Part shown: positions 1-64,000 of the stretch, one piece after another
Layout of the letters: the number at the start of each line of letters is the position of its first letter
Numbering within the stretch: the first letter of the stretch is position 1
Assembly (NCBI GenBank): GCA_022072505.1
Contig: JAJVHU010000022.1
Span: 87,603 to 151,602, forward strand
Source: Phycisphaerae bacterium
GTDB lineage: Bacteria; Planctomycetota; Phycisphaerae; UBA1845
Reading direction: 5' to 3'
Length of the DNA stretch: 64,000 nucleotides
Made by a program: the position numbers and the translations under genes
Notes under the pieces: generated by a model
What the model was told of the DNA's origin: nothing
The model's input: the letters and a program-made list of their open reading frames with translations, nothing else
The model's database searches: none

Positions 1-173
1 GCCGCCGCGGCCTTCGGATCGCCCAGCATCGACACCAGCTTGTAATCCACGACGTCGATCAGCGCCCGGGCGGTCATCGTCAGCACGGTCGGGACGGCCA
101 TCGCGATGACGCCGCGCAGCTCCGACCGCGCGTCGCGGGAGGAAAGCTCAGGGGTCGCCGTCGAAGTGGACAT
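1..173 (-). CDS. MATE-family efflux transporter, N-terminal fragment (runs off window)
   Basis: Manual translation from ATG at 173: MSTSTATPELSSRDARSELRGVIAMAVPTVLTMTARALIDVVDYKLVSMLGDPKAAA; resembles the MATE N-terminal pattern (LAxP..., D..MV..LG..A.AA). Partial. Confidence 0.55.
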   Translation of the reverse strand, partial: MSTSTATPELSSRDARSELRGVIAMAVPTVLTMTARALIDVVDYKLVSMLGDPKAAA

Positions 174-202
174 CGGTTCCGTGCGCTCCCGAAGATCCGG
201 CG

Positions 203-1057
203 TCAGACCGGCGTCCCGTCCGCATGTGACGCTTCCGACGGGGGAGCGGGCGCCTCGCCCACGGTGACCAGCAGCGGCATCAGCAGGTTGATCTTGCGCT
301 GGCGGACCCCGACGAACCCCGCCTGCTCGAAAAGACGGCGCACGAGCGACCACGGCGCGTGATGCACGTTCTTCTCGATCCGCTGGATGATGACGTCGAA
401 GACGAACCAGCCGACGGCGTTGTCCCGGAATCCGTCGATGAGCACGAGCCTCCCGCCGGGGGCGAGCACGCGGCGCATCTCGCCGACGACGGCGTCCTGA
501 TGCGGGTAATGATGAAACGAGTTCGAACACGTCACCACGTCGAACGACCCGTCCGCAAAAGGCAGATGCTCGCTGTCGGCGTTGACCACGTCCGCCGGGC
601 GGTCCGGGCGCACGCGCTCCGCCTTGTCGCGGGCCTTGCGGCACATGCTGGGCACGAAATCCAGCGCCGTGATCCTCGCCGGCCAGTCCGCCGAGGCGAC
701 CAGGGCCGCGAACGAACCGGTTCCGCAACCGATGTCCAGCAGGCGGAAGGGCTTCGGCTCGCCGCCGCACCACTCCGCGATCTCCCCCAACAGCGCCAGG
801 TACGCGGGACGGAACAGGAACGTATTCAGCAGGGATCGATCGTAGGTCTCCGCCCAACCGTGAAACTGGCGATCGGCCCCGGAACGAAACGCATGCGCCC
901 GGCGCCTGGCGTCGTCGGACCCCGAACCGGCGACCGAGGCGCCGTGCGCTGGAGCGGTGGCGCTGGGCGCGGCGGGGGAGATGGGCGCGGCAGTGGCGCT
1001 GGGCGCGGCGTCTTCCTGCGGCGGCGATGAGGTGGAGTTCGGATTGACCACGATCAT
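203..1057 (-). CDS. Class I SAM-dependent methyltransferase (UbiE/Methyltransf_11-like)
   Basis: Motifs LLDIGCGTGSF, ITALDFVPSM, LPFADGSFDVVTC, RVLAPGGRLVLID. Start placed at ATG 1057 behind GAAGAGG; ORF track start 1159 is probably too far upstream. Confidence 0.85.
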   Translation of the reverse strand: MIVVNPNSTSSPPQEDAAPSATAAPISPAAPSATAPAHGASVAGSGSDDARRRAHAFRSGADRQFHGWAETYDRSLLNTFLFRPAYLALLGEIAEWCGGEPKPFRLLDIGCGTGSFAALVASADWPARITALDFVPSMCRKARDKAERVRPDRPADVVNADSEHLPFADGSFDVVTCSNSFHHYPHQDAVVGEMRRVLAPGGRLVLIDGFRDNAVGWFVFDVIIQRIEKNVHHAPWSLVRRLFEQAGFVGVRQRKINLLMPLLVTVGEAPAPPSEASHADGTPV

Positions 1058-1269
1058 GACGACCTCTTCGCGCGCCCCGACGCCCCGACCTTTGAACCCT
1101 CGTCCCGTGCCTCCGGCGCCATCAGCCGCCCGGATGAAACGCCGCGGAACACGGAGCAAACCCGCGCAAGGGGCTTCAGGAACGTGAACCGACCGATGAG
1201 TCTATCCGCACGCATGCCTCTCGCCGAGGGCCTCCAGCCCAACGCGGCGAACCTCGGGGTCAGATAGCG

Positions 1270-1590
1270 CTATTCAATCTCGATCTGATAGCTGACGACC
1301 CACGGTTCCAACTGCTCCAGGCGGACCTTCCAACGGTCCTTGTATTCTTTGACCCAGTTCCGGTTTTCATCAGAATCGGGGACGTCGACGACCACGCGGA
1401 CAAGGTCATCGCGGTAGGTGACGCTACCCTGACGCCAGTGCCCTTCGACTTTTTGTGTTTCGTAGCTTGCCGCCCCAAATCGCCCCACGATTTCGAGCAC
1501 GGCTTCGGCAAGCCACTCCGCCGGAACTTCCCTCCCGTCGTTAAACCGAAGTGGAAGCAGAACCTCGAACCGCCGCCAACTGCTGTTCTT
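1270..1590 (-). pseudogene. Small TA-like hypothetical protein lacking a start codon (AAG where ATG expected)
   Basis: Coherent frame NSSWRRFEVLLPLRFNDGREVPAEWLAEAVLEIV...VSYQIEIE*; no usable start; AAG at 1590-1588. Confidence 0.55.
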
Positions 1591-1762
1591 AGGTCGCTTT
1601 TCCCTTGACCAGGAACGTGATGTTCTCCCCCGCAAGCGCTTCCAACGCCGCTTCCGGAACCAGGTGCTCCCCGGACTGGGTGACACGTCCCGAGAATCGT
1701 CCGAGGAGGAAGCCCAGCGCTCGTTTCTCCGTGTCTCGATCAGGGAATGTTATGGTGACCAT
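1541..1762 (-). pseudogene. Small partner protein of the 1270 ORF, truncated by TAA at 1591-1589
   Basis: ATG 1762 with GGAGAGG upstream; MVTITFPDRDTEKRALGFLLGRF...VKGKAT*; frame continues EQQLAAVRGSASTSV* to 1541. Confidence 0.55.
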
Positions 1763-1842
1763 TGTTCGCCTTGCCTCTCCGGACATTCTCCACACCGCGT
1801 CTCGCAAGATCGTTTCGGACGTTTCCGGCCCGACCCGCGAAG

Positions 1843-1851
1843 ATTATACCA
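1843..1851 (-). promoter_or_regulatory. Extended -10 promoter element TGGTATAAT
   Basis: Perfect TGnTATAAT on minus strand, about 80 nt upstream of ATG 1762 and just downstream of a gcdH-end copy. Confidence 0.5.
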
Positions 1852-1870
1852 CGAGCGCCATGAGATTGCC

Positions 1871-2028
1871 TCAAAACGCCCCATGCCGCGTGATCTCCCG
1901 GCCCACGATGAGCCGGTGAATCGACTCCGTCCCTTCATACGTAATGACGCTCTCCAGGTTCAGCGCGTGGGGGATGGGGCAGCATTCGATGCTGATCCCC
2001 CCGCGTCGAGCAACTCCCGCGCGTCGCG
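1871..2028 (-). repeat. Copy of the last 53 codons of gcdH (8063-8221) with a 1-nt deletion
   Basis: Direct alignment; encodes ...[39 protein letters not shown]. Confidence 0.95.
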
Positions 2029-2039
2029 TTACAGGATCA

Positions 2040-2258
2040 TCAGGAGCTTGTCGGCGTCTTAAGCAAACTCCCGGCCACGTTCTGAACCTTTCTTATCGCC
2101 TCGCGATCGTAGACTCGTTCGCCGCACACGGGGCATTCGTAGAACTCGACGCCGGAAACCGAATAGGGTTCCCCGCATCGTTCGCCTTGTACGGTTTTCT
2201 TGACTGCGCGAATGCGCGAACTTCCGCAGGTCGGGCACTCTTTGATTTTGATCCTCAT
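2040..2258 (-). CDS. YgiT/MqsA-type zinc-finger antitoxin-like protein
   Basis: CPTCG ... [10 protein letters not shown] motif pair; lies downstream of a DUF4258-like gene. Confidence 0.75.
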
Positions 2259-2267
2259 GCTGTTTTT

Positions 2268-2579
2268 TCACTCGCTACGCTTCGAGGAAATCAGAAAGTA
2301 ATATACGTCGGCCTCCGCATGTCGGACAATCTTGCCCTTGGTGTAGATGGCCATCCCCCCAAGATTGGTGCCTTCGATGACATACAGGTATTCGCGCCGG
2401 TGAGTCCGGCGGGAACTCGTTGAGCGAAGTCGTTTATGAATCGCCACGGCGTTAACGATCGCTTCCACCACGTCCAGCTCGGTCAGGCCGTCGGCATCCA
2501 TCTCAAGCCGGGCCTTCTCGCTGAAAGCGTATCTTCCGGTCAGCACGAGTCGTTTGATTGTAACAAGTGTGTCGGCCAA
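2268..2579 (-). CDS. DUF4258-like (RelE-fold-type) putative toxin
   Basis: YAFSEKARLEMDADGLTELDVVEAI pattern and pairing with YgiT-type zinc finger; probable TTG start at 2579. Confidence 0.6.
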   Translation of the reverse strand: MADTLVTIKRLVLTGRYAFSEKARLEMDADGLTELDVVEAIVNAVAIHKRLRSTSSRRTHRREYLYVIEGTNLGGMAIYTKGKIVRHAEADVYYFLISSKRSE

Positions 2580-2614
2580 AGTCGCGTCCCCGCAAGCACA
2601 CGGTGCGCCGCGCT

Positions 2615-2750
2615 TCAAAACGCCCCATGCCCGGTAATCTCCCGGCCCACGATGAGCTGGTGGATCGACTCCGTTCCCTCATACGTGATCACGCTCTCCA
2701 GGTTCAGCGCATGCCGGACCGGGCGGCATTCGATGCTGATGCCGACGGCG
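2615..2750 (-). repeat. Copy of the last about 45 codons of gcdH
   Basis: Direct alignment; encodes [44 protein letters not shown]. Confidence 0.95.
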
Positions 2751-2940
2751 CGGATTCCGTCTGTTCCGCAGCGGATCGAGCTTCCCTAAGTTTTTCCGCG
2801 AGGATGAGCGCGAGTTCCGGGCATTTCTCGATCTCGGCCTGCACCCGTCGCTGACGGTCCTCAGGGTCGGCCTTGACCCGTTCGCTCCCGAGACGATCCC
2901 TGATGGCTCGAAGCGTGGCAACATAACTCTTCTCAGTCAT
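2704..2940 (-). CDS. Small hypothetical protein whose 3' end runs into the gcdH-end copy
   Basis: ATG behind GAGGG; helical charged sequence; last 15 or so codons read the gcdH copy out of frame. Confidence 0.4.
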
Positions 2941-3013
2941 CCCTCGATCACCCCCACCGGAGTGTCAGTAGCGATCGCAAACGCTATCCATCGGCAGGAT
3001 GCGCCCGCGCAAC

Positions 3014-3214
3014 TCACTTGGTTCGCGTATTTGGCGCGGGTTCCGGGGCTTGACCGTGATCCTCCTTGGCCCGGCGCAGGGCTTCCAGGAACCGAGCACT
3101 GCCCTCCTGGAAGAATTCGATCTCCTCCTGCGGCGTCATGCCTCGTACTCGACGGCGGATTTCCTCCTGTGCCTTTCGTTTCATGTCCACGCAATCAAAC
3201 GTCTTCGTCTTCAT
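3014..3214 (-). CDS. Small antitoxin-like hypothetical protein
   Basis: MKTKTFDCVDMKRKAQEEIRRRVRGMTPQEEIEFF; start overlaps end of PIN gene. Confidence 0.65.
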   Translation of the reverse strand: MKTKTFDCVDMKRKAQEEIRRRVRGMTPQEEIEFFQEGSARFLEALRRAKEDHGQAPEPAPNTRTK

Positions 3215-3668
3215 ATTCAATGACCTCCGCAGGGGAGCGGATCTCCACCGCCCGATATCCATGAAGCTGATTGACCGCATTATACATGCGGGCCTTGTCG
3301 ATATGAACGATGTGCCGGAAGTTCCAGCTTACGATCAGGTCGGCTCCGCCGACCACTGCGGAAGCCACATGAGCGGCGTCATCCGCGGATTTGACGCCCA
3401 GGATGCCCGCTTTGAGGTACGCATCGCGCAGGGCCATCACTTCCCGTGTAAAGGCAACAAACGTCATCAAATGCAATTGTTGATCGAAAAAACCGCGAAC
3501 GTGGTCAGGCGCCCGTTCGATCTCCCGACGAAGCACGTCGGAGACCAGCAACCGGAACCGTCCGCCACCCGCCAGATTGAAGAATGATCGACTCGCCTCC
3601 GAAAACTCCTCGTCGAAGACGCCTCCATAAACGGAAGTATCGGCATAAGTCACAAGCCCCAGCTTCAC
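3195..3668 (-). CDS. PIN-domain (VapC-like) ribonuclease
   Basis: YADTSV ... E ... DDAAHVASA ... IVSWNFRH acidic PIN motifs. Confidence 0.8.
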   Translation of the reverse strand: MKLGLVTYADTSVYGGVFDEEFSEASRSFFNLAGGGRFRLLVSDVLRREIERAPDHVRGFFDQQLHLMTFVAFTREVMALRDAYLKAGILGVKSADDAAHVASAVVGGADLIVSWNFRHIVHIDKARMYNAVNQLHGYRAVEIRSPAEVIEYEDEDV

Positions 3669-3906
3669 GTCGATAGGTCTCCGAGCGTAAACCCCGAATC
3701 AGGGCCTTCCTCAAGGGGTCTTGGCACTGAAGAACAACCTCGCCATCAAGAATCCTCGCGGCGTAGCGCATGGGAGTTGGCGCCGGTCCAGCGTACTCGC
3801 CAAGTTGCGACGCCCCGATGGGCATCCTCCCGCTCGCGGCAAACACGGCCTCGCCGAGCGAGACCGCGCCACCCGACCGCAACGAGTTTGCATGGAGGCA
3901 ACCGGG

Positions 3907-4581
3907 TCACCACTCGTAGCCTTGGTCCTCCGCGATCGCATACAAAGTTATCATGCCGATGAGCAGCATGGTGACGCGGTTGTATCCCGACGCATCACCT
4001 GATTGCCGAGCCTCGTTTTGCTGTTTCGCGAGTTCACCCAGGAAAGGCATGGCCGGCAGAGCTTCTTCATATCTCTTGTTCCACTCCGCAGTCGTACCAC
4101 CTGTTTCTGCTACCACGAGAGAGGTAAATCGTTCGATGAACGAGCGCGAGTCGATCCGGCTAAAAAACTCTCGCAATTCCATTTTCGGTTTCTCCCGCAT
4201 TTGGGTTCTTGCCCAGGACGTAAACGACTCTTTGTTAAGATTCCCCTCCGCAAGCCGCCTGATCATAGGCTCGGCTTCGTCAGGCGTGGCGTCGAACGCC
4301 CAGCCGTTGTCGGCGAGGAAGGCGATCATCGCCGCCGTCGCCGCGCGCTTGTTACCGTCCACGAAAGGATGATTCATGCAGACGTGGAACGCGTACGCCG
4401 CCGCCATGGCCTGAATGTCCGGGTGGAGGTATGCGCCGGCGAATTGCTGTCTGGGCATGGCCATCGCCGACTCCAATCCCCCACGATCGCGAATGGATGG
4501 GTTACCCCCCTGATCTTCGATGGCAATGGCGTGGAGCGCCAGAATATCCTCGATGGCCAGGAAGCGCGGGCCGGCGTTCAC
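3907..4581 (-). CDS. Fic/Doc (death-on-curing) family toxin with C-terminal extension
   Basis: Fic motif HPFVDGNKRAA; N-terminal IRDRGGLESAMAMP typical of Doc. Confidence 0.85.
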   Translation of the reverse strand: MNAGPRFLAIEDILALHAIAIEDQGGNPSIRDRGGLESAMAMPRQQFAGAYLHPDIQAMAAAYAFHVCMNHPFVDGNKRAATAAMIAFLADNGWAFDATPDEAEPMIRRLAEGNLNKESFTSWARTQMREKPKMELREFFSRIDSRSFIERFTSLVVAETGGTTAEWNKRYEEALPAMPFLGELAKQQNEARQSGDASGYNRVTMLLIGMITLYAIAEDQGYEW

Positions 4582-4790
4582 TTGGCGAGCCTTCGCATCA
4601 ATTCGCCGTGCTTTCCGAACACTTCACGCACATGCCGATCCAGACGCGCGGAATCGCAACCCGGCAGGAGCCGAGCATGGAGGTATCGGATGTAGGCTGA
4701 AAGCGACAGGTTCAGTTTGGCGGCCTCAGTTTCGAGTTGACGCCGAAGCTCCGGCGTCGCCTGGAACTGGATGGTTTCCGTGGTGGACAT
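4578..4790 (-). CDS. Ribbon-helix-helix-type antitoxin
   Basis: IQFQATPELRRQLETEAAKLNLSLSAYI; 4-nt overlap with Doc gene. Confidence 0.65.
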   Translation of the reverse strand: MSTTETIQFQATPELRRQLETEAAKLNLSLSAYIRYLHARLLPGCDSARLDRHVREVFGKHGELMRRLAK

Positions 4791-4884
4791 CTCGTTTAGT
4801 CTGCCCCTAAATTATCTGAAAATCAAGCCTCGCGCCCCTCTGGCCGGAATGATCCCGCCGCGTTCCCTTCCTCGTGGGGCTGGT

Positions 4885-4950
4885 TTATTCTAGCCTCCTG
4901 ATTCCACGCACGCCACGTTCATCCATCCCGATCCCCCCAAACGCCCCTCT
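4885..4950 (-). repeat. Degenerate copy of gcdH stop region + leader + first codons of brnT
   Basis: Shares ACGCACG...CGTTCATCCA...AAACGCCCC with 8026-8075; encodes MRGIRRLE* vs MRRIRRLEW of brnT. Confidence 0.6.
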
Positions 4951-5110
4951 ACCTCGTGATCTGGCGGTCGCGACGGGCCTCATGGCGAAGAAATTTAAAA
5001 CGTCGAGGCGACGACCCGACCTACGAAGACTGAATAAACCTCAAAGTGTCGGCTCATGACTCGACCCACGAAGACTTGATCCGGACGGTTCGCAACGTTG
5101 GCTCGATCGT

Positions 5111-5884
5111 TCAAAGCCATGGCATGCGGGTCTTGTCCAAGCTTCCATCGTCTCGGATGAAATCCGCGTGGTTTATGCAAATGCTAGCTTTATGGCCATC
5201 ACCGCCAGCTTCATACACGAAGCCACAGACATTCCAATCCTGTTGCCCGCTCTTCTGATAGAATGCCATGCAACCACTCATTCCGCTTAGAGAACCGAAG
5301 TCCGCCAAATGAGGGTTCGCTTTCCGAATGCGACGTTCGAGTTGCTCGTCGACGAGCATTACCTGACGGTCTGAAACGCTGGACACGAAATCACAGATCG
5401 CGGTCAGTCGACACTCAAGTCCCCTTTTCGAGACTTCTCGGTGCAATTCCGGAAATCCGACGAGAAACACGATGTCTCCCTTGCTTGGACGAGGTGGCGG
5501 CCAGCCGCCAGGCCGATAGAAGTGCTTTCCCCCTTTCTCGATTCTCTCGATGAAATGAGTATCCGGGAATTCGAGGACCGCCAAGTCGACGCCCAATTCC
5601 CTGACGACACAAGCCGACGAAATATCGAGCGGTCGCTGCTCCGACCCACATGTCACCGCTAGAATTGCGGCTGGGTTGTTCCGCCGCTCGTGTTCAAAGG
5701 CATCGATGACGTGGGAGTTTGTAATCAGCAGCTTTTTCACGCCCGTGTGAAGAAACGAAATCGTGCCATTCCGCAGCGCGCTTTCCGCCCCTTCCTTGTT
5801 GCGAAGGATAAGGGCCATGCCAACATACGGGCTGAATAGCGATATCCCCTTCTCCATTTTGGACATAAACTGATTGTCGTCCAC
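5111..5884 (-). CDS. Stand-alone trypsin-like serine protease
   Basis: Triad motifs in order: LITNSHV (His), VDLAVL (Asp), GMSGC (Ser). Probable GTG start at 5884 behind AAGGA. Confidence 0.6.
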   Translation of the reverse strand: MDDNQFMSKMEKGISLFSPYVGMALILRNKEGAESALRNGTISFLHTGVKKLLITNSHVIDAFEHERRNNPAAILAVTCGSEQRPLDISSACVVRELGVDLAVLEFPDTHFIERIEKGGKHFYRPGGWPPPRPSKGDIVFLVGFPELHREVSKRGLECRLTAICDFVSSVSDRQVMLVDEQLERRIRKANPHLADFGSLSGMSGCMAFYQKSGQQDWNVCGFVYEAGGDGHKASICINHADFIRDDGSLDKTRMPWL

Positions 5885-5889
5885 GATTG

Positions 5890-6102
5890 TTATTCCTTGA
5901 CCATTCGTCGGTTCTCGATCGACCGAACGATGTCGTCCAAGGTCAGAGGGTCGAGCCACTGATGCCGTTCCGCCGTGTAGTCACCGCGCCCGGGGTCGAA
6001 CATCCGCAGGAACCGGATCATGCCGGCCGGGCCCAGTCGTTCGTTCAGGGCCTCCAGTCCGGCGCGACGGACTTCGGGGTCGGATAGAACTGGATGGGTC
6101 AT
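5890..6102 (-). CDS. Small antitoxin-like protein
   Basis: EVRRAGLEALNERLGPAGMIRFLRMFDPGRGDYTAERHQWL; ATGA overlap with PIN pseudogene stop. Confidence 0.7.
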   Translation of the reverse strand: MTHPVLSDPEVRRAGLEALNERLGPAGMIRFLRMFDPGRGDYTAERHQWLDPLTLDDIVRSIENRRMVKE

Positions 6103-6523
6103 AATCCAATCACCTCTGTTATCCATTGAACTGGATTCTCAACGCGAACGGACAGTTTACCTCTCATGCGCTTGGCCAACTTCAGCAGAGAATCATCCGT
6201 GGTCAGGAAAACCTCGCAGGCCGAATTCTCGGAACACGCAACATGGAGCGCGTCCATCGGCCCGAACCCATCGGCGACGAGCTTTCCGGCGCGTTTCACG
6301 ATCGAATCCGACAATGTCGCGTTTTCATCGGCCAGCGGAGTAAAGCCAAGACCTTGCTTCGTCGCTCCTCGTCCGGGTTCGCATTGATTTCCCGCAGCAC
6401 GGCGTCACTGACAATCCAGATGAGTTTCCCTTTCTGCGCGAGACGAAAGATCGACTCAACGGCATCGCTTTCCACGCGAATTCGTTCCTACGACTGATCG
6501 TCGAAGGGTCGGCTCAGGCAGCA
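6099..6523 (-). pseudogene. PIN-domain toxin pseudogene
   Basis: CCLSRPFDDQS*ERIRVE...DALHVAC...FLTTDD; no start, in-frame TAG at 6490-6488, frameshift near 6340. Confidence 0.8.
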
Positions 6524-6571
6524 CGGATCGGGCAGCATTCGATGCTGATCCCGCCGGCGCCGAGCAGGTCG
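6524..6571 (-). repeat. 48-bp internal fragment of the gcdH 3' region
   Basis: Matches about 8163-8210 with one silent change (GGC to GGG). Confidence 0.9.
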
Positions 6572-6592
6572 GGAGCTTTGGTCTGCGCGCCA

Positions 6593-7468
6593 TCAGATGC
6601 GGTCACTCCGCGGGTACACCAGGTTCATCGATCGGTTCAGGTCCGGATGCTCATCGAGAATCCGCCCGGTTACGTATTTGATCCAAGTTCCAAGAACGAA
6701 TCGCCGTTCCTTGTTCCACGAGTGCTGAATCGCAACAAGTCGAACCTGCTTCGGCGACCAGCCGCCAAGGGCAGAGGACTTCGGGTCGGCGATTCGCCAA
6801 ATCCCACAACCGCTTACACCGTGGATTCTGGGCAAGCGCACGCCAGTACCGCTTTTGATTTCAACCCCATCCTGAGTAAAGTTCAGCGCGACGTGCACGT
6901 TGGGATCGAAGATAGAATCAACTTGAAAACTCCCTTCATAAGGGGTCGAGAAATAAGCCAAGGGCTTCTCCGCGACACCGGTCGGGCAACCGGTCGTCCA
7001 TGCCCGCGGATAGCCCACGATCATGTACCAACCTTGACCGTCGTCGTTGTGACCAACCCGGTCATGACGAAGAAATGCCTTCGTGGCCTTGAGGTGCTCG
7101 ACGGTCTCGAGGTCCAACTCGATGGCGCAGATATCGCGTGCTGATCGCTTGGAAGCCTCGGTGCCACGAAACCAGCACTCGGGCCCGCACAAGGGGACTG
7201 GCAATGAGTCGAGTTCGCCCCTCGAGACGTAGAGAGGAATCTGAGCATTGATTGCGTCTGCGAAAGTACGTCCGTCGTCTCCGACGTGGGAAGCCGTTAG
7301 GATGAAGTGGCGATCAGCAATGGCGTACAGCACGCCACTGCGATCGTGTCTGACTTGATCATCCTGAACGGTCCAGATGCCAACCGTATGTCGTTCGATG
7401 CCGGGAAGGCACTCGGTTTCAATCTTCTTGATAAAAGCGGTCATTCGTGGAAATGTTTCTTGTGACAT
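6593..7468 (-). CDS. Stand-alone trypsin-like serine protease
   Basis: ILTASHV (His), RDICAIEL (Asp), GVSGCGIW (Ser); ATG 7468. Confidence 0.6.
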   Translation of the reverse strand: MSQETFPRMTAFIKKIETECLPGIERHTVGIWTVQDDQVRHDRSGVLYAIADRHFILTASHVGDDGRTFADAINAQIPLYVSRGELDSLPVPLCGPECWFRGTEASKRSARDICAIELDLETVEHLKATKAFLRHDRVGHNDDGQGWYMIVGYPRAWTTGCPTGVAEKPLAYFSTPYEGSFQVDSIFDPNVHVALNFTQDGVEIKSGTGVRLPRIHGVSGCGIWRIADPKSSALGGWSPKQVRLVAIQHSWNKERRFVLGTWIKYVTGRILDEHPDLNRSMNLVYPRSDRI

Positions 7469-7505
7469 CCTTGACTCTTCAGAACTTCGAGAATTGGACC
7501 GCAAT

Positions 7506-7757
7506 TCATCCGATCTCCGTCAACCGCTCCTTCAACCATCGCTGCACAAGCCTCTGCGGCGTCGTGCGTCGTCGCTTGGCTTCCAACAGCACGCGACGCC
7601 ACACAGCGCTGCCGAGTTCGATCACTCCGTTCTCGGGTCGCACGAACACTGTTGAGGTGTCCTCTTCCAGTTCGTCCAGGAACTCTGTCACCTCGTGCCC
7701 GTCCCAGAAAGCGGCCTCTTCGGCTTCGGATTTGAACTTTGGGATTTTGGATTTCAT
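7506..7757 (-). CDS. brnA: BrnA/CopG-family antitoxin
   Basis: IPKFKSEAEEAAFWDGH motif; ATGA overlap with brnT. Confidence 0.7.
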   Translation of the reverse strand: MKSKIPKFKSEAEEAAFWDGHEVTEFLDELEEDTSTVFVRPENGVIELGSAVWRRVLLEAKRRRTTPQRLVQRWLKERLTEIG

Positions 7758-8032
7758 CGTTGTGTACTCCGCCTTCGGTAATATCGCTTTTCCTTGTCGG
7801 TCATATTCCGGGCCGTAATGCACCGCGCTAGTCCGTGGGCTTTGAATCGCAGAACGACGACAAGATGCCGCCCGGCGTGCGTCTGTCCAAGTGCAACGTG
7901 AGATCCCTGCCGGGATCGCACGAGCATCGGGCGCGCGAAACAAACTTCCTCCACCTCCTCGGGTGAAACGCCGTGCCGGGCGATGTGCTCCTCATTATGC
8001 TCATCCCATTCAAGGCGACGTATTCTACGCAC
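7754..8032 (-). CDS. brnT: BrnT-family ribonuclease toxin
   Basis: EWDEHNEEHIARHGVSPEEVEE ... GQTHAGRHLVVV ... ITARNM. Confidence 0.85.
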   Translation of the reverse strand: MRRIRRLEWDEHNEEHIARHGVSPEEVEEVCFARPMLVRSRQGSHVALGQTHAGRHLVVVLRFKAHGLARCITARNMTDKEKRYYRRRSTQR

Positions 8033-8062
8033 GATTGGCCTCGTTCATCCAGAAGCGGGTTC

Positions 8063-9226
8063 TCAAAACGCCCCATGCCCGGTAATTTCCCGCCCCACGA
8101 TAAGCTGGTGAATCGACTCCGTGCCCTCATACGTGATCACGCTCTCCAGGTTCAGCGCGTGGCGGATCGGGCAGCATTCGATGCTGATGCCGCCGGCGCC
8201 GAGCAGGTCGCGGGCGTCGCGGGCGACGTCGAGGCCCATGCGGACGCAGTGCCACTTCGCCAGCGACACCTGCGAATGGTGCATCGTGCCGGCGTCCTTG
8301 AGTCTGCCAAGTTGCAGGCACAGGAACTGCGACGTGGTGATCTGCCGCACCATGTCCGCCAGGCGCACCTGGATGAGCTGCTTGCGGTCCAGCGTCGTCC
8401 CGAACAGCACGCGCTGCCTGGCGAACTCGAGGCACTCGCGGTAGCAGGCCATCGCCGCGCCGATGCCGCCCCACGCGATGCCGTACCGCGCCTGCGTCAG
8501 GCACCCCAGCGGCGCGCCCAGCCCCTCCGCTTTCGGCAACCGGTTTGCATCCGGCACTTTCACATTGTCGAAGAACAGCTCGCTGGTGATCGAGGCGCGC
8601 AGCGAGAACTTGTGCGGGATGTCGCGCGTGGTGTATCCCGGCATGCCCTTTTCCACGATGAATCCACGAATGCCGTCGTCCGTCGCCGCCCAGACGATCG
8701 CCAGGTCCGCCAGCGAACCGTTGGTGATCCACATCTTCGCGCCGCTGATGACCCAGTCGCCGCCCTTTTTCACCGCCCGCGTCTTCATCGTGCCGGGGTC
8801 CGATCCGCCGTCCGGCTCCGTGAGTCCGAAGCAGCCGATCTTCCGCCCCTTGGCCATCTCGGGCAGGAAGCGCTCTTTCTGCTCCGGCGATCCGTAGGCG
8901 TGGATCGGATACATGCACAACCCGGACTGCACGGAGGCGAAGCTGCGCACGCCGCTGTCGCCGCGCTCCAGCTCCTGCATGATGAGTCCGTAGGCGACGT
9001 TGTTGAGGCCCGCGCAGCCGTAATCGGTGAACGTCGGTCCGAAGAGGCCCATCTCGGCCATCTCGGGCACGAGGTCCATCGGGAAGCGCTCCTTTTCGAA
9101 GCACTCGCCGATGATCGGCAGCACGCGCTCGTCCACCCAGCGGCCGACGGTGTCACGCACCTGGCGCTCGTCGTCGGTGAGGCAGGCGTTGAAGTCGAAC
9201 AAGTCCGGTTGTTTCGTATCAGGCAC
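8063..9226 (-). CDS. gcdH: Acyl-CoA dehydrogenase, glutaryl-CoA dehydrogenase-like
   Basis: GCFGLTEPDGGSDP, GAKMWITN, C-terminal TYEGTESIH; 387 aa. Confidence 0.85.
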   Translation of the reverse strand: MPDTKQPDLFDFNACLTDDERQVRDTVGRWVDERVLPIIGECFEKERFPMDLVPEMAEMGLFGPTFTDYGCAGLNNVAYGLIMQELERGDSGVRSFASVQSGLCMYPIHAYGSPEQKERFLPEMAKGRKIGCFGLTEPDGGSDPGTMKTRAVKKGGDWVISGAKMWITNGSLADLAIVWAATDDGIRGFIVEKGMPGYTTRDIPHKFSLRASITSELFFDNVKVPDANRLPKAEGLGAPLGCLTQARYGIAWGGIGAAMACYRECLEFARQRVLFGTTLDRKQLIQVRLADMVRQITTSQFLCLQLGRLKDAGTMHHSQVSLAKWHCVRMGLDVARDARDLLGAGGISIECCPIRHALNLESVITYEGTESIHQLIVGREITGHGAF

Positions 9227-9249
9227 TTTCGTTCTCCGTATATCCGAGC

Positions 9250-9267
9250 CGCGGGATTCATCCCGCG
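9250..9267. repeat. REP-like hairpin CGCGGGAT-TC-ATCCCGCG
   Basis: Perfect 8-bp stem in the intergenic region upstream of gcdH. Confidence 0.5.
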
Positions 9268-9275
9268 CGATCTTT

Positions 9276-9442
9276 CCGAGCCGCGCCCGTCAGGAAGCGG
9301 TTACGCGCCTAAGACGCTGTTTCAAAACCGAGCCGCGCCCGTCAGGAAGCGGTTACGCGCTAAGACGCTGTTTCAAAACCGAGCCGCGCCCGTCAGGAAG
9401 CGTTCTTTTTCCCATCGGCACCGGCGGTTTTGCAACAGCGTC
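9276..9442. repeat. REP-like unit x3 nested in a MITE-like element with 15-bp terminal inverted repeats
   Basis: CCGAGCCGCGCCCGTCAGGAAGCG at 9276, 9328, 9379; GACGCTGTTTCAAAA (9364-9378) and TTTTGCAACAGCGTC (9428-9442) are 14/15 inverted. Confidence 0.75.
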
Positions 9443-9660
9443 CAAGTCCGAGCCCCGTATCGGGTACGTCCTCTCTCCGAGAGGACGATTGCGCGCGCCG
9501 CAAACCAGCGATTCCACCCGTCCTCATCGCATTGAAGAACCGCTCCTCGTCCAGGCGAGTCACGCACTTCACGTTCGCAGCGCCGACAGGGCCTCTCGGA
9601 GAGAGGCCCTACCCCGCCCGCGCCCGTCCCTCGCGTTCTCCGGCGCCGACCCCGCATCAC

Positions 9661-11901
9661 TCATCCCAAACGGTCGAGCCATGATTGTACAAGGTCGCGC
9701 TCTCGCTTCATCCCGATCCGGGCGAAGAGATCCCGCGCCTGCGTCCAGAGCGTTCGCGCCGCGTCCAGGTTCCCGCGCGTCAGTTCGATCGCCCCCAGGT
9801 TGCCGTACTGGATGGCCATGCCCTCCAGCCGGCCGAGCTTCTCCTCGATGGCCAGCGCCTCCTTAAGGTAGGTCTCCGCCGCGTCGAGGTTCCCGCGCGT
9901 CAGTTCGATCACCCCCAGGTTCCCGTACTGGTTGGCCATACCCTCCAGCCGGCCGAGCTTCTCGTCGATGGCCAGCGCCTTCTTGACCCAGGCCTCCGCC
10001 GCGTCGAGGTTCCCGCGCGTCCGCTCGATCAGCCCCAGGTTGCCGTACTGGTTGGCCATGCCCTCCAGCCGGCCGAGCGTCTCGTTGATGGCCAGCGACT
10101 TCTTGTGGTAGGCCTCCGCCGCGTCCAGGTTCCCGCGCGTCTGTTCGATCAGCCCCAGGTTGCCGTACTGGTTGGCCATGCCCTCCAGCCGGCCGAGCTT
10201 CTCCTCGATGGCCAGCGCCTCCTTAAGGTAGGTCTCCGCCGCGTCGAGGTTCCCGCGCGTCAGTTCGATCAGCCCCAGGTTGCCGTGCTGGATGGCCATG
10301 CCCTCCAGCCGGCCGAGCTTCTCGTCGATGGCCAGCGCCTTCTTGACCCAGGCCTCCGCCGCGTCGAGGTTCCCGCGCGTCCGCTCGATCAGCCCCAGGT
10401 TGCCGTAGCTGTCGGCCATCCCCTCGAGCCGGCCGAACTTCTCTTCGATAGCCAGCGACTTCTTCTGGTAGGCCTCCGCCGCGTCCAGGTTCCCGCGCGT
10501 CTTTTCGATCACCCCCAGGTTGCCGTACGCGTTGGCCATGCCCTCCAGCCGGCCGAGCTTCTCCTCGATGGCCAGCGCCTCCTTAAGGTAGGTCTCCGCC
10601 GCGTCGAGGTTCCCGCGCGTCAGTTCGATCACCCCCAGGTTCCCGTAGCTGTCGGCCATCCCCTCCAGCCGCCCGAGCTTCTCACTGATGGCCAGCGATT
10701 TCCTGAGGTACGCCTCCGCCGCGTCCAGGTTCCCGCGCGTCCCTTCGATCAGCCCCAGGTTGCCGTAGGCAACGGCACGCGCAGCGTCATCGAGCGCCAG
10801 TTGCAGCACCCGCTGATAGCTGGCTTCTGCCCCGGACAGGTCTCCTTGGAGCCTTAAAATGTGTCCGCGGCGGTTGATGGCGTCGAGGTCGTTGGGAACC
10901 ACGGAGAGGATGATGTTGAGTGAACGCTCCGCCTGGTCGATCTCCCCGACGAGATAGGCCCACTCGGCGATCTGTCGGTGCAAATCGAGGGTCTGGGCCT
11001 GCGGCTGCGCTACGAGATCCAGGAGAGCCTCCACGATGGCCTTTCCGCCGCGCTCCTTGAGGGAGTTGACCAAACCCGCCGCATCCTTGACGGCCATCAG
11101 GCCCGCCGCCAGTCGTTCCGCCGCTTCGCGCGCCGATCGCTCCTGGGCAAGCTGCTCGGAGTATTTCCTTTCAAGCTCGTCCGTAAGTCGTCGGCGCAAC
11201 TTATCCTCGCTGAGCTTCTCGCGCCGCGCATGTTCCAGCAGTTCGGCCAAGGCCGCGCCGTGCTCCCGCTGTCCGGTCTTGATATCCGCCAGTGCCGCGC
11301 CTTGCTCCCGCTGTCCGGTCTTGATATCCGCCAGGGCGGCGTTGACCTTCGCGAGTTCAGTGCGCAGGGCAGTCATACCGTCCTTCAGCTCGGCGACGGT
11401 TTCGGGCATGGCCGAGAGGCATTTCTTGAACTCATCGAAGTTGTCGGTGAGCAACTGCTCGATGTGTACGAGCAGGTTGTAGTGCGTCTCGCCCTGGTTC
11501 TGGATTGCTTTAAGAAACTCCTCGTTCGCGGCGTCGCGATGGCGCATCGCTTCGTCGAGCAGGGCGATGCGCTTGAACAAGCCCTCGCCGGTGAATTGGA
11601 GCTGAAAGCCGAGGGCCTCAAGCTCCTTCTCGGCGTGGGCGGAACGCTTGCGGAGGATGTTCAGCGCGGCTTGTTGCTTTTGATTGTCCCGCGCGTCCTT
11701 CTTCTGCCCCTTCCAGGACAGCCCGAGGAAACCGAGGATGCAGCCCCCGGCCAGCGCGATGGGGAACCCGCCGCCTGCGGCAGCGCCGGCGATTGCTCCT
11801 GTCGTGGCGATGTCCGATGCGGTCTGCCACAACCCGTTGGCGGCGAGGTTGTTGAGCAACCCCTTGACGCAGTCCAGGGAACATGCGACGGCGTGCTTCA
11901 T
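9661..11901 (-). CDS. Tetratricopeptide-repeat protein with N-terminal hydrophobic segment and coiled coil
   Basis: Nine near-identical 40-aa units GNLG.IE.TRGNLDAAE....LAI.EKLGRLEGMA. Confidence 0.9.
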   Translation of the reverse strand: MKHAVACSLDCVKGLLNNLAANGLWQTASDIATTGAIAGAAAGGGFPIALAGGCILGFLGLSWKGQKKDARDNQKQQAALNILRKRSAHAEKELEALGFQLQFTGEGLFKRIALLDEAMRHRDAANEEFLKAIQNQGETHYNLLVHIEQLLTDNFDEFKKCLSAMPETVAELKDGMTALRTELAKVNAALADIKTGQREQGAALADIKTGQREHGAALAELLEHARREKLSEDKLRRRLTDELERKYSEQLAQERSAREAAERLAAGLMAVKDAAGLVNSLKERGGKAIVEALLDLVAQPQAQTLDLHRQIAEWAYLVGEIDQAERSLNIILSVVPNDLDAINRRGHILRLQGDLSGAEASYQRVLQLALDDAARAVAYGNLGLIEGTRGNLDAAEAYLRKSLAISEKLGRLEGMADSYGNLGVIELTRGNLDAAETYLKEALAIEEKLGRLEGMANAYGNLGVIEKTRGNLDAAEAYQKKSLAIEEKFGRLEGMADSYGNLGLIERTRGNLDAAEAWVKKALAIDEKLGRLEGMAIQHGNLGLIELTRGNLDAAETYLKEALAIEEKLGRLEGMANQYGNLGLIEQTRGNLDAAEAYHKKSLAINETLGRLEGMANQYGNLGLIERTRGNLDAAEAWVKKALAIDEKLGRLEGMANQYGNLGVIELTRGNLDAAETYLKEALAIEEKLGRLEGMAIQYGNLGAIELTRGNLDAARTLWTQARDLFARIGMKRERDLVQSWLDRLG

Positions 11902-12271
11902 CCGTTTTGGCCTCGGCGGAATGAACGGACGATCCGCGTGTCATTTCGCGCCTCCGGTCGGCGCGGGGTCGTGGGTTCTGCGGGGGTATCGCGTCTCTTC
12001 TGCATGACGGGTTGAAGTTACCGCGGCTTAAACCACGCTTCAAGCGATGTGCCGCATGCGCGCCCGGTCCAATCTTGTCTATGGTGGTGGCCGGAGGAGG
12101 TGACCCGGATGAACCGCCATGCGTCCGCACGGTGCGGCGGAGCCCCCTGGTTCGCCCCGGTAGCGCGGTCTGGCGCCTCCGGCCGCGCAGGGTTCGCGCG
12201 TGCATCGGGGCGCATTATAGTCGTCGTCCGGCGATCCGGCGCGGGTTGGGCGCGGAGGCGCGGGGGCGAGC

Positions 12272-14383
12272 ATGAAGCGAGTTCAAAAGGTCTGGCGAAC
12301 GGCGCTTGCCGACCGGGTTCCGCGCCCCGCGGCGAAGTGGAGCCGGATGTTTCTTCTGGCGACGGTGGTGGGGGTGGTGTGCGGGTCGGCGTCGGCGATG
12401 CTGGAGTGGGCGCTGCACCACGGGGTCAGCGCGGCGGTGGGGCGATATGCGCACCTGGGCAGCGCGACGGCGTGGGAATTCAAATGGGGCGTGCTGCTGC
12501 TGCCGGCGCTGGGGGGGCTGATCTCGGGGCTGGCGGTGCATGGGTTCTGTCGTGATTCGCGGGGACACGGCACGGACCAACTCGTGCGTGCGTTTCACCG
12601 CGATCTCGGGAACCTTCCGCTGCGTGGACCGGTGACGAAGGCGGCGGCGAACGTCGCGGTTCTTTCCTGCGGCGGGTCGACGGGGCCTGAAGGTCCGGTG
12701 GCGGCGCTGGGCGCGGCGATCGGTTCGGCGTTCGGGCGCGTGTTTCCAACGACGGCGCATGAGCGGCGGGTGCTGCTGGTGGCGGGGTGCGCGGCGGGCG
12801 TGGGATCGATCTTCCGCTGTCCGCTGGGCGGCGCGCTTTTTGCGACGAGCGTTCTCTACCGCGAGCCGGAGTACGAGTCGGACGCGATGGTTCCGTCGGT
12901 GGTGGCGTCGGTGATGGGGTATTCGGCGTTCATCTCGTGGATGCCGATGCTGGGGCTTCCGGCGCAGCAGTACCTGCTTCCAGGGGTGCAGCAACTCGGG
13001 TTCGACTCCGCGCGGTGGCTGCTGGTTTATGCGCTTCTGGGTCCGCTTTGCGCGGCGGCGTGCATCCTGCTGAACCTGAGCCTGCGCGTCGTGGAGCGCG
13101 GCGTTGAGGCGTTGCGGCGCGTGCCATCTTGGTTTGCGCCGGCGCTGGGTGGGCTGGCGACGGGGGCGATCGCGTGCCTGTTGCCGCAGGTGATGGACGG
13201 TCGTTACGCGTTCATCCGCAATGCGCTGTCCGGCGAGCTCTTCGCGTTCGGGGCGGGCGACACTTCGGCGCGACAGATGCTCTTCATCGGGCTGGTGCTG
13301 GTGTTCAAATGCGTCGCCACCGGTTGCACGGTCGGGTCCGGGGCGTCGGGCGGGGTGCTGGGTCCGAGCGTGTTTCTGGGCGGCGTGGCGGGGATGCTGC
13401 TGGGGACGGCCTGCGAGTGCGTCTTGCCTGGCGTGTGCCCGGAAAGCGTCCGGCAGGGGCTGATCCCGGTGGGGATGGGCGGCGTCCTGGCGGCAACGAT
13501 GCGCACGCCGCTGGCGGCCGTCGTGATGGTCACCGAGATGACGGGGAGCTACGGGTTGATCGTCCCGCTGATGCTGGTGTGCGTCAGCGCGTACATGCTG
13601 GGGCGTCGGTGGGGGTTGAACCGCGAGCAGGTCGCCACGGCGGCCGAGTCCCCCGCGCATGCGGCTGACGCGATGGTCCACGTGCTCGAGTCGTGGCCGG
13701 TGTCGCGGCTGACCGAGCGCGACTGGAAGGCGGTGGCGACGCCCGCGGCGGGGTTGGAGGAGCTGGCGGCGAAGCTGACGCCGGGGACGCGCCCGGTGTT
13801 CGCGGTGCTGGAAGGGTCGCGCCTGGCGGGCGTGATCTCGATGCCCGATCTTTCGCGGATGCTGGACGAACCGGGGCTGGGGTCGATGCTCATCGCCGCG
13901 GACGTCATGACGGAGCGCGTCGTTTCGGTGTACGAGGACGACGACCTGTATCACGCCCTCGCCGTGTTTCAACGCGAGAATCACGACGTGCTGCCCGTCG
14001 TGACGCGCGACCGGTCGCGGCGCTTCGTCGGGATGCTCACGCGGCGGCGCGTCTTCGAGGCTTTGCGCGAGCACATCCTCGACATGCAGAAGCACGTCTT
14101 CCGCGAGCATGAAGGCCTCGCCGCGATGGAGCGCGAGGGGCAGATCGACCAGCTCATCACCGCCGTCGCGCCGCAACGCACCGACCACGTCCAGCGACTC
14201 CTCGTCCCGCTCGACGCGATCGGGAAATCCCTGCGCGAAGCCGACTTCCGCCGGGCGTTCGGCGCGCAGGTCGTCGCGATCGAGCAACCCGACGGATCCC
14301 TGCAATGCCCGCCGAACATCGATGCCCCGCTCAACTCCGGCCAGCGCCTTCTGGCGATCGTGGATCACGCGGGGACGGGCTGA
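12272..14383 (+). CDS. ClC-family chloride channel/antiporter with CBS pair and TrkA-C-like tail
   Basis: GSTGPEGP, GGVLGPS, EMTGSY motifs; CBS repeats; C-terminal GKSLREADFR...VVAIE. Confidence 0.9.
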   Translation: MKRVQKVWRTALADRVPRPAAKWSRMFLLATVVGVVCGSASAMLEWALHHGVSAAVGRYAHLGSATAWEFKWGVLLLPALGGLISGLAVHGFCRDSRGHGTDQLVRAFHRDLGNLPLRGPVTKAAANVAVLSCGGSTGPEGPVAALGAAIGSAFGRVFPTTAHERRVLLVAGCAAGVGSIFRCPLGGALFATSVLYREPEYESDAMVPSVVASVMGYSAFISWMPMLGLPAQQYLLPGVQQLGFDSARWLLVYALLGPLCAAACILLNLSLRVVERGVEALRRVPSWFAPALGGLATGAIACLLPQVMDGRYAFIRNALSGELFAFGAGDTSARQMLFIGLVLVFKCVATGCTVGSGASGGVLGPSVFLGGVAGMLLGTACECVLPGVCPESVRQGLIPVGMGGVLAATMRTPLAAVVMVTEMTGSYGLIVPLMLVCVSAYMLGRRWGLNREQVATAAESPAHAADAMVHVLESWPVSRLTERDWKAVATPAAGLEELAAKLTPGTRPVFAVLEGSRLAGVISMPDLSRMLDEPGLGSMLIAADVMTERVVSVYEDDDLYHALAVFQRENHDVLPVVTRDRSRRFVGMLTRRRVFEALREHILDMQKHVFREHEGLAAMEREGQIDQLITAVAPQRTDHVQRLLVPLDAIGKSLREADFRRAFGAQVVAIEQPDGSLQCPPNIDAPLNSGQRLLAIVDHAGTG

Positions 14384-14730
14384 CCGTGAAAGACGGAATT
14401 GCCGGATGCTGTCCGCGCTTCGGCACGGTGGGGATGCGGCGCAGTGCGAACCGAAGGCGCGCAATTCGGAGCGGATACGTTCGCGGCGGTGATTCAGGCG
14501 AAGCTGAGAGAGCGGTCTTCAACCTGCCTGAGGTTCAACCCGTCCAGCCTCGCAGAAACAACAACCCGCCGAACGTCACCAACGCTGGAACCGACGCCGT
14601 GAACCATCTTTCCCAGGACATGCGAAGCCTTCCTGCAAGCAAACTTCGCGAGCCGGACGCCTCCAACGTGCGGTCTGATCATACTCGATCACTTGCGTTG
14701 GCGGTACGTCCGAATACGCTCTGATCCGTC

Positions 14731-16578
14731 GTGTCCTTCGATCCCGTCCAGCTTGTGCGAGGGCTTGTTCCGATCCTGCATCGGGAGCGGGACTTCATCG
14801 TCGTGGGGAAGCCGGCGGGCGTGGACGTCGGGCAGTTGCCGGGGTTCGACGCGCCCGGACTGGCTGAGCTCCTGCCGCGGATTTATCCGGATGAAACCTT
14901 CGGGGAGCCGGTGAACCGGCTTAGTCGTTACGAATCCGGGGTATTGATTTTCTCCTCGAACGAAGGATTCCGGGAGGGCATCCGGTCTTCCTGGAACGCG
15001 GAGAAGGTCAGGCAGGATGTCGTCGTCGTGGTGCGCGGGCGGATGAAAAAACGTTCATACACGTTGAGATCGCCGGTCAGAGAGGCGGTCTTGGACGGGG
15101 CGGCGAGCGAGAGGGCAATTCCCGGCAGGAAGGGAAAAACGGAGGTTCGGCGAGCCGTCGCGTCCGGCCGGACCCGAACCGCGGGATCGAAAGTGAAGGG
15201 TTCCGCCGAGACGGCGCCATCCGGGGCGCGGATCGATGTCGAAGCGCTTCACGTCGGGGACCGGCGCTGCGTGGTCCGGTGCCGGACGGCAATGCGGTCG
15301 ATGCATGCGCTCAAGGCCGGTCTGCGGGCGGCGGGGCTTCACCCGCTGGGCGACACACGCGGAGGAACGCGGGGCTTGCGCGACCGTCCGGAACGGGCGT
15401 GCGTTCACTTGAGGCGCGTCGTTTTTGAACACCCGGGGACGCGGCGGACGGTGACGCTGATCGCCCCGGACCCGCCGGGGTTCGCGGAAGTCGCGGACGG
15501 CGTCGAACCGCTGGAGCGGGTGTTTGACAAGGCGCTCGCGCGGCGGATCGAGTGCCTCTTGGATGACACCACCGACGCGTTCCGCGTGCTGTGCGGGGAC
15601 GCGGAGGGTCTGCCGGGCGTCAACATCGACAAGTTCGCCGACGTGATGGTGATTCATCTGCTTGACGGACGGAACACGCCGAACCGCGCCACGCGCGTGG
15701 CGCTGGCCCGACTCCTGCATCGGACGTTCGGCGCGTCCGCCGTGTATCAGAAGATTGCGCCGAAGGACCGCTCGCATCTGCTGGCGGAGGAGGCGGAAGC
15801 GCTGGTGACGGATCGGCCGCTTGCGGGACGGTCGACGGACCCGATCGTTTGCGTGCGTGAGCAGGGGTTGTGCTTCGAGGCGCATCCGCTGGATCCGCTG
15901 GCGGTCGGGATATATCTCGATCACCGTCAGAACCGGGCGCGCGTGCGCGAGCTGTCGGCGGGGAAGCGCGTCCTCAATCTTTTTGCGTACACCTGCGGAT
16001 TCTCCGTCGCGGCGGCCGCGGGGGGCGCGGCGGAAGTCGTCAGCGTGGATCAATCCCGGAAGGCGCTGGCGTGGGGGAAGATCAACTTCGCCCTGAACGG
16101 GCTGATTTCGCCGCCGGAAGCGGCGGCGTCGGAGACGAACGACGGCGACGGCCCGGTCGGCGTCTCGGCGGCGTCGAAGGAAACCCCCGGCGATGATCCC
16201 TCCGCGCCGCGCGCCCGGTACGCTTTCTATCCGGACGAAGTGTTCGAGTTTCTTCGCCGCGCCGACCGGCGTGCGCGAAAGTTCGATCTGATCATTCTGG
16301 ATCCGCCGACGTTCGCCCGGATGAAGAAGCCGAAGCGGGAGTTCCACGTCGAGAAGGATCTCCCCGAGTTGATCCGCGAGTCGCTTCCGCTTCTCGATAA
16401 GGGGGGCACGCTCTTCGTATCAACGAATTACCGGGCGATGTCGGGGGCGAAACTGGTGGAGTTGATCCGGGCCGGCGCCCGGTCGCGGAAGCTGCGGATC
16501 CTGTCCGCGCCCTCTCTGCCCGCGGATTTCGCACCGGACCCGCACCATCACAAAGCCGTGCTCCTTCGGGCGGATTAA
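14731..16578 (+). CDS. Fusion of RluA-like pseudouridine-synthase domain (degenerate) and RlmI/RlmK-like SAM rRNA methyltransferase
   Basis: N-term VVGKPAG, NRLSRYESG; C-term GIYLDHRQNR, VLNLFAYTCGFS, FDLIILDPPTF. Confidence 0.75.
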   Translation: MSFDPVQLVRGLVPILHRERDFIVVGKPAGVDVGQLPGFDAPGLAELLPRIYPDETFGEPVNRLSRYESGVLIFSSNEGFREGIRSSWNAEKVRQDVVVVVRGRMKKRSYTLRSPVREAVLDGAASERAIPGRKGKTEVRRAVASGRTRTAGSKVKGSAETAPSGARIDVEALHVGDRRCVVRCRTAMRSMHALKAGLRAAGLHPLGDTRGGTRGLRDRPERACVHLRRVVFEHPGTRRTVTLIAPDPPGFAEVADGVEPLERVFDKALARRIECLLDDTTDAFRVLCGDAEGLPGVNIDKFADVMVIHLLDGRNTPNRATRVALARLLHRTFGASAVYQKIAPKDRSHLLAEEAEALVTDRPLAGRSTDPIVCVREQGLCFEAHPLDPLAVGIYLDHRQNRARVRELSAGKRVLNLFAYTCGFSVAAAAGGAAEVVSVDQSRKALAWGKINFALNGLISPPEAAASETNDGDGPVGVSAASKETPGDDPSAPRARYAFYPDEVFEFLRRADRRARKFDLIILDPPTFARMKKPKREFHVEKDLPELIRESLPLLDKGGTLFVSTNYRAMSGAKLVELIRAGARSRKLRILSAPSLPADFAPDPHHHKAVLLRAD

Positions 16579-16660
16579 GACGCCGCTGCTTCACCGAGCC
16601 GCGCCCGTCAGGAAGCGTTCTTTTTCCCGTCTGCACCGGCGGTTTCGCAACCGCGTCTAA
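16576..16660. repeat. Second copy of the REP/MITE-like element, flanked by TAA on both sides
   Basis: TAA-GACGC...CCGAGCCGCGCCCGTCAGGAAGCG...TTTCGCAACCGCGTC-TAA; aligns with 9361-9445. Confidence 0.7.
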
Positions 16661-17020
16661 GTCAAAGGACGCCCGTGTGTCGGACGTCCACCCTCCCGGG
16701 CGACCGCCCGGTCAGCAGTTCTTTCACCCGCCGCCGCCGCGCCGCAGCACCAGCCAGAGGAACACGCCCAAGACCGCCACGAGAATGACCTGACCCGCCG
16801 TATCCATCGAAGTCCTTTATATGCCGGAATCAGCGGCAAGTCGCGTGCCGGACCGCGCTGCCCGGCGAACGACGCGATTATTTTGAATTTTTCGCGGAAA
16901 TCCGGATGCCGCAACTCTCTGAGCGGTTATGATGGGTGCAAGGGGACCGCCCGGGTCGAAACCTTCGACTTGCGGCGGGTAAGACGGGTCGTTCGATCAT
17001 GCCGTGGTGGGAGGTCAATT

Positions 17021-19690
17021 ATGAGAACAGGCGTGTTGCTGGGATTCTCGGTTCTTGTCGTGGGAGCGCTGGGGGGAGCGTGGTGGATTTCGGGCGCCGG
17101 GTCGTCCGACGCACCACCGGTCTCGTCCGAACTGACCGCGGCGCCGGCGACCGCGCCCGCGAACGCGGTCGCGCCGGCGGCGGCGGCGGCGAAGAAGAAG
17201 AAGAAGGAAGGGCGCTACGAGCATCCGTGGGACGCGGCGTACACGCGGTATTACCAGCGGGTCAGCGAAGACGGGGAGATTCCGCATGACGCGTTGATGT
17301 CGGCGCATCGCCAGCGGGAGGCGCTGCTGGCGGCGCAGGGGGAGCAGGGCGTCGCCGACGCGGGCATCTCTCGCGCGCGCTGGACGTGGCTGGGACCGGG
17401 TAACATCGGCGGGCGCATCCGTCCGATCCTGATTCATCCGACGGATCACAACCTGATCTGGGTCGGAAGCTGCAGCGGCGGGATCTGGGCGTCGACGAAC
17501 GCGGGGGGGCGGTTTGAACCGGTCGATGATTTTCTGCCGAACCTCGTGGTGACGGCGATGATCTTCGATCCGTTTGACCCCTCGGTCATGTATGCGGGCA
17601 CGGGCGAGGGCGGCTTCTTCCAGAACCCGGATGGCAGTTCGAACACCGCGGCGGTGCGCGGAGCGGGCGTGTTCAAGTCCACCGACGGCGGGCGAACCTG
17701 GGTCCGGCTGGAAAGCACCTCCGGTCCGGAGTGGTATCAGGTGTGTCGTCTTGCGGGAAGCCCGACGGAGCCGGACGTTCTCCTGGCGGCGACCGGCGCG
17801 GGGATCTACCGCAGCACCGACGGCGGACAGACCTGGTCGACGCGCTCCGCCGAGCGGACGCTGGATATTCGTTTTCATCCGACGGACGGGCAGATTGCAA
17901 TCGCGGGGCGCGCCGACGGGATCGCGCAGTATTCCAGCGACGGGGGGCAGACGTGGTCGAACGCGACGGGGATTTCGGGTACGCGCGTCGAACTGGCGTT
18001 CGCGCCGAGCAATCCGACGACGATCTACGCTTCGGTGAGCCGCAGCGGCAATCTCTTCTGTTATCGCTCGACGGACGGAGGGCGGACGTACGCGCAGCGC
18101 GGCGGCGGGTTCAGCACGCTGGCGCTGTATGACGACGCGATCTGGGTCCACCCGACGAACGCGAACTTCGTGGTCGTCGGCGGACTGGAGCTGCACCGCA
18201 GCACCAACGGCGGATCGAACTTCACGCGGATCAGCAGTTGGCCCCTGGCGCCCCGGTCGCCGCACGCCGACACGCACGCGATCGTGCAGCACCCGGCGTT
18301 CGACGGCACGACCAACAAGACGGTGTACATCGGCAACGACGGCGGGCTTTACCGCACGGACGACATCACGACGGCGACGGAGGACACCGGCTGGTTCGTG
18401 ATGAACAACAATCTCGGCGTGACGCAGTTCTACGGCGCCGCCGCCGGACCGCTTTCCGAAACGGTGGTCGGCGGAACCCAGGACAACGGCACGCTGCGCT
18501 ACCGGGGCGACCCGCAGAACTGGGACCGCATCTTCGGGGGGGACGGGACGTACGCCGCGGCGGACCCCACCGACGGCCGGGTCTTTTACGGCGGGTCGCA
18601 GCGGCTGAATCTCTTCCGCACCGACAACGGCGGGGATTCGACGCGCAGCATCGTCAACGGCGACAACTCGATCAGCGACCGAGGATCGAGCCGCTGCAAC
18701 TTCATCCCGCAGTTCGCGCTCGATCCGAACGATCCGAACCGGATGCTGGCGGCGGCGCGGTCGCTGTGGCGCACGAACAACGTCAAGGCGAGCACGGTGG
18801 ACTGGTTCTCGATCAAGCCTCCGGCGCAGGGCTGCTCGGCGGACCCGCGCGAGGAGCCGGATCACGAGCACGAGCACGGCGAGCAGGAGCCCCGCGGCGA
18901 TCATTTCACGAGCAATAACCCGTGCAACATCTCCACGTTCGCGGTGGCGCCCGGCAATTCAGACATCGTCTGGGTCGCGCACAACCGCGGCGACGTGTAC
19001 ATGACCACCAACGGAACGTCGGGCAGTCCGACGTGGATCCGGGTGGACGAGAACGGCCCGCTGCCGGTGCGCTGGATCAACAGCATCGCGATCTCTCCAC
19101 TGGATTCGAACCGTGTGTACGTCTCGTTGATGGGCTACGAGCCGGACAACGTCTGGCGCACGACGGACGCCGGGCAGACCTGGGAGCCGGTTGTCGGCAC
19201 GGGCGAGCGGGCGCTGCCGGCGGCGCCGGTGAGCTGGATTCTGCATCATCGCACCAAGGCGGGCTGGCTTTACGCGGGGACCGACGTGGGCATTTTCGCC
19301 AGCGAGGACGACGGCGCGACGTGGTCCACCACGAACGACGGACCGGCCGCCGTGACGCTGGACCAGCTTTTCTGGAAGGACGATTGCACCCTGGTCGCCG
19401 TCACGCACGGGCGAGGCATCTACCGGGCGGACGTGTGCGGATTGTGCGAGTCCGTCTCCCGCGTCAAGGCGAAGTGCAAACTCGCCCGGTCCAAATTGAA
19501 GGCCACGTCGATCACATCCTTGCCCGACGGGACGACGGTGTCTTTCATTCTGGACGCCGACCGCGAACTTGCCGCCACGGTGAATGCCCAGGGCAAGGCG
19601 AAGGCGGTGTTCAAGGAGGTGTCCGCGGGCAATCACGAAGTGTGCATGAAGGAATGCGCGACGCGCTGCGCGAGCACGGTCTGCGAGTGA
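17021..19690 (+). CDS. Secreted BNR/Asp-box-repeat beta-propeller protein (VPS10/glycosyl-hydrolase-like)
   Basis: Signal/anchor; repeated STDGG.TW Asp boxes; GPGNIGGRIR; ATG 17021 behind GGAGG. Confidence 0.8.
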   Translation: MRTGVLLGFSVLVVGALGGAWWISGAGSSDAPPVSSELTAAPATAPANAVAPAAAAAKKKKKEGRYEHPWDAAYTRYYQRVSEDGEIPHDALMSAHRQREALLAAQGEQGVADAGISRARWTWLGPGNIGGRIRPILIHPTDHNLIWVGSCSGGIWASTNAGGRFEPVDDFLPNLVVTAMIFDPFDPSVMYAGTGEGGFFQNPDGSSNTAAVRGAGVFKSTDGGRTWVRLESTSGPEWYQVCRLAGSPTEPDVLLAATGAGIYRSTDGGQTWSTRSAERTLDIRFHPTDGQIAIAGRADGIAQYSSDGGQTWSNATGISGTRVELAFAPSNPTTIYASVSRSGNLFCYRSTDGGRTYAQRGGGFSTLALYDDAIWVHPTNANFVVVGGLELHRSTNGGSNFTRISSWPLAPRSPHADTHAIVQHPAFDGTTNKTVYIGNDGGLYRTDDITTATEDTGWFVMNNNLGVTQFYGAAAGPLSETVVGGTQDNGTLRYRGDPQNWDRIFGGDGTYAAADPTDGRVFYGGSQRLNLFRTDNGGDSTRSIVNGDNSISDRGSSRCNFIPQFALDPNDPNRMLAAARSLWRTNNVKASTVDWFSIKPPAQGCSADPREEPDHEHEHGEQEPRGDHFTSNNPCNISTFAVAPGNSDIVWVAHNRGDVYMTTNGTSGSPTWIRVDENGPLPVRWINSIAISPLDSNRVYVSLMGYEPDNVWRTTDAGQTWEPVVGTGERALPAAPVSWILHHRTKAGWLYAGTDVGIFASEDDGATWSTTNDGPAAVTLDQLFWKDDCTLVAVTHGRGIYRADVCGLCESVSRVKAKCKLARSKLKATSITSLPDGTTVSFILDADRELAATVNAQGKAKAVFKEVSAGNHEVCMKECATRCASTVCE

Positions 19691-19895
19691 CGCGAGGAGC
19701 AGGTCCGCGCCCGCGTGACGCCCGGGAGGCGTCCGCGGGCGGGATCGAGCGATGACGGGAAGCCGGCGCAGAAAGGCGCGGTTTTCCCAGCAGGTTGCGG
19801 CGTCTGACCTGGGACACCCCGATCCTGTCGGGCAGACGGGACGCCCGGCGTTCGGACTGGTCGGGCTCAGCAAGGAGTTATTTATTCGTAAAGCA

Positions 19896-19923
19896 TTGAA
19901 AATTAGTATCTTAGATGTAGATT
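19896..19923 (+). promoter_or_regulatory. Sigma70-type promoter of nuo operon (TTGAAA-N16-TAGATT)
   Basis: Sits in the only markedly AT-rich patch upstream of nuoA. Confidence 0.45.
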
Positions 19924-19939
19924 GTGAAATTTTTCCCGA
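19922..19939 (+). promoter_or_regulatory. Rex-like operator TTGTGAA-ATTT-TTCCCGA
   Basis: 12/14 match to Rex consensus TTGTGAA-N4-TTCACAA; overlaps predicted -10. Confidence 0.4.
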
Positions 19940-20039
19940 TTTCACCCGATAACAGGTATACAGTGTGCGGGCCCAGTGTTAGGATCGGGCAGGTTATCTC
20001 GGGTCGGGATGTTGCGGGAACCGGCGGATAAAGCAAGTC

Positions 20040-20447
20040 ATGCTTGAATCGTATCAGATCCTCGCAATTTGCATTCTCGGTGTCGTGGCTGCGGCGGGCG
20101 GGGCGTTGATCGTCGCCCACGTGATCGGTCCCGGACGGCGGGGGAAGGTCAAGGATCAGCCCTACGAATCGGGCATGCCGGTCGTGCATGACATCGCACG
20201 GCGGTTCAACATCCGCTTCTACATCATCGCGATGCTCTTCCTGCTGTTCGATGTGGAAATCGTGTTCATCTGGCCTTGGGCGGAGGCGTTCTACCAGAGT
20301 TGCACGAACGGGACGGGGTCGATCATCGTGGACGACGGGACGGTGGCGACGAAGGGGTTTCTGCTTTTCGGGATGGGGATGTTTTTCCTGATCCTGCTGC
20401 TGGGTCTGGTGTACGAGTGGAAGAAGGGGGCGTTTGAATGGGACTAG
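20040..20447 (+). CDS. nuoA: NADH-quinone oxidoreductase subunit A
   Basis: [30 protein letters not shown]. Confidence 0.97.
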
Positions 20448-21037
20448 CGACTTCGGAATCGGCGTTCACGCGCGGAACGGAGTATTCGCTTTCGCGCCTC
20501 GACACCTTCACCGACCTCTTCAAGAAGTACGGGATCAACTGGGCGCGGAAGTATTCGCTGTGGCCGATGCCCTTCGGGACGGCCTGCTGCGGGATTGAGC
20601 TGATGGCGGTGGGGGCGTCGCGCTACGACATCGGGCGCTTCGGCGCGGAGGCGATGCGGTTCACGCCGCGGCAGTGCGACCTGCTGATCGTCGCCGGTCG
20701 CGTGGCGATCAAGATGCTGCCCGTGCTTCAGCGGATTTACAAGCAGATGTCGGAGCCGAAGTGGGTCATCAGCATGGGCGCCTGCGCGAGCACCGGGGGC
20801 GTGTTCGACACGTATGCCGTGGTGCAGGGCATTGATCAGTTTCTGCCGGTGGACGTGTACATTCCCGGCTGCCCGCCGAGGCCGGAGACGATCCTCGAAG
20901 GCTTGATGGCGATCCAGCGGATCGTGGAGAACGACGGGGTGAAGAGCAGCGCCGAGCGCGGACGCGGGCTGGGGATGGTCGTGGACGCGCCGGTGCAGGT
21001 GGCGGTTCCGCTGAACGTGGAGAAGTCGGTGAATTGA
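20438..21037 (+). CDS. nuoB: NADH-quinone oxidoreductase subunit B
   Basis: [28 protein letters not shown]. Confidence 0.97.
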
Positions 21038-21080
21038 GGGCGCTATGGTGACGATCCCGGACAAATCGAGGGAGCCGCTC

Positions 21081-21494
21081 ATGGGTGAGATCAGGGTGAA
21101 GGTGAGGCTTACGAACGCGGTGGACGAGGCGCTTGCCCGACGCGGGCGAATCCCAGCCGCCGAGGTTCGCGTCTATGAAGCGGACGCTATGGTTGACACG
21201 GGCGCGGTTCGTTCAGTGATTCCAACTCACGTTCTTCAACGACTTGGAATTGAGACACGCGGGGAGCGCGTAGCCGAATATGCCGACGGTCGGTGCGATA
21301 CGGTCGGCGTTTCCGAACCCATCATTTTTGAGCTTCAAGGGCGGGATACGCTTGAGGAGGCGCTGGTGCTCGGAGATGAGGTGCTCATCGGTCAGACGGT
21401 CCTTGAGAAGCTCGATCTTCTCGCGGATTGCTCGGGTCGGCGTCTTGTCCCCAACCCCGCGCACCCGGATCAACCCGTGACCAAGGTCAAGTGA
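21081..21494 (+). CDS. Clan AA (retropepsin-like) aspartyl protease
   Basis: AMVDTGA motif and LIGQTVLE flap motif. Confidence 0.8.
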   Translation: MGEIRVKVRLTNAVDEALARRGRIPAAEVRVYEADAMVDTGAVRSVIPTHVLQRLGIETRGERVAEYADGRCDTVGVSEPIIFELQGRDTLEEALVLGDEVLIGQTVLEKLDLLADCSGRRLVPNPAHPDQPVTKVK

Positions 21495-22051
21495 TGGTCC
21501 GAGGGGAAGGCGCGGTGAACGCGAAATCCGAACAAGTCGTGGCGACGTTGACGGAGCGGTTTCCGGACATTGCTTTCGCGCCCTTTGCGTTGGCGGCGAC
21601 CCGGCGTCCGGAAGACGAGCAGACGTGCGTGCGCGTTCCGGCGGATCGGTTGCTGGAGGTGATGAGGTTTTTGTACGACGACCCGCGCTGCCGGTTCGAG
21701 CAGTTGTGCGACCTGACGTGCGTGGATTACCTGAACTTTCCGAAGGCGCGGGATCGGTATGGCGTGACGTACTCGCTGTTGTCGCTGTCTCTGGAGCAGC
21801 GGATCTGGGCGAAGTGCTTCGTGAACGACCCGAGTCCGGAGGCGCCGAGCGTGACGGGCATCTGGCGCGGGGCGGAGTGGATGGAGCGCGAAGTGTACGA
21901 CCTTTTCGGCGTGCGGTTTGCCGGACATCCAGACTTGCGGCGGATCATGACGTGGGAAGGGTTCACGGCGCACCCGCTTCGGAAGGACTATCCCCTGCGC
22001 GGACGCGGCGAGCGGGAGCGCTTCGAGGTTGTGACGACGGAGAGCGCGTGA
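21494..22051 (+). CDS. nuoC: NADH-quinone oxidoreductase subunit C
   Basis: WMEREVYDLFGVRF.GHPDLRRI, HPLRKDYP; start ATG 21494 or GTG 21515. Confidence 0.95.
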   Translation: MVRGEGAVNAKSEQVVATLTERFPDIAFAPFALAATRRPEDEQTCVRVPADRLLEVMRFLYDDPRCRFEQLCDLTCVDYLNFPKARDRYGVTYSLLSLSLEQRIWAKCFVNDPSPEAPSVTGIWRGAEWMEREVYDLFGVRFAGHPDLRRIMTWEGFTAHPLRKDYPLRGRGERERFEVVTTESA

Positions 22052-22056
22052 GGAGA

Positions 22057-22161
22057 GGCAACAGGGAATAGGCGACAGGGAATAGGCAATAGGCAATAGG
22101 CAATAGGCAACAGGCAACAGGCAACAGGCAACAGGCAACAGGCAACAGGCAACAGGGAACA
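22057..22161 (+). repeat. Heptamer tandem repeat GG(C/G)AA(C/T)A x15
   Basis: Counted 15 consecutive 7-nt units. Confidence 0.95.
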
Positions 22162-22261
22162 GGGAAAAAACCTTGGCAGAAGTCTGCGTGCTGTTTCTTG
22201 ACGGTGTGCATTGCAGGAGTCACGGGGCGAAAGCGAACTTCGGGCCGGTGGGAGGGTAGAC

Positions 22262-22732
22262 ATGAATCTGTTCGACAATCCACAGAAGACCGGCGAGATC
22301 GTGCGTGAACTCACGGTCTCATACTGGATGGAGATGGAGACGATCCAGAATTACCTGGCGAACTCGGAGAACCTGGACGGCGTGCGGGCCGAGGAGATCA
22401 AGAAGGCGCTCGCCGCGGACATCGCCGCCGAGCTTGGCCACGCGACGCAGCTCGCCAAGCGCATCCGCGTCCTCGGCGGGCGCGTGCCGGGAAGCATGGA
22501 GTTCGTGGCGTCGCAGAAGTCGCTTCAGCCGCCGAAGGACTCGACCGACGTGGTCAGCGTCATCAAGGGCGTCATCGACGCGGAGGACGGCGCGATCCAC
22601 CAGTACCGCAAGATCATCCGCCTGTGCGACGGGTACGACTACGCGACTCAGGACTTGTGCATCACGCTGATGGAGAACGAGGAGTCGCACCGGCGGGAGT
22701 TCGTGGGGTTTTTGAGGGAGTATGAGAAGTAG
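22262..22732 (+). CDS. Ferritin-like (bacterioferritin/rubrerythrin-type) four-helix protein
   Basis: E..ELGHA ... AEDGAI..Y ... EESH di-iron pattern. Confidence 0.85.
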   Translation: MNLFDNPQKTGEIVRELTVSYWMEMETIQNYLANSENLDGVRAEEIKKALAADIAAELGHATQLAKRIRVLGGRVPGSMEFVASQKSLQPPKDSTDVVSVIKGVIDAEDGAIHQYRKIIRLCDGYDYATQDLCITLMENEESHRREFVGFLREYEK

Positions 22733-22777
22733 GGTCATCTTGCTTCAGAAGGCGCGTTTACTACGGGGTTGGAAACC

Positions 22778-23023
22778 ATGCGGAGCTTAAGGAAGGAGAA
22801 AGTAGTCGCTACCAGAAAACGACGACGCGAGGTCGCGGAGGAGATGGAGGCTTTGCGATCGGCGCAACGCAACCAGCGCTTCGCGGCAGCGTGGCGCATG
22901 TCTGAGTTGACGCACTACATTCAAACCGGGCAGTGCGCAATGCCGCGCCTGGATCGGAGCGTCGCATCTTTGTGGAAACGTACGCCACGGGGGCGGCGGC
23001 TTATCCGGCGGATCTCCTTATGA
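22778..23023 (+). CDS. Small basic hypothetical protein
   Basis: Open frame; stop overlaps (ATGA) the ATG of the nuoD 5' copy. Confidence 0.45.
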   Translation: MRSLRKEKVVATRKRRREVAEEMEALRSAQRNQRFAAAWRMSELTHYIQTGQCAMPRLDRSVASLWKRTPRGRRLIRRISL

Positions 23024-23142
23024 CCACTGCCACCACCATCCCGCCCGAACCGTCTACATTCGCCCCGGAGGAACCCGGCGGCGATTTGTGGACGCCGCAC
23101 TTGGGCCCGTGGTGCCCGGCGACGCATACCGCCCCGCCCCGG
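23020..23142 (+). repeat. Abandoned copy of the first about 40 codons of nuoD
   Basis: MTTATTIPPEPSTFAPEEPGGDLWTPHLGP vs MTTATYNPPEPSTFAPEEPGGDLWTLNFGP at 23573. Confidence 0.95.
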
Positions 23143-23229
23143 GTGCATGGTCGCGGCGTGGAGAGTGTCATTCCGCGTCGCGGGAATAGCGTAACACAGT
23201 TGGTTCAGGCGTATCGGAGTTGAGTCGCG

Positions 23230-23427
23230 ATGATCGCGTACAAGACCATTGCCACACTCTCGAAAGACCATTCCGTCACGCTCGAAGCGTTGCCGTTCTC
23301 GGCGGGTGAACAGGTGGAGGTCATTCTTCTTGCGAGAACACCCGGCAACGGCGAGCCGACCTTCCCGCTGCGTGGTCGGCCTGTGAAATATGTGAACCCG
23401 ACAGACCCTGTCGGGGAAAAGGATTGA
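23230..23427 (+). CDS. Small antitoxin-like protein, possibly C-terminally truncated
   Basis: VTLEALPFSAGEQVEVILL...PLRGRPVKY..PTDPV pattern. Confidence 0.6.
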   Translation: MIAYKTIATLSKDHSVTLEALPFSAGEQVEVILLARTPGNGEPTFPLRGRPVKYVNPTDPVGEKD

Positions 23428-23441
23428 GGACGGGTTGTCCG

Positions 23442-23552
23442 CGTGATCCGGTGGACCAGCTCATTGCGGCGACGGCGCGAATCCACGGATGTGAGCTTGC
23501 AACAGTGGATAACCGGATCATTCGCAGCGGCGTGGTACAAACGCTGAGGTGA
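23442..23552 (+). pseudogene. C-terminal remnant of VapC/PilT PIN toxin
   Basis: RDPVDQLIAATARIHGCELATVDNRI; N-terminal two-thirds absent. Confidence 0.75.
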
Positions 23553-23572
23553 AGAACGAGACGGCATAAATC

Positions 23573-24832
23573 ATGACCACCGCAACCTACAATCCACCTG
23601 AACCGTCCACGTTCGCTCCGGAAGAACCCGGCGGCGATTTGTGGACGCTGAACTTCGGGCCGCAGCATCCGGCGACGCATACCACCCTGCGCCTCGTGCT
23701 GGAGCTTGACGGCGAACGCGTGCTGCGCGCCACGCCGCACATCGGGTATCTGCACAGCGGGTTCGAGAAGCTCGGGGAGCACCTGAACTACAATCAGTAT
23801 GTGGTCGTCACGGACCGCATGAACTACGTCTCGCCGATGGCCAACAATCTCGCGTGGCATCACGCGTGCGAAAGACTTTTCGACATCGAGATCACGCCGC
23901 GGTGCAAGGTGATCCGAACGATCTGCGCGGAGCTGGCGCGGATTCAGGACCATCTGCTCTGCGTCGGCGCTGCGGCGCTCGACCTCGGCGCGCTGACGGC
24001 GTTTCTGTACGGCTTCAACGAGCGCGAGATGATCTACGACCTGTTCGAGGAGATCTGCGGGGCGCGGTTCACGGTCAGCTACACGCGCGTCGGCGGGCTT
24101 ATGCAGGACATTCCGGCGGAGTGGCCCGCGCATGTGAAGGCGTTCTGCAAACATTTGCCGACAGCGATCGCCGATCTGGAATCGCTGCTGAACCGCAATC
24201 GCATTTTCATCGAGCGCACGAAGGGCGTGGGCGTGATCGGGCGCGAGGACGCGATCAACTGGGGTCTGACGGGTCCGCTCGCGCGTTCCGCCGGCGTGCG
24301 CCGCGACCTTCGCAAGGATGAGCCGTACCTGTGCTACGCGGCCGACTGGGACGGCAAGGGTTCGTCGGGCGTGGAGTTCAAGGTGCCGATCGCGACGGGC
24401 GGCGACGTGCTCGCGCGATACCTGGTGCGCCTGGAGGAGATCAAGCAGTCGCTGTCCATCCTTGCGCAACTGGTGGACAACATTCCGCCGGGTCCGATCA
24501 ATGTGCTGCCCGACGACAAGAAGGCGCTGCCGGACAAGCGCGAAGTGTACTTCAGCATCGAGGGCCTGATCCACCACTTCGAGACGATCATGACCAACCG
24601 GGGCTTCACGCCGCCTGTGGGCGAGGCATACGGTTGCCAGGAAACCGCCAACGGCGAACTGGGTTTCTACCTGGTCAGCGACGGCGGCAACTGCGCGTAT
24701 CGCGCGAGATGCCGCCCGCCGAGCTTCATCAATTACCAGTGCTTTCCGAAGCTCGTGGAAGGGCACCAGATCAGCGACGTGGTGGCGATCCTCGGGTCGC
24801 TGAATATCATCGCGGCGGAGTTGGACCGGTGA
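23573..24832 (+). CDS. nuoD: NADH-quinone oxidoreductase subunit D
   Basis: NFGPQHPATH, GYLHSGFEK, DRMNY, C-terminal ELDR. Confidence 0.97.
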   Translation: MTTATYNPPEPSTFAPEEPGGDLWTLNFGPQHPATHTTLRLVLELDGERVLRATPHIGYLHSGFEKLGEHLNYNQYVVVTDRMNYVSPMANNLAWHHACERLFDIEITPRCKVIRTICAELARIQDHLLCVGAAALDLGALTAFLYGFNEREMIYDLFEEICGARFTVSYTRVGGLMQDIPAEWPAHVKAFCKHLPTAIADLESLLNRNRIFIERTKGVGVIGREDAINWGLTGPLARSAGVRRDLRKDEPYLCYAADWDGKGSSGVEFKVPIATGGDVLARYLVRLEEIKQSLSILAQLVDNIPPGPINVLPDDKKALPDKREVYFSIEGLIHHFETIMTNRGFTPPVGEAYGCQETANGELGFYLVSDGGNCAYRARCRPPSFINYQCFPKLVEGHQISDVVAILGSLNIIAAELDR

Positions 24833-24844
24833 GGACTATCCCGG

Positions 24845-25444
24845 ATGGTACAGCACGCACCGAATATTGAATGGCATTTTCGAGCCGTGGAACGTATCGA
24901 GCGACTACTCAAGACGGTAACTTCCGCTCTCGACGCGGCCGGGATTGAGTATGCGGTCATCGGCGGCAACGCCGTAGCGACCTGGGTCGCCTCCCGCGAC
25001 GAGGGGGCTGTCCGCGCCACCAAGGACGTGGATATTCTGCTTCGCAAGAGTGATATCCAACGCGTGGCGGATACGCTCGCTCCGCTTGGGTTCATCAGCG
25101 CGGACGTGATGGGCATCCCCGTATTCATGGAGGCGTCGCACCCGCTTCCGAGCCAGGGCGTGCACGTGATCGTCGCCGGCGAGAAAGTCCGGCAGACGTC
25201 TTGTCATGTTGCCCCGGATGTTCGCTCCGTGACCCGATCCGCCAGCGGACACCTGGTCCTGGACCTCCTGCCGCTTGTGATGATGAAACTGGATGCATTT
25301 CGATTGCGGGACCAGACGCATCTGGTGGATATGCTCTCGGTCGGCTTGCTGGACGCGAGTTGGAAGGACAAACTGCCCGAAGACCTGCGGCCACGGTTCG
25401 AGCAGGTACTGGAAGCCTATGAGCGGGAAGAGCGCCGCGGATGA
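24845..25444 (+). CDS. Nucleotidyltransferase-fold protein (AbiEii/AbiGii-like)
   Basis: YAVIGGNAV ... RATKDVDILL ... MKLDAFRLRDQTHL. Confidence 0.7.
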   Translation: MVQHAPNIEWHFRAVERIERLLKTVTSALDAAGIEYAVIGGNAVATWVASRDEGAVRATKDVDILLRKSDIQRVADTLAPLGFISADVMGIPVFMEASHPLPSQGVHVIVAGEKVRQTSCHVAPDVRSVTRSASGHLVLDLLPLVMMKLDAFRLRDQTHLVDMLSVGLLDASWKDKLPEDLRPRFEQVLEAYEREERRG

Positions 25445-25501
25445 GCGGAATCGCATCGGGTCGCCAGACCGTCAAACAAAGCGTCGCTAGAGGACGTCTC
25501 G

Positions 25502-26050
25502 ATGGACGCCTTTGAGAATCTTGTGGCAACCTTGGTCCATGCCGACGGTTACTGGGTGAGGACCTCGTTCGCGGTTGAGCTTACAAAAGATGAGAAGCGT
25601 GCGGTCGACAACCCAACCATGCCCCGACCGGAGATCGACGTGCTTGCCTACAAGCCGGCGCTAAACGAGGTTCTCGTAATAGAGTGCAAATCGTACCTGG
25701 ATTCCACGGGCGTGACGCATCGGAACTTTACAGAGACGAGTAAACATCGTTACAAGTTGTTTCACAATCCGGTCCTTTGGCGCGTTGTCGGAAGGGCGAT
25801 CATCAGACAACTGGAAAAATCAGGCGCAATCCTAAGCGGCGCACGGGCGACGCTTTGTCTGGCGACGGGAAGAATACGAAATAATTCAGACCGCGAGTTG
25901 CTTCACGCCGTGTTCAGCAAGCGCGGTTGGAGGCTGTTTGACGACAGGTGGATATCCGAGCGGACGCAGGGCATGGCGAAGTCGGCGTATGTCAACGACG
26001 CGGCGATCATCGCCCTAAAGATGGCCGATCGCTTCCGCGGCGCCTCCTAG
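25502..26050 (+). CDS. PD-(D/E)XK nuclease-like protein
   Basis: EIDVLAY ... VIECKSY motif. Confidence 0.6.
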   Translation: MDAFENLVATLVHADGYWVRTSFAVELTKDEKRAVDNPTMPRPEIDVLAYKPALNEVLVIECKSYLDSTGVTHRNFTETSKHRYKLFHNPVLWRVVGRAIIRQLEKSGAILSGARATLCLATGRIRNNSDRELLHAVFSKRGWRLFDDRWISERTQGMAKSAYVNDAAIIALKMADRFRGAS

Positions 26051-26107
26051 AGAATGGCGCGCCGTGGCGGTGTGCGGCTCCTGAAAAGACTAAGTTGATG
26101 AGGACTT

Positions 26108-26770
26108 ATGGCCTGGATACCCCTCGATCGTAACAAACCCGCGTTCCCAAAGGACGCGCCGCCGATCCTCACCGAAGCAGTGCGCGAAAAGATACGCTTC
26201 TTCTTTTCGCGTTACGCGACGAGGCGCGCGGTGCTGCTGCCCGCGCTGCATGTCGTGCAAGACGCGCTGGGGCACGTCTCGATGCAGGCGATGACGGAAA
26301 TCGCCGAGCTGCTCGAGATTCACCCGTCGGAGGTGATGGACACGGTTTCGTTCTACACGCACTTCTGGACGCATCCGAAGGGTAAGAAAGTGATCGTCGC
26401 GTGCCGGAGCATTTCGTGCGAAGCGCTCGGCGGTCAGAAGGTGATCGACGCGGTCAAGCAGCACCTGCACGTTCGCGAGCACGGCACGACGGCGGACGGG
26501 ACGTACAGCTTCATGACCGAGGAGTGCCTGGCCGGATGCGACCACGCCCCGTGCCTGCTGATCGGCGAGCGGATGCACAAGCAGGTCAAGCCGGAGGACG
26601 TGCCGAAGCTGCTGGCGGACGCGGGGAACGACCGGATCGCGGCGCCGCGCAGCGACTTGTTCGACGCGCCGGCGGCGAAGGGCGGCGCGTCGAACGGACG
26701 TCCCGGAGGGGGTTCCAGCGCGGAGACGGTCGGCGCGACCAGCGACATCCGCGAAATGCGTGAGGCGTAG
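26108..26770 (+). CDS. nuoE: NADH-quinone oxidoreductase subunit E
   Basis: VSFYTHF, CRSISC, ECLAGCDHAP 2Fe-2S ligands. Confidence 0.95.
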   Translation: MAWIPLDRNKPAFPKDAPPILTEAVREKIRFFFSRYATRRAVLLPALHVVQDALGHVSMQAMTEIAELLEIHPSEVMDTVSFYTHFWTHPKGKKVIVACRSISCEALGGQKVIDAVKQHLHVREHGTTADGTYSFMTEECLAGCDHAPCLLIGERMHKQVKPEDVPKLLADAGNDRIAAPRSDLFDAPAAKGGASNGRPGGGSSAETVGATSDIREMREA

Positions 26771-26993
26771 GAATCGCACGACGCGATGGATCCGGCGGCA
26801 GGCGAGCACGAGTCTTTCAACGCGCCGGAGCCCGGCAAGCCGTCGCGCGGGGCAAAGGTCGCGCGGACGTCTGAAGCGCACGGTTCCGGCGGTGCGGCGC
26901 CGCAGGAGCAGGGGGCATCGGGTCCGCCGATCGCGGGCGCAGGCGGATCAATCTGGGCGTGCGATTACTCCCTGTCGGACGTGAAGACGTGGC

Positions 26994-28265
26994 TTGTGCG
27001 GCGGCCGAAAGCTGCTCGGGCTGGCTGCGGTTTACGTCGTTTATTTTTTTCTTCTGGACGCTCCGCTTTGGCGCGGGCCGGGTCCGTACAACGATCACAC
27101 GTCCCCGCGTTACGGGCAGACATGCCCGGCGACCTTTTTCGGCAACCGGGTCATCGTCTACGAAGACAATCTGAACATCGGTGAGGCCGTCGGGTGGTGG
27201 CGGGGGACGTTCGAGTTGCCGTTCCGGCGGTTGGACACGGCGCTGTTCGAGGGGCGGATTCTCAACGCTTATCCGCCGATGATGACGCTGATCGCGGCGG
27301 CGGTGATCCCTTTCTGCGCGGAGGGCGTGCCGCAGGTGCTGCTGGCGGCGCTGCTGGGTCTGCCGCTGCCGGGGCTGGCGTACTGGCTGATGCTGAAGCG
27401 GACGCGGCGGGTGTGGATGGCCGTTGTACTGGCGATTGCGCTGGTGTGTGGGACGTCGGTGTTTCCGGTTCTGCGTTGGGCGTTGCGGTCGTCGCAGGTG
27501 TATCACGTGAATCATGTGTTGGCGGTCGCGGGACAGCTCGTGATGCTGGCGGAGTTTTTCGGGCGACGACGGGTGGGCGTGATGGGGCTGGGGTTGATGC
27601 TGGCGGCGTGGTCGCGTCAGTTGACGGCGTTCTACGCGATCCCGCTGATCTGGGCGGCGTGGCGCGGAAGCGAGGATTCGGTCGGGACGATGGCGCGCGG
27701 GTCGTCGCGGGGCGCGCGGATGGCGCAGGCGGCGGCGGTGTGCGCGGTGGTGGCGGGCGTGCCGGCGGTGCTGAATACGTTGAAATTTCACCGGCCTTGG
27801 GACTTCGGATATCGGCACCTCTACGAGGGGATCGAGTCGGAGCAGGCCCGGTGCGCGAAGATCGGGATCTTCTCGCCCGCGTTCATCGCGCGGAACGCGT
27901 ATGTGCTGAACCTCGGGCTTCCGAAGCTGAAGCGCGAGTACTACGGTTGGAGGCTGGTGACGAACTTTCAGGGCACGGGCATCTGGTGGACATCTCCGTT
28001 GCTGCTGTATCTGCTGCCGGCGTTCCGAAAGATCGTGATGGACGCGGCGTCGCGCGTCTGGCTTGCGGCCGCCGCGCTGGTCGTGCTCGGCATCCTCATG
28101 TATCATACGACGGGGAAGTTTCATCAGGGGCATCACCGGTTTTCGACGGATTTCATCCCGGTGTTGTTCGCGTTGCTGGCGCCGCGATGGAATGCGGCGA
28201 GGCGTCCGTGGCTGGTGTGCGTGTTCGCGCTTTGCGGGATCGGCTGGTTCGTGAGTCTCCCGTAA
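26994..28265 (+). CDS. Polytopic membrane protein, GT-C glycosyltransferase-like; true start uncertain
   Basis: About ten hydrophobic segments; SRQL, HRFSTDF motifs. Confidence 0.5.
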   Translation: MCGGRKLLGLAAVYVVYFFLLDAPLWRGPGPYNDHTSPRYGQTCPATFFGNRVIVYEDNLNIGEAVGWWRGTFELPFRRLDTALFEGRILNAYPPMMTLIAAAVIPFCAEGVPQVLLAALLGLPLPGLAYWLMLKRTRRVWMAVVLAIALVCGTSVFPVLRWALRSSQVYHVNHVLAVAGQLVMLAEFFGRRRVGVMGLGLMLAAWSRQLTAFYAIPLIWAAWRGSEDSVGTMARGSSRGARMAQAAAVCAVVAGVPAVLNTLKFHRPWDFGYRHLYEGIESEQARCAKIGIFSPAFIARNAYVLNLGLPKLKREYYGWRLVTNFQGTGIWWTSPLLLYLLPAFRKIVMDAASRVWLAAAALVVLGILMYHTTGKFHQGHHRFSTDFIPVLFALLAPRWNAARRPWLVCVFALCGIGWFVSLP

Positions 28266-28299
28266 GCGAAAAGGAAAGACGAGGATCCGGGGAGTCGGC

Positions 28300-29607
28300 A
28301 TGGCGAATTACGAACCCATCCTGCTGCGCAATCGCGGCGTCGAGGGCTCGCGCACGCTCGGCGTGTACGAGTTGCGCGGCGGGTATCAGGCGGTGCGCAA
28401 GGCGCTGAAGATGACGCCGGAGGAGGTCGTCGAGGAGGTCAAGAAGGCGAACCTTCGCGGGCGCGGCGGGGCGGGGTTCCCCGCGGGGATGAAGTGGAGC
28501 TTTCTGCCCAAGGACCGCAAGACGACGTACCTGTGCGTGAACGGCGACGAGAGCGAACCGCCGACGTTTTCCAACCGCGTGCTGATGGAGCACGATCCGC
28601 ACCAACTCATCGAGGGCGTCATCATTGCCGCCTACGCCGTGCAGGCGCAGGTGGCGTACATCTACCTCCGCGTCGAGTTTCACGAGCCGTTTCACGTTCT
28701 CCAGCGCGCCGTGGATGAGGCGTATGCGAAAGGCTATCTCGGCAGGAAAGTTTTCGGCAGCGATTTCAACGTCGAGGTGTATCTGCACCGCGGGGCGGGC
28801 GCCTACGTGTGCGGCGAGGAGACCGGGCTGATCGAGTCGCTCGAGGGCAAGCGCGGCTGGCCTCGCATCAAGCCGCCGTTTCCCGCGATCGAGGGCCTGT
28901 TCCGCAAGCCGACCATCGTCAACAACGTCGAGACGCTGTGCAACGTTCCGCACATCATCGAGCGCGGGGCGGCGTGGTTCACGTCCGTCGGTCCGTCGCA
29001 CAGCACGGGTCCGAAGCTCTTCTGCATCAGCGGACCGGTGAACAAACCCGGCTGCTACGAGTGGTCGATGGACCTTTCGGTGCAGGAGTTGATCGAGGAT
29101 CCGCGCTTTGGCGGCGGGATGCGCGACGGAAAGAAGGTCAAGTGCGTGCTGCCCGGCGGGATCTCGATGGGGGCGCTCTGTGCGTCCGAACTGCACATGA
29201 AGATGGACTTCGAGGATCCGCGGAAGTTCGGGCTGCTCGGTCTGGGCACAGCCGCGGCGGTCGTGCTGGACGAGAGCATCGACATCCGCATCGTTCTGCG
29301 GAACCTCGCGCGGTTCTACGCGATGGAGTCGTGCGGGCAGTGTACGCAGTGCCGCGAGGGGACAAGCTGGATGCACAAGATCGCCGACCGCATCGCCCGT
29401 GGCGCGGGACGGTTGGAGGATCTGGATCTGATCCTTCAGACCGCGCGCAACATGGGCATGATGCCGGGGTTGTCGATCTGCGGATTGCCCGATGGGGCGA
29501 CGTATCCGATCGAGACGGTGGTGAAGAAGTTCAGGGGGGAGTTGGAGGAGCGGATCAGGGCGCAGCCCCGCGAGGAAGTCGGGCAGACGCTCGCGGTGGT
29601 GAACTGA
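28300..29607 (+). CDS. nuoF: NADH-quinone oxidoreductase subunit F
   Basis: LRGRGGAGFP, GDESEP, GAGAYVCGEET, ESCGQCTQCREG. Confidence 0.97.
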   Translation: MANYEPILLRNRGVEGSRTLGVYELRGGYQAVRKALKMTPEEVVEEVKKANLRGRGGAGFPAGMKWSFLPKDRKTTYLCVNGDESEPPTFSNRVLMEHDPHQLIEGVIIAAYAVQAQVAYIYLRVEFHEPFHVLQRAVDEAYAKGYLGRKVFGSDFNVEVYLHRGAGAYVCGEETGLIESLEGKRGWPRIKPPFPAIEGLFRKPTIVNNVETLCNVPHIIERGAAWFTSVGPSHSTGPKLFCISGPVNKPGCYEWSMDLSVQELIEDPRFGGGMRDGKKVKCVLPGGISMGALCASELHMKMDFEDPRKFGLLGLGTAAAVVLDESIDIRIVLRNLARFYAMESCGQCTQCREGTSWMHKIADRIARGAGRLEDLDLILQTARNMGMMPGLSICGLPDGATYPIETVVKKFRGELEERIRAQPREEVGQTLAVVN

Positions 29608-29618
29608 GGACAAACTCG

Positions 29619-29843
29619 ATGACGGTGATCAACGGACATTTTGACGGAAGGAATGTCGTTTTGGATGAACCCGTGCCGCCCGGGATTCCGCCGCTGACGC
29701 CTGTAAAGGTCATGTTCGAGCCGGTTGGCGGCGCGCAGAACATCGTTGCGGAACTTGCGGAACTGGCTGTTTCCACTGATGAACTGCCCGAGGACTACTC
29801 CGAGCAACATGAACATTATGTGAAAGGGACTCCCCGTCGATGA
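29619..29843 (+). CDS. Antitoxin (paralogue of 31339)
   Basis: INGHFDG..VVLDEP ... LPEDYSEQHEHY; ATGA overlap with VapC. Confidence 0.75.
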   Translation: MTVINGHFDGRNVVLDEPVPPGIPPLTPVKVMFEPVGGAQNIVAELAELAVSTDELPEDYSEQHEHYVKGTPRR

Positions 29844-30256
29844 GGACGGCTTTTGTCGACACCTCGTTTCTTATTGCCTGTGTGCTGGTGAAGGATGTCT
29901 GGCACGCCCGCGCCATCGCCTGGCAACGGCGGACGGTGGGGCGGCTGGTGACGACAGAGTACGTATTGATGGAATTTGTGGACGCGCTATCGCAGCCGCC
30001 TGTTCGTCGCTCCGCTCTCGCTGCCGTCGGGCTTCTTCGACGCCAGCCGGCTGTGGGGGTTCTTACGGCCTCGACCGCGCTGATGGACGAAGGACTTGCT
30101 CTCTATGCGCAATCCGCGGACAAGGCGTGGAGTCTGACGGATTGCATTTCGTTTTCCGTGATGCGTCGAGAGGGTCTAAGCGACGCGCTGACGAGCGACC
30201 GGCATTTTGAGCAAGCCGGGTTTCGAGCCTTGCTGCGTATTGACGCGCCGGCATGA
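29840..30256 (+). CDS. vapC: VapC/PIN toxin
   Basis: FVDTS, E, SLTDCISF, ALTSDRHFEQAGF. Confidence 0.9.
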   Translation: MRTAFVDTSFLIACVLVKDVWHARAIAWQRRTVGRLVTTEYVLMEFVDALSQPPVRRSALAAVGLLRRQPAVGVLTASTALMDEGLALYAQSADKAWSLTDCISFSVMRREGLSDALTSDRHFEQAGFRALLRIDAPA

Positions 30257-30440
30257 TCCGGCGATTCGCACGCGCGGCAGAGGCTGGCTGGAGGATCTGG
30301 CGCTGAATCTTCAGACCGCGCGCAACATGGGCATGATGCCGGGGTTGTCGATCTGCGGGCTGCCCGATGGAGCGACGTATCCGATCGAGACGGTGGTGAA
30401 GAAGTTCAGGGGGGAGTTGGAGGAGCGGATTCGGGCGCAG
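30257..30440 (+). repeat. nuoF 3'-end copy A
   Basis: 30309-30440 aligns gap-free to 29434-29565 (44 codons). Confidence 0.97.
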
Positions 30441-30486
30441 GCGCCGGAGGGGGCAGGGATGGCGCTGGCGGGGGGGGGCTTAATGC

Positions 30487-30945
30487 ATGCACTGCTTTGA
30501 GCATTCAGGCGAGTCCGCGATCGGTGTATGCATGGTGTGCGGTCGCGGATTATGTCGGAAGTGCGCGGTTGAGACGGGCAGTCTGTTGGCGTGTCGGCAA
30601 AAATGCGAGATCATCGCCACGAGAATCAGCGACCTGCGGGAGTTCCAGAGCAACCAGCCGCTGCTCCAGGAGCGCTTGATCTCGCATGCGCGCAGGACGC
30701 GGATGGCGTCCGGCGTGTTCATGACGGCCGTCGGCGTCCTGCTCGTGATTCTGGGATTGAAGTTCGGGCAATGGGCCTTTGCGGGTCCGGGGGCCGGAAT
30801 CATGCTGGTCTACGGTGCTGTGACGTTGATCATGGAGTATCGAAGAAACAGCAAGACCTCCAACTTCCGCCTGTGCCGGCGCTGCGGTTACAACCTCACG
30901 GGGACTTCGAGCGATCGGTGTCCAGAGTGCGGAGCGAAGACGTAG
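30487..30945 (+). CDS. Two-TM membrane protein with N-terminal B-box-like and C-terminal zinc-ribbon motifs
   Basis: CFEH...CMVCGRGLCRKC; CRRCGYNL...CPECG. Confidence 0.65.
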   Translation: MHCFEHSGESAIGVCMVCGRGLCRKCAVETGSLLACRQKCEIIATRISDLREFQSNQPLLQERLISHARRTRMASGVFMTAVGVLLVILGLKFGQWAFAGPGAGIMLVYGAVTLIMEYRRNSKTSNFRLCRRCGYNLTGTSSDRCPECGAKT

Positions 30946-30980
30946 CATGATGGGGGCCATCGAGGTGTCCGTGAATGGAT

Positions 30981-31052
30981 GCGCCGACCGCGGATCGCCG
31001 TTTCGAGCAGGCATGCTTGCGAGCCTTGCTGCGTATTGACGTGCCGGCATGA
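30981..31052 (+). pseudogene. 3' remnant of a third VapC
   Basis: APTADRRFEQACLRALLRIDVPA*; last part near-identical to 30224-30256. Confidence 0.75.
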
Positions 31053-31278
31053 TCCGGCGATTCGCACGCGCGGCAGAGGCTGGCTGGAGGATCTGGCGCT
31101 GAATCTTCAGACCGCGCGGAACATGGGCATGATGCCGAGGTTGTCGATCTGCGGACTGCCCGATGGGGCGACGTATCCGATCGAGACGGTGGTGAAGAAG
31201 TTTCGCGGCGAGTTGGAGGAGCGGATCAGGGCGCAGCCCCGCGAGGAAGTCGGGCAGACGCTCGCGGTGGTGAACTGA
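31053..31278 (+). repeat. nuoF 3'-end copy B including stop codon
   Basis: 31105-31278 aligns gap-free to 29434-29607 (58 codons). Confidence 0.97.
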
Positions 31279-31338
31279 GCAGGAAATGCGGGAGAGCGGA
31301 TGGCGAAGGTCGTGTCTGAGGTCAGCCAGGAGGGCAAA

Positions 31339-31560
31339 ATGGAAGTCTTGAACGGTCATTATGACGGCAAACAAGTAGTGATTGATGAGCCGGTTCCGGG
31401 GGATATCCTGCCGGACACACCTGTCAAAATCGTTTTCGAACGTCGTACGAACGAGACCGCATTGGACCGGCTCGCACGCCTTGCAGGACCAGGCCACGGA
31501 TTGCCTCGCGACTACGCCGAGCAACATGAGCATTACATCAAAGGAACGCCGCGAAAGTGA
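31339..31560 (+). CDS. Antitoxin (paralogue of 29619)
   Basis: LNGHYDG..VVIDEP ... LPRDYAEQHEHY. Confidence 0.75.
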   Translation: MEVLNGHYDGKQVVIDEPVPGDILPDTPVKIVFERRTNETALDRLARLAGPGHGLPRDYAEQHEHYIKGTPRK

Positions 31561-31979
31561 ACGCGACCTTCCTCGACACCTCTTACCTGCTCGCGATCGT
31601 CAACCAGGAGGATGAGTTGCATGCGCGCGCGCTTGCCTGGAAGAACCGCATTCGGGGCCGATTGTTGACGACGGACTTCGTTCTCCTGGAGTTCGTGGAC
31701 GCGCTCTGTAGACCGGCGCTTCGTCATCGCGCGATGGATGTGGTCGTGGTGCTGAGGGCGGACGCTGACATCACGATTCTCCCCTTGTCGACGACTTTGA
31801 TGGACGAAGGCCTGTCCCTCTTTGGCGCCCATCACGACAAGCATTGGAGCTTAACGGATTGCATTTCATTCCACGTGATGAAGCGCGAGCAGATCACGGA
31901 GGCGCTGACCGCGGATCGTCATTTCGAGCAGGCCGGCTTTCGGGCCCTGCTCCGCAGCGATCCGCCGTCCGGTTCTTAG
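31557..31979 (+). CDS. vapC: VapC/PIN toxin
   Basis: FLDTS, SLTDCISF, ALTADRHFEQAGF. Confidence 0.9.
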   Translation: MNATFLDTSYLLAIVNQEDELHARALAWKNRIRGRLLTTDFVLLEFVDALCRPALRHRAMDVVVVLRADADITILPLSTTLMDEGLSLFGAHHDKHWSLTDCISFHVMKREQITEALTADRHFEQAGFRALLRSDPPSGS

Positions 31980-31989
31980 TTCTATTCAA

Positions 31990-32967
31990 ATGGAACAACG
32001 CCATGTCGCCGCTACCGCCGCGCTGTACACGCAACTGCCCTATCCCGGCGACGGGGTGGTGCGGACGACGTCGGCGCGGATTCTGCTGAAGGGGTTGCGT
32101 CAACATGCGCCCGCGCTCTTGGAGCGGCGACCTTTGTGGATCGCGGATGTCGGGTGCGGGACGGGCGAAGCCACCGCGGGCATTGCAAAGATGCTGCCGG
32201 GCGCGCGGGTCGTGGGCATCGACGTGAACCGCGCGAGTCTGGATCTGGCGCGGGCGCTCGCCGCTCGATCGAGGCTCAACCTCACTTATGTCGAGGCCAA
32301 CGCGGCGTCGCCGTTGCGCGAGGCGCTCCAACGATCCGGAGCTTGGCCGCCGGAGGGAAAGTTTGACCTCGTGACGTCGATGGGCGTTCTGCATCACCTG
32401 AGCGACCCCGCGACAGGGTTCGCCCATGTGCGGGATATCCTCCGCGAGGACGGCCTGTTTCAGGTCTACGTGTACTCGAAGCTCGGGCGACGCGAGGTGC
32501 TCGCGGTGCGGGATCTGCTGGATCATGCCGATCCCGGGGCGACGTTTGCGGAACGCGCGCGGATGGTCAGCGCGCTGCGCCTCTCGTCGAAGCACACGCT
32601 GCTCGATGGGCTGCGGACGTTGCGGAAGCGGCTTCGGTTCGGTCCGCCGCTGCGGATCGGGGAGATCGTGAAGGTCGCGCTGCGGCGCAACCGGGTGACC
32701 CACGCTTCGGACACGTTCTCCAACCCGTGTGAACATTCCTTCCTGTTCGAGGAATTGTTCACGATTTTCGCGCGGACCGGTTGGGCGTTCGCGGGTCTGG
32801 CGAAGAGGGGCGGGCTGCCCACCTCACCGGAGGAGCACACGCGCGATCCGCGGGCGCTGGAGATGCTGAAGGCCATGCCGCAAGCCGCGCTCTTCGATCT
32901 ACTCGCCTTCGCGCATCGCGTCGCCGGGTGGACGTTTTTCCTTCGCCCGACAAAGATCGTCGCGTAA
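31990..32967 (+). CDS. Class I SAM-dependent methyltransferase
   Basis: IADVGCGTGE, FDLVTSMGVLHH. Confidence 0.8.
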   Translation: MEQRHVAATAALYTQLPYPGDGVVRTTSARILLKGLRQHAPALLERRPLWIADVGCGTGEATAGIAKMLPGARVVGIDVNRASLDLARALAARSRLNLTYVEANAASPLREALQRSGAWPPEGKFDLVTSMGVLHHLSDPATGFAHVRDILREDGLFQVYVYSKLGRREVLAVRDLLDHADPGATFAERARMVSALRLSSKHTLLDGLRTLRKRLRFGPPLRIGEIVKVALRRNRVTHASDTFSNPCEHSFLFEELFTIFARTGWAFAGLAKRGGLPTSPEEHTRDPRALEMLKAMPQAALFDLLAFAHRVAGWTFFLRPTKIVA

Positions 32968-32971
32968 CGCC

Positions 32972-34714
32972 ATGAACGACGGAAAGGTCATCCTGGGCAT
33001 TCACGACGGGCACAACGCCTCCGTCTGCGTGCTTGTCGGCGGGAAGGTCGCGTACCTCGTGCAGGAGGAGCGCGTCCGCTACGAGAAGAATTACTGGGGA
33101 TTCCCCACCGAGGCCGTCAAACACGCGCTGGCGACGGTCGGGCTTTCCGCGAAGGACATCGACCGCGTCGCGTTCTCGACGATCTCCGGCGTCCCGCGTC
33201 GGCGCGACCTCAAGGCGACGCTGTACGCCTTCGAGCGACTGCTGAAGCCTTCCGGGTTGGCGCGGATGGCGCTGATCCGCCTCATCGGCAAGCTGCCCTA
33301 TGCGCGGCTGAAGAACAACATGCGGATGCGTCGCGCGCTGCTCGCGGAGTGCGGAATCTCCGGCGGCGACGTGAAAGCCTACGGGCACCACGCCTGCCAC
33401 GCCGCCGCGGCGTATTATGCGATGCGCACGGATGCGGAGAGCGATCACCTCGTGCTGACGCTCGACGGCGCGGGGGAGCGTCATTGTGCGACGGTCAGCG
33501 TGGCGTCGAAGGGTTCGCTCAATCGCATCGCGGCGACGACGATCCCGCACAGCCTCGGTACGATCTACGCGTTCGTCACCTTCCTGATGGGCTTCATCCC
33601 TTACGACCACGAATACAAGCTGATGGGGATGGCGCCGTATTACGACGCCCGTCGCGCGGAGGAAGCCGCCCGGATTTTCCATCGCTACGTGGGCTTGCGC
33701 CCCGACGGGCTGGGGTTCGCGAAAAAGACTTTGCTTCCGATGCACATGCAGGGGCCGAGCCTGATGCGGGCGATGCGGCTTGAGCGGTTCGACGCGATCT
33801 GCGCCGGGCTTCAGAAGTTCACCGAAGACCTGATGGCGCAGTGGACGCAGAACTGCGCCCGGCACGCGCGGCTGGGGAAGGTCGTCTGCGGCGGCGGCGT
33901 GTTCATGAACGTGAAGGCCAACAAGCGGCTGATGGAGCTGCCGGAAGTTTCGCATCTCGGGGTGCTTCCTTCGTGCGGGGATGAATCGCTCTCCTACGGC
34001 GCAGCCGCCCTGGCGCACGCGGAAATGGCGGACGCGGATGAGATCGAACCGTGGGGAGCGATCTATTTCGGGCCGGAGGTCGATGACGCCGCGGCGCGGA
34101 AATTGCTGGAGGAGAAGGGTTGCGCGTTCAGCCGTCCCGAGGACATCGAGTTGGAGATCGCCCGGCTGGTTCATGCGGGTCATCCCGTGGCGAGGTGCCG
34201 GGGGCGGATGGAGTTCGGGGCGCGGGCGCTGGGGAACCGGTCGATCCTGGCCGACCCGAGCAAGCTGGACAGCGTTCGCGTCATCAACCAGATGGTGAAG
34301 AAGCGCGACTTCTGGATGCCGTTTGCGCCGATCATGCTGCGTGAGCGGTCGGAGGAGTACATCCGGAATCCGAAGGCGCTGCCCAGCCCGCACATGATGC
34401 TGACGTTCGACAGCCGGGAGACGTTCCCGGAGTTCCTGGCGGCGGTGCATAACGCGGACCTGACGGCGCGGGCCCAGCTTCTGGAGGAACGACACAACCC
34501 GGACCTGCACCGCTGTCTGAAGCACTTCGAGCGGCTCAGCGGGCGGGGGGTGATGCTGAACACGTCGTTCAACCTGCACGGATATCCGATTTGCCTGGGT
34601 CCGAACGAGGCGCTGCACGTTTTCGAGAACTCGGGGCTGGAGCATCTGGCGCTGGGGCCGTTCATGGTGAGGAAGGTGAGCTCGAATGCGCACGAACGAC
34701 GGCTTGGCCTGTGA
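32972..34714 (+). CDS. Carbamoyltransferase, NodU/CmcH family
   Basis: ILGIHDGHNAS, HHACHA, MEFGARALGNRSIL, LNTSFNLHG.PI. Confidence 0.9.
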   Translation: MNDGKVILGIHDGHNASVCVLVGGKVAYLVQEERVRYEKNYWGFPTEAVKHALATVGLSAKDIDRVAFSTISGVPRRRDLKATLYAFERLLKPSGLARMALIRLIGKLPYARLKNNMRMRRALLAECGISGGDVKAYGHHACHAAAAYYAMRTDAESDHLVLTLDGAGERHCATVSVASKGSLNRIAATTIPHSLGTIYAFVTFLMGFIPYDHEYKLMGMAPYYDARRAEEAARIFHRYVGLRPDGLGFAKKTLLPMHMQGPSLMRAMRLERFDAICAGLQKFTEDLMAQWTQNCARHARLGKVVCGGGVFMNVKANKRLMELPEVSHLGVLPSCGDESLSYGAAALAHAEMADADEIEPWGAIYFGPEVDDAAARKLLEEKGCAFSRPEDIELEIARLVHAGHPVARCRGRMEFGARALGNRSILADPSKLDSVRVINQMVKKRDFWMPFAPIMLRERSEEYIRNPKALPSPHMMLTFDSRETFPEFLAAVHNADLTARAQLLEERHNPDLHRCLKHFERLSGRGVMLNTSFNLHGYPICLGPNEALHVFENSGLEHLALGPFMVRKVSSNAHERRLGL

Positions 34715-34959
34715 ATCAGAGCGATCCCCATCGGGGTCCATGGCCCGCCCTGAACCTGGCCAAGACAGGGGCGCAGGGGCACGCGCTCGAGACGAGGGGG
34801 GTTCCCGGACCCCGCTTTATCGACTAGGATGCAGGGCGAGTAAGGAGGTTGCGTGGGGCCCGAGGTGGCGTGCGATTGGAGGCTGCGATGAGGTAGGTTC
34901 TGAGTCGAGGAACGAGCACACGACCAGGGAATCGACATGTTCTACGCAGGAATCTTGTT

Positions 34960-35379
34960 ATGGGGCTTACTCGACTCAAACTGAAGATCAAGAAGGACGC
35001 GCAAGCGCGGGCAGAGAGGGAATTGCAGTTCCTGATTGACTCCGGCGCGATCCACACCGTTGTTCCTCGTGATGTTCTTCGTTCTCTCGGGATCAAGCCC
35101 TTTAAGAAAGCGTCCTTCACGCTGGCGAACGGCGGTGAAATCGAGCGCGAGATAGGGACGGCGCATTTCATCTACCAGGATCATGAAGGCGGCGCACCTG
35201 TGGTTTTTGGTGAGAAATCGGATACAGCGTTGTTAGGAGCGACGACCCTCGAAGCGATGGGCTTAGCCCTTAATCCCTTGAAGCGAGAGTTGTACCCGCT
35301 TCAGATGACTTTGATGGCTGACGCGTCGCTGTGGCTTCCCGGTCCGGCGGGGTCGCCGACGATCCGTCGGCGGCATTGA
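34960..35379 (+). CDS. Clan AA (retropepsin-like) aspartyl protease
   Basis: FLIDSGA and LLGATTLE motifs. Confidence 0.8.
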   Translation: MGLTRLKLKIKKDAQARAERELQFLIDSGAIHTVVPRDVLRSLGIKPFKKASFTLANGGEIEREIGTAHFIYQDHEGGAPVVFGEKSDTALLGATTLEAMGLALNPLKRELYPLQMTLMADASLWLPGPAGSPTIRRRH

Positions 35380-35431
35380 TCGCTGAGATTCGGCGGGTCC
35401 AGCACGGTCGGGGAGCTTGGGAGTGCGGCTC

Positions 35432-35668
35432 ATGCAGGCGATTCTGTCTGTTTCGGAATCGGATGTCATTGTGTATTGCCGGGGGTGTGGCGCGCTTGCC
35501 GGGAAACCCAGCCAGTGCCCCGTGTACAGCAGATACGAGTATTCATTTGTCGGATCGAGGGTGCCGGTGGTGTGCAGGGGCTGCGGCGCCGTGCCGGGCG
35601 TTCCCAGCCAATGTCCGGTCTACAGCAAATACCAACATTCGTTTTCTCCAGTTCCCGTAACAGATTGA
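35432..35668 (+). CDS. Small Cys-rich protein with an internal tandem duplication
   Basis: Two copies of CRGCGA..G.PSQCPVYS.Y..SF; start uncertain (35417 or 35432). Confidence 0.5.
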   Translation: MQAILSVSESDVIVYCRGCGALAGKPSQCPVYSRYEYSFVGSRVPVVCRGCGAVPGVPSQCPVYSKYQHSFSPVPVTD

Positions 35669-35673
35669 TCGAC

Positions 35674-37308
35674 ATGCCGAAAATCATCATCGACACTAAG
35701 GAAATCCAGTCCCGCGACGGCATCCCCGTGCTTCAGGCGGCGCTCGAAGCCGGGTGGGATGTGCCGCACTATTGTTATCATCCGGGCCTTTCCATCGTGG
35801 CGTCGTGTCGTCTGTGCCTGATGGAGATGAAGATGCCCAACCCCAAGACCGGCGAGCTTTCCTGGGCGCCGAAGCTGGTGCCGAGTTGTCAGACGCCGGT
35901 GAAGGAGGGGATGGAGGTTCGCTTCGACTCGCCGGCGGTGAAGGACAACCAGAAGGACTGCATGGAGTATTTCCTGCTGAATCACCCGCTGGACTGTCCC
36001 GTCTGCGACCAGGCCGGCGAGTGTTATTTGCAGGATTACTCGTACAAGTTCGGGCACGCCGAGTCGCGGATGATCGATCCGAAGCTGAAAAACCCGAAGA
36101 AGGACATCGGCCCGAAGACGCTGCTTTACCAGGACCGTTGCGTCATGTGTACGCGCTGCGTGCGCTTCACGCACGAGGTGTCCGGGACGCACGAGCTTTG
36201 CGTCATCAATCGCGGGTCGCGCGCGGAGATCGACGTCTTCCCCGGTTTTCCGCTGGACAATCCGCTGCAGGGCAACGTCGTCGATGTCTGCCCCGTCGGA
36301 TCGCTGCTCGACAAGGATTTCCTCTTCAAGCGCCGCGTCTGGGAGCTGAGAAGCGCGGACTCGATCTGTCCGGGATGCGCGGCGGGGTGCGCGATCCGCA
36401 TCGACCACGCGGACGAGACGGTGTACCGCCTCAAGCCGCGCTTCAACCCGGAGGTCAACGACTGGTGGATGTGCGACGAGGGGCGGTTCGGGTGGAAGTA
36501 CGTCCACGATCCGAAGCGGATCACGTCGCCGATCGTGCGCCGCGGGATGGACACCCTGACGCCGGAGTGGAGCGAACTTCCGCGGATGGTGCGTTTCCGC
36601 TTCGAGGAGCACATGCAGGAGGAGGGCGGCAGGGGTCGGCGCATCGGGGCGGTGCTGTCGCCGTTCATGTCCTGCGAGGAGGCGTGGCTGCTGGCGAAGT
36701 TCATCCGCGAGGCGGACCCGCAGGCGGTGCTGGCGGTGGGGCCGACGCCTTATGAGGGGGAGGATCAGAAGTTCCCGGCGGGCGTGAACGGCGATGCGTC
36801 GAAGGTGAAGTTCACGATTCTGAAGGAGAAGGCGCCGAACCGGCGGGGCGTGGAGATGGTTCTGGCTGCGTCGGGAGGCGAGGCGGTCGATTTCGCGGCG
36901 TTTACGGCACGGGCCTTGAAGGGAGAGTTCAGCGCGGCGTGGATCGTGGGGGGCTATCCGAAGCCCTGGATCGAGGGCGACGCGGCGAAACTGGCGGCGC
37001 ATTTCCGGCTGCTCGTGGTCGCGGATATATTCCCGAATCCGCTGATGGACGGCGCGGCGATCGTGCTGCCCGCGTGTAGCTGGACGGAGCGGGAAGGGTC
37101 GTTCGTGAACGCGGACGGTCTGGTGCAGCCGTTTTCGCGGGCGATCCAGCCGCCGGAAGGCGCGCGGCGGGACGAACAGTTCTTGTTCGAGCTTGCGGGG
37201 TACGTGGGGCTGGCGAGCGGCGAGCGGATTCGGGAGTTGATGGCGGAGAAGATTCCGGCATTTGCGAGCGTGTACGTGCCGCCGGCGGTTCCGGAGCATG
37301 CGCATTAG
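35674..37308 (+). CDS. nuoG: NADH-quinone oxidoreductase subunit G (compact)
   Basis: CYHPGL...CRLC, HPLDCPVCDQAGEC, RCVMCTRCVRF, CPGCAAGC...C. Confidence 0.95.
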   Translation: MPKIIIDTKEIQSRDGIPVLQAALEAGWDVPHYCYHPGLSIVASCRLCLMEMKMPNPKTGELSWAPKLVPSCQTPVKEGMEVRFDSPAVKDNQKDCMEYFLLNHPLDCPVCDQAGECYLQDYSYKFGHAESRMIDPKLKNPKKDIGPKTLLYQDRCVMCTRCVRFTHEVSGTHELCVINRGSRAEIDVFPGFPLDNPLQGNVVDVCPVGSLLDKDFLFKRRVWELRSADSICPGCAAGCAIRIDHADETVYRLKPRFNPEVNDWWMCDEGRFGWKYVHDPKRITSPIVRRGMDTLTPEWSELPRMVRFRFEEHMQEEGGRGRRIGAVLSPFMSCEEAWLLAKFIREADPQAVLAVGPTPYEGEDQKFPAGVNGDASKVKFTILKEKAPNRRGVEMVLAASGGEAVDFAAFTARALKGEFSAAWIVGGYPKPWIEGDAAKLAAHFRLLVVADIFPNPLMDGAAIVLPACSWTEREGSFVNADGLVQPFSRAIQPPEGARRDEQFLFELAGYVGLASGERIRELMAEKIPAFASVYVPPAVPEHAH

Positions 37309-37316
37309 GGGATGTC

Positions 37317-37964
37317 ATGATGCAGCGAGACCCAGATTGGAAGTCTTCCCGCAGCGCTGGCGTCCGCACGCCGCCCGCGCCGCCGTCGACCTTCGAGGAG
37401 TTTTTCGAGTGGCTTGATGAGGAAACGCGCGCCGAGTGGGTCGAAGGAGAAGTCGTCCTTATGAGCCCCAGCAACTGGCCGCACCAGGATCTGACCTTGT
37501 GGCTGGCGGCGCTTATGCGCTTTTTCGTGGATCGTCACCGCCTTGGAAAAGTGGTTTCCGCGCCTTTTCAGATCAAGCTTCCCGGGCCACAAGGGTCGTC
37601 GCGCGAGCCGGACATCCTGTTTATCGCTCAGGAGAATCCGGGAGAGCTTCGTCGCACGTTGTTCCTCGGCGCGCCCGATCTGGCGGTTGAAGTCGTCAGT
37701 CCGGACAGCGTTGAGCGGGATCACGTTGAGAAATTCAACGAATACGAACGAGCGGGTGTGCGTGAATACTGGGTGATCGACCCGGACGAGCGACGGGCGG
37801 ACTTCTTCGTGTTGAACGACGAGGGGCACTACCTGGCGGTTTCGACTGTCAGCGGGTGGTTTACAAGCGTCGTTTTCCCCGGCTTCAGTCTGAACGTAGA
37901 GTGGTTTTTTTGCGATCCTTTGCCGGCCGTGCCCGAGGTTCTCAAAGCGATGGGTTTGATCTGA
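37317..37964 (+). CDS. Uma2-family endonuclease
   Basis: EWVEGEVVLMSP, EPDILF, APDLAVEVVSP, GVREYWVIDP. Confidence 0.9.
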   Translation: MMQRDPDWKSSRSAGVRTPPAPPSTFEEFFEWLDEETRAEWVEGEVVLMSPSNWPHQDLTLWLAALMRFFVDRHRLGKVVSAPFQIKLPGPQGSSREPDILFIAQENPGELRRTLFLGAPDLAVEVVSPDSVERDHVEKFNEYERAGVREYWVIDPDERRADFFVLNDEGHYLAVSTVSGWFTSVVFPGFSLNVEWFFCDPLPAVPEVLKAMGLI

Positions 37965-37981
37965 AGCGGTAATGACGACCC

Positions 37982-39232
37982 GTGGCGGATTTTCTCACCA
38001 GTCAATTCGGGTTCAGTCTCGTCCTGGCGGTGGTCGTCTTCGCGGCGATCCAGGGCGCGGTGGCGTATTGCATTTACTACGAGCGGAAGATCGCGGCGTG
38101 GACGCAGGACCGGTACGGTCCGAACCGCGCGGGTCCGCTGGGGCTGCTGCAGCCGATCGCGGACGGGCTGAAGTTCGTTTTCAAAGAGGACTACATTCCG
38201 GGGCACGTGGACAAGGTTTTGTTCGTGCTGGCGCCCGGGATCATGTTCGTGGTGTGCGGGATCGGGTTTCTGATCCTGCCGTGGGGCGGGCGGCTGGATG
38301 CCTCGACGATCCCCTGGCTGGGGTCGCACCTTCAGCCGGGCGAGCGGATGCTGGACGTGCAGGTCGTCAGCCTGAACGTGGGGCTGCTGTACCTTCTGGC
38401 GGTGATGTCGATGTCGGTCTACGGGGTGGTGCTGGGGGGCTGGTCGAGCAACAACAAGTACTCGTTCTACGGGGCGATGCGGGCGTGCGCGCAGATGCTG
38501 GCGTACGAGATTCCGATGGGTCTGACGATCCTGGTCGTGGTGCTGACGATGGGGACGCTGCGGCTGGAGGAGATCGTCGCGGATCAGGCGGCGAGCGGGG
38601 TGTGGAACGTAGCGCGGCATCCGCTGGCGGCGCTGATTCTTTTCATCACGGCGCTGGCGGAGGCGAACCGGGCGCCGTTCGACCTGGCGGAAGCGGAGCA
38701 GGAGCTGGTGGGGGGGTATCACACGGAGTACGGGGCGCTGAAGTTCGGGCTGTTTTTCCTGGGCGAATACGCGTCGATGATCACGACGAGCGCGCTGGTG
38801 GTGGTGCTGTTCCTCGGGGGGTGGCACGTCTGGTTCGTTCCGGCGCTGACGATGGAGGCGACGTCGTGGTGGGCGGTGCTGGCGAAGATGGCGGTGATCG
38901 CGGTGAAGGTCGCCGTGCTGATCTTCGTGTACATGTGGATCCGGTGGTCGCTGCCGCGGTTCCGGTTTGACCAACTGATGCGGCTGGCGTGGAAGAGCCT
39001 GGTTCCGATGTCACTGGGGTTGTTCGCGGCGTCGGCGGGGCTGCTGTATTTCGGGTTGCACCGATCGATTCCGGCGTGCCTTGCGGTGAACGGCGTCGTG
39101 TTGGCGGGGGCGGTGGCGGTGGCGTCGCGGGGACGAACGCCGATCACGGGGCGGCAGGCGAACCTGCGGCGTAGAGAGGCTGCGACGGATTCCGTCGGCA
39201 TCGGCGATGGCGCGAGGTTCGCGGAATCCTAA
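37982..39232 (+). CDS. nuoH: NADH-quinone oxidoreductase subunit H
   Basis: ERKIAAWTQDRYGPNR, QPIADGLK, RAPFDLAEAEQEL. Confidence 0.97.
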   Translation: MADFLTSQFGFSLVLAVVVFAAIQGAVAYCIYYERKIAAWTQDRYGPNRAGPLGLLQPIADGLKFVFKEDYIPGHVDKVLFVLAPGIMFVVCGIGFLILPWGGRLDASTIPWLGSHLQPGERMLDVQVVSLNVGLLYLLAVMSMSVYGVVLGGWSSNNKYSFYGAMRACAQMLAYEIPMGLTILVVVLTMGTLRLEEIVADQAASGVWNVARHPLAALILFITALAEANRAPFDLAEAEQELVGGYHTEYGALKFGLFFLGEYASMITTSALVVVLFLGGWHVWFVPALTMEATSWWAVLAKMAVIAVKVAVLIFVYMWIRWSLPRFRFDQLMRLAWKSLVPMSLGLFAASAGLLYFGLHRSIPACLAVNGVVLAGAVAVASRGRTPITGRQANLRRREAATDSVGIGDGARFAES

Positions 39233-39256
39233 GCGCCGGGATGATCGAGTGAGACG

Positions 39257-39847
39257 ATGTCATTCACCGCGTACGTGGAAGCCATGAATCGCGTCCAGGA
39301 ACGGTTGATGTCCGTCACGGCGGCGTTGAACCGCGCCGGAGTTCGGTATGCGGTGGTGGGGGGCAACGCCGTGGCGAGCTGGATCGCCCGTTACAACCCG
39401 TCGGCGACGCGCACGACGAAGGACGTGGACATCCTCGTCCGCAAGGATGACGAGCCCGCGGTATCCGCCGTGATGGAGCGCATCGGTTATCTTCGTGAAG
39501 ACTTGCGCGGTTGGGTCATCTTTCTTGACCCGGCTGAACCGGATCGTCGTGCGGGCGTTCGCTTGATCTGGGCGGATCAGAAGGTTCGGCCGTCGAGCGT
39601 CGCGGCGGCGCCGTCGGTTGACGAGGCCGTTCCGGGTCCGGAGGGTTTCTGGGTGCTGGATCTGCCCGCGCTGGTGAGGATGAAGCTGACGGCGTTTCGA
39701 GACCTGGACCGGGTTCACCTGACGGACATGCTCCGCGAAGGTTTGATCGCTGAGTCGGTTCGGGATTCGCTTGAGCCCGAATTGCGGAATCGCCTTGACG
39801 ACGTGGAGCGCAGGGCACGGGAGACTGAACTTCCGGGATGGGATTGA
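39257..39847 (+). CDS. Nucleotidyltransferase-fold protein (paralogue of 24845)
   Basis: YAVVGGNAV ... RTTKDVDILV ... MKLTAFRDLDRVHL. Confidence 0.7.
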   Translation: MSFTAYVEAMNRVQERLMSVTAALNRAGVRYAVVGGNAVASWIARYNPSATRTTKDVDILVRKDDEPAVSAVMERIGYLREDLRGWVIFLDPAEPDRRAGVRLIWADQKVRPSSVAAAPSVDEAVPGPEGFWVLDLPALVRMKLTAFRDLDRVHLTDMLREGLIAESVRDSLEPELRNRLDDVERRARETELPGWD

Positions 39848-39861
39848 GGGGCGGTTGAACG

Positions 39862-40545
39862 ATGTTGCGTGACGAGGACATCATCAAGATCGAAGCGCCG
39901 GTTCTGTCGGCGGGGGAGCGGTTGTTTCTTCCGGCGATTCTCGGGGGCATGAAGACGACGCTGCGGCACATGTTCGCGCTGAAGCAGCGGCGGACGGTGC
40001 AGTATCCCGAGGAAAAGCGCAAGCTGCGCGTCGAGAATTACCGGGGGGTCCATCGGCTGAACCGGGATCACGACGGGCGGGTGGCGTGCGTGGCGTGCTA
40101 CATGTGCTCGACGGCGTGTCCGGCGCACTGCATTCACATCGAGGCGGGGGAGTCGCCGTGGTCTGACCGGGAGAAGTACCCGGTCAAGTTCGACATCGAC
40201 GAGTTGCGGTGCATCTACTGCGGCATGTGCGAGGAGGCATGTCCGGTGGACGCGATCGAGCTGACGCCGGATTACTCGCTGGTGGGGCGGACGCGCGACG
40301 AGATGATCCTCGGCAAGGAGGAGCTGCTGGCGGTGTTCGACGCGACCCGGCAGATCAAGCCACGGAAGGATCCGCCCATCACGGGGTATCCGAATTCAGG
40401 GCGCGCGAGCGTGGGTCGCGTCGAAACGGTCATGTCCGGAACCGCGGAAGCGGCGCAGGACCACGCGGTGCGGGACGGGAACACGGCGGCGGGCGGGGCG
40501 GGTGATGCGCACAGCGGCGGCGCGGGCGGTGACGGACACGCATGA
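39862..40545 (+). CDS. nuoI: NADH-quinone oxidoreductase subunit I
   Basis: [12 protein letters not shown] and [12 protein letters not shown]. Confidence 0.97.
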
Positions 40546-41378
40546 CTCCCGCGGCGCTTTACACGTTGTATGCGGCGTTCGTGCTGGGGGGCGCGGGCTT
40601 GTATTTTCTTCTGCCGAACCCGGACCGGGGCAAGCCGCTCGCCGGGGCGGCGCTGGGCGCGCTCGGGCTGGCGGCGCTGATCGTCGCGTGGGCGCTGGTC
40701 GGCGACGCGGGAACCGGCGCGGCGTTCTACGCGCTGGGGGGGGTGGCGGTGCTTTGCACGGTCCGGGTGATCACGCACCCGAAGCCGGTGTACTCGGCCT
40801 TGTATTTCGTAGTGACGGTGCTGGCGGTGGCGGCGTTGTGCGTGCTTCAGGGTGCGGAGTTTCTGGCGGCGGCGCTGGTCATCATCTACGCGGGGGCGAT
40901 CCTGGTGACGTACGTTTTCGTCATCATGCTGGCGCAGCAGTCGGGACCGTCGTCGGCGGACCGGCGATCGCGCGAGCCGTTCCTGTCGGTTTGCGCGGGG
41001 TTCGTGACGATGGCGGTGATCACGGTGCATGCGTCGAAGGCGCTGGAGTCGAACGCCGCCGCCGCGGGGCGGGGTCGCGCGGAGGCGAGGTTGGCGTCCG
41101 CGGTTACGGAGGCCGGCGCGCCGGCGGGGATCGCGGAGGATGGAGCAACGCTGTCGGACGACGGGGCGAAGCGGTCCGCGGCGACGCCGGGGAACGCGAT
41201 GGCGCTGGGCGGCGCGGTGATGACGCGGTACATGGCGGCGTTGCAACTGTCGGGGCTGCTGCTGCTGATCGCGATGGTCGGGGCGGTGGCGATGTCGCGG
41301 AAGCGCGTGCCGCAGGAAGGCGCGGTCGCGCCGAGGGCGCCGCTGGGGCAGGCGGGGCGCGAAGTGCCTCCGTATTGA
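40542..41378 (+). CDS. nuoJ: NADH-quinone oxidoreductase subunit J
   Basis: [30 protein letters not shown]. Confidence 0.93.
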
Positions 41379-41420
41379 CGGGCGGGTGGGGGCGGGCGCG
41401 GTTTTGTCGAAAGAGCCACG

Positions 41421-41723
41421 ATGCCGGGAACGACGGAGTACGTGATCCTAGGGGCCTGCCTCTTCGCGCTGGGGATGGCGGGGTTTTTCGCGCGGCGGAA
41501 CCTCATCGTGATGTTCCTCTGCACGGAGATCATGTTTCAGGGCGTGGTGCTGACGGTGGTGGGGTTCTCGAAGTTGTGGGCGAATCTCGACGGGCAGGCG
41601 TACGCGCTGTTCCTGCTGGTGATCGCGGCGGTGGAGGCGGGACTGGCGCTGGGGCTTGTCGTGTTGCTTTACCGTCGCCGGGGGACACTGGACGCGGAAG
41701 CGTGGTCGGTGATGAGAGGATAA
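41421..41723 (+). CDS. nuoK: NADH-quinone oxidoreductase subunit K
   Basis: RRNLIVMFLCTE, IAAVEAGLAL. Confidence 0.95.
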   Translation: MPGTTEYVILGACLFALGMAGFFARRNLIVMFLCTEIMFQGVVLTVVGFSKLWANLDGQAYALFLLVIAAVEAGLALGLVVLLYRRRGTLDAEAWSVMRG

Positions 41724-41830
41724 TTGCGAGGGGCGAACAACGAATGCGCGTGCTTCGGCTGCGGAGAGGCTGTTTCGGGGGTGGGGAGCGCTTCCTTGCT
41801 GCTTCAAACTGTCGGAGGAGAGCGAGAGAA

Positions 41831-42170
41831 GAGCGCTTCCTGACGGGCGCGGCTCGGTTGTGCGGAAGCGCGTGAAGGAAGAGCGCTTCCTGACGGGCGC
41901 GGCTCGGTTGTGCGGAAGCGCGTGAAGGAAGAGCGCTTCCTGACGGGCGCGGCTCGGTTGTGCGGAAGCGCGTGAAGGAAGAACGCTTCCTGACGGGCGC
42001 GGCTCGGTTGTGCGGAAGCGCGTGAAGGAAGAACGCTTCCTGACGGGCGCGGCTCGGTTGTGCGGAAGCGCGTGAAGGAAGAGCGCTTCCTGACGGGCGC
42101 GGCTCGGTTGTGCGGAAGCGCGTGAAGGAAGAGCGCTTCCTGACGGGCGCGGCTCGGTTGTGCGGCAGCG
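41831..42170. repeat. Tandem array of a 50-bp REP-containing unit (6 full + 1 partial)
   Basis: GA(G/A)CGCTTCCTGACGGGCGCGGCTCGGTTGTGCGGAAGCGCGTGAAGGAA; reverse complement of the 9276/16594 core. Confidence 0.97.
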
Positions 42171-42191
42171 TCTTATCAACGACCGTCATAT

Positions 42192-44387
42192 ATGGACCTG
42201 GGTTTACTGAAGATTCTGGGGATCGTCATTCTGCTGGCGCCGCTGGGCGCGGCTGCGGTTTGCGGCGCGCTGGGACCGCGGCGGCTGCGGGATCGAACGC
42301 ACTGGGTGAGCATCCTGGGGGTGGGGTCGGCGGCGGTTGCGGCGCTGGTTCTGCTTCTGCACGTGGCAAGCCACGGGAGCGGAGAGGCTTCGACACACGG
42401 GGGGACGCATGCCGCGGTCGGGGCGACGATTCCGGTGTACGACTGGATTCCGACCGGCGTTGCAGGGGGACGTGCGGCAGGGGCGGTGGATGAGGACGGG
42501 CAGGTCGGAGACCTGTCCTACCAGGACAAGCAGGTCGGAGACCTGCTCCACCAGGACGGGCAGGTCGGAGACCGGTCCTACCAGGACAAGCAGGTCGGAG
42601 ACCTGCTCCACCAGGACAGGCAGGTCGGAGACCTGCCCTACCGATGGTTTCGCGTCGAGTTTCTGGTGGATCCGCTGACGGCGATCATGCTGGCGACGGT
42701 GACGTGCATTGCGCTGCTGATCGTCATCTACTCCCGGGATTACATGCGACATCACGATCACGCGGAGCGCGGGTACGAGCGGTTTTTCGCGTATCTGGCG
42801 CTTTTTGTGTTTTCGATGTGCGCGCTGGTGCTGGGGGGGAACTTCCTGCTGCTGTATCTGGGGTGGGAGGCGGTGGGCCTGTGCAGCTACCTGCTGATCG
42901 GATTCTACTACGGCAAGCCCTCGGCGGCGGCGGCGGCGAAGAAGGCGTTCCTGGTCAACCGGGTGGGGGACTTCGGGTTCGGGCTGGGGATCCTGCTGAT
43001 CTACCTGACGTTCGGCACGCTCAGCTACGCCGACGTGTTCGACATGATCGCGCGGAACGTGGACGCGACGGGGGCGGCGCTGGAGACGTCGAAGCTGACG
43101 ACGATCGCGCTGCTGCTGTTCTGCGGGGCGGCGGGGAAGAGCGCGCAGATTCCGCTGTATGTCTGGCTGCCGGACGCGATGGAGGGTCCGTCGCCGGTGT
43201 CGGCGCTGATTCACGCGGCGACGATGGTGACGGCCGGCGTGTACATGATCGCGCGGTGCGGGGCGATCTTCGTGCATTCTGAAACGGCGATGCTGGCGGT
43301 GGCGGTGGTCGGGGCCTGCACCGCGCTGTTTGCGGCGACGATCGCGCTGGTTCAGACGGACATGAAGCGGATTCTGGCGTACTCGACGATCAGCCAGCTC
43401 GGCTACATGTTCCTTGCGCTGGGGGTGTACGCGGCGGATTCGGCGGTGTTTCACTTGTTTACGCACGCGTTCTTCAAGGCGCTGCTGTTTCTGGGCGCGG
43501 GCAGCGTGATGCACGCGATGGGGGGCGTGATCGACGTGCGGCAGTTCGGCGGTCTGCGCCGGGTGCTGCCGAAGACGTGCGTGCTGGTGGTGATCGGGTC
43601 GCTGGCGCTGGCGGGGTTCCCGATGTTGTCGGGGTTTTTCAGCAAGGACGAGATTCTGCATCACGCGCTGCACGTGCATCCGGTCCTGGGGGCGATGGGG
43701 CTGGCGACGGCGGTGCTGACGGCGTTTTACACGTTCCGGATGGTGTTTCTGGCGTTCGCCGGTCCGCCGCGCGTGCCGGAAGGCGTGCATCCGCATGAGT
43801 CCGGGGGGTGGATGATCGGGCCGATGAGCGTGCTGGCGGTCGGGGCGGTGCTGGTCGGATACCTCGGCGTCGGGTTCACGGGGAAGCCGTTTCACACGTT
43901 TCTTGAGCCGGTCATCGCCAACACGTTCCTCGCGGCCGGACCGAACGCCGCGGGAGCGCATGCGGCGGGCGGCGAGGCGGTCGGTCATGCGGCATCCGGG
44001 GGGTTTCTGGCGGAATACGGGCTGATGATTCTGTCGGGGGGGCTTTCGGTGCTGGCGATCCTGGCGGCGTACGTGGTGTACGCGAAAGCGCCGTGGATGG
44101 CGGCGACGGCGCGGGCGACGTTTCCGCGGGCGCATGACGTGTTGTGGAACAAGTATCGCGTGGATGAAGCGTATGACCGGATGATCGTGCAGCCGCTGCG
44201 GTCGCTGGGGCGGGTTTGCTTTTACCTGGATGAGTACCTGGTTGACGGGATCATCTGGGTCATCTCGTTCGTTCCGCAGGCGCTGGGGTACGGGGCGCGG
44301 GGGGTGCAGCGCGGGGCGCTTCAGGGATACGGGCTGGCGATGGGGGTAGGGCTGGCGATCGTGGTGACGGTGGTGTTGACGTGGTAG
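42192..44387 (+). CDS. nuoL: NADH-quinone oxidoreductase subunit L with in-frame repeat insertion
   Basis: WEAVGLCSYLLIGF, GKSAQIPL..WLPDAMEGP, RILAYSTISQLG. Confidence 0.97.
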   Translation: MDLGLLKILGIVILLAPLGAAAVCGALGPRRLRDRTHWVSILGVGSAAVAALVLLLHVASHGSGEASTHGGTHAAVGATIPVYDWIPTGVAGGRAAGAVDEDGQVGDLSYQDKQVGDLLHQDGQVGDRSYQDKQVGDLLHQDRQVGDLPYRWFRVEFLVDPLTAIMLATVTCIALLIVIYSRDYMRHHDHAERGYERFFAYLALFVFSMCALVLGGNFLLLYLGWEAVGLCSYLLIGFYYGKPSAAAAAKKAFLVNRVGDFGFGLGILLIYLTFGTLSYADVFDMIARNVDATGAALETSKLTTIALLLFCGAAGKSAQIPLYVWLPDAMEGPSPVSALIHAATMVTAGVYMIARCGAIFVHSETAMLAVAVVGACTALFAATIALVQTDMKRILAYSTISQLGYMFLALGVYAADSAVFHLFTHAFFKALLFLGAGSVMHAMGGVIDVRQFGGLRRVLPKTCVLVVIGSLALAGFPMLSGFFSKDEILHHALHVHPVLGAMGLATAVLTAFYTFRMVFLAFAGPPRVPEGVHPHESGGWMIGPMSVLAVGAVLVGYLGVGFTGKPFHTFLEPVIANTFLAAGPNAAGAHAAGGEAVGHAASGGFLAEYGLMILSGGLSVLAILAAYVVYAKAPWMAATARATFPRAHDVLWNKYRVDEAYDRMIVQPLRSLGRVCFYLDEYLVDGIIWVISFVPQALGYGARGVQRGALQGYGLAMGVGLAIVVTVVLTW
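42495..42644 (+). repeat. Five 30-bp palindromic units inside nuoL
   Basis: Each has CAGGTC-GGA-GACCTG (one GACCGG); encodes (D.QVGD...Q) x5. Confidence 0.97.
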
Positions 44388-44389
44388 GG

Positions 44390-44424
44390 GAATGACGAAT
44401 TGCGAATGTTGAATAACGAATTGT
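44390..44424 (+). repeat. GAAT-nnn heptamer repeat x5 between nuoL and nuoM
   Basis: GAATGAC GAATTGC GAATGTT GAATAAC GAATTGT. Confidence 0.75.
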
Positions 44425-44516
44425 GAGGGTGACGCGAGACCAACGTCGAGTGAAGGGGGTGACGTTTTGCGGCGGATGCCGGTTGTCCGTGGGTCGCGGC
44501 TAACTCAGAGCGCTGA

Positions 44517-46400
44517 ATGATGTCGAGTTGGATTCTTACGTTGGTGATTTTTGCGCCGCTGGCGGGAGTGGGGGCGCTGGCGCTGATGCGCGGGGAGAAC
44601 AAGCGGGCGATCGAGCGCGTGGCGCTCGGGGCGTCGCTTGCGGCGCTGGTGCTGGCGGCGGTGGCAGCGGCGCTTTTCTTTCAGGACGCGCCGAAGGGCG
44701 GATTCGGTCTGAAGGCGACGTACGCTTGGTTGGAGGGCGGAGCAGGGGGGGGAGCGCTGCCTGACGGTGGCGGGTCGGTCGGCGGCGTCGATGTGGCGTA
44801 CCGGGTCGGGGTGGACGGGATCAGCATCTGGCTGCTGCTGCTGACGGCGTTTCTGACGCCGCTGGCGATTGCGTCGAGTTTTTCGGCGATTCAGGAGCGG
44901 GTTCGGGAGTACTACATCCTGATGCTGCTGCTGGAGACGGCGATGCTCGGGGTGTTCTGCGCGCTGGATCTGCTGCTGTTCTACATCTTCTTCGAGTTCA
45001 CGCTGGTTCCTCTTTTCTTCCTGATCGGGATCTGGGGCGGGAGCGAGCGGCGACGGGCGTCGGTGAAGTTCTTCTTGTACACGCTGGCGGGGAGCATGAT
45101 CACGTTCGCCGGCGTGTTGTACACGGCGTACTACGCCTACCGGAGCGGGGCCGGGGCGTTCACGCTGAACCTTGAGGAGCTGATGCGGTTGTCGCGCGAG
45201 GGGGCGTTCCCGGCCGGGGTGCAGGGGTGGATTTTTCTGTCGTTTGCGGCGGGGTTTGCGATCAAGGTTCCGCTGTTTCCGCTGCACACGTGGCTGCCGC
45301 TGGCGCACACGGAGGCGCCGACGGCGGGCAGCGTCATTCTGGCGGGCGTGCTGCTGAAGCTGGGGACTTACGGATTCTGCCGGCTGAGCCTGCCGCTGCT
45401 GCCGGAGGCGTCGCGTGCGTTCGCCCCGGCGCTGGCGGTTCTGGCGATCGTCGGGATCATTTACACGGCGCTGGCGGCGTGGGTTCAGACGGACGTGAAG
45501 AAGCTGGTGGCGTACTCGTCGGTGTCGCACCTGGGCTTCTGCATGCTGGGGCTGTTCAGCATGAAGCTGGCGGGGATGAACGGCGCGGTGATGTACATGA
45601 TCAATCACGGGCTGTCGACGGGGGCGTTGTTCCTCGTGATCGGCTGTCTTTATGAGCGATATCACACGCGCGAGTTCGCGAAGCTGGGGGGACTGGCGCG
45701 GCGGATGCCGGTGATGGCGTTCTTCCTGATGGTGTTCACGTTGAGCAGCATCGGGCTGCCGGGGCTGAACGGCTTCATCGGGGAATTCCTGGTGCTGCTG
45801 GGGACGGCGACGTCCGGATCCACGCTGGACGGGCTGGCGCCGGGTCCGCTGGGGTTCTCGTATGCGGCGGTGGCGGCGACGGGGATCATCCTCGGGGCGG
45901 TGTACATGTTGTACATGTGCGGGCGGGTGTTGTTTGGTCCGCTGGTGGAGCCGGTTGGGGGGGGGCACGGCGGGGATGTCGAGCACGGCGGAAGCGTGGA
46001 TCACGGCGGACATGACGGCGAGGATCATCGCGGGGGGGATCTGACGCGACGGGAGGTGGCGATTCTGGCGCCGATCGCGGCGCTGTGTCTGTTGCTGGGC
46101 GTGTATCCGAAACCGATGCTGGCGTCGATCCAGGCTGCGGCGGAGGCGAACATTTTTTCGGTTGACGATCAGAAACATGCGGAAGGGGAAGCGGCGCCGA
46201 GGGGACGGCGAGCCGCGCAAGCGAATGCTGAATTCGGAATGCCGAATGCTGAATTGACTTACCGCCGTGTTGAAGATTCGCGAGAGCCTGTTGTGTTCCT
46301 GACGCCGCATTTCGCGCGTCTGCTGTCGTTGTCTGACTGCGGCGGAGACCCGCGGGTCGGAAAAGCCGCGTCGCCCGCCTCGACGGGAGGCGCTCAATGA
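44517..46400 (+). CDS. nuoM: NADH-quinone oxidoreductase subunit M with long C-terminal tail
   Basis: FFEFTLVP, IKVPLFPLHTWLP.AH.EAP, KKLVAYSSVSH. Confidence 0.97.
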   Translation: MMSSWILTLVIFAPLAGVGALALMRGENKRAIERVALGASLAALVLAAVAAALFFQDAPKGGFGLKATYAWLEGGAGGGALPDGGGSVGGVDVAYRVGVDGISIWLLLLTAFLTPLAIASSFSAIQERVREYYILMLLLETAMLGVFCALDLLLFYIFFEFTLVPLFFLIGIWGGSERRRASVKFFLYTLAGSMITFAGVLYTAYYAYRSGAGAFTLNLEELMRLSREGAFPAGVQGWIFLSFAAGFAIKVPLFPLHTWLPLAHTEAPTAGSVILAGVLLKLGTYGFCRLSLPLLPEASRAFAPALAVLAIVGIIYTALAAWVQTDVKKLVAYSSVSHLGFCMLGLFSMKLAGMNGAVMYMINHGLSTGALFLVIGCLYERYHTREFAKLGGLARRMPVMAFFLMVFTLSSIGLPGLNGFIGEFLVLLGTATSGSTLDGLAPGPLGFSYAAVAATGIILGAVYMLYMCGRVLFGPLVEPVGGGHGGDVEHGGSVDHGGHDGEDHRGGDLTRREVAILAPIAALCLLLGVYPKPMLASIQAAAEANIFSVDDQKHAEGEAAPRGRRAAQANAEFGMPNAELTYRRVEDSREPVVFLTPHFARLLSLSDCGGDPRVGKAASPASTGGAQ

Positions 46401-47947
46401 CGTTCGCGGCGCTGGGGCACATCCTGCCGGAACTGATTCTCCTGGTCGGGGCATGCGTGCTGCTGATGCTGGGCGTGACGCGCGTGGGGCGGATCCCGGG
46501 AGCGTCGGCCGGGGCGACTTGCGGCGTGTGTGCGGCGGCGCTGGCGGCGACGCTGTGGGCGGGCATCCCGGACGGGATGGCGGAACTTCCCGGGTTGTCG
46601 CTGTCGCCGATGACGTTTTACGTGCGCTGGCTGACGCTGCTGGTGGGGCTTTTGCTGATCCTGCTGAACTGGCGTCAGGCGGATCCCGCGGAGCAGGGGG
46701 AGTACCTGTCGCTGCTGTTGTTCACGATGCTGGGGGTGCTGCTGACGGCGTCGGCGTCGGACATGGTGGTGTTGTTTTTTGCGATCGAGCTGGTGAGCGT
46801 TCCGACGTACGTGCTGGTGGCGCTGAGCCGTCGGGACGCGCGAGCGTCCGAGGCGGCGGTGAAGTACTTTTTCCTTGGGGCGCTGTCGGCGGCGCTGCTC
46901 GCTTACGGACTGGGCTTCCTTTACGGGGCGGTCGGGACGACGTCGCTGGGGGCGATGGCGCGGGCGATCGGGTCGGGCGCGGAGATCGGCGGGCTGGCGT
47001 TGATCGGGCTGCTGCTGGTGTTCGGGGGGTTGTCGTTCAAGATCGCCGCGGTTCCGTTTCATGCGTATGCGGCGGACGTTTATGAGGGGGCGGCGGCGCC
47101 GGTGACGGCGCTGCTGGGATTCATACCGAAGTTCGCGGGGTTCGTGGCGTTGATCCGCGTGCTGGACGTGTTCGGGTGGGCGATGTCGCCGGGCGTGTTC
47201 TGGCTGATCTGGGGGACGGCGGCGCTGACGATGACGGCGGGGAACGTTCTGGGGCTGCTGCAGCGGAACGTGAAGCGGATGCTGGCGTACTCGAGCATTG
47301 CGCACAGCGGATACATGCTGGTGGCGCTGCTGGTGGGTCCGCGGCTGGGCGACGGACCGATGAGCAACGGCGTGACGGCGCTGCTCTTTTACATGGCGGT
47401 ATACGGCGTGATGAACCTCGGGGCGTTCGCGGCGCTGTCTTCGTTCCGTCGGGGCGAAGACGAGGTTGAGCTGGTGGAGGACTTGTCGGGTCTGGGGCGG
47501 TCGCAGCCGGGCGCGGCGCTGGCGCTGAGCGTGTGTCTTTTCAGCCTGATGGGTTTTCCGCCGACGGCGGGTTTTCTCGGGAAGGTGTACCTCTTCAGCG
47601 GGGCGTTCTCGGTGGGGGAGGATCACGCTTATGCAGGGGCGCTGACGGTTCTGGCGGTGATCGGGGTGCTGAATTCCGCGGTGGCGGCGGCGTATTACCT
47701 GCGGGTGGCGGCGGTGTGCTGGGTCAGCTCGGAGCGCGAGCGGCTGACGCCGGCGTCGGGCATGTCGGGTCGGCTGGGGCTGACGATTGCGGCGGTGGCG
47801 ATGATCGCGTTGTTTGTTTCGCCGGGCGCGCTGCTGAGCAAAGCGCACGTCGCCTCCGAGTCGCCGGGAGCGTCCCTGGAACGAAGCGCGACGGGCCGTG
47901 CGGCAGTGGACGGAGGCGACCTTCTTCGCGTGGCGGATGAACGCTGA
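46397..47947 (+). CDS. nuoN: NADH-quinone oxidoreductase subunit N
   Basis: EAAVKYF, FKIAAVPFH.Y.AD.YEG, KRMLAYSSIAH. Confidence 0.97.
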   Translation: MTFAALGHILPELILLVGACVLLMLGVTRVGRIPGASAGATCGVCAAALAATLWAGIPDGMAELPGLSLSPMTFYVRWLTLLVGLLLILLNWRQADPAEQGEYLSLLLFTMLGVLLTASASDMVVLFFAIELVSVPTYVLVALSRRDARASEAAVKYFFLGALSAALLAYGLGFLYGAVGTTSLGAMARAIGSGAEIGGLALIGLLLVFGGLSFKIAAVPFHAYAADVYEGAAAPVTALLGFIPKFAGFVALIRVLDVFGWAMSPGVFWLIWGTAALTMTAGNVLGLLQRNVKRMLAYSSIAHSGYMLVALLVGPRLGDGPMSNGVTALLFYMAVYGVMNLGAFAALSSFRRGEDEVELVEDLSGLGRSQPGAALALSVCLFSLMGFPPTAGFLGKVYLFSGAFSVGEDHAYAGALTVLAVIGVLNSAVAAAYYLRVAAVCWVSSERERLTPASGMSGRLGLTIAAVAMIALFVSPGALLSKAHVASESPGASLERSATGRAAVDGGDLLRVADER

Positions 47948-48635
47948 TTCCGCAACGGTGATGCGCCTGACGCGCGAGCAGGTCCGGCGGGTGGACCGGC
48001 TGGCGATCGTGAAGTACCAGATGAGCGGGCTGGTGCTGATGGAGAACGCCGGTCGCGGGGCGGCGGAGGTGATCCGTCGGGAATGCGCGGAGGCGCGGTC
48101 GGCGACGATCCTCTGCGGGGTGGGCAACAACGGCGGCGACGGGCTGGTGATCGCGCGGCACCTGCACAACGCGGGGTGGGCGGTTCGCCTGCTGGTGGCG
48201 GGTGAACCGTCCGGCATGACGCCGGATACGGCCTCGAATTTCCGCATCACGACGGAGATGGGCCTGCCTTGCCTGGCGTCAACGGACTGGCAGGAGTGTT
48301 TCACGTATCTTCAGGCCGGGCGCGGGGGCGAGGTGCTCGTTGATGCGATTCTGGGCACGGGATTCACGGGGCACGTGCGGTCGCCGCTGGATCGGTTGAT
48401 TCAGACGCTGGTGATGGTGCGTCCTCGGACGGTGGCGGCGATCGACGTGCCGTCGGGCCTGGACGTGGATACGGGTTTCCGGTCGAACGCGACGGTGAAG
48501 GCGGACCTCACGGTGACGTTCGTGTCGGAGAAGGTCGGGTTCGTCACCGGTGAAGCGCCGCTTTTTCTCGGGCGCGTATTCGTCGTGGATATCGGCGCGC
48601 CGAAAGAGCTGGTTGCGGAGGTGCTGGCGGGATGA
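47937..48635 (+). CDS. nnrE: NAD(P)H-hydrate epimerase (YjeF N-terminal)
   Basis: LMENAG, GVGNNGGDG, VDAILGTG, IDVPSG. Confidence 0.9.
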   Translation: MNADSATVMRLTREQVRRVDRLAIVKYQMSGLVLMENAGRGAAEVIRRECAEARSATILCGVGNNGGDGLVIARHLHNAGWAVRLLVAGEPSGMTPDTASNFRITTEMGLPCLASTDWQECFTYLQAGRGGEVLVDAILGTGFTGHVRSPLDRLIQTLVMVRPRTVAAIDVPSGLDVDTGFRSNATVKADLTVTFVSEKVGFVTGEAPLFLGRVFVVDIGAPKELVAEVLAG

Positions 48636-48665
48636 GCCCCGGGCGCGCGGTCCTCCGGGGCAGGG

Positions 48666-49406
48666 TCAGGCGAGGACGGGTTCCGCGGTCAGATACGGTT
48701 CGAGGTCGCGGGCGGGCGCGGATTTGAAGACCGGTCGGGCCGGAACGCCGACGACGGTGGTCATCGGGTCGACGTCGCGGATGACGACGGCTCCGGCGCC
48801 GATGACGGCTTCACAGCCGACGCGGAGGTTCTGAATGACGGTGGCGCCGATGCCGACGAAGGCGCCGGACTCGATGATGACGCGGCCGGCGATGCGGGCG
48901 CCGGGGCAGACGTGGGTTGCGGTTCCGATCATCGACTCGTGATCGACGATGCACCCGGTGTTGAGGATCGTCGAGTCTCCGATCTGGACGTGGCAGCACA
49001 CGTGAACCCCGGCGGCGATGACGACGTTGCGTCCGAGAGAGGCGTTGCGGGCGACGTTGGCGGAGGGGTGGACGGCGTTGAGGAGCGTGAACCCCGTCGC
49101 TTCGAGGCGTGAGGCGAAGTCGCGGCGGACGCCGTTGTTTCCGATGGCGACGACGGCGTGGCGGATCCCGCTTCGGTCGCGGATCGCCGGCAGGTCGTCG
49201 GGACCGCCGAGCACGGGCTTGCCGTCGATGCGGGTTCCTCGGAGCTGGGGGTTGGAGTCGACGAAGCCGATGACGTTGCAGGTCCGGGTGTTCTCAAGGA
49301 TGTCAAGGACGACGCGGCCGTGTCCGCCCGCGCCGACGATGACGCAGGAGGGGCGTCGGGAGTTTGCGGCGGCGGACTGAAGCGCGTTGTCCATCATCCG
49401 AGTCAT
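48666..49406 (-). CDS. NeuD/PglD-family sugar acetyltransferase
   Basis: GAGGHGRVV, VAIGNN, hexapeptide repeats, VVGVPAR. Confidence 0.88.
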   Translation of the reverse strand: MTRMMDNALQSAAANSRRPSCVIVGAGGHGRVVLDILENTRTCNVIGFVDSNPQLRGTRIDGKPVLGGPDDLPAIRDRSGIRHAVVAIGNNGVRRDFASRLEATGFTLLNAVHPSANVARNASLGRNVVIAAGVHVCCHVQIGDSTILNTGCIVDHESMIGTATHVCPGARIAGRVIIESGAFVGIGATVIQNLRVGCEAVIGAGAVVIRDVDPMTTVVGVPARPVFKSAPARDLEPYLTAEPVLA

Positions 49407-49538
49407 CCGAGTCGAGGTCGGCGTTCGCGGAGGCGTCGCGGCGAGCCGGCAACCCGATCAGGGGCATATCGGATACAATCCCGGACAGGCTGAACGTTCC
49501 GGCGGAAACGACATGATTTCGAGTCGAACGAGCGGATC

Positions 49539-50399
49539 ATGAGCGGCGTGAAGCAGGATCAGCAGGGGGGGGCCGCGCCGAATCTGCCGGAGAGTTCCGC
49601 TGCGGCGGGGAAGAGCACGGACGGTCGGTCGAGGGCGTTCTTTTCCGCGCCGCTGGTGATCACCCTGGTGCTGCTGGGGGGCGGCGCGCTGGTGCAGGGG
49701 CCTCTCGAACGTTGGCTGAAGGTCGTGACGCACAAGGAGGCGGTTCCGCTGCGTGCGGCGCTGGGTTCATTGAACCGCGACGCGCTGGGCCCGTACCGTT
49801 TCGTCCGGGCGGAGTTCCTGACGCCGGAGTACGTTGAGGCGCTGGGGACGGATCAGTACCTGATCTGGACGCTGGAGGACGCGCGGGAGGCGCCCGACAG
49901 TCCGCGGCGTCAGGCCCACCTTTTCGTCACGTATTACACGGGCGGGCCGGAGTTGGTCGTGCATCGGCCTGACGAGTGCTTCCGGGCAAGCGGTTACACG
50001 CTGACGGAGTTCCGTCGGGATGAACGCATTCGGATCGACCCCTTCGGCGGCGGGGGCGGCGTCGACGAGGTTCCGTTCCGGGTCGTGACGTTTCGGAAGA
50101 CGGGGCTGTTTCAGCAGGCGGAGTTGTCGGTCGCATATACGCTGTATTGCAACGGGCGTTTCACGGTGAGTCCGACGGAGGTCCGGATGTGGACGACGTC
50201 TCCGGCGACGCGATCCGCGTATTTCAGCAAGGTGGAAGTGTGTTTCCTTCCGCCGCCGGGGGGGTCGGGCCCGGGGCGTCCGGCGACGGCCGACGAGACG
50301 CTGCGCGGAACGGGGGAATTGATGCGTTACGTTCTTCCGCTTTTAATGAACGACATCTGGCCGAACGTTGCGGCGTCCGGCGCGGTTCCGTCTCCGTAA
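49539..50399 (+). CDS. EpsI-like exosortase-associated protein
   Basis: N-terminal TM; VHRPDECFRASGY motif. Confidence 0.65.
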   Translation: MSGVKQDQQGGAAPNLPESSAAAGKSTDGRSRAFFSAPLVITLVLLGGGALVQGPLERWLKVVTHKEAVPLRAALGSLNRDALGPYRFVRAEFLTPEYVEALGTDQYLIWTLEDAREAPDSPRRQAHLFVTYYTGGPELVVHRPDECFRASGYTLTEFRRDERIRIDPFGGGGGVDEVPFRVVTFRKTGLFQQAELSVAYTLYCNGRFTVSPTEVRMWTTSPATRSAYFSKVEVCFLPPPGGSGPGRPATADETLRGTGELMRYVLPLLMNDIWPNVAASGAVPSP

Positions 50400-50480
50400 G
50401 GGCGCGGCGCCCGAGCGCGCCCCGTCGGCGTGAAGCCGCCGATCCAGGGCGCGATGCCGAAGGCCGGCGGCAGTGAATAC

Positions 50481-53400
50481 ATGGCGCGCAGAATCAATAA
50501 ACCGCTGATCGGGGGTTTGACGGTGCTTTCGGCGCTGGCGGCGATCGCCGCGGCGACGGCGATGATCGTTCGTCTGAGACCCGAGGATCCCCGGCCTTTC
50601 ATTGAGTTGGCGGAACGTCACGCGGAACGGGGGGACTACCGCCGCGCGGCCGGCATGTACGGGCGCGCGGCGTTGATCAACCGGGACGCGAAGAACCTGG
50701 CGCTGGCGGGTCAGATGTGGGTGCTGGACGGGAACCTCGAGATGGCCCGCGCCACGTGGGAGGCGGGCAAGACGCTGGATCCGGCGTCGCCCGGGCCGCG
50801 CGAAGCAAGCCTGCGGTTCCTGCTGGATTTCTGCGACGTGACGAGGGCGCTGTCGGGGTGGCAGGCGGTGGATCGGGAGGCGAGAGAGCTGCTGGCGCTG
50901 TCGCCGGCGCACGCGGGAGCGCTTCATGCCTCGGCGCTGGCGGCGCGGGAGCTGCCGACGCGAGCCGGGTCGGCGGAAGAGATCCTCGAGGGACTGCGTC
51001 GAGCGGCCGAACTGGACCCGACGAACGTGCGCTTCACGCTGGACTACGCGGGAGAGCTTGAACGTCGCGGGCACGGGGTTCAGGCGGAAACCGTGCTTCG
51101 GGAGGCATGCGCGCGGATCGGCGAGCCTGCGTTCGATGTTGTGAAACTGTGGTGCGGGCTGGGGATGCTGCTGGGGCGTGCGGATCGGCTGGAGGAGGCG
51201 AAGGAAGCGTTTGAGCAGGCGCTATCGCACAGCGGCGCCGAGTCGAAGGCTCGATCGTGGGCGCTTCTTCATCAGGCGCGATATGAGTTAAGCGCCGCCG
51301 CGCGGGGGCGCCTCGACGAGGGCGCGGAATCCTCGAAGGCCAGAGACGCGGAGTCGGCGGCGCTGAGCGCGCTTGAGGAAGCGGTCCGCCTCGACCCGGA
51401 GGATTATGACGCGTTCATTGAGTTGGGGAGGTTGTACCTGAGGCTGGGGCGGTTTGAGGATGCGCTGCGCCTCGCGGAGCCTCGGCTGGCGCCGGGCGGA
51501 ACCCCGACGGGACTGGCGCGATATCGAGCGCGGGCCCGGGTTTACGAGTCCGCGCTTCTTGCGGCGGAGGCGTGCATCCGCGGGGGGACGCAGCCGGACC
51601 TTTCCGCGGCGGTCCGCGACGGCTGGATCACACGGGCGCTGGGATTCGTGGACCGTGCGCAGGTGGAGTGGGAGGACGGTCCGCGGGGACACCTGCTGGA
51701 AGGGGAGATCCGTCTGCTTCAGGGCCGGGTGCGCGACGCGCTGTCGAGCCTTGCAAAGGCGGACGTCCGTTTTGCGCAGACGGGACGGGTGGACTGGAAG
51801 GTGAAGACGCTGCTCGCGCGGCTGCACCTGGAAGTGAACGAGCCCGGAACGGCGCTTCAGGTGCTCAGCGCGGTGCGGGATCAGGCGCGGAAGGAGAATC
51901 CGTCGGATCCGGTGTTCTGGACGTTGTATGCGGAAGCGCTGGTCCGGAATCAACGTGCGGAGGAAGGCCTGGAGGTTGCGGAATCGGTGCTCAAGGGGAC
52001 ACCGGATCATGAACCGGCGATGCGCGTGAAGCTGGCCGCGCTGACGATGTTGAACCGGGCGCCGGAGGCGGAGCCTCTTGCGCGGGAGCTGGATGAGTCG
52101 GGTGCGACGGCGGCGCTGCTGCGGGCTCGATCGTTGATAGGCGAGGAGCAACATGCGGCGGCGTACGATGTGTTGGCGGCGTATCTTGACGGCGATCCCG
52201 GTCGGATCGTGATCTTGCGGGAAGCGGTGTTTCTGGCGGCGCGGGCAGGGCGCGAAGACGACGTCCGCCGGCGGGTGGCGTCCGCGGCTGCGGCGAAGGC
52301 GGAGGAGACGGAGCTTCGCCGGCTGTCGATCATCCTCGATCCGTTGCTGACGGATGCACAGCGGTCGGAGGCGATGCTGAAGCTGATTGAGGAGGATCCG
52401 GACCCGCTGTCTCGTGCGCTGCGGAAAGTGAGCTTTCATGCGGCGCGTCAGGAGGATGAGCGGGTGCTGGCTTCGGTGAAGGACGCCTCCGAGGCGCTTC
52501 TGGCGCGAGGGCCGGATCTGGCGGAGGCGGATCGGCGGACGATCCTTGAGGTTCTGAAGCGGCGCGAGATGTACGCCGCCGCGCGGCTGAAGGACTGGGC
52601 GAGGGCTGAGGGCGCCGTGGAGGCGGCGGCGCGGGAGAGTCTTGATGACGCGGGAGGCGCGATCTTCAAGGGGGAGTTGCGGATCCTGAAGGAGGACTTC
52701 GCCGCAGCGGCGAGCGTGCTTCAGGAGGCGATCGCCCGTCACCCGAACCACGCCTACGCGCTGACGCTGCTGGGAGCAAGTTGCTTTGAGTCAGGTCGTC
52801 TGGCGGAGGCGAAGGCTTTTTTCCAGCGAGCGGTGGAAGCGAGCCCCAGGTATGCGCCGGCGCAGCGCGGTCTGGCGCTGGCGGCGGACCGGCTTGACGA
52901 CCGGGGGGTCTACGAAAAAGCGTTGGATGCGTGCGCTCAACTGATTCCGGGCGATCCGTGGGTGGCGGAACAACTGTTGCTGCGGGCGGAATCGCGCGAG
53001 CCTCAGCAGGCGCTGGAGCGGCGGCTGAAGATCCGCGAAGCGGATCCCGGGAACGTGCGCAACCTGCTTCAGCTTGCCCGCCTTTGTCAGCGTTTGCAGC
53101 GCATTGACGAGGCGGACCGGTACTTCGAGGAAGCGCTGGGCATCGCCCCGGGCGATCAGGAGGTGGTCTTCAAGACCGCGGATCATCGCCTTCAGACGGG
53201 TCGTGCCGACGAGGGAGAGCGCGTCATCCGTGCGTTCGTTGATGCTCAGGAATCCGCCGCCGACCGGGCGAATGCGAGGCTGACGCTCTCGGCGTTTTAT
53301 CTGCGCGCGGGGCGCCTGGCGGACGTGGAGCGGGTGATGCTCGAGGCGTCGAGGCTGGCGGAGACCTTCGAGGTCTGCCTGAGTCTCGGTGATTTTTACT

Positions 53401-55031
53401 ACCAGCAGCGGACGTCGCCGGACGAGGCGGCGGCGTGGTTTGAGAAGGCGCAACGGATCGCGAAGGAGGGGAACAACGCGCGGTGGATCGAGGCGCTGGT
53501 GCGGCGGCTGACGTGCGCGCTGGACACTTCCGTGCATGACCTCAGCGGGGCGGAGTCGCTGCTGGAAGAGGCTCGGGCGGCGTACCCGGACCTTCCGGAG
53601 TGGTTGTACTGGTCGGCGACGATCGCGGGTCTTAAGGGTCGGCCGGACGAGGCGGTGTCGCTTCTGAACCAGTACCTTCAGGCTCGTCCGGATGACGCGG
53701 CGGGTCTTTATGCGCGGGCTCAGCACCAGATGATGCAGGGGCAGTGGTCGGCGGCGATCGCCGACCTGGAGCAGATCAAGGTCCGGAACCCGTCTGCGCT
53801 GGATCTGCGTCCGCGGATCCAACTGGCGTTCGCGCATGAGAGCGCGGGGCGTTCGGAGTCGGCGGTTCGGGAGCTGGAGGCGCTGGTGTCCGAGTTTCCG
53901 AACTCGTCCGAGGCGGCGCGGGAGCTGATGTTCGCGTATCTTCGGGGGAACCGGGTCGCCGACGCCCTGAGGATCGCGACGCAACAGGTGAACCGCGCTC
54001 AGGATGCGCGGGCGGTCCCGTGGCTGCGCTATCGCGCGGAGCTGCACCGGCGGTCGCGGGACGAGTCGGCGGCGCTGGCGGACGAACTGCGGGTGTCGCA
54101 ATTGCAGGGGCACCGGCCGGAGGACGTTTCGCGCGTGCTCGCCACGTATCTGCGGCTGCGGCGCGCGGCGGACGCGGTGAGCTTCTTCGAGACGGCGGCG
54201 TCCGACCGTCCGATGACGAGTCCGGTTCTGGTGCTTTATGCGCAAGCGCTGGATGCGGCGGGGCGGCGCGATGACGGACATCGCATTTTCGCGCAGGCGC
54301 TGACGCAGGCGCTGGAGGAGTCGTTTGCTTCGGCGATGCGCGTCATGCGCGCAGCCGCGCAAGCCTACGCTTCGGACGATCGCCGCAGCGCGTTCTTTGC
54401 GGCGCTGGCGGAGTCGAGCGCGTCGGCGACGGTTCGCGCGTTGTTTGAGTGCGCCTTGACGGAGGGGTCGGGAGACTGGCAGGGGGCGGTCAGGAGGCTG
54501 GCGGAGCTGATTTCGACGACGGAGGGCGCGGCGCAGCGGGCGACTCTGCGGCGGATTCTCGCAATGACGCATCATGCGCATGACGATGCGGCGGGGGCGA
54601 TTCCGGTTTACGAGACGATCGTGGCCGAGGATCCGCGCGACGTGGTGTCGCTCAACAATCTGGCGAACCTGCTGGCGGCGGACGACGCGAGGCTGGCTCG
54701 TGCAGAAGAGGTTGCGAGACAGGCGGTTTCGGCGGCGTCGGGCGGGGAATTTCGCGCGGATGCGCAGGACACGCTGGGGTGGATTCTCTCCCGCCGGGGG
54801 CGTTACCCCGAGGCGATCGCCGCGCTGAATCTGGCGCTGCGGTTGAAGCCCGACGACGCGACGTTCCGGTTTCACCTCGGGGAGACTTACCGCCGCGCGG
54901 GTCAGTTCGAGCTTGCCGTGGCGATGCTGAATGCGTCGGCGAAGGATGCGGAACGCTCCGGGGACGCGGACGTCGCGGGTCACGCGAGAGCGTCCGCCGC
55001 CCGGGCTGCGGAACGAGACGCCGCTCCCTGA
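50481..55031 (+). CDS. Large membrane-anchored TPR protein (PrsT-like)
   Basis: About 1500 aa of TPR-like helices; SLNNLA..L, DTLGWIL...G, FHLGE at C-terminus. Confidence 0.8.
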   Translation: MARRINKPLIGGLTVLSALAAIAAATAMIVRLRPEDPRPFIELAERHAERGDYRRAAGMYGRAALINRDAKNLALAGQMWVLDGNLEMARATWEAGKTLDPASPGPREASLRFLLDFCDVTRALSGWQAVDREARELLALSPAHAGALHASALAARELPTRAGSAEEILEGLRRAAELDPTNVRFTLDYAGELERRGHGVQAETVLREACARIGEPAFDVVKLWCGLGMLLGRADRLEEAKEAFEQALSHSGAESKARSWALLHQARYELSAAARGRLDEGAESSKARDAESAALSALEEAVRLDPEDYDAFIELGRLYLRLGRFEDALRLAEPRLAPGGTPTGLARYRARARVYESALLAAEACIRGGTQPDLSAAVRDGWITRALGFVDRAQVEWEDGPRGHLLEGEIRLLQGRVRDALSSLAKADVRFAQTGRVDWKVKTLLARLHLEVNEPGTALQVLSAVRDQARKENPSDPVFWTLYAEALVRNQRAEEGLEVAESVLKGTPDHEPAMRVKLAALTMLNRAPEAEPLARELDESGATAALLRARSLIGEEQHAAAYDVLAAYLDGDPGRIVILREAVFLAARAGREDDVRRRVASAAAAKAEETELRRLSIILDPLLTDAQRSEAMLKLIEEDPDPLSRALRKVSFHAARQEDERVLASVKDASEALLARGPDLAEADRRTILEVLKRREMYAAARLKDWARAEGAVEAAARESLDDAGGAIFKGELRILKEDFAAAASVLQEAIARHPNHAYALTLLGASCFESGRLAEAKAFFQRAVEASPRYAPAQRGLALAADRLDDRGVYEKALDACAQLIPGDPWVAEQLLLRAESREPQQALERRLKIREADPGNVRNLLQLARLCQRLQRIDEADRYFEEALGIAPGDQEVVFKTADHRLQTGRADEGERVIRAFVDAQESAADRANARLTLSAFYLRAGRLADVERVMLEASRLAETFEVCLSLGDFYYQQRTSPDEAAAWFEKAQRIAKEGNNARWIEALVRRLTCALDTSVHDLSGAESLLEEARAAYPDLPEWLYWSATIAGLKGRPDEAVSLLNQYLQARPDDAAGLYARAQHQMMQGQWSAAIADLEQIKVRNPSALDLRPRIQLAFAHESAGRSESAVRELEALVSEFPNSSEAARELMFAYLRGNRVADALRIATQQVNRAQDARAVPWLRYRAELHRRSRDESAALADELRVSQLQGHRPEDVSRVLATYLRLRRAADAVSFFETAASDRPMTSPVLVLYAQALDAAGRRDDGHRIFAQALTQALEESFASAMRVMRAAAQAYASDDRRSAFFAALAESSASATVRALFECALTEGSGDWQGAVRRLAELISTTEGAAQRATLRRILAMTHHAHDDAAGAIPVYETIVAEDPRDVVSLNNLANLLAADDARLARAEEVARQAVSAASGGEFRADAQDTLGWILSRRGRYPEAIAALNLALRLKPDDATFRFHLGETYRRAGQFELAVAMLNASAKDAERSGDADVAGHARASAARAAERDAAP

Positions 55032-55037
55032 CGGACC

Positions 55038-56231
55038 TCAGCGCGGTTCGTAACGTCGGCCGAGCGTCACGGTCAGCGTCAGCGGGGCGCCGCTGCGGAT
55101 CACGTCCAGCGTCATGTTCTCGCCCGGCGTCCTCGCGGCGATCAACGCGATCAGGTGGCGGGCGTCACGAACGACGGTTCCGTCAACCCGCTCGACGAGA
55201 TCCAGTTTCTGCAATCCGCCGGAGTGCGCCGCGCTGCCTTCGACGACGCCGGCGATCAACACGCCGACGGAAGCCCCGGTGCGGCCGGACTGCGAGGCTT
55301 CGCGGGAGCGAAGGCGGTCGACCGGCTGAACCCCCAGGAACGCCGGACCTCCCGTGACCAGATCGTCGAGCATCGCGCGGACGCGGTTCGACGGGATTGC
55401 GAAGCCCACCCCCTGGTATACGCCGTCGGTCGTTGCGATCGCGGTGTTCACGCCGACGACCTCGCCGCGCATGTTGACCAGCGGTCCGCCGCTGTTGCCG
55501 GGATTGACGACGGCGTCCGTTTGAATGAGCCCCTCGTAGACCCCGGGTCCGATCGTCACGCTGCGCTCGCGGGCGGAACTGATGATGCCCTTGCTGAAGG
55601 TTCCGACCAGTCCGAAGGGGCTGCCCACCGAGAAGACCTCCTCGCCGACGCCCAGCCGGGAGCTGTCAGCCAGCGTGAGGGCGTGAAGCGGGCGATCCTC
55701 CACCTCGAGGACGGCGAGGTCGCTGGATTCGTCCATCCCCAGGACCGCGGCGCTCGCCTGTCGCCCGTCGGCGAAATGCACGGAAAGACCCGATGCGCCC
55801 GCGACGACGTGCGCGTTCGTCAGGATCAACCCCCGCTCCCCGTCGAACACGAAACCGCTTCCGAGTCCGTGTGCCGGACGGCTGGGTGCTCCTCCGCGCA
55901 GCGTCGGCGCTGAAGAAGGGAGGGAGTCCTCGGCGGGATTCCCGGGACGGCGCCCGGACCCGCGATCCGATCGCTCTGCTCCCGCGGCGGGACGGTCCGA
56001 GACGATGCTGACCACCGCCGGAGCGACAAGTTCCGCCACCCGCCGACCGTCCAGGTAGCGGCGTTCAAGCTCGTCGGCCGAAGGCAGCTCCTCGCGCACC
56101 GCCTGAAGCCGTCCGCGTTCGATCTGGTGCGCGAGGCGGTTCGGCAGATTGCTCTTCACCAGCGCAATCAGGCAGGTCAAGGTGACGACAAAGGCGAGGA
56201 TCAACTGTTTGAGGTTCGAGATCACGCGCAT
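55038..56231 (-). CDS. HtrA/DegS-family serine protease with one PDZ domain
   Basis: ILTNAHVV, SDLAVL, QTDAVVNPGNSGGPL: full triad. Confidence 0.9.
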   Translation of the reverse strand: MRVISNLKQLILAFVVTLTCLIALVKSNLPNRLAHQIERGRLQAVREELPSADELERRYLDGRRVAELVAPAVVSIVSDRPAAGAERSDRGSGRRPGNPAEDSLPSSAPTLRGGAPSRPAHGLGSGFVFDGERGLILTNAHVVAGASGLSVHFADGRQASAAVLGMDESSDLAVLEVEDRPLHALTLADSSRLGVGEEVFSVGSPFGLVGTFSKGIISSARERSVTIGPGVYEGLIQTDAVVNPGNSGGPLVNMRGEVVGVNTAIATTDGVYQGVGFAIPSNRVRAMLDDLVTGGPAFLGVQPVDRLRSREASQSGRTGASVGVLIAGVVEGSAAHSGGLQKLDLVERVDGTVVRDARHLIALIAARTPGENMTLDVIRSGAPLTLTVTLGRRYEPR

Positions 56232-56427
56232 GCCTCCGGCTGGGCACGACCCGTCAACGCCGGTATTATACGATCGGCGGGCGACGGAGTTCAATCATCC
56301 GGCGCCGCTGACGGAATCCGACGATCCGGTCCGGCGCCGGGCTGCGTCCCGACGGGCGTTGGCGGTCCGGACGGCGGCCCTCCGCCTGCGGACGTCCTCG
56401 ACCCACGGAACACCCGGAACATGCGAC

Positions 56428-56721
56428 ATGACGTTTGACGACTTTCAGGCCCTGATCGAGACGATGTATAGTCACAAGGATCGGGCCCGCGGCACGCCGA
56501 TCACGTTCATGTGGCTTTGCGAGGAGTTCGGAGAGTTGGCGACGGCGTTGCGCGAGGGATCGCACGAGGAAAAGTGCGGCGAATTCGCGGACGTGCTCGC
56601 GTGGCTGGCGACGGTGGCGAACATCAACAACGTCAACCTCGACGAAGCGCTGCGGAAGAAATACGGGAGCGGGTGCCCAGGTTGCGGGAAGTGGGTTTGC
56701 ACGTGTCAAAGCAAGCAGTGA
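56428..56721 (+). CDS. MazG-like nucleotide pyrophosphohydrolase
   Basis: EEFGEL ... EFADV; C-terminal CPGC..C.C. Confidence 0.85.
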   Translation: MTFDDFQALIETMYSHKDRARGTPITFMWLCEEFGELATALREGSHEEKCGEFADVLAWLATVANINNVNLDEALRKKYGSGCPGCGKWVCTCQSKQ

Positions 56722-57974
56722 ACATCCGGTGTCAGCCGGTTGCCGCGTTCCGACAAGGCGGGTCGGCGGTCGGTTTCATTCTTCTGAGGCGGTCCGGAAA
56801 CCTGAAGGCGCTGGCGCTCGGGTTGGGCGTCATCGTTGCTGCACCGGCGTTTTCCGCGGCGACGGCCTGGGCTGAGGACGCGACGAAGACCTCTGCGTCG
56901 ACGGAGGACATCAACAAAGCGAGCGGCGTCGTCATTCAGGCGGCGGTGCAGGCGCTGGCGCCCGGGCTGGTGCGGATCGAGACGGTGGGCGGAGCCCAGC
57001 CGCGGGAGGGGGTTGACGAGCAAGACCCGGAGACGGAGGCGCCGCGTCCGCGAGCCGTCCCCTTCCGCGACACCCCGGGTTCGTCGTTCAGGTTGGCTGA
57101 CGGTCCGACGACGGGGGTGATCTGGTCCGCGGACGGGTTGATCGTGACCAGCAGCTTCAATTTCGTGCGCGATCCGCTGGTCATTTCGGTCGTGCTGCCC
57201 GACGGTCGGCGCGTCGCGGCGGATCTGGTGGCGCGGGACCAGGTTCACAAGGTCGCCCTGCTTAAGGTGGACGCTTCGGGGCTTCACGTTCCGCGCTGGG
57301 CGCCGACGGCGGAGGTTCGCGTCGGGCAGACAGCTTTAGCGCTGGGGCTGGGGTTCGGATCGCGCGACCCGGCGGTCAGCGCCGGCGTCGTCAGCGCGCT
57401 GGGGCGCATGAGCGGGACGTGTGTTCAGACCGACGCCTTGCTCAGCCCGGTCAATTACGGAGGACCGCTGGCGGATCTTCAAGGGCGCATCATCGGCTTG
57501 TGCGTTCCGATGGCGCAGCGGCCGGGCGAACTTGCCGGAATTGAAATGTATGATTCCGGCGTCGGTTTCGCCCTGACGGCGGAGCGCGTTCGGGCGATCG
57601 TTGCGGGACTGGAGACCGGGCGGAACGTCTACCGGGGCTGGCTCGGGATTCAGGTGGATGCGAGACGGCCTGATGCGGTCATTCTCGATCGCATTGCCGA
57701 TCCGTCGCCGATGCGCGACGCCGGCGCGCAGCGCGGCGACCGGATCATCGAAGTCGGCGGTCGAAAGATAAGACATTACGGGCACTTTGTTCAGGCGTTG
57801 GCGCTCGCGCCCGCCGGGATGAGCGTTCCGTTGCGGATCGTTCGCGGCGAGGAGACGCTCGAACTGACCGTCACGCTCGTCCGTGCGGAGGAACTCGGTC
57901 CGCTTCCGGAGGATCCGCAGGAGCCTTTTGATCCGGCCGATCCGCACGGTCAACCGTCGCCGGAACAACCTTGA
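56718..57974 (+). CDS. HtrA-family pseudoprotease with PDZ domain
   Basis: HtrA framework (QTDA..SPVNYGGPL, GWLGIQ) with triad substitutions. Confidence 0.75.
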   Translation: MNIRCQPVAAFRQGGSAVGFILLRRSGNLKALALGLGVIVAAPAFSAATAWAEDATKTSASTEDINKASGVVIQAAVQALAPGLVRIETVGGAQPREGVDEQDPETEAPRPRAVPFRDTPGSSFRLADGPTTGVIWSADGLIVTSSFNFVRDPLVISVVLPDGRRVAADLVARDQVHKVALLKVDASGLHVPRWAPTAEVRVGQTALALGLGFGSRDPAVSAGVVSALGRMSGTCVQTDALLSPVNYGGPLADLQGRIIGLCVPMAQRPGELAGIEMYDSGVGFALTAERVRAIVAGLETGRNVYRGWLGIQVDARRPDAVILDRIADPSPMRDAGAQRGDRIIEVGGRKIRHYGHFVQALALAPAGMSVPLRIVRGEETLELTVTLVRAEELGPLPEDPQEPFDPADPHGQPSPEQP

Positions 57975-58028
57975 CGGATCGCCGCGGGTGTCGCCGGCGG
58001 CGGGCTTCGGGCTTGCGTGCGTTGACGT

Positions 58029-59336
58029 CTACCTTCCTCCGAGCGCGTCGGCGGACCTCGGTTGATCCAGTTCGACGCGGATCATCCAGTCTCCCGCGTC
58101 GAGCGGCGATCCCGGTTTTCCGGGGACGGCGGTCTGCGAGTTGCCCCGGGTCGAGGCGTCGAACGAGACGTAGACCCCCCTCGTTCCGGTCGGGCGGAAG
58201 TTGAAACAGACGTGGAACGCGGGAGGAACAGCGGTCGGCGTCACCTCGATCTTCACCCACCGGGCGTCGCCGCGATCAAACGTCGAATACGGTTTCTCCC
58301 ACGTCGCGATCGGCCGCATCTGCTCGTCGCAGAGCGAGACCTCGAACGTCTCGTCCGGCGCCTGCGGGCTGCCGTAGCGGGAGCCGAAAAGCAGCACGTT
58401 TCGCAGATACCACGACCCGCCGCCGGGCGCGGTGAAGCGGCGGGCGTGCCCTCCGCCGGCGATGGATTTCTTGCCGTCAGCCTTGCCGTCATCGCCGGCG
58501 ACGGTCAGAGGCCGCCCGGTCAGCGAAGCGGGATCGGCGGTTCGCGCGGCGACATCGCTTGCAGGGCGGCGCTCGACGAAGAGGCGCGCGGCGTTCGTCC
58601 ACCACGCTTCAAATCCGGCGGCATTGCCCGGAAACGCCCGAGCGCCCGACGCAGACAGATCCGGCGCGGGGTCGGCCAGGTCCACGCGCGCGGTGTTCCA
58701 CGCCGCGAACAACGCGGGAAACCCCTTCATGCCGACGACGGACTCCGCGTCGCGCCAAAGTTCTGCGCCGCGCGTCACGTCATCCGCATCGCCGGACGCA
58801 AGTTGCGCGTCGAGGCGAGCGGTCCCGTCCTTGCGATAATCATAAGGGTCGCACCACAGCTTCTCTCCCTTCAGCGCGTACACCCGGTCCACGACGGCGG
58901 ATCCGGCGAAATGCGCCCAGCCCTCCGCCGCCGCGGTCGTCATCCAGTCTCGTTTCTTCAGCACCCGGTACATAGCGACGTGACCGAGTTCGTGACACAA
59001 GCCGTAAACGTGGTACACGCCCGAAACTTCAGGGCGATTCAATTTCGAGGCGTCCGGGAGCGTCAGGTACACGCGATCATTCCCGTCGGTGTAAAGCCGC
59101 GAGGATGCCTGACGGTCGATCGCCGCGTCCACGTGAACCGTGCCGGGCATGTCGAAGCCGAACTCGTCACGGTAAACCGTCCACGCGGCCGACAGCGTGT
59201 CGGCGATCGCCTGAGCTTGCGACGAACTGAGTCCGCGGTATTCGACGCGGACGTGGGGCGCGACGGCGGTTGATGATGACTGCGCGGGTGCGAAGACCAG
59301 CAACCCGACGATGACCCCGACCCCGCTGATGATCAT
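58029..59336 (-). CDS. Secreted gluzincin-like metallopeptidase with C-terminal beta domain
   Basis: Signal peptide; HELGH and downstream AEGWAHF. Confidence 0.55.
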   Translation of the reverse strand: MIISGVGVIVGLLVFAPAQSSSTAVAPHVRVEYRGLSSSQAQAIADTLSAAWTVYRDEFGFDMPGTVHVDAAIDRQASSRLYTDGNDRVYLTLPDASKLNRPEVSGVYHVYGLCHELGHVAMYRVLKKRDWMTTAAAEGWAHFAGSAVVDRVYALKGEKLWCDPYDYRKDGTARLDAQLASGDADDVTRGAELWRDAESVVGMKGFPALFAAWNTARVDLADPAPDLSASGARAFPGNAAGFEAWWTNAARLFVERRPASDVAARTADPASLTGRPLTVAGDDGKADGKKSIAGGGHARRFTAPGGGSWYLRNVLLFGSRYGSPQAPDETFEVSLCDEQMRPIATWEKPYSTFDRGDARWVKIEVTPTAVPPAFHVCFNFRPTGTRGVYVSFDASTRGNSQTAVPGKPGSPLDAGDWMIRVELDQPRSADALGGR

Positions 59337-59456
59337 TGACGACTCCTCCTGAACCGAACAACGGACCGCGCGCCGGCGCGGTTTGCGCCTCCGTCCGAAT
59401 TCGACGCACGGAAGGGCGGACGGTTCCCGCCCGACAGGGATCCTGCCGTCCTTTGT

Positions 59457-60470
59457 TCATCCCTTCCGCCGCGCGTCGCCCGCCGCGTCACCCGACGGCA
59501 CAAATTCCGCCGGACCGAACGATCGCAGGATCGTGCGCTCGCCGTGACGCGCCGCGAGGATCGCGGACAAACCCGCCACGCGCCGGCAACAGGCCTCTAC
59601 CTCGGGGGGGGGAAGAATCATGAACGCCGTCGAGAAGGCGTCGGACATCGCGGCGGAAGGCGCCACCGCCCAGGCGCCCGCCGTTTCCGCCGGCGCGGGC
59701 AAGCCGGTGCGCGGATCGAGAATGTGCTCCCCGTGCAGCGCCCGTCCCGATCCGCTCAGCGACTCCTGCCGCAAACGCACCCGCCCGAGCGTGCGACTGT
59801 GATCGAGGGGATCGCGGATCGGCGCGGGCCAGCCGGCGCCGGGAGGCGCGTCCGGATCGGGAGCTTCACCGAAGGCGAAAACCGAGCTTTGTCCCGCGTG
59901 AACCAGGCCTCGGGGAAGGCGCCACTGCCCGAGGATTTCAACCGCCTGATCGACGGCGTAACCCTTCCCCACCGCGCCGAGATCCACGACGACGCCCGCG
60001 GAGCGGACGTGGACCTGCCGACGCGCGGGATCCAGCTCAATCAGCGGCATGCCCACCGCAGCCGGGAGGTTCGGTCCGTGATCTCCGGCGTCCGGTGCAT
60101 CACCTTGCCTGCCGGCGGCGGGAGGCGAAGCAGCGGGAGGTGACGCGCCGGAGCGCGGCAGAAATCCGCCGACCGTCACGTCGAACGCGCCGCCCGTCTC
60201 GCGCCAGACCGCCTCAGCCAGTTGGAGACACTCGAAGGCGTCGATGCCCACCTGAAGCGTGTCGCCGGGGCGCAGAGCGTTGACGCGGGCGATGTCGCTG
60301 TCCGGGATGAACCGGCTTAACTCGTGTTCGAGACGGTCGATCTCCGCGAAAGCGGCGTCCGCGGCGGCCTCCGCGTACGTCCGCGATCCGGCCGCGAGGA
60401 CGACTTCAAACGTGGTCGCCATCGCGTCGTGCGCAAAGCGGTGCAATGTCGGCGTCATGTCCGTCGGCAT
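59457..60470 (-). CDS. apbE: FAD:protein FMN transferase
   Basis: AMATTF, SDIARVN, FDVTVG, DLGAVGKGYAVD, HILDPRTG, DAFSTAF. Confidence 0.88.
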   Translation of the reverse strand: MPTDMTPTLHRFAHDAMATTFEVVLAAGSRTYAEAAADAAFAEIDRLEHELSRFIPDSDIARVNALRPGDTLQVGIDAFECLQLAEAVWRETGGAFDVTVGGFLPRSGASPPAASPPAAGRQGDAPDAGDHGPNLPAAVGMPLIELDPARRQVHVRSAGVVVDLGAVGKGYAVDQAVEILGQWRLPRGLVHAGQSSVFAFGEAPDPDAPPGAGWPAPIRDPLDHSRTLGRVRLRQESLSGSGRALHGEHILDPRTGLPAPAETAGAWAVAPSAAMSDAFSTAFMILPPPEVEACCRRVAGLSAILAARHGERTILRSFGPAEFVPSGDAAGDARRKG

Positions 60471-60752
60471 ACAGGTCGCCCTCACCGGTCCGGGCGCCCG
60501 CATTGTAAGTGACGGGGCGCGATCCGTCGCCGCTCTGCAAGGGCGAGCGCCCTGGGCAAGCGCCGGGCGCCGATCGCGGACGGCGGATCGTTGCGCGGCA
60601 AAACAGCGTTTACGTCCGGCGCGATCCCGGGTCCGGGTGGGTCGGCGCCTTCGCTCGCCGGGAACAGGAGGTTGCCGCGAAAACGTCCGCCGCCGCCGGA
60701 ATCCTCCAGCGCCGACGGACGCCCTTGCAGCCTCTCGCGCGGACCCGCCGAA

Positions 60753-61361
60753 TCAGTCGCTCGCCCGGACGTTGTCGATGTAGAGCACGTCGCCGCCCAG
60801 CGAAAACTGCGTGATCGCGCTGCCCGGCGCCGCCTTGATCGTCACCGCGCATCCGTTGTCGTTGACGCTGAAGCCGAAGGGGCTGCCGTTGATCGCGCCG
60901 AACGTCGGTTGCACGAAACAGTTGCCGTTAATGACGAGTTGCACGTTCCCGGCCACCGGTTTGTACCGGAACTTGATGCGGCGCACCGGTCCGCCGATCT
61001 GCGCAACGTAGTCGCTGATGTCGAAGTCCAGCAGCACCTGGTCGATGATCATCCGCTTGTTGTTCGGCTGAGGGCCGTTCGTGCAGGGCTGAAACGACTG
61101 CGAGACCACCGTGGTCGCGCCGGCGGCGTTCGGATTGCAACTGTTCCCCACCGTCAGATTCACCGGATACACGTCCACGTCGACCGTGATGCTGTTGAAG
61201 GACTGGCTGGGCAGATAACCGCTGAAGAAGGCGAGATCGTTGAACGTAACCGTGTGCGACGCCGCCATCGCCGCCCCCGTCGCCACCACCGTCGTCGCCG
61301 CCGCGATCACTCCGGTCCGCCGCACGCGACCCTGAAACCCCGAACGAATTCCCTGATGCAC
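60753..61361 (-). CDS. Secreted hypothetical beta-rich protein
   Basis: GTG behind AGGAAGGAG; signal-like N-terminus; ends LYIDNV. Confidence 0.6.
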   Translation of the reverse strand: MHQGIRSGFQGRVRRTGVIAAATTVVATGAAMAASHTVTFNDLAFFSGYLPSQSFNSITVDVDVYPVNLTVGNSCNPNAAGATTVVSQSFQPCTNGPQPNNKRMIIDQVLLDFDISDYVAQIGGPVRRIKFRYKPVAGNVQLVINGNCFVQPTFGAINGSPFGFSVNDNGCAVTIKAAPGSAITQFSLGGDVLYIDNVRASD

Positions 61362-61720
61362 GATCGTTGCTCCTTCCTGACCTGCTCCCGGCCCCGCGGG
61401 CACGCGCCGCCGGACCTCCCGGTCTTTCCGGGCGTCGGGCAAACGCCGACCCCCGGCATCATGAATCCGTGACGAAACTCCGAGTTCTTACACCAAGGCC
61501 GCTTTTTCGCGAGCGGCCCCGAATTCGGATGGAGGCAGGGGGCAGGGCAACCGCATTCCAGGATTTCGGGCTTCCGAGCGAACGTCGGTTGTCCAAGGGA
61601 TCGGCCTCCGCATGCCGGAATCGCGGATCGCCTGATCCGCGGTATCCGTCAGGACCGGCTCAAGCTCAAAAGTTAGAATGCGGTTGCCCTGCGACCCGTG
61701 GCCCCCGACTCGACCGTTCC

Positions 61721-61749
61721 TTGACACCCCGTCCGCCCCCGCTTATCGT
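61721..61749 (+). promoter_or_regulatory. tRNA promoter TTGACA-N17-TATCGT
   Basis: Consensus -35, exact 17-nt spacer, 12 nt upstream of tRNA. Confidence 0.7.
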
Positions 61750-61761
61750 GCCTTCAAGTGC

Positions 61762-61834
61762 TGCGGGGTGGAGCAGTTGGCAGCTCGCGAGGCTCATAAC
61801 CTCGAGGTCGGTGGTTCGAGTCCACCCCCCGCTA
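61762..61834 (+). tRNA. tRNA-Met(CAT), initiator type; CCA not encoded
   Basis: Cloverleaf folds by hand; 1:72 mismatch (T:T); anticodon loop CTCATAA; TTCGAGT T-loop. Confidence 0.95.
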
Positions 61835-62336
61835 GTGAACGAAACCGCTCGAAATCCCGTGACCCGCGGGTTAACGAATGACGCCGTCCGAGAGACCCGG
61901 CGGCGTTTCGCGTTCTATCGCAAGTTGCCGCAAGGGTTTAGCGACAGGCCGGCGCCACGCGGCGTCTCTCCCGCGGTCGCCGCGCGCTCACGGGTGGGCG
62001 CTCGCTACCAGCCTCCGGGGTTCCCGCGGGCGAAAGTCTCTGAGTCTCTCGACGTTGCCGACCCGCGGGTTAACGCGGTCCATAACCGGGCGGGCGAGAG
62101 ACTGTCGCGCGCCACATAACCCGGCCCGACTCATCGAACAGAATCGCCTCGGGTTATGTCGCGCGCGAATAACCCGGCGCGCAGCATCGAAAAATCGACC
62201 GGCGGGTTAACTCGCCTGAGCCGTTCGTCGATTACTGCCGACCACCGAGCGACGGCCATCACCGGTCAGGGAAACGCCGAACGGTGCATCGCCGACATAC
62301 TTGCAACAGGAGGGGCTGCCGTAACAATGGAGGCGA

Positions 62337-63620
62337 ATGTCCATGCTTCCCGCCAAAGGCTACCGGACCGTTGCGATCGATACTCAGATACCGTGGCCCT
62401 CCACTGAGCGTGTGATCAACTTTCGTGGGCGTGAAGTCCACCTGCTCCCCGGGTCGGACACCCTCTCGCGCATGATTCGGGTCGAGACTTCCACCGATTT
62501 CACCCAACCGGACGCCGACAGATTGATCTTCGAGTTCCTCAGCGCGCTCGCGTGGGCGGAGCAAGCCGAAGCGGTGACGACCTTCGGGAATTGGTGTACG
62601 GCTCCGCTCAACCTAGGCAAGGGGCCAATGGGCATGATCGGCGATGGGCACTTTGACTATCTACCCGATCCACCCGACCCAAAGGCGAAGTTGGCGCTGG
62701 CGCTCTACCGCGAGGGGTTATCCGTAAACCTGACACCTTACCAGTTTCTTGGGTTCTTCAAGATCATCAACATCATCTGCGACAAGGGGAAGGACCAGAA
62801 GCAGTGGATCAGGAACAACCTCCAGTACGTCACGGACAAAGACGCTCTCGCTCGGATCGCCGCCATTCAACGCAACGAGCCGGATGTGGCGGACTATCTC
62901 TACATCTCGGGTCGATGCGCGGTGGCCCATGCGTTCGATCAAGCCAACGTCGTCAACCCCGATGATCCCGCGGACCTTATCCGGTTGTCCGAAGACTTGC
63001 CGGTGATCCGTGAGCTCGCACGAGTGGCAATCGAGCGAAAGTTCGGTATCAAGTCCGAGCGAGACTTTCATCGTGAACACCTCTATGAACTGGAGGGGTT
63101 TCGCGCGCTGTTTGGCGTTGCGCTTATAGGGCGCATCAAGGCGGGCGAAGAGGTGCCGCCCGGCGACGTGCCGATTCCGAGCGTGCTTTCGCTTCGCTTG
63201 CGCGACCGAAGCCGCATCGAACTGTTCGAGTCGATGAGCGCCGCCACTGCGTGGGTACGCAAGGGGTGCGTTTGCGTTCGCCTGGAATCGAAGTGTCGGC
63301 GCATCGAGGTGCTCGTGGGGCTCAACTTCGCGGGTGAGAGTCTCGTCTGCGAGCCGCTCACGGACGTTCAATATCACGACGACGGTACGCCAGAGGCGGC
63401 GAAGATGATGCTCCAGTGGGCGCAGATTCATCGGTGGTGGTTCGGGAGCAACGGAACCATCGAACTGTGGGACACTGCAACAGGCACACTTCTCGCGAGG
63501 GCGCAGCCCTACATGCCGCCGGTCAACTCTCGCTTTCCGCACGATGAGTTCGACAAGATGGAGTCCGAACTCCGGGCGCGGGCCGGCAGTCCCGATCCGC
63601 CGAAAGACGCTCACGGCTAA
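62337..63620 (+). CDS. MauJ/ApeA-like HEPN-domain protein
   Basis: LALALYREG...FLGFFKII helix and R-X4-H motif RCAVAH. Confidence 0.6.
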   Translation: MSMLPAKGYRTVAIDTQIPWPSTERVINFRGREVHLLPGSDTLSRMIRVETSTDFTQPDADRLIFEFLSALAWAEQAEAVTTFGNWCTAPLNLGKGPMGMIGDGHFDYLPDPPDPKAKLALALYREGLSVNLTPYQFLGFFKIINIICDKGKDQKQWIRNNLQYVTDKDALARIAAIQRNEPDVADYLYISGRCAVAHAFDQANVVNPDDPADLIRLSEDLPVIRELARVAIERKFGIKSERDFHREHLYELEGFRALFGVALIGRIKAGEEVPPGDVPIPSVLSLRLRDRSRIELFESMSAATAWVRKGCVCVRLESKCRRIEVLVGLNFAGESLVCEPLTDVQYHDDGTPEAAKMMLQWAQIHRWWFGSNGTIELWDTATGTLLARAQPYMPPVNSRFPHDEFDKMESELRARAGSPDPPKDAHG

Positions 63621-63722
63621 ACGCGTTGGCGGACAGTCTCCGGACGAACGGCGTACATAACGGGCAGACGGCCGCGACCCGCGCGTTATGCGTGACGCAC
63701 GGGCCGGCTCAGGAGTCTGCTC

Positions 63723-63956
63723 ATGTCCGCACGCTCGGATGCGCCGGTCGATCCCGCCGAACGGCGACGACAGGTCGCATCGATCCTCGCACGGGGCGTC
63801 GTTCGCTGGCGCCGGCGCGTGAAAGCGACCGGAATCAGCGATGCTCAAGAATCTCCACCCGCCGCCGAAAATCGCCTTGAGCTTCCCCGCGAAACGAGGC
63901 TCAGTGTGTCCCGTACCCGCAGGTTACGGCCGCGGGATGATGGAGACAACGCATGA
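63723..63956 (+). CDS. Small hypothetical protein
   Basis: ERRRQVASILARGVVRW; ATGA overlap with next gene. Confidence 0.55.
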   Translation: MSARSDAPVDPAERRRQVASILARGVVRWRRRVKATGISDAQESPPAAENRLELPRETRLSVSRTRRLRPRDDGDNA

Positions 63957-64000
63957 GCCTCAACATAGCAAAAGAGGTGGCCAAGCTCGAGCGCATGACG
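63953..64000 (+). CDS. DUF2924-like protein, N-terminal 16 codons only
   Basis: MSLNIAKEVAKLERMT resembles DUF2924 N-termini; truncated by window edge. Confidence 0.45.
   Translation, partial: MSLNIAKEVAKLERMT

What the first reader, a model, noticed from the sequence alone, without database searches (positions are those of the whole stretch)
1270..31979. Candidate system: cassette accretion at housekeeping gene termini, leaving a trail of swapped gene ends (three loci, no integrase)
Seen: at gcdH (3'), nuoD (5') and nuoF (3') small TA/defence-like cassettes sit between an intact gene terminus and one to four partial copies of that same terminus (50-200 bp), always in direct orientation and co-oriented with the host gene. 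No integrase, transposase, RT or attC is adjacent. Inference: this is the product expected if small circles carrying [gene end + cassette] integrate by single crossover into the homologous gene end, repairing the gene and pushing the old end and older cassettes outward, giving an integron/CRISPR-like chronological array in which essential gene termini act as attachment sites. I do not recognise a named system with this layout.
Basis: partly seen in the sequence, partly recalled or inferred. Interest (0 to 1): 0.92.

Follow-up and report, generated by a model that had tools for sequence, protein, structure and literature searches.

The report
Gene-end copies flanking stacked toxin-antitoxin cassettes
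In this planctomycete genome, small toxin-antitoxin and defence-like gene cassettes are stacked at the ends of about two dozen housekeeping genes, each tier marked by a leftover copy of the gene's end that was once a working allele; this points to cassettes spreading by ordinary homologous recombination anchored on conserved gene ends, without a recombinase of their own.

Summary
gcdH has three displaced 3'-end copies, nuoD one 5' copy and nuoF two 3' copies. All are direct, lie outward of the gene and bracket toxin-antitoxin (TA) or defence-like cassettes.

Genome-wide, 42 such copies sit at 26 termini of 23 mostly housekeeping genes. 3' ends are copied only downstream and 5' ends only upstream. 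Mid-gene segments are never copied. 20 of 32 3' copies end within 2 nt of the stop codon.

The copies are not decayed fresh duplicates. 63% of their differences from the live end fall on third codon positions, pN/pS is 0.21, and 7 copies carry a different stop codon. They were working alleles.

Same-genus genomes differ tier by tier. The closest relative has nuoF-ZnR (a zinc-ribbon membrane gene) exactly as in the window's displaced copy A plus ZnR. The live nuoF carries a different tail, so that gene end was swapped.

I found no integrase, tRNA or shared junction motif.

Best reading (0.55): modules of gene end plus cassette are exchanged and stacked among relatives by homology-anchored recombination with one novel joint. 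Circles and a strict chronological order are not shown.

Nearest in print is "insertion with long target duplication", described for restriction-modification systems. I class this as a new variant of that kind.

The parts
8063..9226 (-). gcdH (acyl-CoA dehydrogenase), intact anchor gene. Its last ~160 nt (8062-8221) are the repeated unit H.
   Evidence: Pfam Acyl-CoA_dh_N/M/1; orthologues at 88-94% aa identity in same-genus genomes.
7506..8032 (-). Tier 1 cassette: BrnT toxin (7754-8032) and BrnA/CopG antitoxin (7506-7757), directly after the gcdH stop.
   Evidence: Pfam PF04365 and PF12441. The same gcdH-BrnTA junction is present in G001 at 82% nt identity.
6593..7504 (-). 303-aa trypsin-like protein (no Pfam hit). 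A homologue lies in the G003 gcdH array.
   Evidence: tblastn 59% aa identity in L103, followed there by a 150-nt gcdH-end copy.
6524..6571 (-). Displaced gcdH fragment: 48 nt, 98% identical, an internal piece of H without the stop.
5890..6314 (-). PIN C-terminal fragment (6099-6314) plus a small partner ORF (5890-6126).
   Evidence: Pfam PIN, weak. The full pair is conserved after a gcdH-end copy in G001.
5111..5959 (-). Second trypsin-like protein (282 aa).
   Evidence: Pfam Trypsin_2, weak.
3907..4790 (-). RHH antitoxin-like ORF (4578-4790) plus Fic/Doc toxin (3907-4581).
   Evidence: Pfam PF02661, E 3.5e-18.
2704..3668 (-). PIN_3 protein (3195-3668) with small ORFs (3014-3280, 2704-2940).
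   Evidence: Pfam PF13470, below cut-off.
2615..2754 (-). Displaced gcdH 3' end: 140 nt, 92% identical, in-frame TGA kept. Homology stops at the stop codon.
   Evidence: Differences by codon position are 3/1/7.
2040..2618 (-). Cassette: 116-aa ORF (2268-2618) plus an MqsA/zinc-ribbon antitoxin-like ORF (2040-2258).
   Evidence: Pfam, weak.
1870..2028 (-). Displaced gcdH 3' end: 160 nt, 87% identical, TGA kept.
1270..1807 (-). Outermost cassette (ORFs 1589-1807 and 1270-1686, no Pfam hit). In G002 its homologue follows the live gcdH directly.
   Evidence: 83% aa identity.
23020..23146 (+). Displaced nuoD 5' end: 127 nt, 80% identical, begins at the ATG.
23230..23427 (+). 65-aa ORF between the displaced and live nuoD starts (no family hit).
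23573..24832 (+). nuoD, intact anchor gene.
   Evidence: Pfam Complex1_49kDa.
28300..29607 (+). nuoF, intact anchor gene. Its last 90 nt are only 72% identical to the closest relative, against ~91% for the gene body.
   Evidence: Pfam Complex1_51K; window identity scan.
29619..30256 (+). VapB1 (29619-29843) and VapC1 PIN toxin (29840-30256). Absent from G004 and G002.
   Evidence: Pfam PIN.
30197..30474 (+). Junction J (the VapC1 stop abuts nuoF-derived sequence) plus displaced nuoF end copy A (30286-30474). Copy A has a tail at the same position, and the same ZnR junction, as the relative's live nuoF tail (tail sequence diverged; only the junction plus ZnR are 88% alike), with the stop lost.
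30487..30945 (+). ZnR: 152-aa zinc-ribbon membrane protein. It follows the live nuoF directly in G004 and G002.
30977..31279 (+). 57-nt VapC 3' remnant, a second copy of junction J, and displaced nuoF end copy B (31082-31279). The tail and stop of copy B are identical to the live gene.
31300..31979 (+). VapB2 (31300-31560) and VapC2 (31557-31979). This pair is a paralogue of VapBC1 (65% nt identity). Its homologue lies downstream of nuoF, after a ~595-nt spacer and before nuoG, in another genus (L003).
   Evidence: VapC2 itself was not scanned against Pfam; the PIN assignment rests on paralogy to VapC1.

Best explanation
The arrays are products of homology-anchored cassette accretion.

A small addiction or defence cassette sits immediately after the stop (or before the start) of a conserved gene. 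It is transferred between related genomes together with the adjoining 50-200 nt of that gene.

RecA-type recombination uses the conserved gene end as the homologous anchor. The other side is closed by a novel joint. That joint is either pre-formed in a circular [gene end + cassette] molecule (Campbell-type single crossover) or made by illegitimate joining of a linear fragment (homology-facilitated illegitimate recombination, HFIR).

Because the incoming piece carries a complete gene end, the host gene stays intact and the other end copy is left as a direct repeat. Repeated events, together with unequal crossing-over, gene conversion and deletion between the repeats, stack and reshuffle tiers.

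Toxin-antitoxin cargo is enriched because post-segregational killing opposes loss of a cassette by repeat-mediated deletion.

Shown here: the layout, its genome-wide polarity, the allelic (once functional) nature of the displaced ends, mosaic ends, tier-by-tier polymorphism among congeners, and the lack of a recombinase gene or common site.

Inferred, not shown: the transfer vehicle, the role of RecA, whether the intermediate is circular or linear, and the addiction argument.
For: (1) Polarity and precision.
- 32 outward direct 3' copies against 1 inverted and 1 inward; 10 against 2 for 5' ends; 0 for mid-gene segments.
- 20 of 32 3' copies end within 2 nt of the stop codon.
- This is what is expected if only fragments carrying a complete gene end can integrate without killing the gene.

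(2) Displaced ends were working alleles.
- Differences by codon position are 63/55/198. That is p = 2e-9 against the at most 46% third-position share expected for in-situ duplication plus decay.
- pN/pS is 0.21, p = 5e-14 against 0.5.
- Of 26 copies reaching the stop, 10 keep the same stop, 7 have another stop codon (four are TAG/TGA swaps needing two changes) and 9 have a sense codon.

(3) A direct end swap at nuoF.
- The closest relatives G004 and G002 have nuoF-ZnR-MT.
- In the window, copy A plus ZnR is collinear with that junction at 88%.
- The live nuoF tail is 72% identical to G004 against ~91% for the gene body, and equals copy B over ~60 nt.
- The live end is a mosaic: A-like in the middle, B-like in the tail.

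(4) The same logic holds at gcdH. G002 has the live gcdH followed by the cassette that in the window follows displaced copy 1870.

(5) Arrays differ among the five same-genus genomes. They are absent at nuoF and fba in the nearest relative, and other genera have uninterrupted nuoC-D-E and nuoF-G.

(6) Identical joints recur. The VapC-stop/nuoF junction occurs in two tiers, as expected if the joint travels with the module or is amplified by repeat recombination.

(7) There is no sign of a dedicated mobility system.
- No cassette has a high-identity paralogue elsewhere in the genome.
- No k-mer is shared at the junctions.
- No recombinase domains or tRNA were found.

(8) DNA-uptake genes ComEC and DprA are present. 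This is weak evidence, because these genes are common.
Against: - No circle, empty-site variant or other credible excision joint was seen in the arrays. The one joint reported (30105 to 30342, skipping 236 nt, in X1 and X3) rests on a 20-nt anchor and was set aside. Only Logan contigs could be laid, and these hide rare forms.
- The nearest homologues of VapC1 in other genomes are mostly not next to nuoF. 7 of 52 are bracketed by near-identical repeats of other local sequence. So cassettes of this family do reach new sites, which pure homology cannot explain, and some duplications look fresh.
- Ku is absent, so end-joining circularisation of linear fragments is unlikely.
- Some cassettes in the same operon have no flanking repeat at all, for example the Asp protease between nuoB and nuoC.
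- The order of tiers is not chronological by identity.
- fba and gcdH live ends show no clear drop in identity to the nearest relative.
Confidence: 0.55

Rival explanations
1. In-situ 'insertion with long target duplication'. An unknown break-repair or trans-acting process inserts each cassette at an ORF boundary and duplicates 50-200 nt of the resident target. The present divergence arose later, by decay of the outer copy and by ordinary allelic replacement of the live gene.
For: - The phenomenon is documented for restriction-modification units, with repeats often spanning start or stop codons (PMC2853133).
- VapBC homologues in other phyla are bracketed by 95-100% identical repeats of unrelated local sequence, for example L150, where the last 61 nt of a 254-codon ORF including its stop are repeated.
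- Copy 2615 of gcdH is closest to the genome's own live end (93%).
- Cassette edges are tight against ORF ends: 12 of 39 against an 11% null.
Against: - The third-position bias, pN/pS of 0.21 and stop-to-stop changes are not produced by decay of a fresh duplicate. This model therefore needs a second recombination event at nearly every array.
- The live nuoF tail is not a copy of the displaced resident tail.
- Identity does not fall with distance from the gene.
Confidence: 0.28
2. Decayed integrase-borne islands. Elements that target gene ends with a site-specific recombinase and carry a replacement end integrated in tandem, as at tRNA genes or prfC. The recombinase genes were later lost.
For: Tandem accretion with partial target copies is well known at tRNA and tmRNA genes (established knowledge). 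Each displaced copy restores or replaces a gene end.
Against: - No recombinase domain was found in any scanned ORF of the three arrays or between them.
- Tiers are as small as ~0.43-0.9 kb.
- At least 23 different genes serve as targets, with no shared junction motif.
- Repeat lengths vary from copy to copy.
Confidence: 0.05
3. Assembly artefact. Co-occurring strains with different cassettes after the same gene were chained into one contig through the shared gene end.
For: The genome is a short-read MAG. Unitigs break inside the identical cores of the repeats, and the 83-nt identical nuoF tail allows alternative paths.
Against: - The same architecture, including specific junctions, appears in independently assembled genomes of other species: G001 has gcdH-BrnTA-H', G003 has protease-H' and nuoF-cassette-H', and G061 has its own copy.
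- Unique segments have equal depth and shared nodes have twice that depth in four runs from two studies.
- Unitigs span copies 1870 and 6524 completely.
- The copies are 6-20% diverged.
Confidence: 0.04

Closest known systems
Insertion with long target duplication of restriction-modification gene units (Nobusato et al. 2000, not read here; Furuta, Abe & Kobayashi 2010, PMC2853133)
   Same: A small gene unit with no transposase or integrase, bracketed by long (30-420 bp) direct repeats of variable length made of local sequence. The repeats often span a start or stop codon, so the neighbouring gene stays whole. An empty site exists in a related genome. A repeat-driven life cycle has been hypothesised.
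   Different: - In print this covers single tiers and restriction-modification cargo. Here there are up to four tiers per gene end at about 23 genes in one genome, and the cargo is mostly toxin-antitoxin pairs.
- The repeats here are diverged alleles with a coding-constraint signature and mosaic tracts, not near-identical target copies. This argues for imported or swapped ends rather than duplication of the resident target.
Homology-facilitated illegitimate recombination (HFIR) and Campbell-type integration during natural transformation (de Vries & Wackernagel 2002; recalled from my own knowledge, not read here)
   Same: One homologous anchor of about 100-200 bp suffices to bring in adjacent foreign DNA. 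The second joint is illegitimate or pre-formed. No element-encoded enzyme is required.
   Different: These are laboratory phenomena, usually giving insertion with deletion. A natural, genome-wide, stacked record of such events at gene termini has not, to my knowledge, been described.
Minimal mobile elements of Neisseria (Saunders & Snyder 2002; recalled from my own knowledge)
   Same: Alternative whole-gene cassettes sit between conserved genes in different strains and move by homologous recombination in the flanks, without their own recombinase.
   Different: Minimal mobile elements leave no duplicated gene ends and do not stack.
Integron cassette arrays
   Same: Ordered arrays of small, mostly promoter-less, co-oriented cassettes, rich in toxin-antitoxin pairs, next to a fixed entry point.
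   Different: No IntI, attI or attC. The 'site' is the end of whichever housekeeping gene is used. The order is not demonstrably chronological.
Tandem genomic islands at tRNA/tmRNA genes or at gene ends (for example SXT in prfC)
   Same: Each insertion brings a replacement for the gene end and leaves a partial copy as a direct repeat. Islands can stack.
   Different: Those need a tyrosine or serine integrase and a short conserved core site. Neither is present here.

Membership tests
Insertion with long target duplication (Nobusato/Furuta) | The inserted unit is bracketed by direct repeats longer than 30 bp made of the local target sequence. | tested here: met
   Repeats of 48-209 nt at 26 termini.
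Insertion with long target duplication (Nobusato/Furuta) | No transposase, integrase or other mobile-element gene in or beside the insert. | tested here: met
   Pfam scans of the array ORFs; no tRNA. Small ORFs without hits cannot be excluded.
Insertion with long target duplication (Nobusato/Furuta) | A related genome has the empty site, with the repeated sequence present once. | tested here: met
   G004/G002 nuoF and G004 fba carry a single gene end with no displaced copy, though another cassette or ~1.5 kb of unrelated sequence follows it. The truly empty nuoF-nuoG site is in L004/L006.
Insertion with long target duplication (Nobusato/Furuta) | The two repeats derive from duplication of the resident target, so they are near-identical at birth and the outer copy decays neutrally. 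| tested here: not met
   63% of differences fall on third codon positions; pN/pS is 0.21; 7 copies carry an alternative stop codon; the live nuoF tail is unlike the displaced resident tail. A few copies (96-100% identical) are too similar to judge.
Insertion with long target duplication (Nobusato/Furuta) | The cargo is a restriction-modification unit. | tested here: not met
   Cargo is BrnTA, VapBC/PIN, Fic, HicAB, ParE, Zeta-like, proteases and others. Only one array (contig C70) holds a DNA methylase.
Integron | An IntI tyrosine recombinase with attI next to the array. | tested here: not met
   No recombinase domain was found in the ORFs scanned between 1 and 37 kb. A whole-genome IntI search was not run because the genome search closed.
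Integron | Each cassette ends in an attC site (imperfect palindrome with conserved core). | tested here: not met
   No shared k-mer at 42 stop-side and 30 copy-side junctions. Tier boundaries are copies of the gene end. attC was judged only by this k-mer test; no search for imperfect palindromes was run.
Integrase-borne island at a gene end or tRNA | A site-specific recombinase gene inside the island and a short conserved core at both ends. | tested here: not met
   Same calls as above. Repeat length varies from copy to copy, and at least 23 unrelated genes are targets.
Homology-anchored (RecA-dependent) integration: Campbell or HFIR | [quoted passage not shown] | not testable with these tools
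   Only contigs of public runs could be laid. No credible excision joint was seen (one weak joint with a 20-nt anchor at 30105 to 30342 was set aside), which does not show absence.
Homology-anchored (RecA-dependent) integration: Campbell or HFIR | Hybrid (mosaic) repeat copies with a crossover point inside the anchor. | tested here: met
   The live nuoF end is A-like in the middle and B-like in the tail. Copy A is B-like in its 5' part, shares its middle with the live end, and has its own tail joined to ZnR as in G004. Gene conversion between copies would give the same picture.

The most novel reading that the evidence does not exclude
Conserved gene termini act as portable homology arms for a recombinase-free class of mobile cassettes. 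A [gene end + toxin-antitoxin/defence cassette] module loops out by recombination between the flanking gene-end repeats, passes to a relative, and re-enters by single crossover in the same gene. This repairs the gene and pushes the older end outward. Essential-gene ends would then work as attachment sites, and the arrays would be a readable record of past acquisitions: an integron-like system run entirely by host recombination. It could be a general route by which toxin-antitoxin pairs spread.
Probability: 0.3. Interest if true: 0.85.

Novelty: new variant of a known kind. Interest (0 to 1): 0.72.

Why it matters
How toxin-antitoxin pairs and small defence genes move when they lie outside plasmids, phages, transposons and integrons is an old open question.

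This genome offers an unusually dense natural record of such movement: 42 displaced gene ends at 23 genes, with sister genomes that differ tier by tier. The record shows that the bracketing repeats are former working alleles rather than fresh target duplications. That shifts the likely mechanism from an unknown 'transposition with long duplication' to host homologous recombination anchored on conserved gene ends.

This makes the question testable in two ways. One is long-read population data from the same bioreactors. The other is a simple transformation experiment in laboratory strains.

It also warns annotators that essential operons such as complex I can be interleaved with mobile passengers, and that short ORFs resembling gene ends are relics of this process.

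Tried and rejected
- Site-specific recombination: rejected. There are no shared k-mers at the junctions, no recombinase domains and no tRNA.
- Intragenomic transposition of cassettes: rejected. No cassette in a clean array has a paralogue of at least 78% identity elsewhere. Contigs C40 (an autotransporter-like paralogue family) and C16 (a dispersed repeat) were removed from the counts as confounders.
- Strict linkage between a cassette and its host gene across genomes: not found. Only 1 of 52 VapC1-homologue loci lies next to nuoF.
- Phylogeny of gcdH ends: too short to resolve. It shows only that the displaced copies belong to the genus clade.
- A 105-nt mismatch-free tract between G000 and G004 gcdH: set aside, because the region is conserved in all congeners.
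- Search for excision joints or circles in public runs: only Logan contigs were available and no credible joint was seen in the arrays. The one reported joint (30105 to 30342, 20-nt anchor) was discounted.
- Literature searches for toxin-antitoxin cassettes with gene-end duplications or in planctomycetes found nothing closer than the Kobayashi-laboratory papers.
- My crude ORF-based strand count for cargo orientation was uninformative, because antisense ORFs are common in 65% GC DNA.
- The genome search closed. Copy counts of other anchors across relatives and a genome-wide IntI search therefore could not be run.

Full report
**Source and setting.** The window is C7:87603-151602 of a 4.67-Mb, 70-contig, 65.7% GC metagenome-assembled genome. 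NuoF relatives place it in Phycisphaerae, Planctomycetota. The closest genomes are MAG_25 (G004 = L001, 94% aa identity) and SJ659 (G003 = L002, 89%).

**Checking the observation.** Self-BLASTN and alignments confirm the repeats.
- gcdH (8063-9226, minus strand; Pfam) has its last ~160 nt repeated downstream. The copies lie at 2615-2754 (92%), at 1870-2028 (87%) and, as a 48-nt internal piece, at 6524-6571 (98%).
- nuoD (23573-24832) has its first 127 nt repeated upstream at 23020-23146 (80%), starting at the ATG.
- nuoF (28300-29607) has its last ~190 nt repeated at 30286-30474 (copy A, 88%) and at 31082-31279 (copy B, 94%).
- In the full-length gcdH copies and in nuoF copy B, homology ends at the stop codon and unrelated sequence follows.

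*Cargo and neighbours.*
- The enclosed genes are co-oriented with the host gene. By Pfam they are BrnT/BrnA, Fic/Doc with a ribbon-helix-helix partner, several PIN proteins, an MqsA-like zinc ribbon, two trypsin-like proteins and a zinc-ribbon membrane protein (ZnR).
- The nuo genes are confirmed, with nuoG at 35674-37310.
- No ORF scanned has a recombinase, transposase or reverse-transcriptase domain. There is no tRNA.

**Genome-wide test.** I called 2292 confident ORFs by GC3. From the 1946 that were long enough I took the first, middle and last 210 nt and searched each within 12 kb of its own gene. I then removed hits lying inside other genes and segments with dispersed copies.
- 3' segments gave 32 copies at 18 genes, all downstream and direct. 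Controls gave 1 inverted and 1 upstream hit.
- 5' segments gave 10 copies at 8 genes, upstream and direct, against 2 downstream.
- Middle segments gave none.
- In total there are 42 displaced copies at 26 termini of 23 genes. 20 of the 32 3' copies end within 2 nt of the last base of the stop codon. The median length of the 3' copies is 136 nt.
- NCBIfam confirms ten anchors: argC, sucC, pepT, sat, mdh, an aldehyde dehydrogenase, thiC, class I fba, ispG and glyS. By eye the rest include carB and serA. ispG and two other genes have arrays at both ends.
- Cargo elsewhere includes HicAB, ParE, Fic, a Zeta-like kinase, PIN proteins, a DNA methylase and a deoxyribosyltransferase-like protein.

**Are the copies fresh duplicates or former alleles?** I compared 23 ungapped 3' copies with the live ends.
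- pS is 0.268 and pN is 0.057, a ratio of 0.21. In-situ duplication followed by neutral decay of one copy predicts at least 0.5 (binomial p = 5e-14).
- Counted simply by codon position, the differences are 63/55/198. That is 63% at the third position, against at most ~46% under that model (p = 2e-9).
- Of 26 copies that reach the stop, 10 keep the same stop codon, 7 have another stop codon (four of them TAG/TGA swaps that need two changes) and 9 have a sense codon.
- Identity does not decline with distance from the gene: nuoF 88 then 94; aldehyde dehydrogenase 83, 90, 88, 84; fba 96, 84, 86, 88. The exception is gcdH.

For most of their divergence the displaced ends therefore evolved as coding sequence. 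5' copies give a weaker signal (ratio 0.53). Part of the reason is that my start codons are uncertain.

**Relatives.** The arrays are polymorphic tier by tier among the five same-genus genomes.

*gcdH:*
- G001 has gcdH-BrnTA-H'(113 nt)-PIN/partner-H'(34 nt).
- G003 has gcdH-PIN-protease-H'(150 nt).
- G002 has gcdH followed directly by the homologue of the window's outermost cassette.
- In G004 the contig ends 321 nt after gcdH.

*nuoF:*
- G004 and G002 have nuoF-ZnR-methyltransferase.
- G003 has nuoF, a different 590-nt cassette, a 78-nt nuoF-end copy (94%) and then the methyltransferase.
- G001 has about 1 kb of other sequence between nuoF and the methyltransferase.
- L003, from another genus, has a VapBC2 homologue between nuoF and nuoG.
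- L004 and L006 have nuoF next to nuoG and an uninterrupted nuoC-D-E. These are empty sites.

*Wider surveys:*
- At fba, G004 has no displaced copy and only 1.5 kb between fba and the conserved downstream block. The window's genome has four tiers there.
- Across 76 family genomes that carry gcdH, extra C-terminal copies occur in G000, G001, G003, one genome of another genus (G061) and weakly in G033.
- For nuoF, among copies long enough to pass the search threshold, only G000 has arrayed extra copies (G055 has a partial copy on another contig), out of 91 genomes. G003's 78-nt copy falls below the threshold.

**The nuoF array in detail.**
- Copy A and the following ZnR gene are collinear at 88% with the live nuoF end plus ZnR of G004. 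Copy A's tail occupies the same position and keeps the same ZnR junction as G004's live tail, though the ~45-nt tail sequences themselves are diverged, and its stop is mutated.
- The live nuoF tail is a different allele. Its last 90 nt are 72% identical to G004, against ~91% for the gene body. It is identical to copy B over the last ~60 nt.
- The live end is A-like just upstream of that tail. Copy A is B-like in its first ~40 nt.
- The VapC1 stop codon abuts nuoF-derived sequence. The same joint, preceded by a 57-nt VapC remnant, heads copy B.

A consistent history is as follows.
1. The ancestor was nuoF(A tail)-ZnR.
2. A [B-type tail + VapBC + joint] module entered by recombination within the nuoF end.
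3. The distal tier (remnant-joint-B-VapBC2) is placed between ZnR and the methyltransferase. It looks like a linear fragment from a donor array that was anchored in the methyltransferase gene and joined illegitimately after ZnR.

So gene ends were swapped, but new tiers are not always added next to the gene.

**Mechanistic clues.**
- The junctions share no motif.
- No cassette in a clean array has a close paralogue elsewhere in the genome.
- Cassette edges are tight. A same-strand ORF ends within -5 to +15 nt of the displaced copy in 12 of 39 cases, against an 11% null.
- ComEC and two DprA genes are present and Ku is absent.
- Some passengers in the operon have no flanking repeat. The Asp-protease gene simply replaces the nuoB-nuoC spacer that G004 has.
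- Homologues of VapC1 in 52 other genomes are almost never next to nuoF. 7 of them are bracketed by 25-202-nt repeats of other local sequence. In L150 these are the last 61 nt of a 254-codon ORF ending exactly at its stop. Cassettes of this family therefore do reach new sites, by a step that homology alone cannot supply.

**Assembly check.**
- Logan unitigs from runs of two studies cover the arrays, breaking only in the shared repeat cores. Unique segments have even depth (11-14x in X1) and shared repeat nodes have twice that.
- Unitigs span copies 1870 and 6524 entirely.
- The k=31 graph alone cannot order the tiers that share identical cores, and no raw or long reads were available.
- Independent assemblies of sister species with the same kinds of junction argue against a chimera.

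**Comparison with the known.**
- The closest description in print is 'insertion with long target duplication' of restriction-modification units. There the repeats are 30-420 bp, often span start or stop codons, no mobile-element genes are present, and the mechanism is unknown (PMC2853133; a later review repeats this for restriction-modification systems only, PMC3874152).
- Earlier notes of this scan report single toxin-antitoxin cassettes with such repeats in other phyla, and one at argC in this same genome. I re-found the argC case independently.
- New here are the density and stacking of the arrays, the toxin-antitoxin cargo, the polar genome-wide statistics and, above all, the evidence that the repeats are former functional alleles with mosaic structure.
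- Integron and integrase-island membership fail on their defining features.

**Verdict.** I class it as a new variant of a known kind. My best mechanistic reading is homology-anchored exchange and stacking of [gene end + cassette] modules among related genomes, with confidence 0.55. The main rival, at 0.28, is in-situ long target duplication followed by allelic replacement. The genome search closed, which prevented further cross-genome copy counts.

Noticed in passing
window 20040-47900: The complex I operon is interleaved with passengers that have no flanking repeats. Examples are an Asp-protease-like gene (21045-21494) that exactly replaces the nuoB-nuoC spacer seen in G004, a ferritin-like gene (22211-22732), an NTP_transf_5 protein (24845-25444), a NERD/Mrr-like protein (25502-26050, absent in G004), and a methyltransferase plus carbamoyltransferase between nuoF and nuoG.
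   Followed up: partly
window 22042-22167: A 7-nt microsatellite (AGGCAAC/AGGGAAT units, ~18 copies) lies between nuoC and the ferritin-like gene.
   Followed up: no
window 9276-9448, 16576-16663, 41828-42170: A dispersed ~50-nt repeat containing CCGAGCCGCGCCCGTCAGGAAGCG. It is tandem (50-nt period) at 41828-42170 and occurs in both orientations. It is REP-like and may relate to the RAYT cassettes noted elsewhere in this genome.
   Followed up: no
window 9612-10871: Nine 120-nt tandem units inside a 746-aa TPR protein gene (9661-11901, minus strand). These are recently amplified TPR repeats, 83-92% identical.
   Followed up: no
G003:C7:303832-305103 (locus L103): gcdH of the sister genome G003 carries a ~108-nt in-frame insertion near residue 186. 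The reading frame is open across 430 aa.
   Followed up: no
G000 C9:108200-120200: ispG has arrays at both ends (three 5' copies, two 3' copies). The downstream tiers hold a 1064-aa predicted protein (not scanned; helicase/nuclease-like by eye only), a 596-aa unknown protein and a Zeta/AAA_33-like kinase. This makes it a larger defence-like island built the same way.
   Followed up: partly
G000 C70:2806-9000: The fba array (four displaced ends) contains an N6/N4 DNA methylase with a divergent HTH gene and an unknown 249-aa gene (possibly a restriction-modification unit), plus a 447-aa Fic protein. The whole array is absent from the nearest relative G004.
   Followed up: partly
G000 C27:24154-24493: A 121-nt, 100% identical duplication of the end of a 363-aa gene, separated by only 99 nt. 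It may be a very recent or empty tier.
   Followed up: no
window 26994-28265: A 423-aa protein with no Pfam hit lies between nuoE and nuoF. It is conserved at this position in G004 (91% aa) and weakly in L003 (38%), so it is an old resident of the operon.
   Followed up: no

Follow-up and report, generated by a model that had tools for sequence, protein, structure and literature searches.

Toxin–antitoxin cassettes stacked behind a gcdH-like gene and separated by displaced copies of its 3′ end in a Phycisphaerae genome

In an uncultured Phycisphaerae bacterium, toxin–antitoxin (TA) cassettes stand one behind another downstream of a gcdH-like gene, with copies of the end of that gene at the boundaries between them, and the same scar recurs elsewhere in the genome. 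We propose that the array arose by repeated, integrase-free "insertion with long target duplication", in which TA cargo was stacked at one site and alleles of the gene end were swapped via host recombination; we put the probability of this reading at roughly 0.6. The stretch of DNA analysed (the window, 64,000 nt) comprises positions 87,603–151,602 of contig JAJVHU010000022.1 in assembly GCA_022072505.1, a MAG of 4.67 Mb that is 95% complete; the contig that carries the array (C7) is 152 kb long.

Results

Structure of the array

The features of the array are collected in Table 1. The gene upstream of the array had been predicted to be gcdH, and its product matched all three Pfam ACAD domains; because the matches to the NCBIfam glutaryl-CoA dehydrogenase models were below the cut-off, "gcdH-like" is the safe name for this acyl-CoA dehydrogenase gene, the orthologues of which in congeners are 91–95% identical. 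Counted from this gene, the array consists of a BrnTA pair with a protease, a broken PIN–antitoxin pair with a second protease, an RHH–Doc pair, a PIN protein with a small partner, a toxin candidate with a YgiT-like antitoxin, and a pair of ORFs. As originally predicted, all of these modules are co-oriented on the minus strand and are bracketed by the gcdH-end copies. The GC content is 54–61% inside the array vs 66–70% in the flanks. The cassettes are compact, the first gene starting 25–30 nt past the copied stop and the last ending 14–33 nt short of the next copy. No fragments of integrase, phage or conjugation genes were found within the window's array, and none were seen among the ORFs listed for the loci of two congeners (G001 and G003).

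Table 1. Features of the array and its flanks, in window coordinates
Position	Strand	Feature	Support
203-1159	-	Class I SAM methyltransferase, distal flank of array, host-like GC 0.69	Pfam Methyltransf_11/25
1227-1267	-	N-terminal fragment of the PIN-module antitoxin, 41 nt, 83%	
1270-1807	-	Two small ORFs (orf1589/orf1270), gcdH neighbours in G002	
1871-2028	-	Most distal gcdH-end copy (displaced end no. 1), from about -158 through the stop, 87% over 160 nt, 1-nt deletion	
2040-2258	-	YgiT/MqsA-like zinc-ribbon antitoxin	TIGR03830 E 2.5e-7, Pfam MqsA_antitoxin E 1e-3, both below cut-off
2268-2561	-	Toxin candidate in MqsR position	No family match
2615-2754	-	Second gcdH-end copy (displaced end no. 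2), from -139 through the stop, 92% over 140 nt	
2704-2940	-	Hypothetical ORF, 78 aa, overlapping the next gcdH-end copy in another frame	
3014-3214	-	Small helical protein partnering PIN_3, probably starting at 3214	No family match
3195-3668	-	PIN_3-type toxin	Pfam PIN_3 E 5e-5, below cut-off
3907-4581	-	Fic/Doc-family toxin, 224 aa, C-terminal extension	Pfam Fic E 3.5e-18; PADLOC candidate-system models
4578-4790	-	RHH-type antitoxin candidate of the Doc module	Pfam NikA-like RHH E 1e-4, below cut-off
~4895-4968	-	Eroded copy: last ~30 nt of gcdH, stop, leader, first 8 brnT codons	nhmmer, local alignment
5111-5884	-	Tryp2, second, very divergent trypsin-like protease; motifs TNSHV, GMSGC	Pfam Trypsin_2 E 0.004, below cut-off
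5890-6126	-	Antitoxin candidate for the PIN module, probably starting at 6102	No family match
6099-6523	-	PIN toxin pseudogene: first ~8 codons gone, in-frame TAG, frameshift	Pfam PIN fragment
6524-6571	-	Truncated gcdH-end copy, -147 to -100 only, 98% over 48 nt; fused straight to the 5′-truncated PIN gene	
6593-7468	-	Tryp1, stand-alone chymotrypsin-fold serine protease	Predicted structure
7506-7757	-	brnA, CopG-type antitoxin	Pfam CopG_antitoxin E 2e-9; orthologue in G001
7754-8032	-	brnT toxin, first gene of module 1, start 30 nt past gcdH stop	Pfam BrnT_toxin E 9e-12
8063-9226	-	Live gcdH-like acyl-CoA dehydrogenase gene; last ~140-165 nt form the repeated unit	Pfam Acyl-CoA_dh_N/M/1
8164-8191	-	Imperfect inverted repeat GGCATCAGCAT-CGA-ATGCTGCCCGATCC within gcdH, -128 to -101, the segment common to all copies	

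Most of the predicted module identities were recovered: Pfam recognised BrnT, BrnA/CopG, Fic/Doc, RHH, PIN and PIN_3 (some below cut-off, Table 1), and the YgiT/MqsA-like assignment likewise rests on matches below the cut-off. The label DUF4258 for 2268–2561 is not supported: this ORF has no Pfam match and no similarity to a true DUF4258 protein of the same genome; it has a 49% paralogue on contig C19. In the first module, the ATG of brnA overlaps the brnT stop (ATGA), and an orthologue of BrnT, 89% identical in amino acids, is encoded at the equivalent position in G001. The PIN gene of the second module had been called a pseudogene, which is confirmed by its orthologue in G001; that gene is intact (148 aa) and lies beside an 84% orthologue of the antitoxin, which also has a paralogue on contig C2 within another duplication-bracketed insert. 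The RHH antitoxin candidate overlaps Doc by 4 nt. Four paralogues of the PIN_3-type toxin are encoded in the genome, one of them within a duplication of the argC end, and in the paralogous pair at that locus the small partner again follows PIN. The ATG of the second ORF in the distal pair is mutated in the window.

Both genes predicted to encode trypsins appear to do so. The AlphaFold model of Tryp1 (pLDDT 73, pTM 0.80) gave 425 matches in the PDB at E<=1e-3, all of them trypsin-like (chymotrypsin fold), and His61/Asp112/Ser219 are invariant in its family, which is rare (9 proteins); a 59% orthologue is encoded at the equivalent position in G003. Between the end of the Tryp1 gene and the next gcdH-end copy there are 17 nt. 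Tryp2 has a weak Trypsin_2 match, and hhalign aligned it with the Tryp1 family across 162 columns (E 1.6e-4). In an unrelated contig, a Tryp1 homologue adjoins an integrase gene and an HTH_17 gene.

Displaced ends of the gcdH-like gene

Four gcdH-end copies had been predicted, and three of them are clear (6524–6571, 2615–2754 and 1871–2028); the fourth, placed at 4885–4950, was not detected by BLAST and is present only as an eroded copy, composed mostly of leader and brnT start. There, nhmmer aligned the last ~30 nt of gcdH weakly with 4939–4968 (E 1.6), and the gcdH–brnT leader with the first brnT codons (live 8051–8022) aligned to 4925–4901 with a score of 27, vs 16.8 ± 2.2 for shuffles; a score of at least 27 was reached in 0 of 2000 shuffles and in 1 of 1997 random genome segments. 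This eroded copy appears to be the trace of an earlier brnT-type cassette. No gcdH-end copies were found elsewhere in the 4.67-Mb genome. The identity of the copies to the live end drops with distance from the gene (98%, 92%, 87%), and the point at which homology starts varies among them, the congener copies included (-113, -139, -147, -153 and -158).

The 20-mer ATCAGCATCGAATGCTGCCC is common to the gcdH-end copies, with four occurrences vs 0.01 expected. Two truncated copies break at or within the inverted repeat at 8164–8191: copy 6524–6571 ends exactly past it, and copy 1 of G001 begins at its centre. The inverted repeat is probably incidental, because the 20-mer also occurs in the gcdH genes of unrelated phyla (Betaproteobacteria, Bacteroidota and Myxococcota) without any copies.

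Between displaced ends and their own live ends at the gcdH-like gene, we counted 39 synonymous and 15 non-synonymous codon differences (7 and 2 for the end at 2615–2754), and 17 displaced/live comparisons across the genome gave 169 synonymous vs 80 non-synonymous differences. If the target had been duplicated in situ and one copy had decayed, a synonymous share of 0.39–0.46 would be expected; the observed excess has p = 2e-15. Because the differences are mostly synonymous, the displaced ends are retired functional alleles rather than decaying in-situ duplicates.

The same scar at other genes

The scar recurs at no fewer than 15 (at least 15) other housekeeping gene ends of this genome. Targets verified by NCBIfam are argC, mdh, pepT, glyS, sucC, sat, an aldehyde dehydrogenase gene, an NrnA-like gene, nuoF and nuoD, and the inserts verified by Pfam are BrnT-like, DUF4258 with an MqsA-like partner, PIN (three), HicA, ParE and DUF433. 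As we read the ORFs, 12 of 13 inserts point the same way as the target, and at most loci the homology ends within a few nucleotides of a stop or start codon. At nuoF, a block of ~290 nt, composed of a VapC end and a nuoF fragment, is duplicated around an inserted ORF. No motif beyond GC-rich k-mers was common to the 16 inner boundaries. The process is genome-wide and not specific to the gcdH-like gene.

Comparison with congeners

It had been expected that relatives would carry gcdH either beside the distal flank or next to different cassettes, and congeners of both kinds were found; rather than having one fixed content without copies, the site lacks these cassettes altogether, holds a single module or holds at least two, depending on the congener. 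In G002, the gcdH-like gene runs directly into the orf1589/orf1270 module, forming a collinear empty site, and its end plus downstream DNA is 78% identical over 712 nt to the window's most distal copy plus downstream DNA. In G003, a single different module (PIN–antitoxin–protease) is followed by one gcdH-end copy. G001 carries BrnTA, a copy, an intact PIN–antitoxin pair and a mini-copy, in that order, and thus has BrnTA and PIN–antitoxin in common with the window. This comparison supports the original prediction that a cassette array had built up at the gcdH end. No gcdH-end copies were found in more than 20 other genera or at 80 metagenome loci, and we read the 3′ end of this gene as a lineage-specific landing site.

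Discussion

How the array may have been built

We consider that small foreign addiction-type cassettes (TA pairs, two with a trypsin-like protease) would have entered repeatedly at the gcdH-like 3′ end, the newest adjoining the gene. Because a complete, functional gene end (the last ~140–165 nt, down to the stop) would be carried or recreated by the entering DNA, the gene would be left intact at each arrival, and its previous end would be shifted downstream as a dead fragment, leaving a trail of retired ends between the cassettes; later deletions would have shortened some copies and genes. Host recombination, acting on a homology arm borne by the cassette, is the probable route. A circularised or linear cassette with a gene-end arm from a related donor may have undergone a Campbell-type single crossover with the resident gene, or the event may have been homology-facilitated illegitimate recombination; crossovers would favour the most conserved stretch of gcdH (-194 to -100, 93–100% conserved among congeners). 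Recombination between the flanking repeats would excise cassettes, but a cell that lost its TA pair in this way would die, so that selection would act against such loss. Since addiction would protect against repeat-mediated loss, the survivors of this route would be addiction modules.

RecA-type recombination on 140–165 nt at 85–92% identity is inefficient, which counts against the host-recombination route, and the homology model leaves the first joining of a cassette to a gene end unexplained. Assembler contigs showed no excised circle, donor allele or recombination intermediate. Co-orientation and the stop-codon boundary might point to a dedicated mechanism rather than selection.

Alternatively, a tyrosine/Xer recombinase encoded elsewhere might act in trans in an integron-like or CIME-like manner, cassette circles being recombined at an inverted-repeat core in the gcdH 3′ end; the cassettes would be non-autonomous, and their attP would carry the gene end. 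An imperfect inverted repeat in all four copies, with two truncated copies breaking at or within it, would fit a site-specific enzyme, as would the conservation of -194 to -100 and the restoration of the gene end through its stop, a feature of classical integrative elements. The genome has nine tyrosine recombinase matches outside this contig; six matches besides the two probable Xer genes could act in trans, and the integrase beside the Tryp1 homologue points the same way. No tyrosine recombinase or integrase was found on the 152-kb contig; one could be missing from the assembly, since the MAG is only 95% complete. We nevertheless regard this explanation as unlikely: because the 15 or more other targets are unrelated in sequence and have no common motif, many recombinases, or a sequence-independent one, would be needed. 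Moreover, the homology starts vary, and the "core" 20-mer is ordinary gcdH coding sequence, present in phyla without copies.

Each insertion may instead have truly duplicated its target in situ, for instance through staggered breaks or template switching during replication; the silent differences would then have come later, when the live gene underwent gene conversion or was replaced by homologous sequence from other strains. This is the published interpretation for restriction–modification cargo (PMC2853133), and the doubled block at nuoF resembles duplication of whatever occupied the target. We find it quite unlikely here, because the synonymous excess is general, so that conversion would be needed after nearly every insertion, and because it does not account for homology stopping at a stop or start codon.

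The modules might instead be the last remnants of several large integrase-bearing islands or prophages that entered the gcdH 3′ end by integration in succession and decayed afterwards, the TA pairs being kept since their deletion is lethal. Tandem accretion at a gene 3′ end with duplicated ends is classical for integrative elements, the pseudogenes and truncated copies point to active deletion, and addiction favours the persistence of exactly such genes. This origin is very unlikely, however, given cassettes that are compact on both sides, a 744-bp unit (a copy and two genes) that random decay would hardly yield, the repetition of the compact form at about 15 loci, and the lack of integrase, phage and conjugation fragments noted above.

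An assembly artefact, in which multi-strain reads with different cassettes behind gcdH were chained via the common gene end, is scarcely credible: the source is a MAG, congener contigs end shortly past gcdH, and Logan contigs break, though only at the exact word common to the 2615 copy and the live end, but Logan contigs (assembler contigs from four runs in two studies) cover all array junctions, copy 1871, copy 6524 and the eroded copy are each spanned by independent ones, depth is even along the array (10.7–12.5 in two runs), the second study has the same junctions, the 8–13% divergence of the copies makes them distinguishable, and a like structure is present in two congeners from other samples.

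Relation to known systems

Insertion with long target duplication of restriction–modification gene complexes was reportedly described by Nobusato et al. in 2000 (Gene 259:99). Such insertions, and also instability and amplification via the flanking repeats, are documented by Furuta, Abe and Kobayashi 2010 (PMC2853133). The array resembles them in being built from small selfish "addiction" units without a mobility gene, in direct repeats of more than 30 bp of local target sequence, often across a start or stop codon, in the empty site of a related genome and in the foreign GC of the insert. It differs in its cargo of TA pairs (and proteases), in repeats of 75–250 nt instead of mostly about 45–100 nt, in four to five iterations at one site that yield an ordered array, in a scar that recurs within a single genome, at 15 or more loci, and in that the two copies are different functional alleles with mostly silent differences, whereas restriction–modification duplicates are near-identical. 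Our literature search found no description of insertion with long target duplication with TA modules.

Integrative elements and their integrase-less derivatives (CIMEs) accrete in tandem at gene 3′ ends, for example ICESt1/ICESt3 at fda in Streptococcus thermophilus. As there, tandem, non-autonomous units without an integrase are set apart by direct repeats that derive from a protein-coding gene's 3′ end, and the gene is restored by element-borne sequence. In those systems a cognate tyrosine integrase and a defined att core are present and the units derive from ICEs, whereas the units here are 0.7–1.7 kb long, the contig has no integrase, and many unrelated genes are targets. Integron arrays, including integrase-less CALINs, likewise have co-oriented cassettes of ~0.7–1.7 kb that are often TA pairs, with the newest by the entry point and a repeated separator of about 50–160 nt; here, however, the separators are coding ends of host genes, each target having its own, rather than attC hairpins, and intI and attI are absent. 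The pdif modules of Acinetobacter plasmids are bounded by XerC/XerD sites and frequently carry TA pairs, including brnTA. They too are small, discrete and mobile without a recombinase of their own; their boundaries are inverted 28-bp Xer sites on plasmids, whereas those described here are 75–250-nt direct copies of chromosomal gene ends.

Organization of the array behind the gcdH-like gene

Behind the gene at 8063-9226 on the minus strand lies an array of small cassettes punctuated by partial copies of that gene's own 3′ end, an arrangement that the original prediction had described and that BLAST matches for the copies and family assignments for the modules confirm. The gene encodes an acyl-CoA dehydrogenase, with three of three ACAD domains matched by Pfam; because the NCBIfam glutaryl-CoA dehydrogenase models match it only below cut-off, we call it gcdH-like (gcdH for short). 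When its last 300 nt were compared by BLAST with the whole genome, G000 (a MAG of 4.67 Mb in 70 contigs; GC 65.7%), three extra copies were recovered, all closely downstream and on the same strand. A 20-mer within an imperfect inverted repeat of the gcdH 3′ end, the core, is present at all four sites (4 matches vs 0.01 expected). The array units measure 0.74-3.8 kb, with gcdH-end copies of 48-160 nt between them, and the GC content is 54-61% across 1200-8000 vs 66-70% on both sides.

A further copy had been predicted between modules 2 and 3. It is present at about 4895-4968, but in eroded form and absent from the BLAST matches: a gcdH-end profile gave a weak match at 4939-4968, a site that BLAST did not find, and the gcdH-brnT leader with the first brnT codons recurs at 4925-4901 in a local alignment whose score was equalled in 0/2000 shuffles and 1/1997 random genome segments. 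Taken together, these two matches indicate an eroded copy of the gcdH end, the leader and the start of brnT.

Features of the array downstream of the gcdH-like gene, in the order of the minus strand (window positions)
Feature	Position	Strand	Basis or remark
Module 1: brnT, brnA, Tryp1	8032 to 6593	-	brnT and brnA above Pfam cut-off; Tryp1 by fold
Truncated gcdH-end copy	6524-6571	-	98% over 48 nt, only -147 to -100 relative to the stop (BLAST)
Module 2: PIN pseudogene, antitoxin, Tryp2	6523 to 5111	-	
Eroded copy between modules 2 and 3	4968 to 4895	-	
Module 3: RHH, Fic/Doc	4790 to 3907	-	Pfam; Fic/Doc above cut-off
Module 4: PIN_3, small partner	3668 to 3014	-	
Hypothetical ORF	2940 to 2704	-	
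Displaced gcdH end no. 2	2615-2754	-	92% over 140 nt, -139 to stop (BLAST)
Module 5: unassigned toxin candidate, YgiT/MqsA-like zinc ribbon	2561 to 2040	-	
Displaced gcdH end no. 1	1871-2028	-	87% over 160 nt, 1-nt deletion (BLAST)
Module 6: two small ORFs without assigned function	1807 to 1270	-	
Antitoxin fragment, 41 nt	1267 to 1227	-	
Methyltransferase, host-like	1159 to 203	-	

Along the array, small genes that match toxin and antitoxin families repeatedly lie side by side, so that the cargo is predicted to consist of type II toxin-antitoxin (TA) modules. The PIN, PIN_3 and MqsA-like matches all lie below cut-off, and the label DUF4258, previously given to 2268-2561, is not borne out. The PIN pseudogene has a 5′ truncation, an in-frame TAG and a frameshift, and its intact orthologue in the congener G001 encodes 148 aa. 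Scans with Pfam, NCBIfam and PADLOC detected no mobility gene among the array ORFs; PADLOC and NCBIfam gave no match for the proteases or small ORFs, and an Rfam scan of 1-10000 returned no RNA family. We also considered that cassettes might have come from other targets; no remnants of other genes' ends were found inside the array.

The trypsin-like proteases

The protease gene of module 1, Tryp1, has no family match, and a search of PDB sequences with its profile returned nothing, so that a fold search was required. Its AlphaFold model (pLDDT 73, pTM 0.80) found 425 chymotrypsin-fold protease matches at E<=1e-3 with Foldseek, and His61, Asp112 and Ser219 are invariant among the nine members of its family. 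With a double beta-barrel and a His/Asp/Ser triad, Tryp1 is thus predicted from the model to be a chymotrypsin-fold serine protease. Tryp2, in module 2, has weak profile matches only (Trypsin_2 at E 0.004; the Tryp1 family by hhalign, E 1.6e-4). The Tryp1 type is very rare, 9 proteins having been found among 5.8 billion sequences searched. In the window and in the congener G003, the Tryp1-type gene is the last of its cassette, directly before the next gene-end copy. These proteases could be third TA components that control antitoxin stability, or they could be separate passengers. On an unrelated metagenome contig (L075:304-2836), a Tryp1 homologue (40% identical) adjoins genes for a 453-aa tyrosine integrase and an HTH_17 (excisionase-like) protein; another homologue, at locus L074, ends 18 nt short of the contig end.

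Assembly support

That the array is an assembly artefact is very improbable. Logan contigs of two sequencing runs cover 1000-2705, 2681-8153 and 8129-8818 with zero differences and an even depth of 10.7-12.5, breaking only where the live end and copy 2615 have an exact word in common, and a run of a second study gave contigs that span the 6524 junction and several cassettes; as Logan holds assembler contigs and the best-matching runs may be the source sample, this amounts to support, not proof. In related MAGs, four contigs (G004:C29, G002:C307, G014:C491 and G009:C511) end 280-690 nt after gcdH (318 nt in G004), which is compatible with assembly breaks induced by repeats.

The gcdH site in related genomes

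The gcdH-like gene occurs in 26 of 40 related genomes, and extra end copies are found only in those of the same genus. Public records sharing the gcdH motif place these congeners in Phycisphaerae / Phycisphaerales (Planctomycetota); the samples came from bioreactors and wastewater. Among 80 metagenome gcdH loci of other taxa, we found zero end copies, no further arrays and no genus-level relatives. In G002, the pair of genes corresponding to orf1589/orf1270 directly follows gcdH, and the sequence from gcdH -158 through 550 nt downstream is collinear with copy 1871 of the window and the DNA that follows it (78% over 712 nt). G002 represents the empty site. The order in G003 is gcdH, PIN, a small ORF, a Tryp1 orthologue (59%), a gcdH-end copy (-153 to stop) and a thiolase gene; in G001 it is gcdH, BrnT (89%), BrnA, a copy (-113 to stop), an intact PIN gene, an antitoxin gene (84%), a mini-copy (-37 to +3), other genes and the thiolase gene. 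The gcdH site is therefore variable within one genus, its content being part shared and part different, and different lineages have lost different pieces by deletion. Because the congener arrays differ in content and G002 has the empty site, the proposal that the array grew by accretion of cassettes is supported.

Displaced ends as alleles

If the displaced ends had simply been duplicated in place, one copy decaying while the live end stayed under selection, 0.39-0.46 of their codon differences should be synonymous. When each of the four displaced gcdH copies is set against its own live gene across the 38 codons between the core and the stop, the synonymous/non-synonymous differences number 7/2, 10/3, 12/5 and 10/5, a synonymous share of 0.72; the copies of the window are 87-92% identical to the live end. 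Across the genome, 17 live/displaced comparisons gave 169 synonymous vs 80 non-synonymous codon differences (p = 2e-15 against 0.43), the count of 80 being inflated by three loci with indels. The share of 0.72 shows that the displaced ends diverged mostly while they were working gene ends; live and retired ends stem from different lineages and are alleles. True in-situ duplication followed by later conversion is quite unlikely. Nor are the gcdH copies the near-identical duplicates of one target that Furuta et al. 2010 expect of young insertions.

The same scar across the genome

The hits of a genome-wide screen for repeats (45-330 nt, same strand, 0.3-12 kb apart) were sorted by hand, and paralogous C-terminal domains (the C6 array) and REP/MITE-like units (C2b, C4, C1) were set aside. 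In at least 15 further places, 74-250 nt of a gene terminus are duplicated on the two sides of an insert measuring 0.4-3.2 kb (GC 54-62%), and the homology mostly stops within a few nt of the stop or start codon. By Pfam, the inserts encode BrnT-like + HTH, DUF4258 + MqsA-like, PIN (three times), HicA, ParE and DUF433 proteins; the HicA partner was identified as HicB by eye, as were VapBC pairs at nuoF. The targets, named by NCBIfam, are argC, mdh, pepT, glycine-tRNA ligase (5′ end), sucC, sulfate adenylyltransferase, aldehyde dehydrogenase, an NrnA-like gene that carries an insert at either end, nuoF (three copies) and nuoD (5′ end); for two others, thiC and an M20 peptidase gene, the names come from reading the translations alone. 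With ORFs read by eye, 12 of 13 inserts are co-oriented with their target. The gcdH locus is the most elaborate case of a genome-wide, integrase-free insertion of addiction cassettes at the termini of housekeeping genes.

At window 29400-32000, the order is nuoF, antitoxin-VapC, nuoF-end copy A (with a different tail), a 152-aa zinc-ribbon membrane ORF, a VapC-end remnant with nuoF-end copy B (native tail), antitoxin-VapC and a methyltransferase gene; a block of about 290 nt, made of the VapC end and a nuoF fragment, occurs on both sides of the 152-aa ORF, the two copies being 87% identical. The methyltransferases that close the gcdH and nuoF arrays have only the generic SAM-binding motif in common. 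At window 23020-23699, the nuoD 5′ end is duplicated (127 nt, 80%) around an insert of 427 nt that contains an antitoxin-like ORF, and the start of the live nuoD lies at 23573. C30:17544-23378 holds three cassettes in 6 kb, namely an NYN-like gene (by eye), PIN + antitoxin, and HicA with a HicB-like partner (by eye); here the NrnA-like gene (18764-19792) has duplication-flanked inserts at its 3′ and 5′ ends, and the sat gene end is likewise duplicated. C44:18669-22093 is a second multi-tier array, in which the 3′ end of an M20-peptidase-like gene occurs four times, separating a ParDE pair, an aspartyl-protease-like ORF, a 279-aa ORF and a RelE-like pair.

Possible routes of insertion

By what route could cassettes have entered at gene ends? 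Direct repeats at gcdH restore the end of the target gene, as they do in site-specific integrative elements. A site-specific enzyme acting in trans was considered. The inverted repeat is common to the gcdH copies, copy 6524 ends directly after the core, and copy 1 of G001 starts at the core centre, all of which would suit such an enzyme. Against it stand the lack of an integrase in cis, starts of homology that differ from copy to copy, and the lack of a motif common to the other loci, so that we regard a trans-acting site-specific enzyme as unlikely. PF00589 domains occur at nine places in the genome, two of them resembling Xer genes. In 30-nt windows at 16 inner boundaries, no common motif was found except GC-rich heptamers, which are also common to control windows. 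The core 20-mer also occurs in the gcdH genes of Betaproteobacteria, Bacteroidota and Myxococcota, which lack end copies; from -194 to -100, gcdH is 93-100% conserved among congeners, and sliding-window divergence between G000 and its closest congeners showed no step separable from this high conservation. Given that the 20-mer is ordinary gcdH sequence, that the starts of homology vary and that the 16 boundaries lack a common motif, we gave less weight to the core as a recombinase site; a hairpin-prone conserved stretch could be a favoured point of crossover or breakage without a dedicated enzyme. An integron with attC sites was rejected, as no IntI-type tyrosine recombinase (PF00589) matched on the 152-kb contig C7, which holds the window at 87603-151602, and what separates the cassettes is gcdH coding sequence, alignable as far as the stop codon. 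That the cassettes are decayed islands is improbable.

Insertion with long target duplication has been described for restriction-modification systems, with no mobility genes, repeats of >30 bp that in many cases extend across a start or stop codon, and a related genome that has the empty site; the mechanism was left open, and the flanking repeats were noted as able to amplify the unit (PMC2853133). The gcdH locus agrees with the criteria of Furuta et al. 2010 in having an insert of <20 kb with >30-bp target-derived direct repeats, no mobility gene found, and the empty site in G002. It goes beyond the scar of PMC2853133 in its TA cargo, in the iterated insertion at one site and in flanking copies that are alleles. 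Our literature search found no paper on a long-target-duplication scar with TA modules.

Allelic copies and homology that ends at a codon boundary are to be expected if the incoming DNA derives from a diverged donor and already carries a gene end of its own; the homology would stop at the coding boundary because the coding sequence can still be aligned and the donor's intergenic DNA cannot. In the donor, a circle made of the cassette and one repeat would loop out between flanking repeats, and it would enter the resident gene by a Campbell-type single crossover, giving the observed product. Alternatively, a linear fragment might enter by homology-facilitated illegitimate recombination with the same product. 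Either route would need host functions only, could use any conserved gene and would stack new arrivals beside the gene. The repeats should often lead to loss of a cassette, and persistence would be confined to cargo whose loss is punished, which would fit TA and restriction-modification modules. We infer this chain of host recombination with a probability of roughly 0.6, the founding coupling of a cassette with a gene end being left outside it.

More tentatively, the TA cassettes of this lineage, and perhaps more widely, might be recombinase-free mobile elements whose sole targeting device is a copy of a conserved host gene end that heals the target, with the TA pair killing cells that lose the cassette via the repeats. 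The gene-end arm would guide host recombination to the same gene in related cells and keep that gene functional. If so, each arrival would add to a dated record of retired gene ends, and the long-standing question of how chromosomal TA modules spread without transposases or integrases would have a general answer that has not been described before.

The interest of the locus lies mainly in making the mobility of chromosomal TA modules testable. As a record, it offers four to five successive arrivals, ordered retired ends, an empty site with alternative sister arrays, and some 15 parallel cases elsewhere in the genome. That the retired ends are functional alleles turns the vague "long target duplication" into a testable statement, namely that the cassette travels with a gene-end arm. 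It would also unite TA modules and restriction-modification systems as addiction elements that enter by one route. In practical terms, arrays of this kind interrupt metagenome assemblies at housekeeping genes, and the 3′ ends of genes may be chimeric, which is relevant to phylogeny and strain typing.

Other repeats

Just upstream of gcdH, at window 9257-9402 and 9462-9614, a 43-nt unit is present as three direct copies, two of them identical, together with a pair of 23-nt inverted repeats spaced by 107 nt; they resemble REP/MITE-type elements, and like units occur on C2, C4 and C1. The gcdH orthologues of G001 (L028) and G003 (L029) carry in-frame insertions of about 14 and about 37 residues (PGDSEPSRDRKGPGD; GESDPSRDRKGAGSDPSLDRKGAG...) at the same place, absent from the window's gene, which may be inserts of repeat elements. 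C6:4745-16220 was rejected as a cassette array, as it consists of seven paralogous secreted-protein genes with a conserved 3′ segment of about 220 nt (a C-terminal domain). At C12:91255-92411, a 74-nt duplication (97%) surrounds an IS200/Y1-transposase-like ORF (by eye; part N-masked) beside a phosphoglycerate-mutase-like gene, with boundaries that are not at the gene end. The gene at 9661-11901 on the minus strand, encoding a 746-aa TPR protein, contains near-identical 120-nt (40-aa) tandem units of 85-97% identity (window 9637-10500), and a tandem heptamer tract (AGGCAAC/AGGCAAT/AGGGAAT) of about 145 nt lies at window 22042-22187.

Follow-up and report, generated by a model that had tools for sequence, protein, structure and literature searches.

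At positions 1270-8062 of the window (the whole 64,000-nucleotide stretch analysed, from the MAG of a Phycisphaerae bacterium), a 6.8-kb low-GC array of putative toxin-antitoxin cassettes lies behind the stop codon of gcdH. The GC content of the array is 54-61% versus 66-69% in its flanks, and the high-GC core flank resumes near base 1200 at its left edge. Its units measure 0.6-3.7 kb, the smallest being ~600 nt long, and all cassettes start no more than a few bases from the stop codon. Displaced copies of the gcdH 3' end (c1, c2 and c3) sit between the cassettes. From gcdH to the left flank, the features are:

8063-9226, minus strand: live gcdH, 387 aa, acyl-CoA dehydrogenase family (Pfam Acyl-CoA_dh_N, _M and _1, E 1e-25 to 1e-35).
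8063-8242, minus strand: live gcdH 3' end, the last ~60 codons plus stop (nhmmer E 9e-62), the reference for codon counts.
7754-8032, minus strand: BrnT toxin gene, the first cassette gene past the live stop (Pfam BrnT_toxin, 45.6 bits, cut-off 34.5).
7506-7760, minus strand: BrnA (CopG-type) antitoxin gene (Pfam CopG_antitoxin, 38.4 bits, cut-off 28, over residues 66-140 of ORF 7506-7943).
6593-7504, minus strand: ORF for a 303-aa protein with no family match, directly upstream of c3.
6523-6578, minus strand: c3, a 56-nt internal piece of the gcdH end corresponding to live 8163-8215 and lacking the last ~100 nt (nhmmer E 3e-13).
6099-6475, minus strand: PIN-domain toxin pseudogene, frameshifted and 5'-truncated (weak Pfam PIN match on ORF 6099-6314).
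5890-6126, minus strand: 78-aa antitoxin-like gene with no family match; the pepT-end array on contig C2 holds a paralogue (55% aa identity).
5111-5959, minus strand: 282-aa protein with a weak trypsin-like match (Pfam Trypsin_2, E 0.004, below cut-off).
4578-4790, minus strand: 70-aa ribbon-helix-helix-like antitoxin candidate overlapping the start of the Fic/Doc gene (weak NikA-like and MbpA matches).
3907-4581, minus strand: Fic/Doc family toxin gene (Pfam Fic, 66.7 bits, cut-off 24).
3195-3668, minus strand: PIN_3 domain toxin gene (Pfam PIN_3, E 5e-5, just below cut-off).
2937-3194, minus strand: 85-aa ORF beside the PIN_3 gene with no family match, possibly an antitoxin by position only.
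2704-2940, minus strand: 78-aa hypothetical ORF from the ORF list with no family match, its 3' end entering c2 in another frame.
2615-2754, minus strand: c2, a displaced gcdH 3' end of 140 nt, ending at TGA (nhmmer E 6e-43).
2040-2618, minus strand: cassette between c2 and c1, with a 116-aa ORF (2268-2618) and an MqsA-like candidate (2040-2258).
1871-2028, minus strand: c1, a displaced gcdH 3' end of 159 nt, ending at TGA (nhmmer E 5e-44).
1270-1870, minus strand: cassette X, with 72-aa and 138-aa ORFs, low GC (59-60%) and a homologue in G002, a related genome.
203-1159, minus strand: SAM-dependent methyltransferase gene (Pfam Methyltransf_11, E 9e-27; GC 69%).

Close homologues of the live gene are named glutaryl-CoA dehydrogenase by JGI. 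The cargo of the array is predicted to consist of type II toxin-antitoxin modules: BrnT, CopG/BrnA and Fic/Doc, families by which such systems are recognized, all matched above their curated cut-offs, while the PIN, PIN_3 and MqsA-like matches fell below theirs. The MqsA-like zinc-ribbon antitoxin candidate drew weak MqsA_antitoxin and Zn_ribbon matches (E 1e-3) and its 116-aa neighbour no family match, and most small cassette ORFs received no name from Pfam (E up to 5) or NCBIfam. Several modules recur in two sister species with arrays at the gcdH end (G001 and G003). The BrnT cassette has a homologue at the same place in G001, where the BrnA homologue is 83 aa long; the BrnA start at 7760 is an estimate. 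The PIN-domain pseudogene has an intact homologue of 148 aa in G001, and the PIN_3 gene has a paralogue (51% aa identity) in the argC-end array of the window's own genome (contig C11). A homologue of the 303-aa gene (69% nt identity) lies directly upstream of a displaced copy in G003, so this junction is common to both genomes. The 282-aa and 303-aa proteins have no detectable similarity to each other.

The repeats are genuine, well beyond what chance would produce. When the live ends from seven genus members were combined into an nhmmer profile, it recovered exactly four gcdH-end copies, the live end included, and whole-genome BLAST of the live end returned this locus only (E 3e-53 for 2615-2754 and 1e-48 for 1871-2028). 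Measured from the stop, the 5' limits of the copies are at 159, 140, ~155 and 113 nt, a spread of 46 nt, and this variation in length indicates that there is no fixed core. Blocks of identity between copies are 23-35 nt long. Alignment revealed a 1-nt deletion in the 5' part of c1. Outside the part of the window that the earlier note treated lies c3, which has a single mismatch to the live gene in 47 nt (98% identical). It adjoins the 5'-truncated PIN gene, whereas in G001 a copy reaching the stop is followed by 51 nt and the intact PIN gene; we infer that c3 is a deletion remnant. Separately, a candidate eroded copy at 4885-4950 was rejected, as its local alignment score of 44 was not significant against shuffles (33.5 +/- 6.4, maximum 59) and nhmmer found nothing there on the gene strand at E < 10.

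The displaced ends had been proposed, from a hand count of codons, to be former functional alleles that differ from the live gene mostly at silent sites, and our analysis supports this. A recount over the last 42 codons returned the same figures, with 10 synonymous and 3 replacement changes in c1 (R>P, Q>R and G>R) and 7 and 2 in c2 (C>R and I>V), and likewise confirmed that CTC, GGC and GAG occur in both copies and are absent from the live gene. The synonymous excess also stands as dN/dS, in a signal drawn from only ~41 codons: Nei-Gojobori estimates were dS 0.45, dN 0.033 and omega 0.07 for the live end versus c1, and dS 0.28, dN 0.022 and omega 0.08 versus c2, and omega is ~0.10 for the gcdH body within the genus. 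Binomial tests departed both from omega = 1 (p = 9e-5 for c1, 1e-3 for c2) and from omega ~0.5 (p = 0.005 and 0.018), as predicted for neutral decay of a copied native end beside a live end under constraint; the c1 and c2 tests use the same live sequence and are thus not fully independent. The latter result rejects in-place duplication followed by neutral decay.

Polarization against 11 genus sequences separates two layers of change. All private changes in c1 (3) and c2 (2) are replacements. Across all displaced copies, private changes number 16 replacement to 6 silent (73% replacement, against a neutral expectation of 76%), versus 3 to 8 in live genes (Fisher p = 0.024). Every silent departure of c1 and c2 from the genus majority is also present in working alleles of other species, although silent sites are partly saturated within the genus, so that "shared" silent states can include parallel mutations. 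Since the silent states are common to working alleles and the private changes all alter the protein, most of the divergence arose before displacement. Judged by their substitutions, the copies are once-functional alleles that have decayed only a little: time since stranding, measured by dN, is ~0.02-0.03 substitutions per site versus an allelic dS of 0.25-0.4, which equals the species-level dS of the gene body (0.17-0.64). Both c1 and c2 fall inside the genus clade in a 123-nt tree (UFBoot 91). With 7-10% divergence confined almost wholly to silent sites, one repeat of each pair was probably imported rather than copied, and the repeats do not have the character of duplicates of the recipient's own target.

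The earlier note also read the three shared silent alleles as a sign that the live 3' end is itself an imported replacement, with a phylogenetic breakpoint expected near 8220; neither part of this suggestion held. The shared alleles are common states of the genus: CTC occurs in 9 of the 11 genus sequences (CTT only in the live end and the G003 displaced copy), and GGC and GAG are common polymorphisms, with the live gene's GGG also found in three genus members and its GAA in four. The live end is as far from relatives as the body is (~10%; 10.3 versus 10.4%, 11.1 versus 10.2% and 15.9 versus 15.0%; Fisher p 0.75-1.0), and hence no breakpoint near 8220 is detectable. Divergence over the whole of gcdH is similar to that of the core genes beside it (86-89% identity), and breakpoint scans found mosaicism within gcdH but none at the repeat boundary of the window's gene. 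Body and end trees were also built, with an AU test of genus monophyly giving p = 0.43 on a 123-nt end alignment of little power. The native downstream neighbour is of no use for deciding which end is native, because the window's genome lacks the thiolase and OB-fold genes found beside the arrays of G001 and G003. The window's live end may be native rather than supplied by an element. The live end in G001 has diverged twice as much as the body (p = 0.01), which suggests that end replacement may happen in the genus.

The same design of array at a gene end is found in this genome behind sucC, argC, pepT, an M20 peptidase gene, nuoF and nuoD, and cassette paralogues are common to different arrays. 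Differences between ends are again biased towards third positions (for example, 7/7 in sucC and 9/10 in the M20 gene). The sucC copies are 96.5% identical, with 7/7 differences in one phase, one of them in nt 1-125 and six in nt 126-180; the displaced sucC fragment has lost its stop and now lies within a 174-aa open frame. Arrays at gcdH occur in 3/5 genus members, in 0/56 other relatives and at 0 of ~170 more distant loci, and sucC ends are duplicated in G001 and G003 as well. Junctions are common across species while neighbouring modules are swapped: the unit of 303-aa gene plus copy has BrnTA upstream in the window versus PIN in G003, where the displaced copy has lost its stop. Cassettes common with G001 and G003 share 69-82% nt identity and are more diverged than gcdH, and no recent transfer between the sampled genomes was demonstrated. 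In G002, whose contig is only 1.7 kb long, a homologue of cassette X lies directly 3' of the live gcdH stop (BLAST of window 1326-2028 against G002 137-842, 78% identity, contiguous with the gene end), and G002 therefore represents the site without the 6.2-kb array.

Signals of site-specific recombination were sought at several levels. Pfam searches of all ORFs found no integrase or transposase in the array, in the G001 and G003 arrays or beside the live gene. Tyrosine recombinases (PF00589) gave nine matches genome-wide (~7 genes), none on the contig that carries the array (C7), and serine recombinases (PF00239) gave no match in the genome. Cassette starts and ends have no 8-mers in common beyond chance, the copies show no attC-like fold (single-strand z-scores -1.4, -1.1, -2.1 and +1.4) and no common hairpin, and no tRNA or Rfam RNA was found at the array. 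The search for donors was likewise negative: none of the sampled live ends comes near to identity with c1 or c2 (9-12 of 126 nt differ in the nearest ones), a metagenome scan with the gcdH protein yielded nothing above 81% identity, and a scan of genome contigs recovered mostly distant phyla. Exact look-up of the window's gcdH protein found no match, and the three closest proteins (94, 94 and 91% identity), at 14 loci, have no displaced copies and no end close to c1 or c2.

Taken together, these data lead us to favor, with moderate confidence, a reading in which the array arose by integrase-free capture of cassettes through homologous recombination on conserved gene ends. As no integrase is present, the cassettes probably entered by ordinary homologous recombination. 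The array would grow at the gcdH stop codon by successive acquisitions, each bringing a cassette together with a piece of gcdH 3' end that came from a different lineage within the genus, and the imported piece would serve as the homology arm for RecA-type recombination. This could proceed by a Campbell-type single crossover of a circle carrying gene end and cassette, or by a double crossover of a linear end-cassette-end molecule, with both arms pairing to the one end in the recipient. A complete end would stay on gcdH, keeping the gene working, while the others would be stranded between cassettes as c3, c2 and c1. Coming from working genes, stranded ends would show almost nothing but silent differences from the live end, and after stranding they would gather small numbers of indels and random mutations, most of which change the protein. 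Each cassette is probably guarded by its toxin-antitoxin cargo against looping-out between the direct repeats.

Direct observations are the anatomy of the array, the two layers of substitutions, the lack of recombinases and site motifs, and the fact that the design returns at other genes and in sister species; from the sequences we infer that homologous recombination joined the pieces, what form the incoming DNA took and that the toxins have a stabilizing role. Variable boundaries, 23-35 nt blocks of identity, the missing recombinase and the many target genes point indirectly to homologous recombination. Against the model, neither a recombination intermediate nor a donor genome was observed, and the model does not account for how the first junction of each kind between cassette and gene end came about or for the start of every cassette so near the stop. 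More tentatively, the cassettes may be integrase-free mobile units whose "integration site" is a portable piece of housekeeping gene, excised between repeats and re-inserted in a related cell by host recombination, with the toxin punishing loss; we regard this as possible, though with less than an even chance of being correct.

The strongest competing explanation is insertion in place with long target duplication, after which the live gene was overwritten by diverged alleles through ordinary allelic recombination or the copies were converted in patches, so that the copies would be relics of native alleles from earlier times. Furuta et al. 2010 (PMC2853133) described the same architecture, in which repeats run across a stop codon, mobility genes are missing and a relative has the empty site. 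Here, the units are below 20 kb and the repeats (140-159 nt) well above 30 bp, no mobility gene accompanies them, and G002 supplies the single-copy empty site. Moreover, gcdH is a recombination mosaic within the genus, and the patchy identity of copies (the 1 versus 6 sites in sucC, and c3 at 98% to the live gene) suggests gene conversion. However, each insertion, of which there are at least two here, would have to be followed by an extra allelic replacement, and the same applies to sucC, the M20 gene and pepT; differences at these three genes are third-position-biased even when young, as in sucC; and the live gcdH body and end, being as diverged as neighbouring core genes, show no sign of overwriting. 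We consider this explanation unlikely.

Tandem accretion of integrase-borne islands at the gcdH 3' end, each bringing a replacement end, could also produce the array if the integrase and most cargo were lost and the toxin-antitoxin genes kept, as in a cis-mobilisable element (CIME). Direct repeats of a 3' end, tandem order and silent divergence of the displaced end form the classic signature of such islands, att-bounded elements without an integrase are known as CIMEs (PMC5704250), and in G001 divergence is greater in the live end than in the body. Yet none of the three arrays, nor the contig, holds an integrase, no recombinase lies within the element, and the genome has only ~7 tyrosine recombinases, whereas at least six other genes with the same structure would call for as many site specificities. 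Units down to ~600 nt, copy boundaries that vary by 46 nt with no identical crossover core, arm motif or common boundary, and the native look of the window's live end further argue against this scenario, to which we assign a low probability.

That the displaced copies are still under selection in place, as peptides, regulatory sequence or terminators, with the silent bias reflecting present function, might be suggested by the open frame around the displaced sucC fragment, but it is very improbable given that c1 and c2 have no start codon opening an ORF of at least 40 aa in the gcdH frame, c1 is frameshifted, c3 is truncated and private changes in displaced copies are in the neutral proportion. 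Assembly artefact, in which ends and downstream regions of co-occurring strains were joined in one contig, is hardly credible: the genome is a MAG and many assemblies of a related species (G004) break shortly after gcdH, but the decay marks (private replacements, the frameshift, the truncation and the stop loss in G003) are foreign to strain variants of a working gene, partial copies start directly after cassette genes in joins that no assembly-graph bubble makes, and homologous junctions occur in the independently assembled G001 and G003.

If gene ends do travel with their cassettes in this way, stranded ends would constitute a dated fossil record of successive donors, with the silent layer pointing to the donor allele and the replacement layer to the time since capture. 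The array would then be evidence, at the level of sequence, that small addictive gene pairs lacking any recombinase can move between related species on a conserved gene end that travels with them as a homology arm. The split between shared silent and private replacement changes separates imported homology from true target duplication, a question open in work on restriction-modification systems, and the two-layer test could be used on any stranded gene fragment to ask when it was stranded and how distant the donor was. For annotators, partial gene copies beside toxin-antitoxin genes in planctomycete MAGs are real features that mark hypervariable spots prone to assembly breaks.

Among known systems, long target duplication by restriction-modification units (Nobusato et al. 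2000, Gene 259:99; Furuta, Abe & Kobayashi 2010, NAR 38:2428, PMC2853133) shares with the gcdH array a small, addictive, selfish unit, no mobility gene, an empty site in a relative and direct repeats of tens to hundreds of bases, often spanning a neighbour's stop or start codon so that the neighbouring gene stays intact. Its authors proposed insertion, amplification via the repeats and release as a life cycle, without a test (PMC2853133). Their repeats are near-identical (44/46 and 417/423), whereas the gcdH ends differ by 7-10%, and the present arrays carry toxin-antitoxin cargo, stack up to four copies and occur at many genes of one planctomycete genome.

Genomic islands also accrete at tRNA genes or, in streptococci, at fda. 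Integrase islands at the 3' ends of tRNA, tmRNA and protein genes, their tandem arrays and the integrase-less CIMEs have been reviewed (PMC5704250). As in the window, a displaced 3' end forms the boundary, the restored gene is functional and accretion is tandem, and in those islands silent-site differences set the displaced fragment apart from the live end, which came from another source. The gcdH array differs in having no integrase nearby, no fixed core, variable repeats, 0.6-kb units, many unrelated target genes and a live end that is apparently native. Chromosomal integrons, such as the Vibrio superintegron with its toxin-antitoxin cassettes, resemble it as one-directional arrays of small, promoter-proximal cassettes separated by repeats. 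Unlike in integrons, which are recognized by IntI, attI and attC hairpins, there is no IntI here, the repeats are pieces of housekeeping genes without an attC fold, and arrays stand at many gene ends. Finally, transfer hotspots free of mobile elements and flanked by recombining core genes (Oliveira et al. 2017, Nat Commun 8:841, PMC5635113) likewise hold accessory genes beside a core gene without mobility genes, and homologous recombination in core genes was inferred as their driver. In that model, exchange involves two distinct core genes, one on each side, and produces no duplicates, whereas at gcdH the end of a single gene would provide the homology, travel with the cassette and pile up as stranded copies.

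The 387-aa acyl-CoA dehydrogenase gene gcdH of this Phycisphaerae (Planctomycetota) MAG, whose close homologues are named glutaryl-CoA dehydrogenase by JGI, has its 3' end repeated downstream. An nhmmer profile of the live 3' ends (those still on the gene) of seven genus members detected exactly four gcdH-end copies in the first 12 kb of the window, and no gcdH-end-like sequence was found outside this locus across the 4.67-Mb genome:

8063..9226, minus strand: live gcdH, acyl-CoA dehydrogenase, 387 aa
8063-8242: live gcdH end
1871-2028: displaced copy c1, 159 nt
2615-2754: displaced copy c2, 140 nt
6523-6578: displaced copy c3, 56 nt, covering only the region 155 to 100 nt before the stop

The live copy, c1 and c2 share the TGA stop as their terminus, with homology lost within 1-2 bases beyond it. 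Deletion is the best reading of the shorter c3: the sister species G001 has a copy that reaches the stop, then 51 nt, then a complete PIN gene, and the window's homology to this PIN gene begins only at about codon 8, right against the middle of the gcdH-end copy.

The sequence separating the copies holds only small genes, all on the minus strand and mostly of toxin-antitoxin types, and GC content is 54-61% for bases 1200 to 8000 versus 66-69% in the flanks. The gene sets of this array are:

minus strand: BrnT and BrnA
6593-7504, minus strand: 303-aa protein, function not assigned
minus strand: broken PIN gene and antitoxin-like gene
5111-5959, minus strand: 282-aa protein, weak trypsin-like match
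minus strand: ribbon-helix-helix candidate and Fic/Doc
minus strand: PIN_3 and small partner
minus strand: 116-aa ORF and zinc-ribbon MqsA-like candidate

The mid-sized 282-aa and 303-aa genes accompany toxin-antitoxin pairs; both products contain a G-x-S-G-C motif, and BLASTP similarity between them was not significant. Immediately to the left of cassette X (1270-1870), 41 nt (1227-1267) are 83% identical to the 3' end (6047-6087) of the array's 78-aa antitoxin-like gene and are probably the remnant of a further cassette lost at the array edge.

A codon-by-codon recount of the last 42 codons exactly reproduced the differences from the live gene on which the earlier note had based its claim that c1 and c2 were once functional alleles (10 synonymous and 3 non-synonymous for c1, 7 and 2 for c2), and confirmed that both copies carry CTC, GGC and GAG states missing from live gcdH. 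The dN/dS check it had proposed also gave a synonymous excess: by the Nei-Gojobori method, dS was 0.45 and dN 0.033 for live versus c1 (omega 0.07), and 0.28 and 0.022 for live versus c2 (omega 0.08); omega is about 0.10 for the gcdH body within the genus. A model of fully neutral divergence, with 76% of changes expected to be non-synonymous, was rejected (p = 9e-5 for c1, 1e-3 for c2). The more relevant of the two null models tested, in which a copy of the gene's own end decays neutrally while the live end is constrained (omega about 0.5), was also rejected (p = 0.005 for c1, 0.018 for c2), the c1 and c2 tests both using the live sequence and thus not being fully independent.

The last 41 codons were then aligned for 11 genus sequences, comprising seven live ends and four displaced copies (including those of G001 and a second sister species, G003), and each departure from the majority state was classed as private or shared.

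Private and shared departures in the last 41 codons (N, non-synonymous; S, silent)
c1: private N:S 3:0; 9 silent departures, all found elsewhere in the genus, each including in a live allele
c2: private N:S 2:0; 9 silent departures, all found elsewhere in the genus, 8/9 in another species' live allele
Window live end: no private changes; 11 silent departures, every one found elsewhere in the genus
Four displaced copies pooled: private N:S 16:6 (73% N versus a neutral expectation of 76%)
Seven live ends pooled: private N:S 3:8

Private N:S differed between displaced and live ends (Fisher p = 0.024). Because the silent differences of c1 and c2 are shared with other genus sequences and their private changes are non-synonymous, the alignment indicates that c1 and c2 owe these silent differences to inherited allelic variation among working genes, though partial saturation of silent sites at this depth means that some sharing may reflect parallel mutation, and the signal amounts to 41 codons per copy. 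The silent excess, together with silent states shared with working genes, supports the claim that the displaced ends were once functional alleles. The few changes since displacement look neutral; dN puts the time since stranding at about 0.02-0.03 substitutions per site for c2 and c1, and the allelic silent divergence of 0.25-0.4 falls within the interspecies gene-body range in the genus (0.17-0.64).

The earlier note had also taken the shared CTC, GGC and GAG as a sign that the live 3' end was imported. This was not borne out, as all three are ordinary genus states: CTC occurs in 9 of the 11 compared sequences, and polymorphism for GGC and GAG is common in the genus. Nor does the window live end show greater divergence from relatives than the remainder of gcdH, the last 126 nt and the gene body differing by 10.3% and 10.4% from the genus member G004, and by 11.1% and 10.2% (P0002) and 15.9% and 15.0% (P0003) from two further relatives (last 41 codons versus gene body, Fisher p 0.75-1.0). 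With end and body equally diverged, the suggested breakpoint near 8220 was not detectable. Whole gcdH is 90% identical to that of G004, and neighbouring core genes are 86-89% identical. In general, gcdH is a recombination mosaic. The live end of G001 differs from that of G003 by 15.4% versus 7.9% in the body, about twice as much (p = 0.01), and lies outside the genus clade in the end tree, although monophyly was not rejected (AU test, p = 0.43).

At least six other genes of this genome show this arrangement of a repeated housekeeping gene end with small cassettes separating the copies:

29307-31270, window: nuoF 3' end, three copies spaced 875 and 796 nt
23020 and 23573 (region 23020-23699), window: nuoD 5' end duplicate, 127 nt, 80% identity
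C13:98438-99708: sucC
C44:18669-22093: M20 peptidase gene, four copies
C11:63635-64628: argC
C2:14376-15831: pepT

At the last four, outside the window, the cargo judged by eye from ORF translations appears to include VapC/antitoxin, ParDE-like and RelE-like pairs, as well as unknowns. Paralogues of gcdH-array cassettes are found behind argC (PIN_3), behind pepT (the 78-aa gene), and between another direct-repeat pair on contig C48 (BrnT). A self-BLAST list of the genome points to many more candidate arrays, for example on contigs C5, C9, C30, C48, C64, C68 and C70. Most differences between copies fall in a single codon phase at sucC (7/7), the M20 peptidase gene (9/10, 15/22 and 10/14) and pepT (16/27), the nuoF copies being the exception, with no codon-phase bias. 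The sucC end is duplicated in G001 and G003 too. In the window-genome pair, 6 of the 7 differences fall within nt 126-180, and this clustering, with the lost stop, has the look of a recombination patch. Having lost its stop codon (TGA>TCA), the displaced sucC end sits inside a 174-aa open frame (G000:C13:99483-100007), which may be either fortuitous, given the GC-rich DNA, or a fragment that is expressed.

True duplication of the target is unlikely to have produced these repeats, since silent-site divergence is present even in the youngest pair (sucC). Insertion of the cassettes by a gene-specific integrase is also unlikely because the target genes are many, copy lengths vary, and neither a recombinase nor a site motif was found: the array encodes no integrase, transposase or resolvase and harbours neither tRNA genes nor Rfam RNAs, no attC-like folding was seen in the copies, and cassette starts and ends have no common motif. 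Genome-wide, there are about seven tyrosine recombinases, none on the window's contig, and no serine recombinase.

Among 61 related genomes, possession of more than one gcdH end was confined to this genus (the window genome, G001 and G003), and no second copy was found at about 170 more distant loci. The genus member G002 has a site without the array, in which live gcdH leads directly into sequence homologous to that found after c1 in the window. Junctions are common to species while adjacent modules differ. The 303-aa gene and the start of a displaced copy are homologous in the window and G003, yet upstream of that gene the window has BrnTA and G003 a PIN pair; the junction of stop codon and BrnT is common to the window and G001. 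No donor of the displaced ends was found among the genomes and loci compared. The genome is a MAG. Misassembly is an unlikely source of the array because the copies bear decay marks, partial copies abut cassette genes, and homologous junctions recur in independently assembled genomes.

In-frame insertions of 105 nt in G003 gcdH (L039:14446-14550) and 42 nt in G001 gcdH (L038) encode SDPSRDRKGAG-type repeats. At the DNA level they are similar to the REP-like unit 'CCGAGCCGCGCCCGTCAGGAAGCG' at window 9257-9402, and it seems that both coding sequences have absorbed a palindromic repeat element. Three copies of REP/MITE-like units, about 51 nt apart, lie just upstream of gcdH (within 9257-9448), with an 88-nt copy (88% identity) 7.2 kb away at 16576-16663. 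Between gcdH and the CLC channel gene, the window carries a TPR-repeat gene (9661-11901) that G004 lacks there. Ten independent G004 assemblies (L201-L210) have identical gcdH DNA, and about 287 nt past the gcdH stop their sequences part, leading either into cytochrome bd genes or into a Vgb_lyase-type gene, with several of the contigs ending at that point; this is another kind of variable spot, without stranded gene ends.

Capture by host homologous recombination is the best-fitting explanation for the array, within which we infer the joining step and the physical form of the DNA. A cassette would arrive joined to the gene end of a different lineage of the genus, either as a circle integrating by single crossover or as a linear end-cassette-end molecule, both arms of which pair with the recipient's single end; either route would keep one intact end on the gene and strand the other. 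Crossovers could occur in the identity blocks of 23-35 nt between copies, and addictive cargo would counter loss through recombination between repeats. The model takes the first junction of each cassette type as given, along with the start of the cassettes right at the stop codon.

'Insertion with long target duplication' of restriction-modification units, reportedly described by Nobusato in 2000, is the closest described phenomenon to the gcdH array. Its repeats are near-identical target duplicates (Furuta 2010, PMC2853133). The array resembles it in having no mobility genes, repeats across stop codons, and empty sites, but differs in that one copy appears to be imported rather than a duplicated target. 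With integrase-borne islands and their integrase-less remnants (CIMEs, PMC5704250) it shares displaced gene ends and tandem growth, but it lacks two of their defining features, a recombinase gene and a boundary common to all copies. More broadly, the array agrees with the general description of gene-transfer hotspots that have no mobile elements and owe their activity to recombination in the core genes flanking them (Oliveira 2017, PMC5635113), to which it adds that the homology itself travels along and accumulates.
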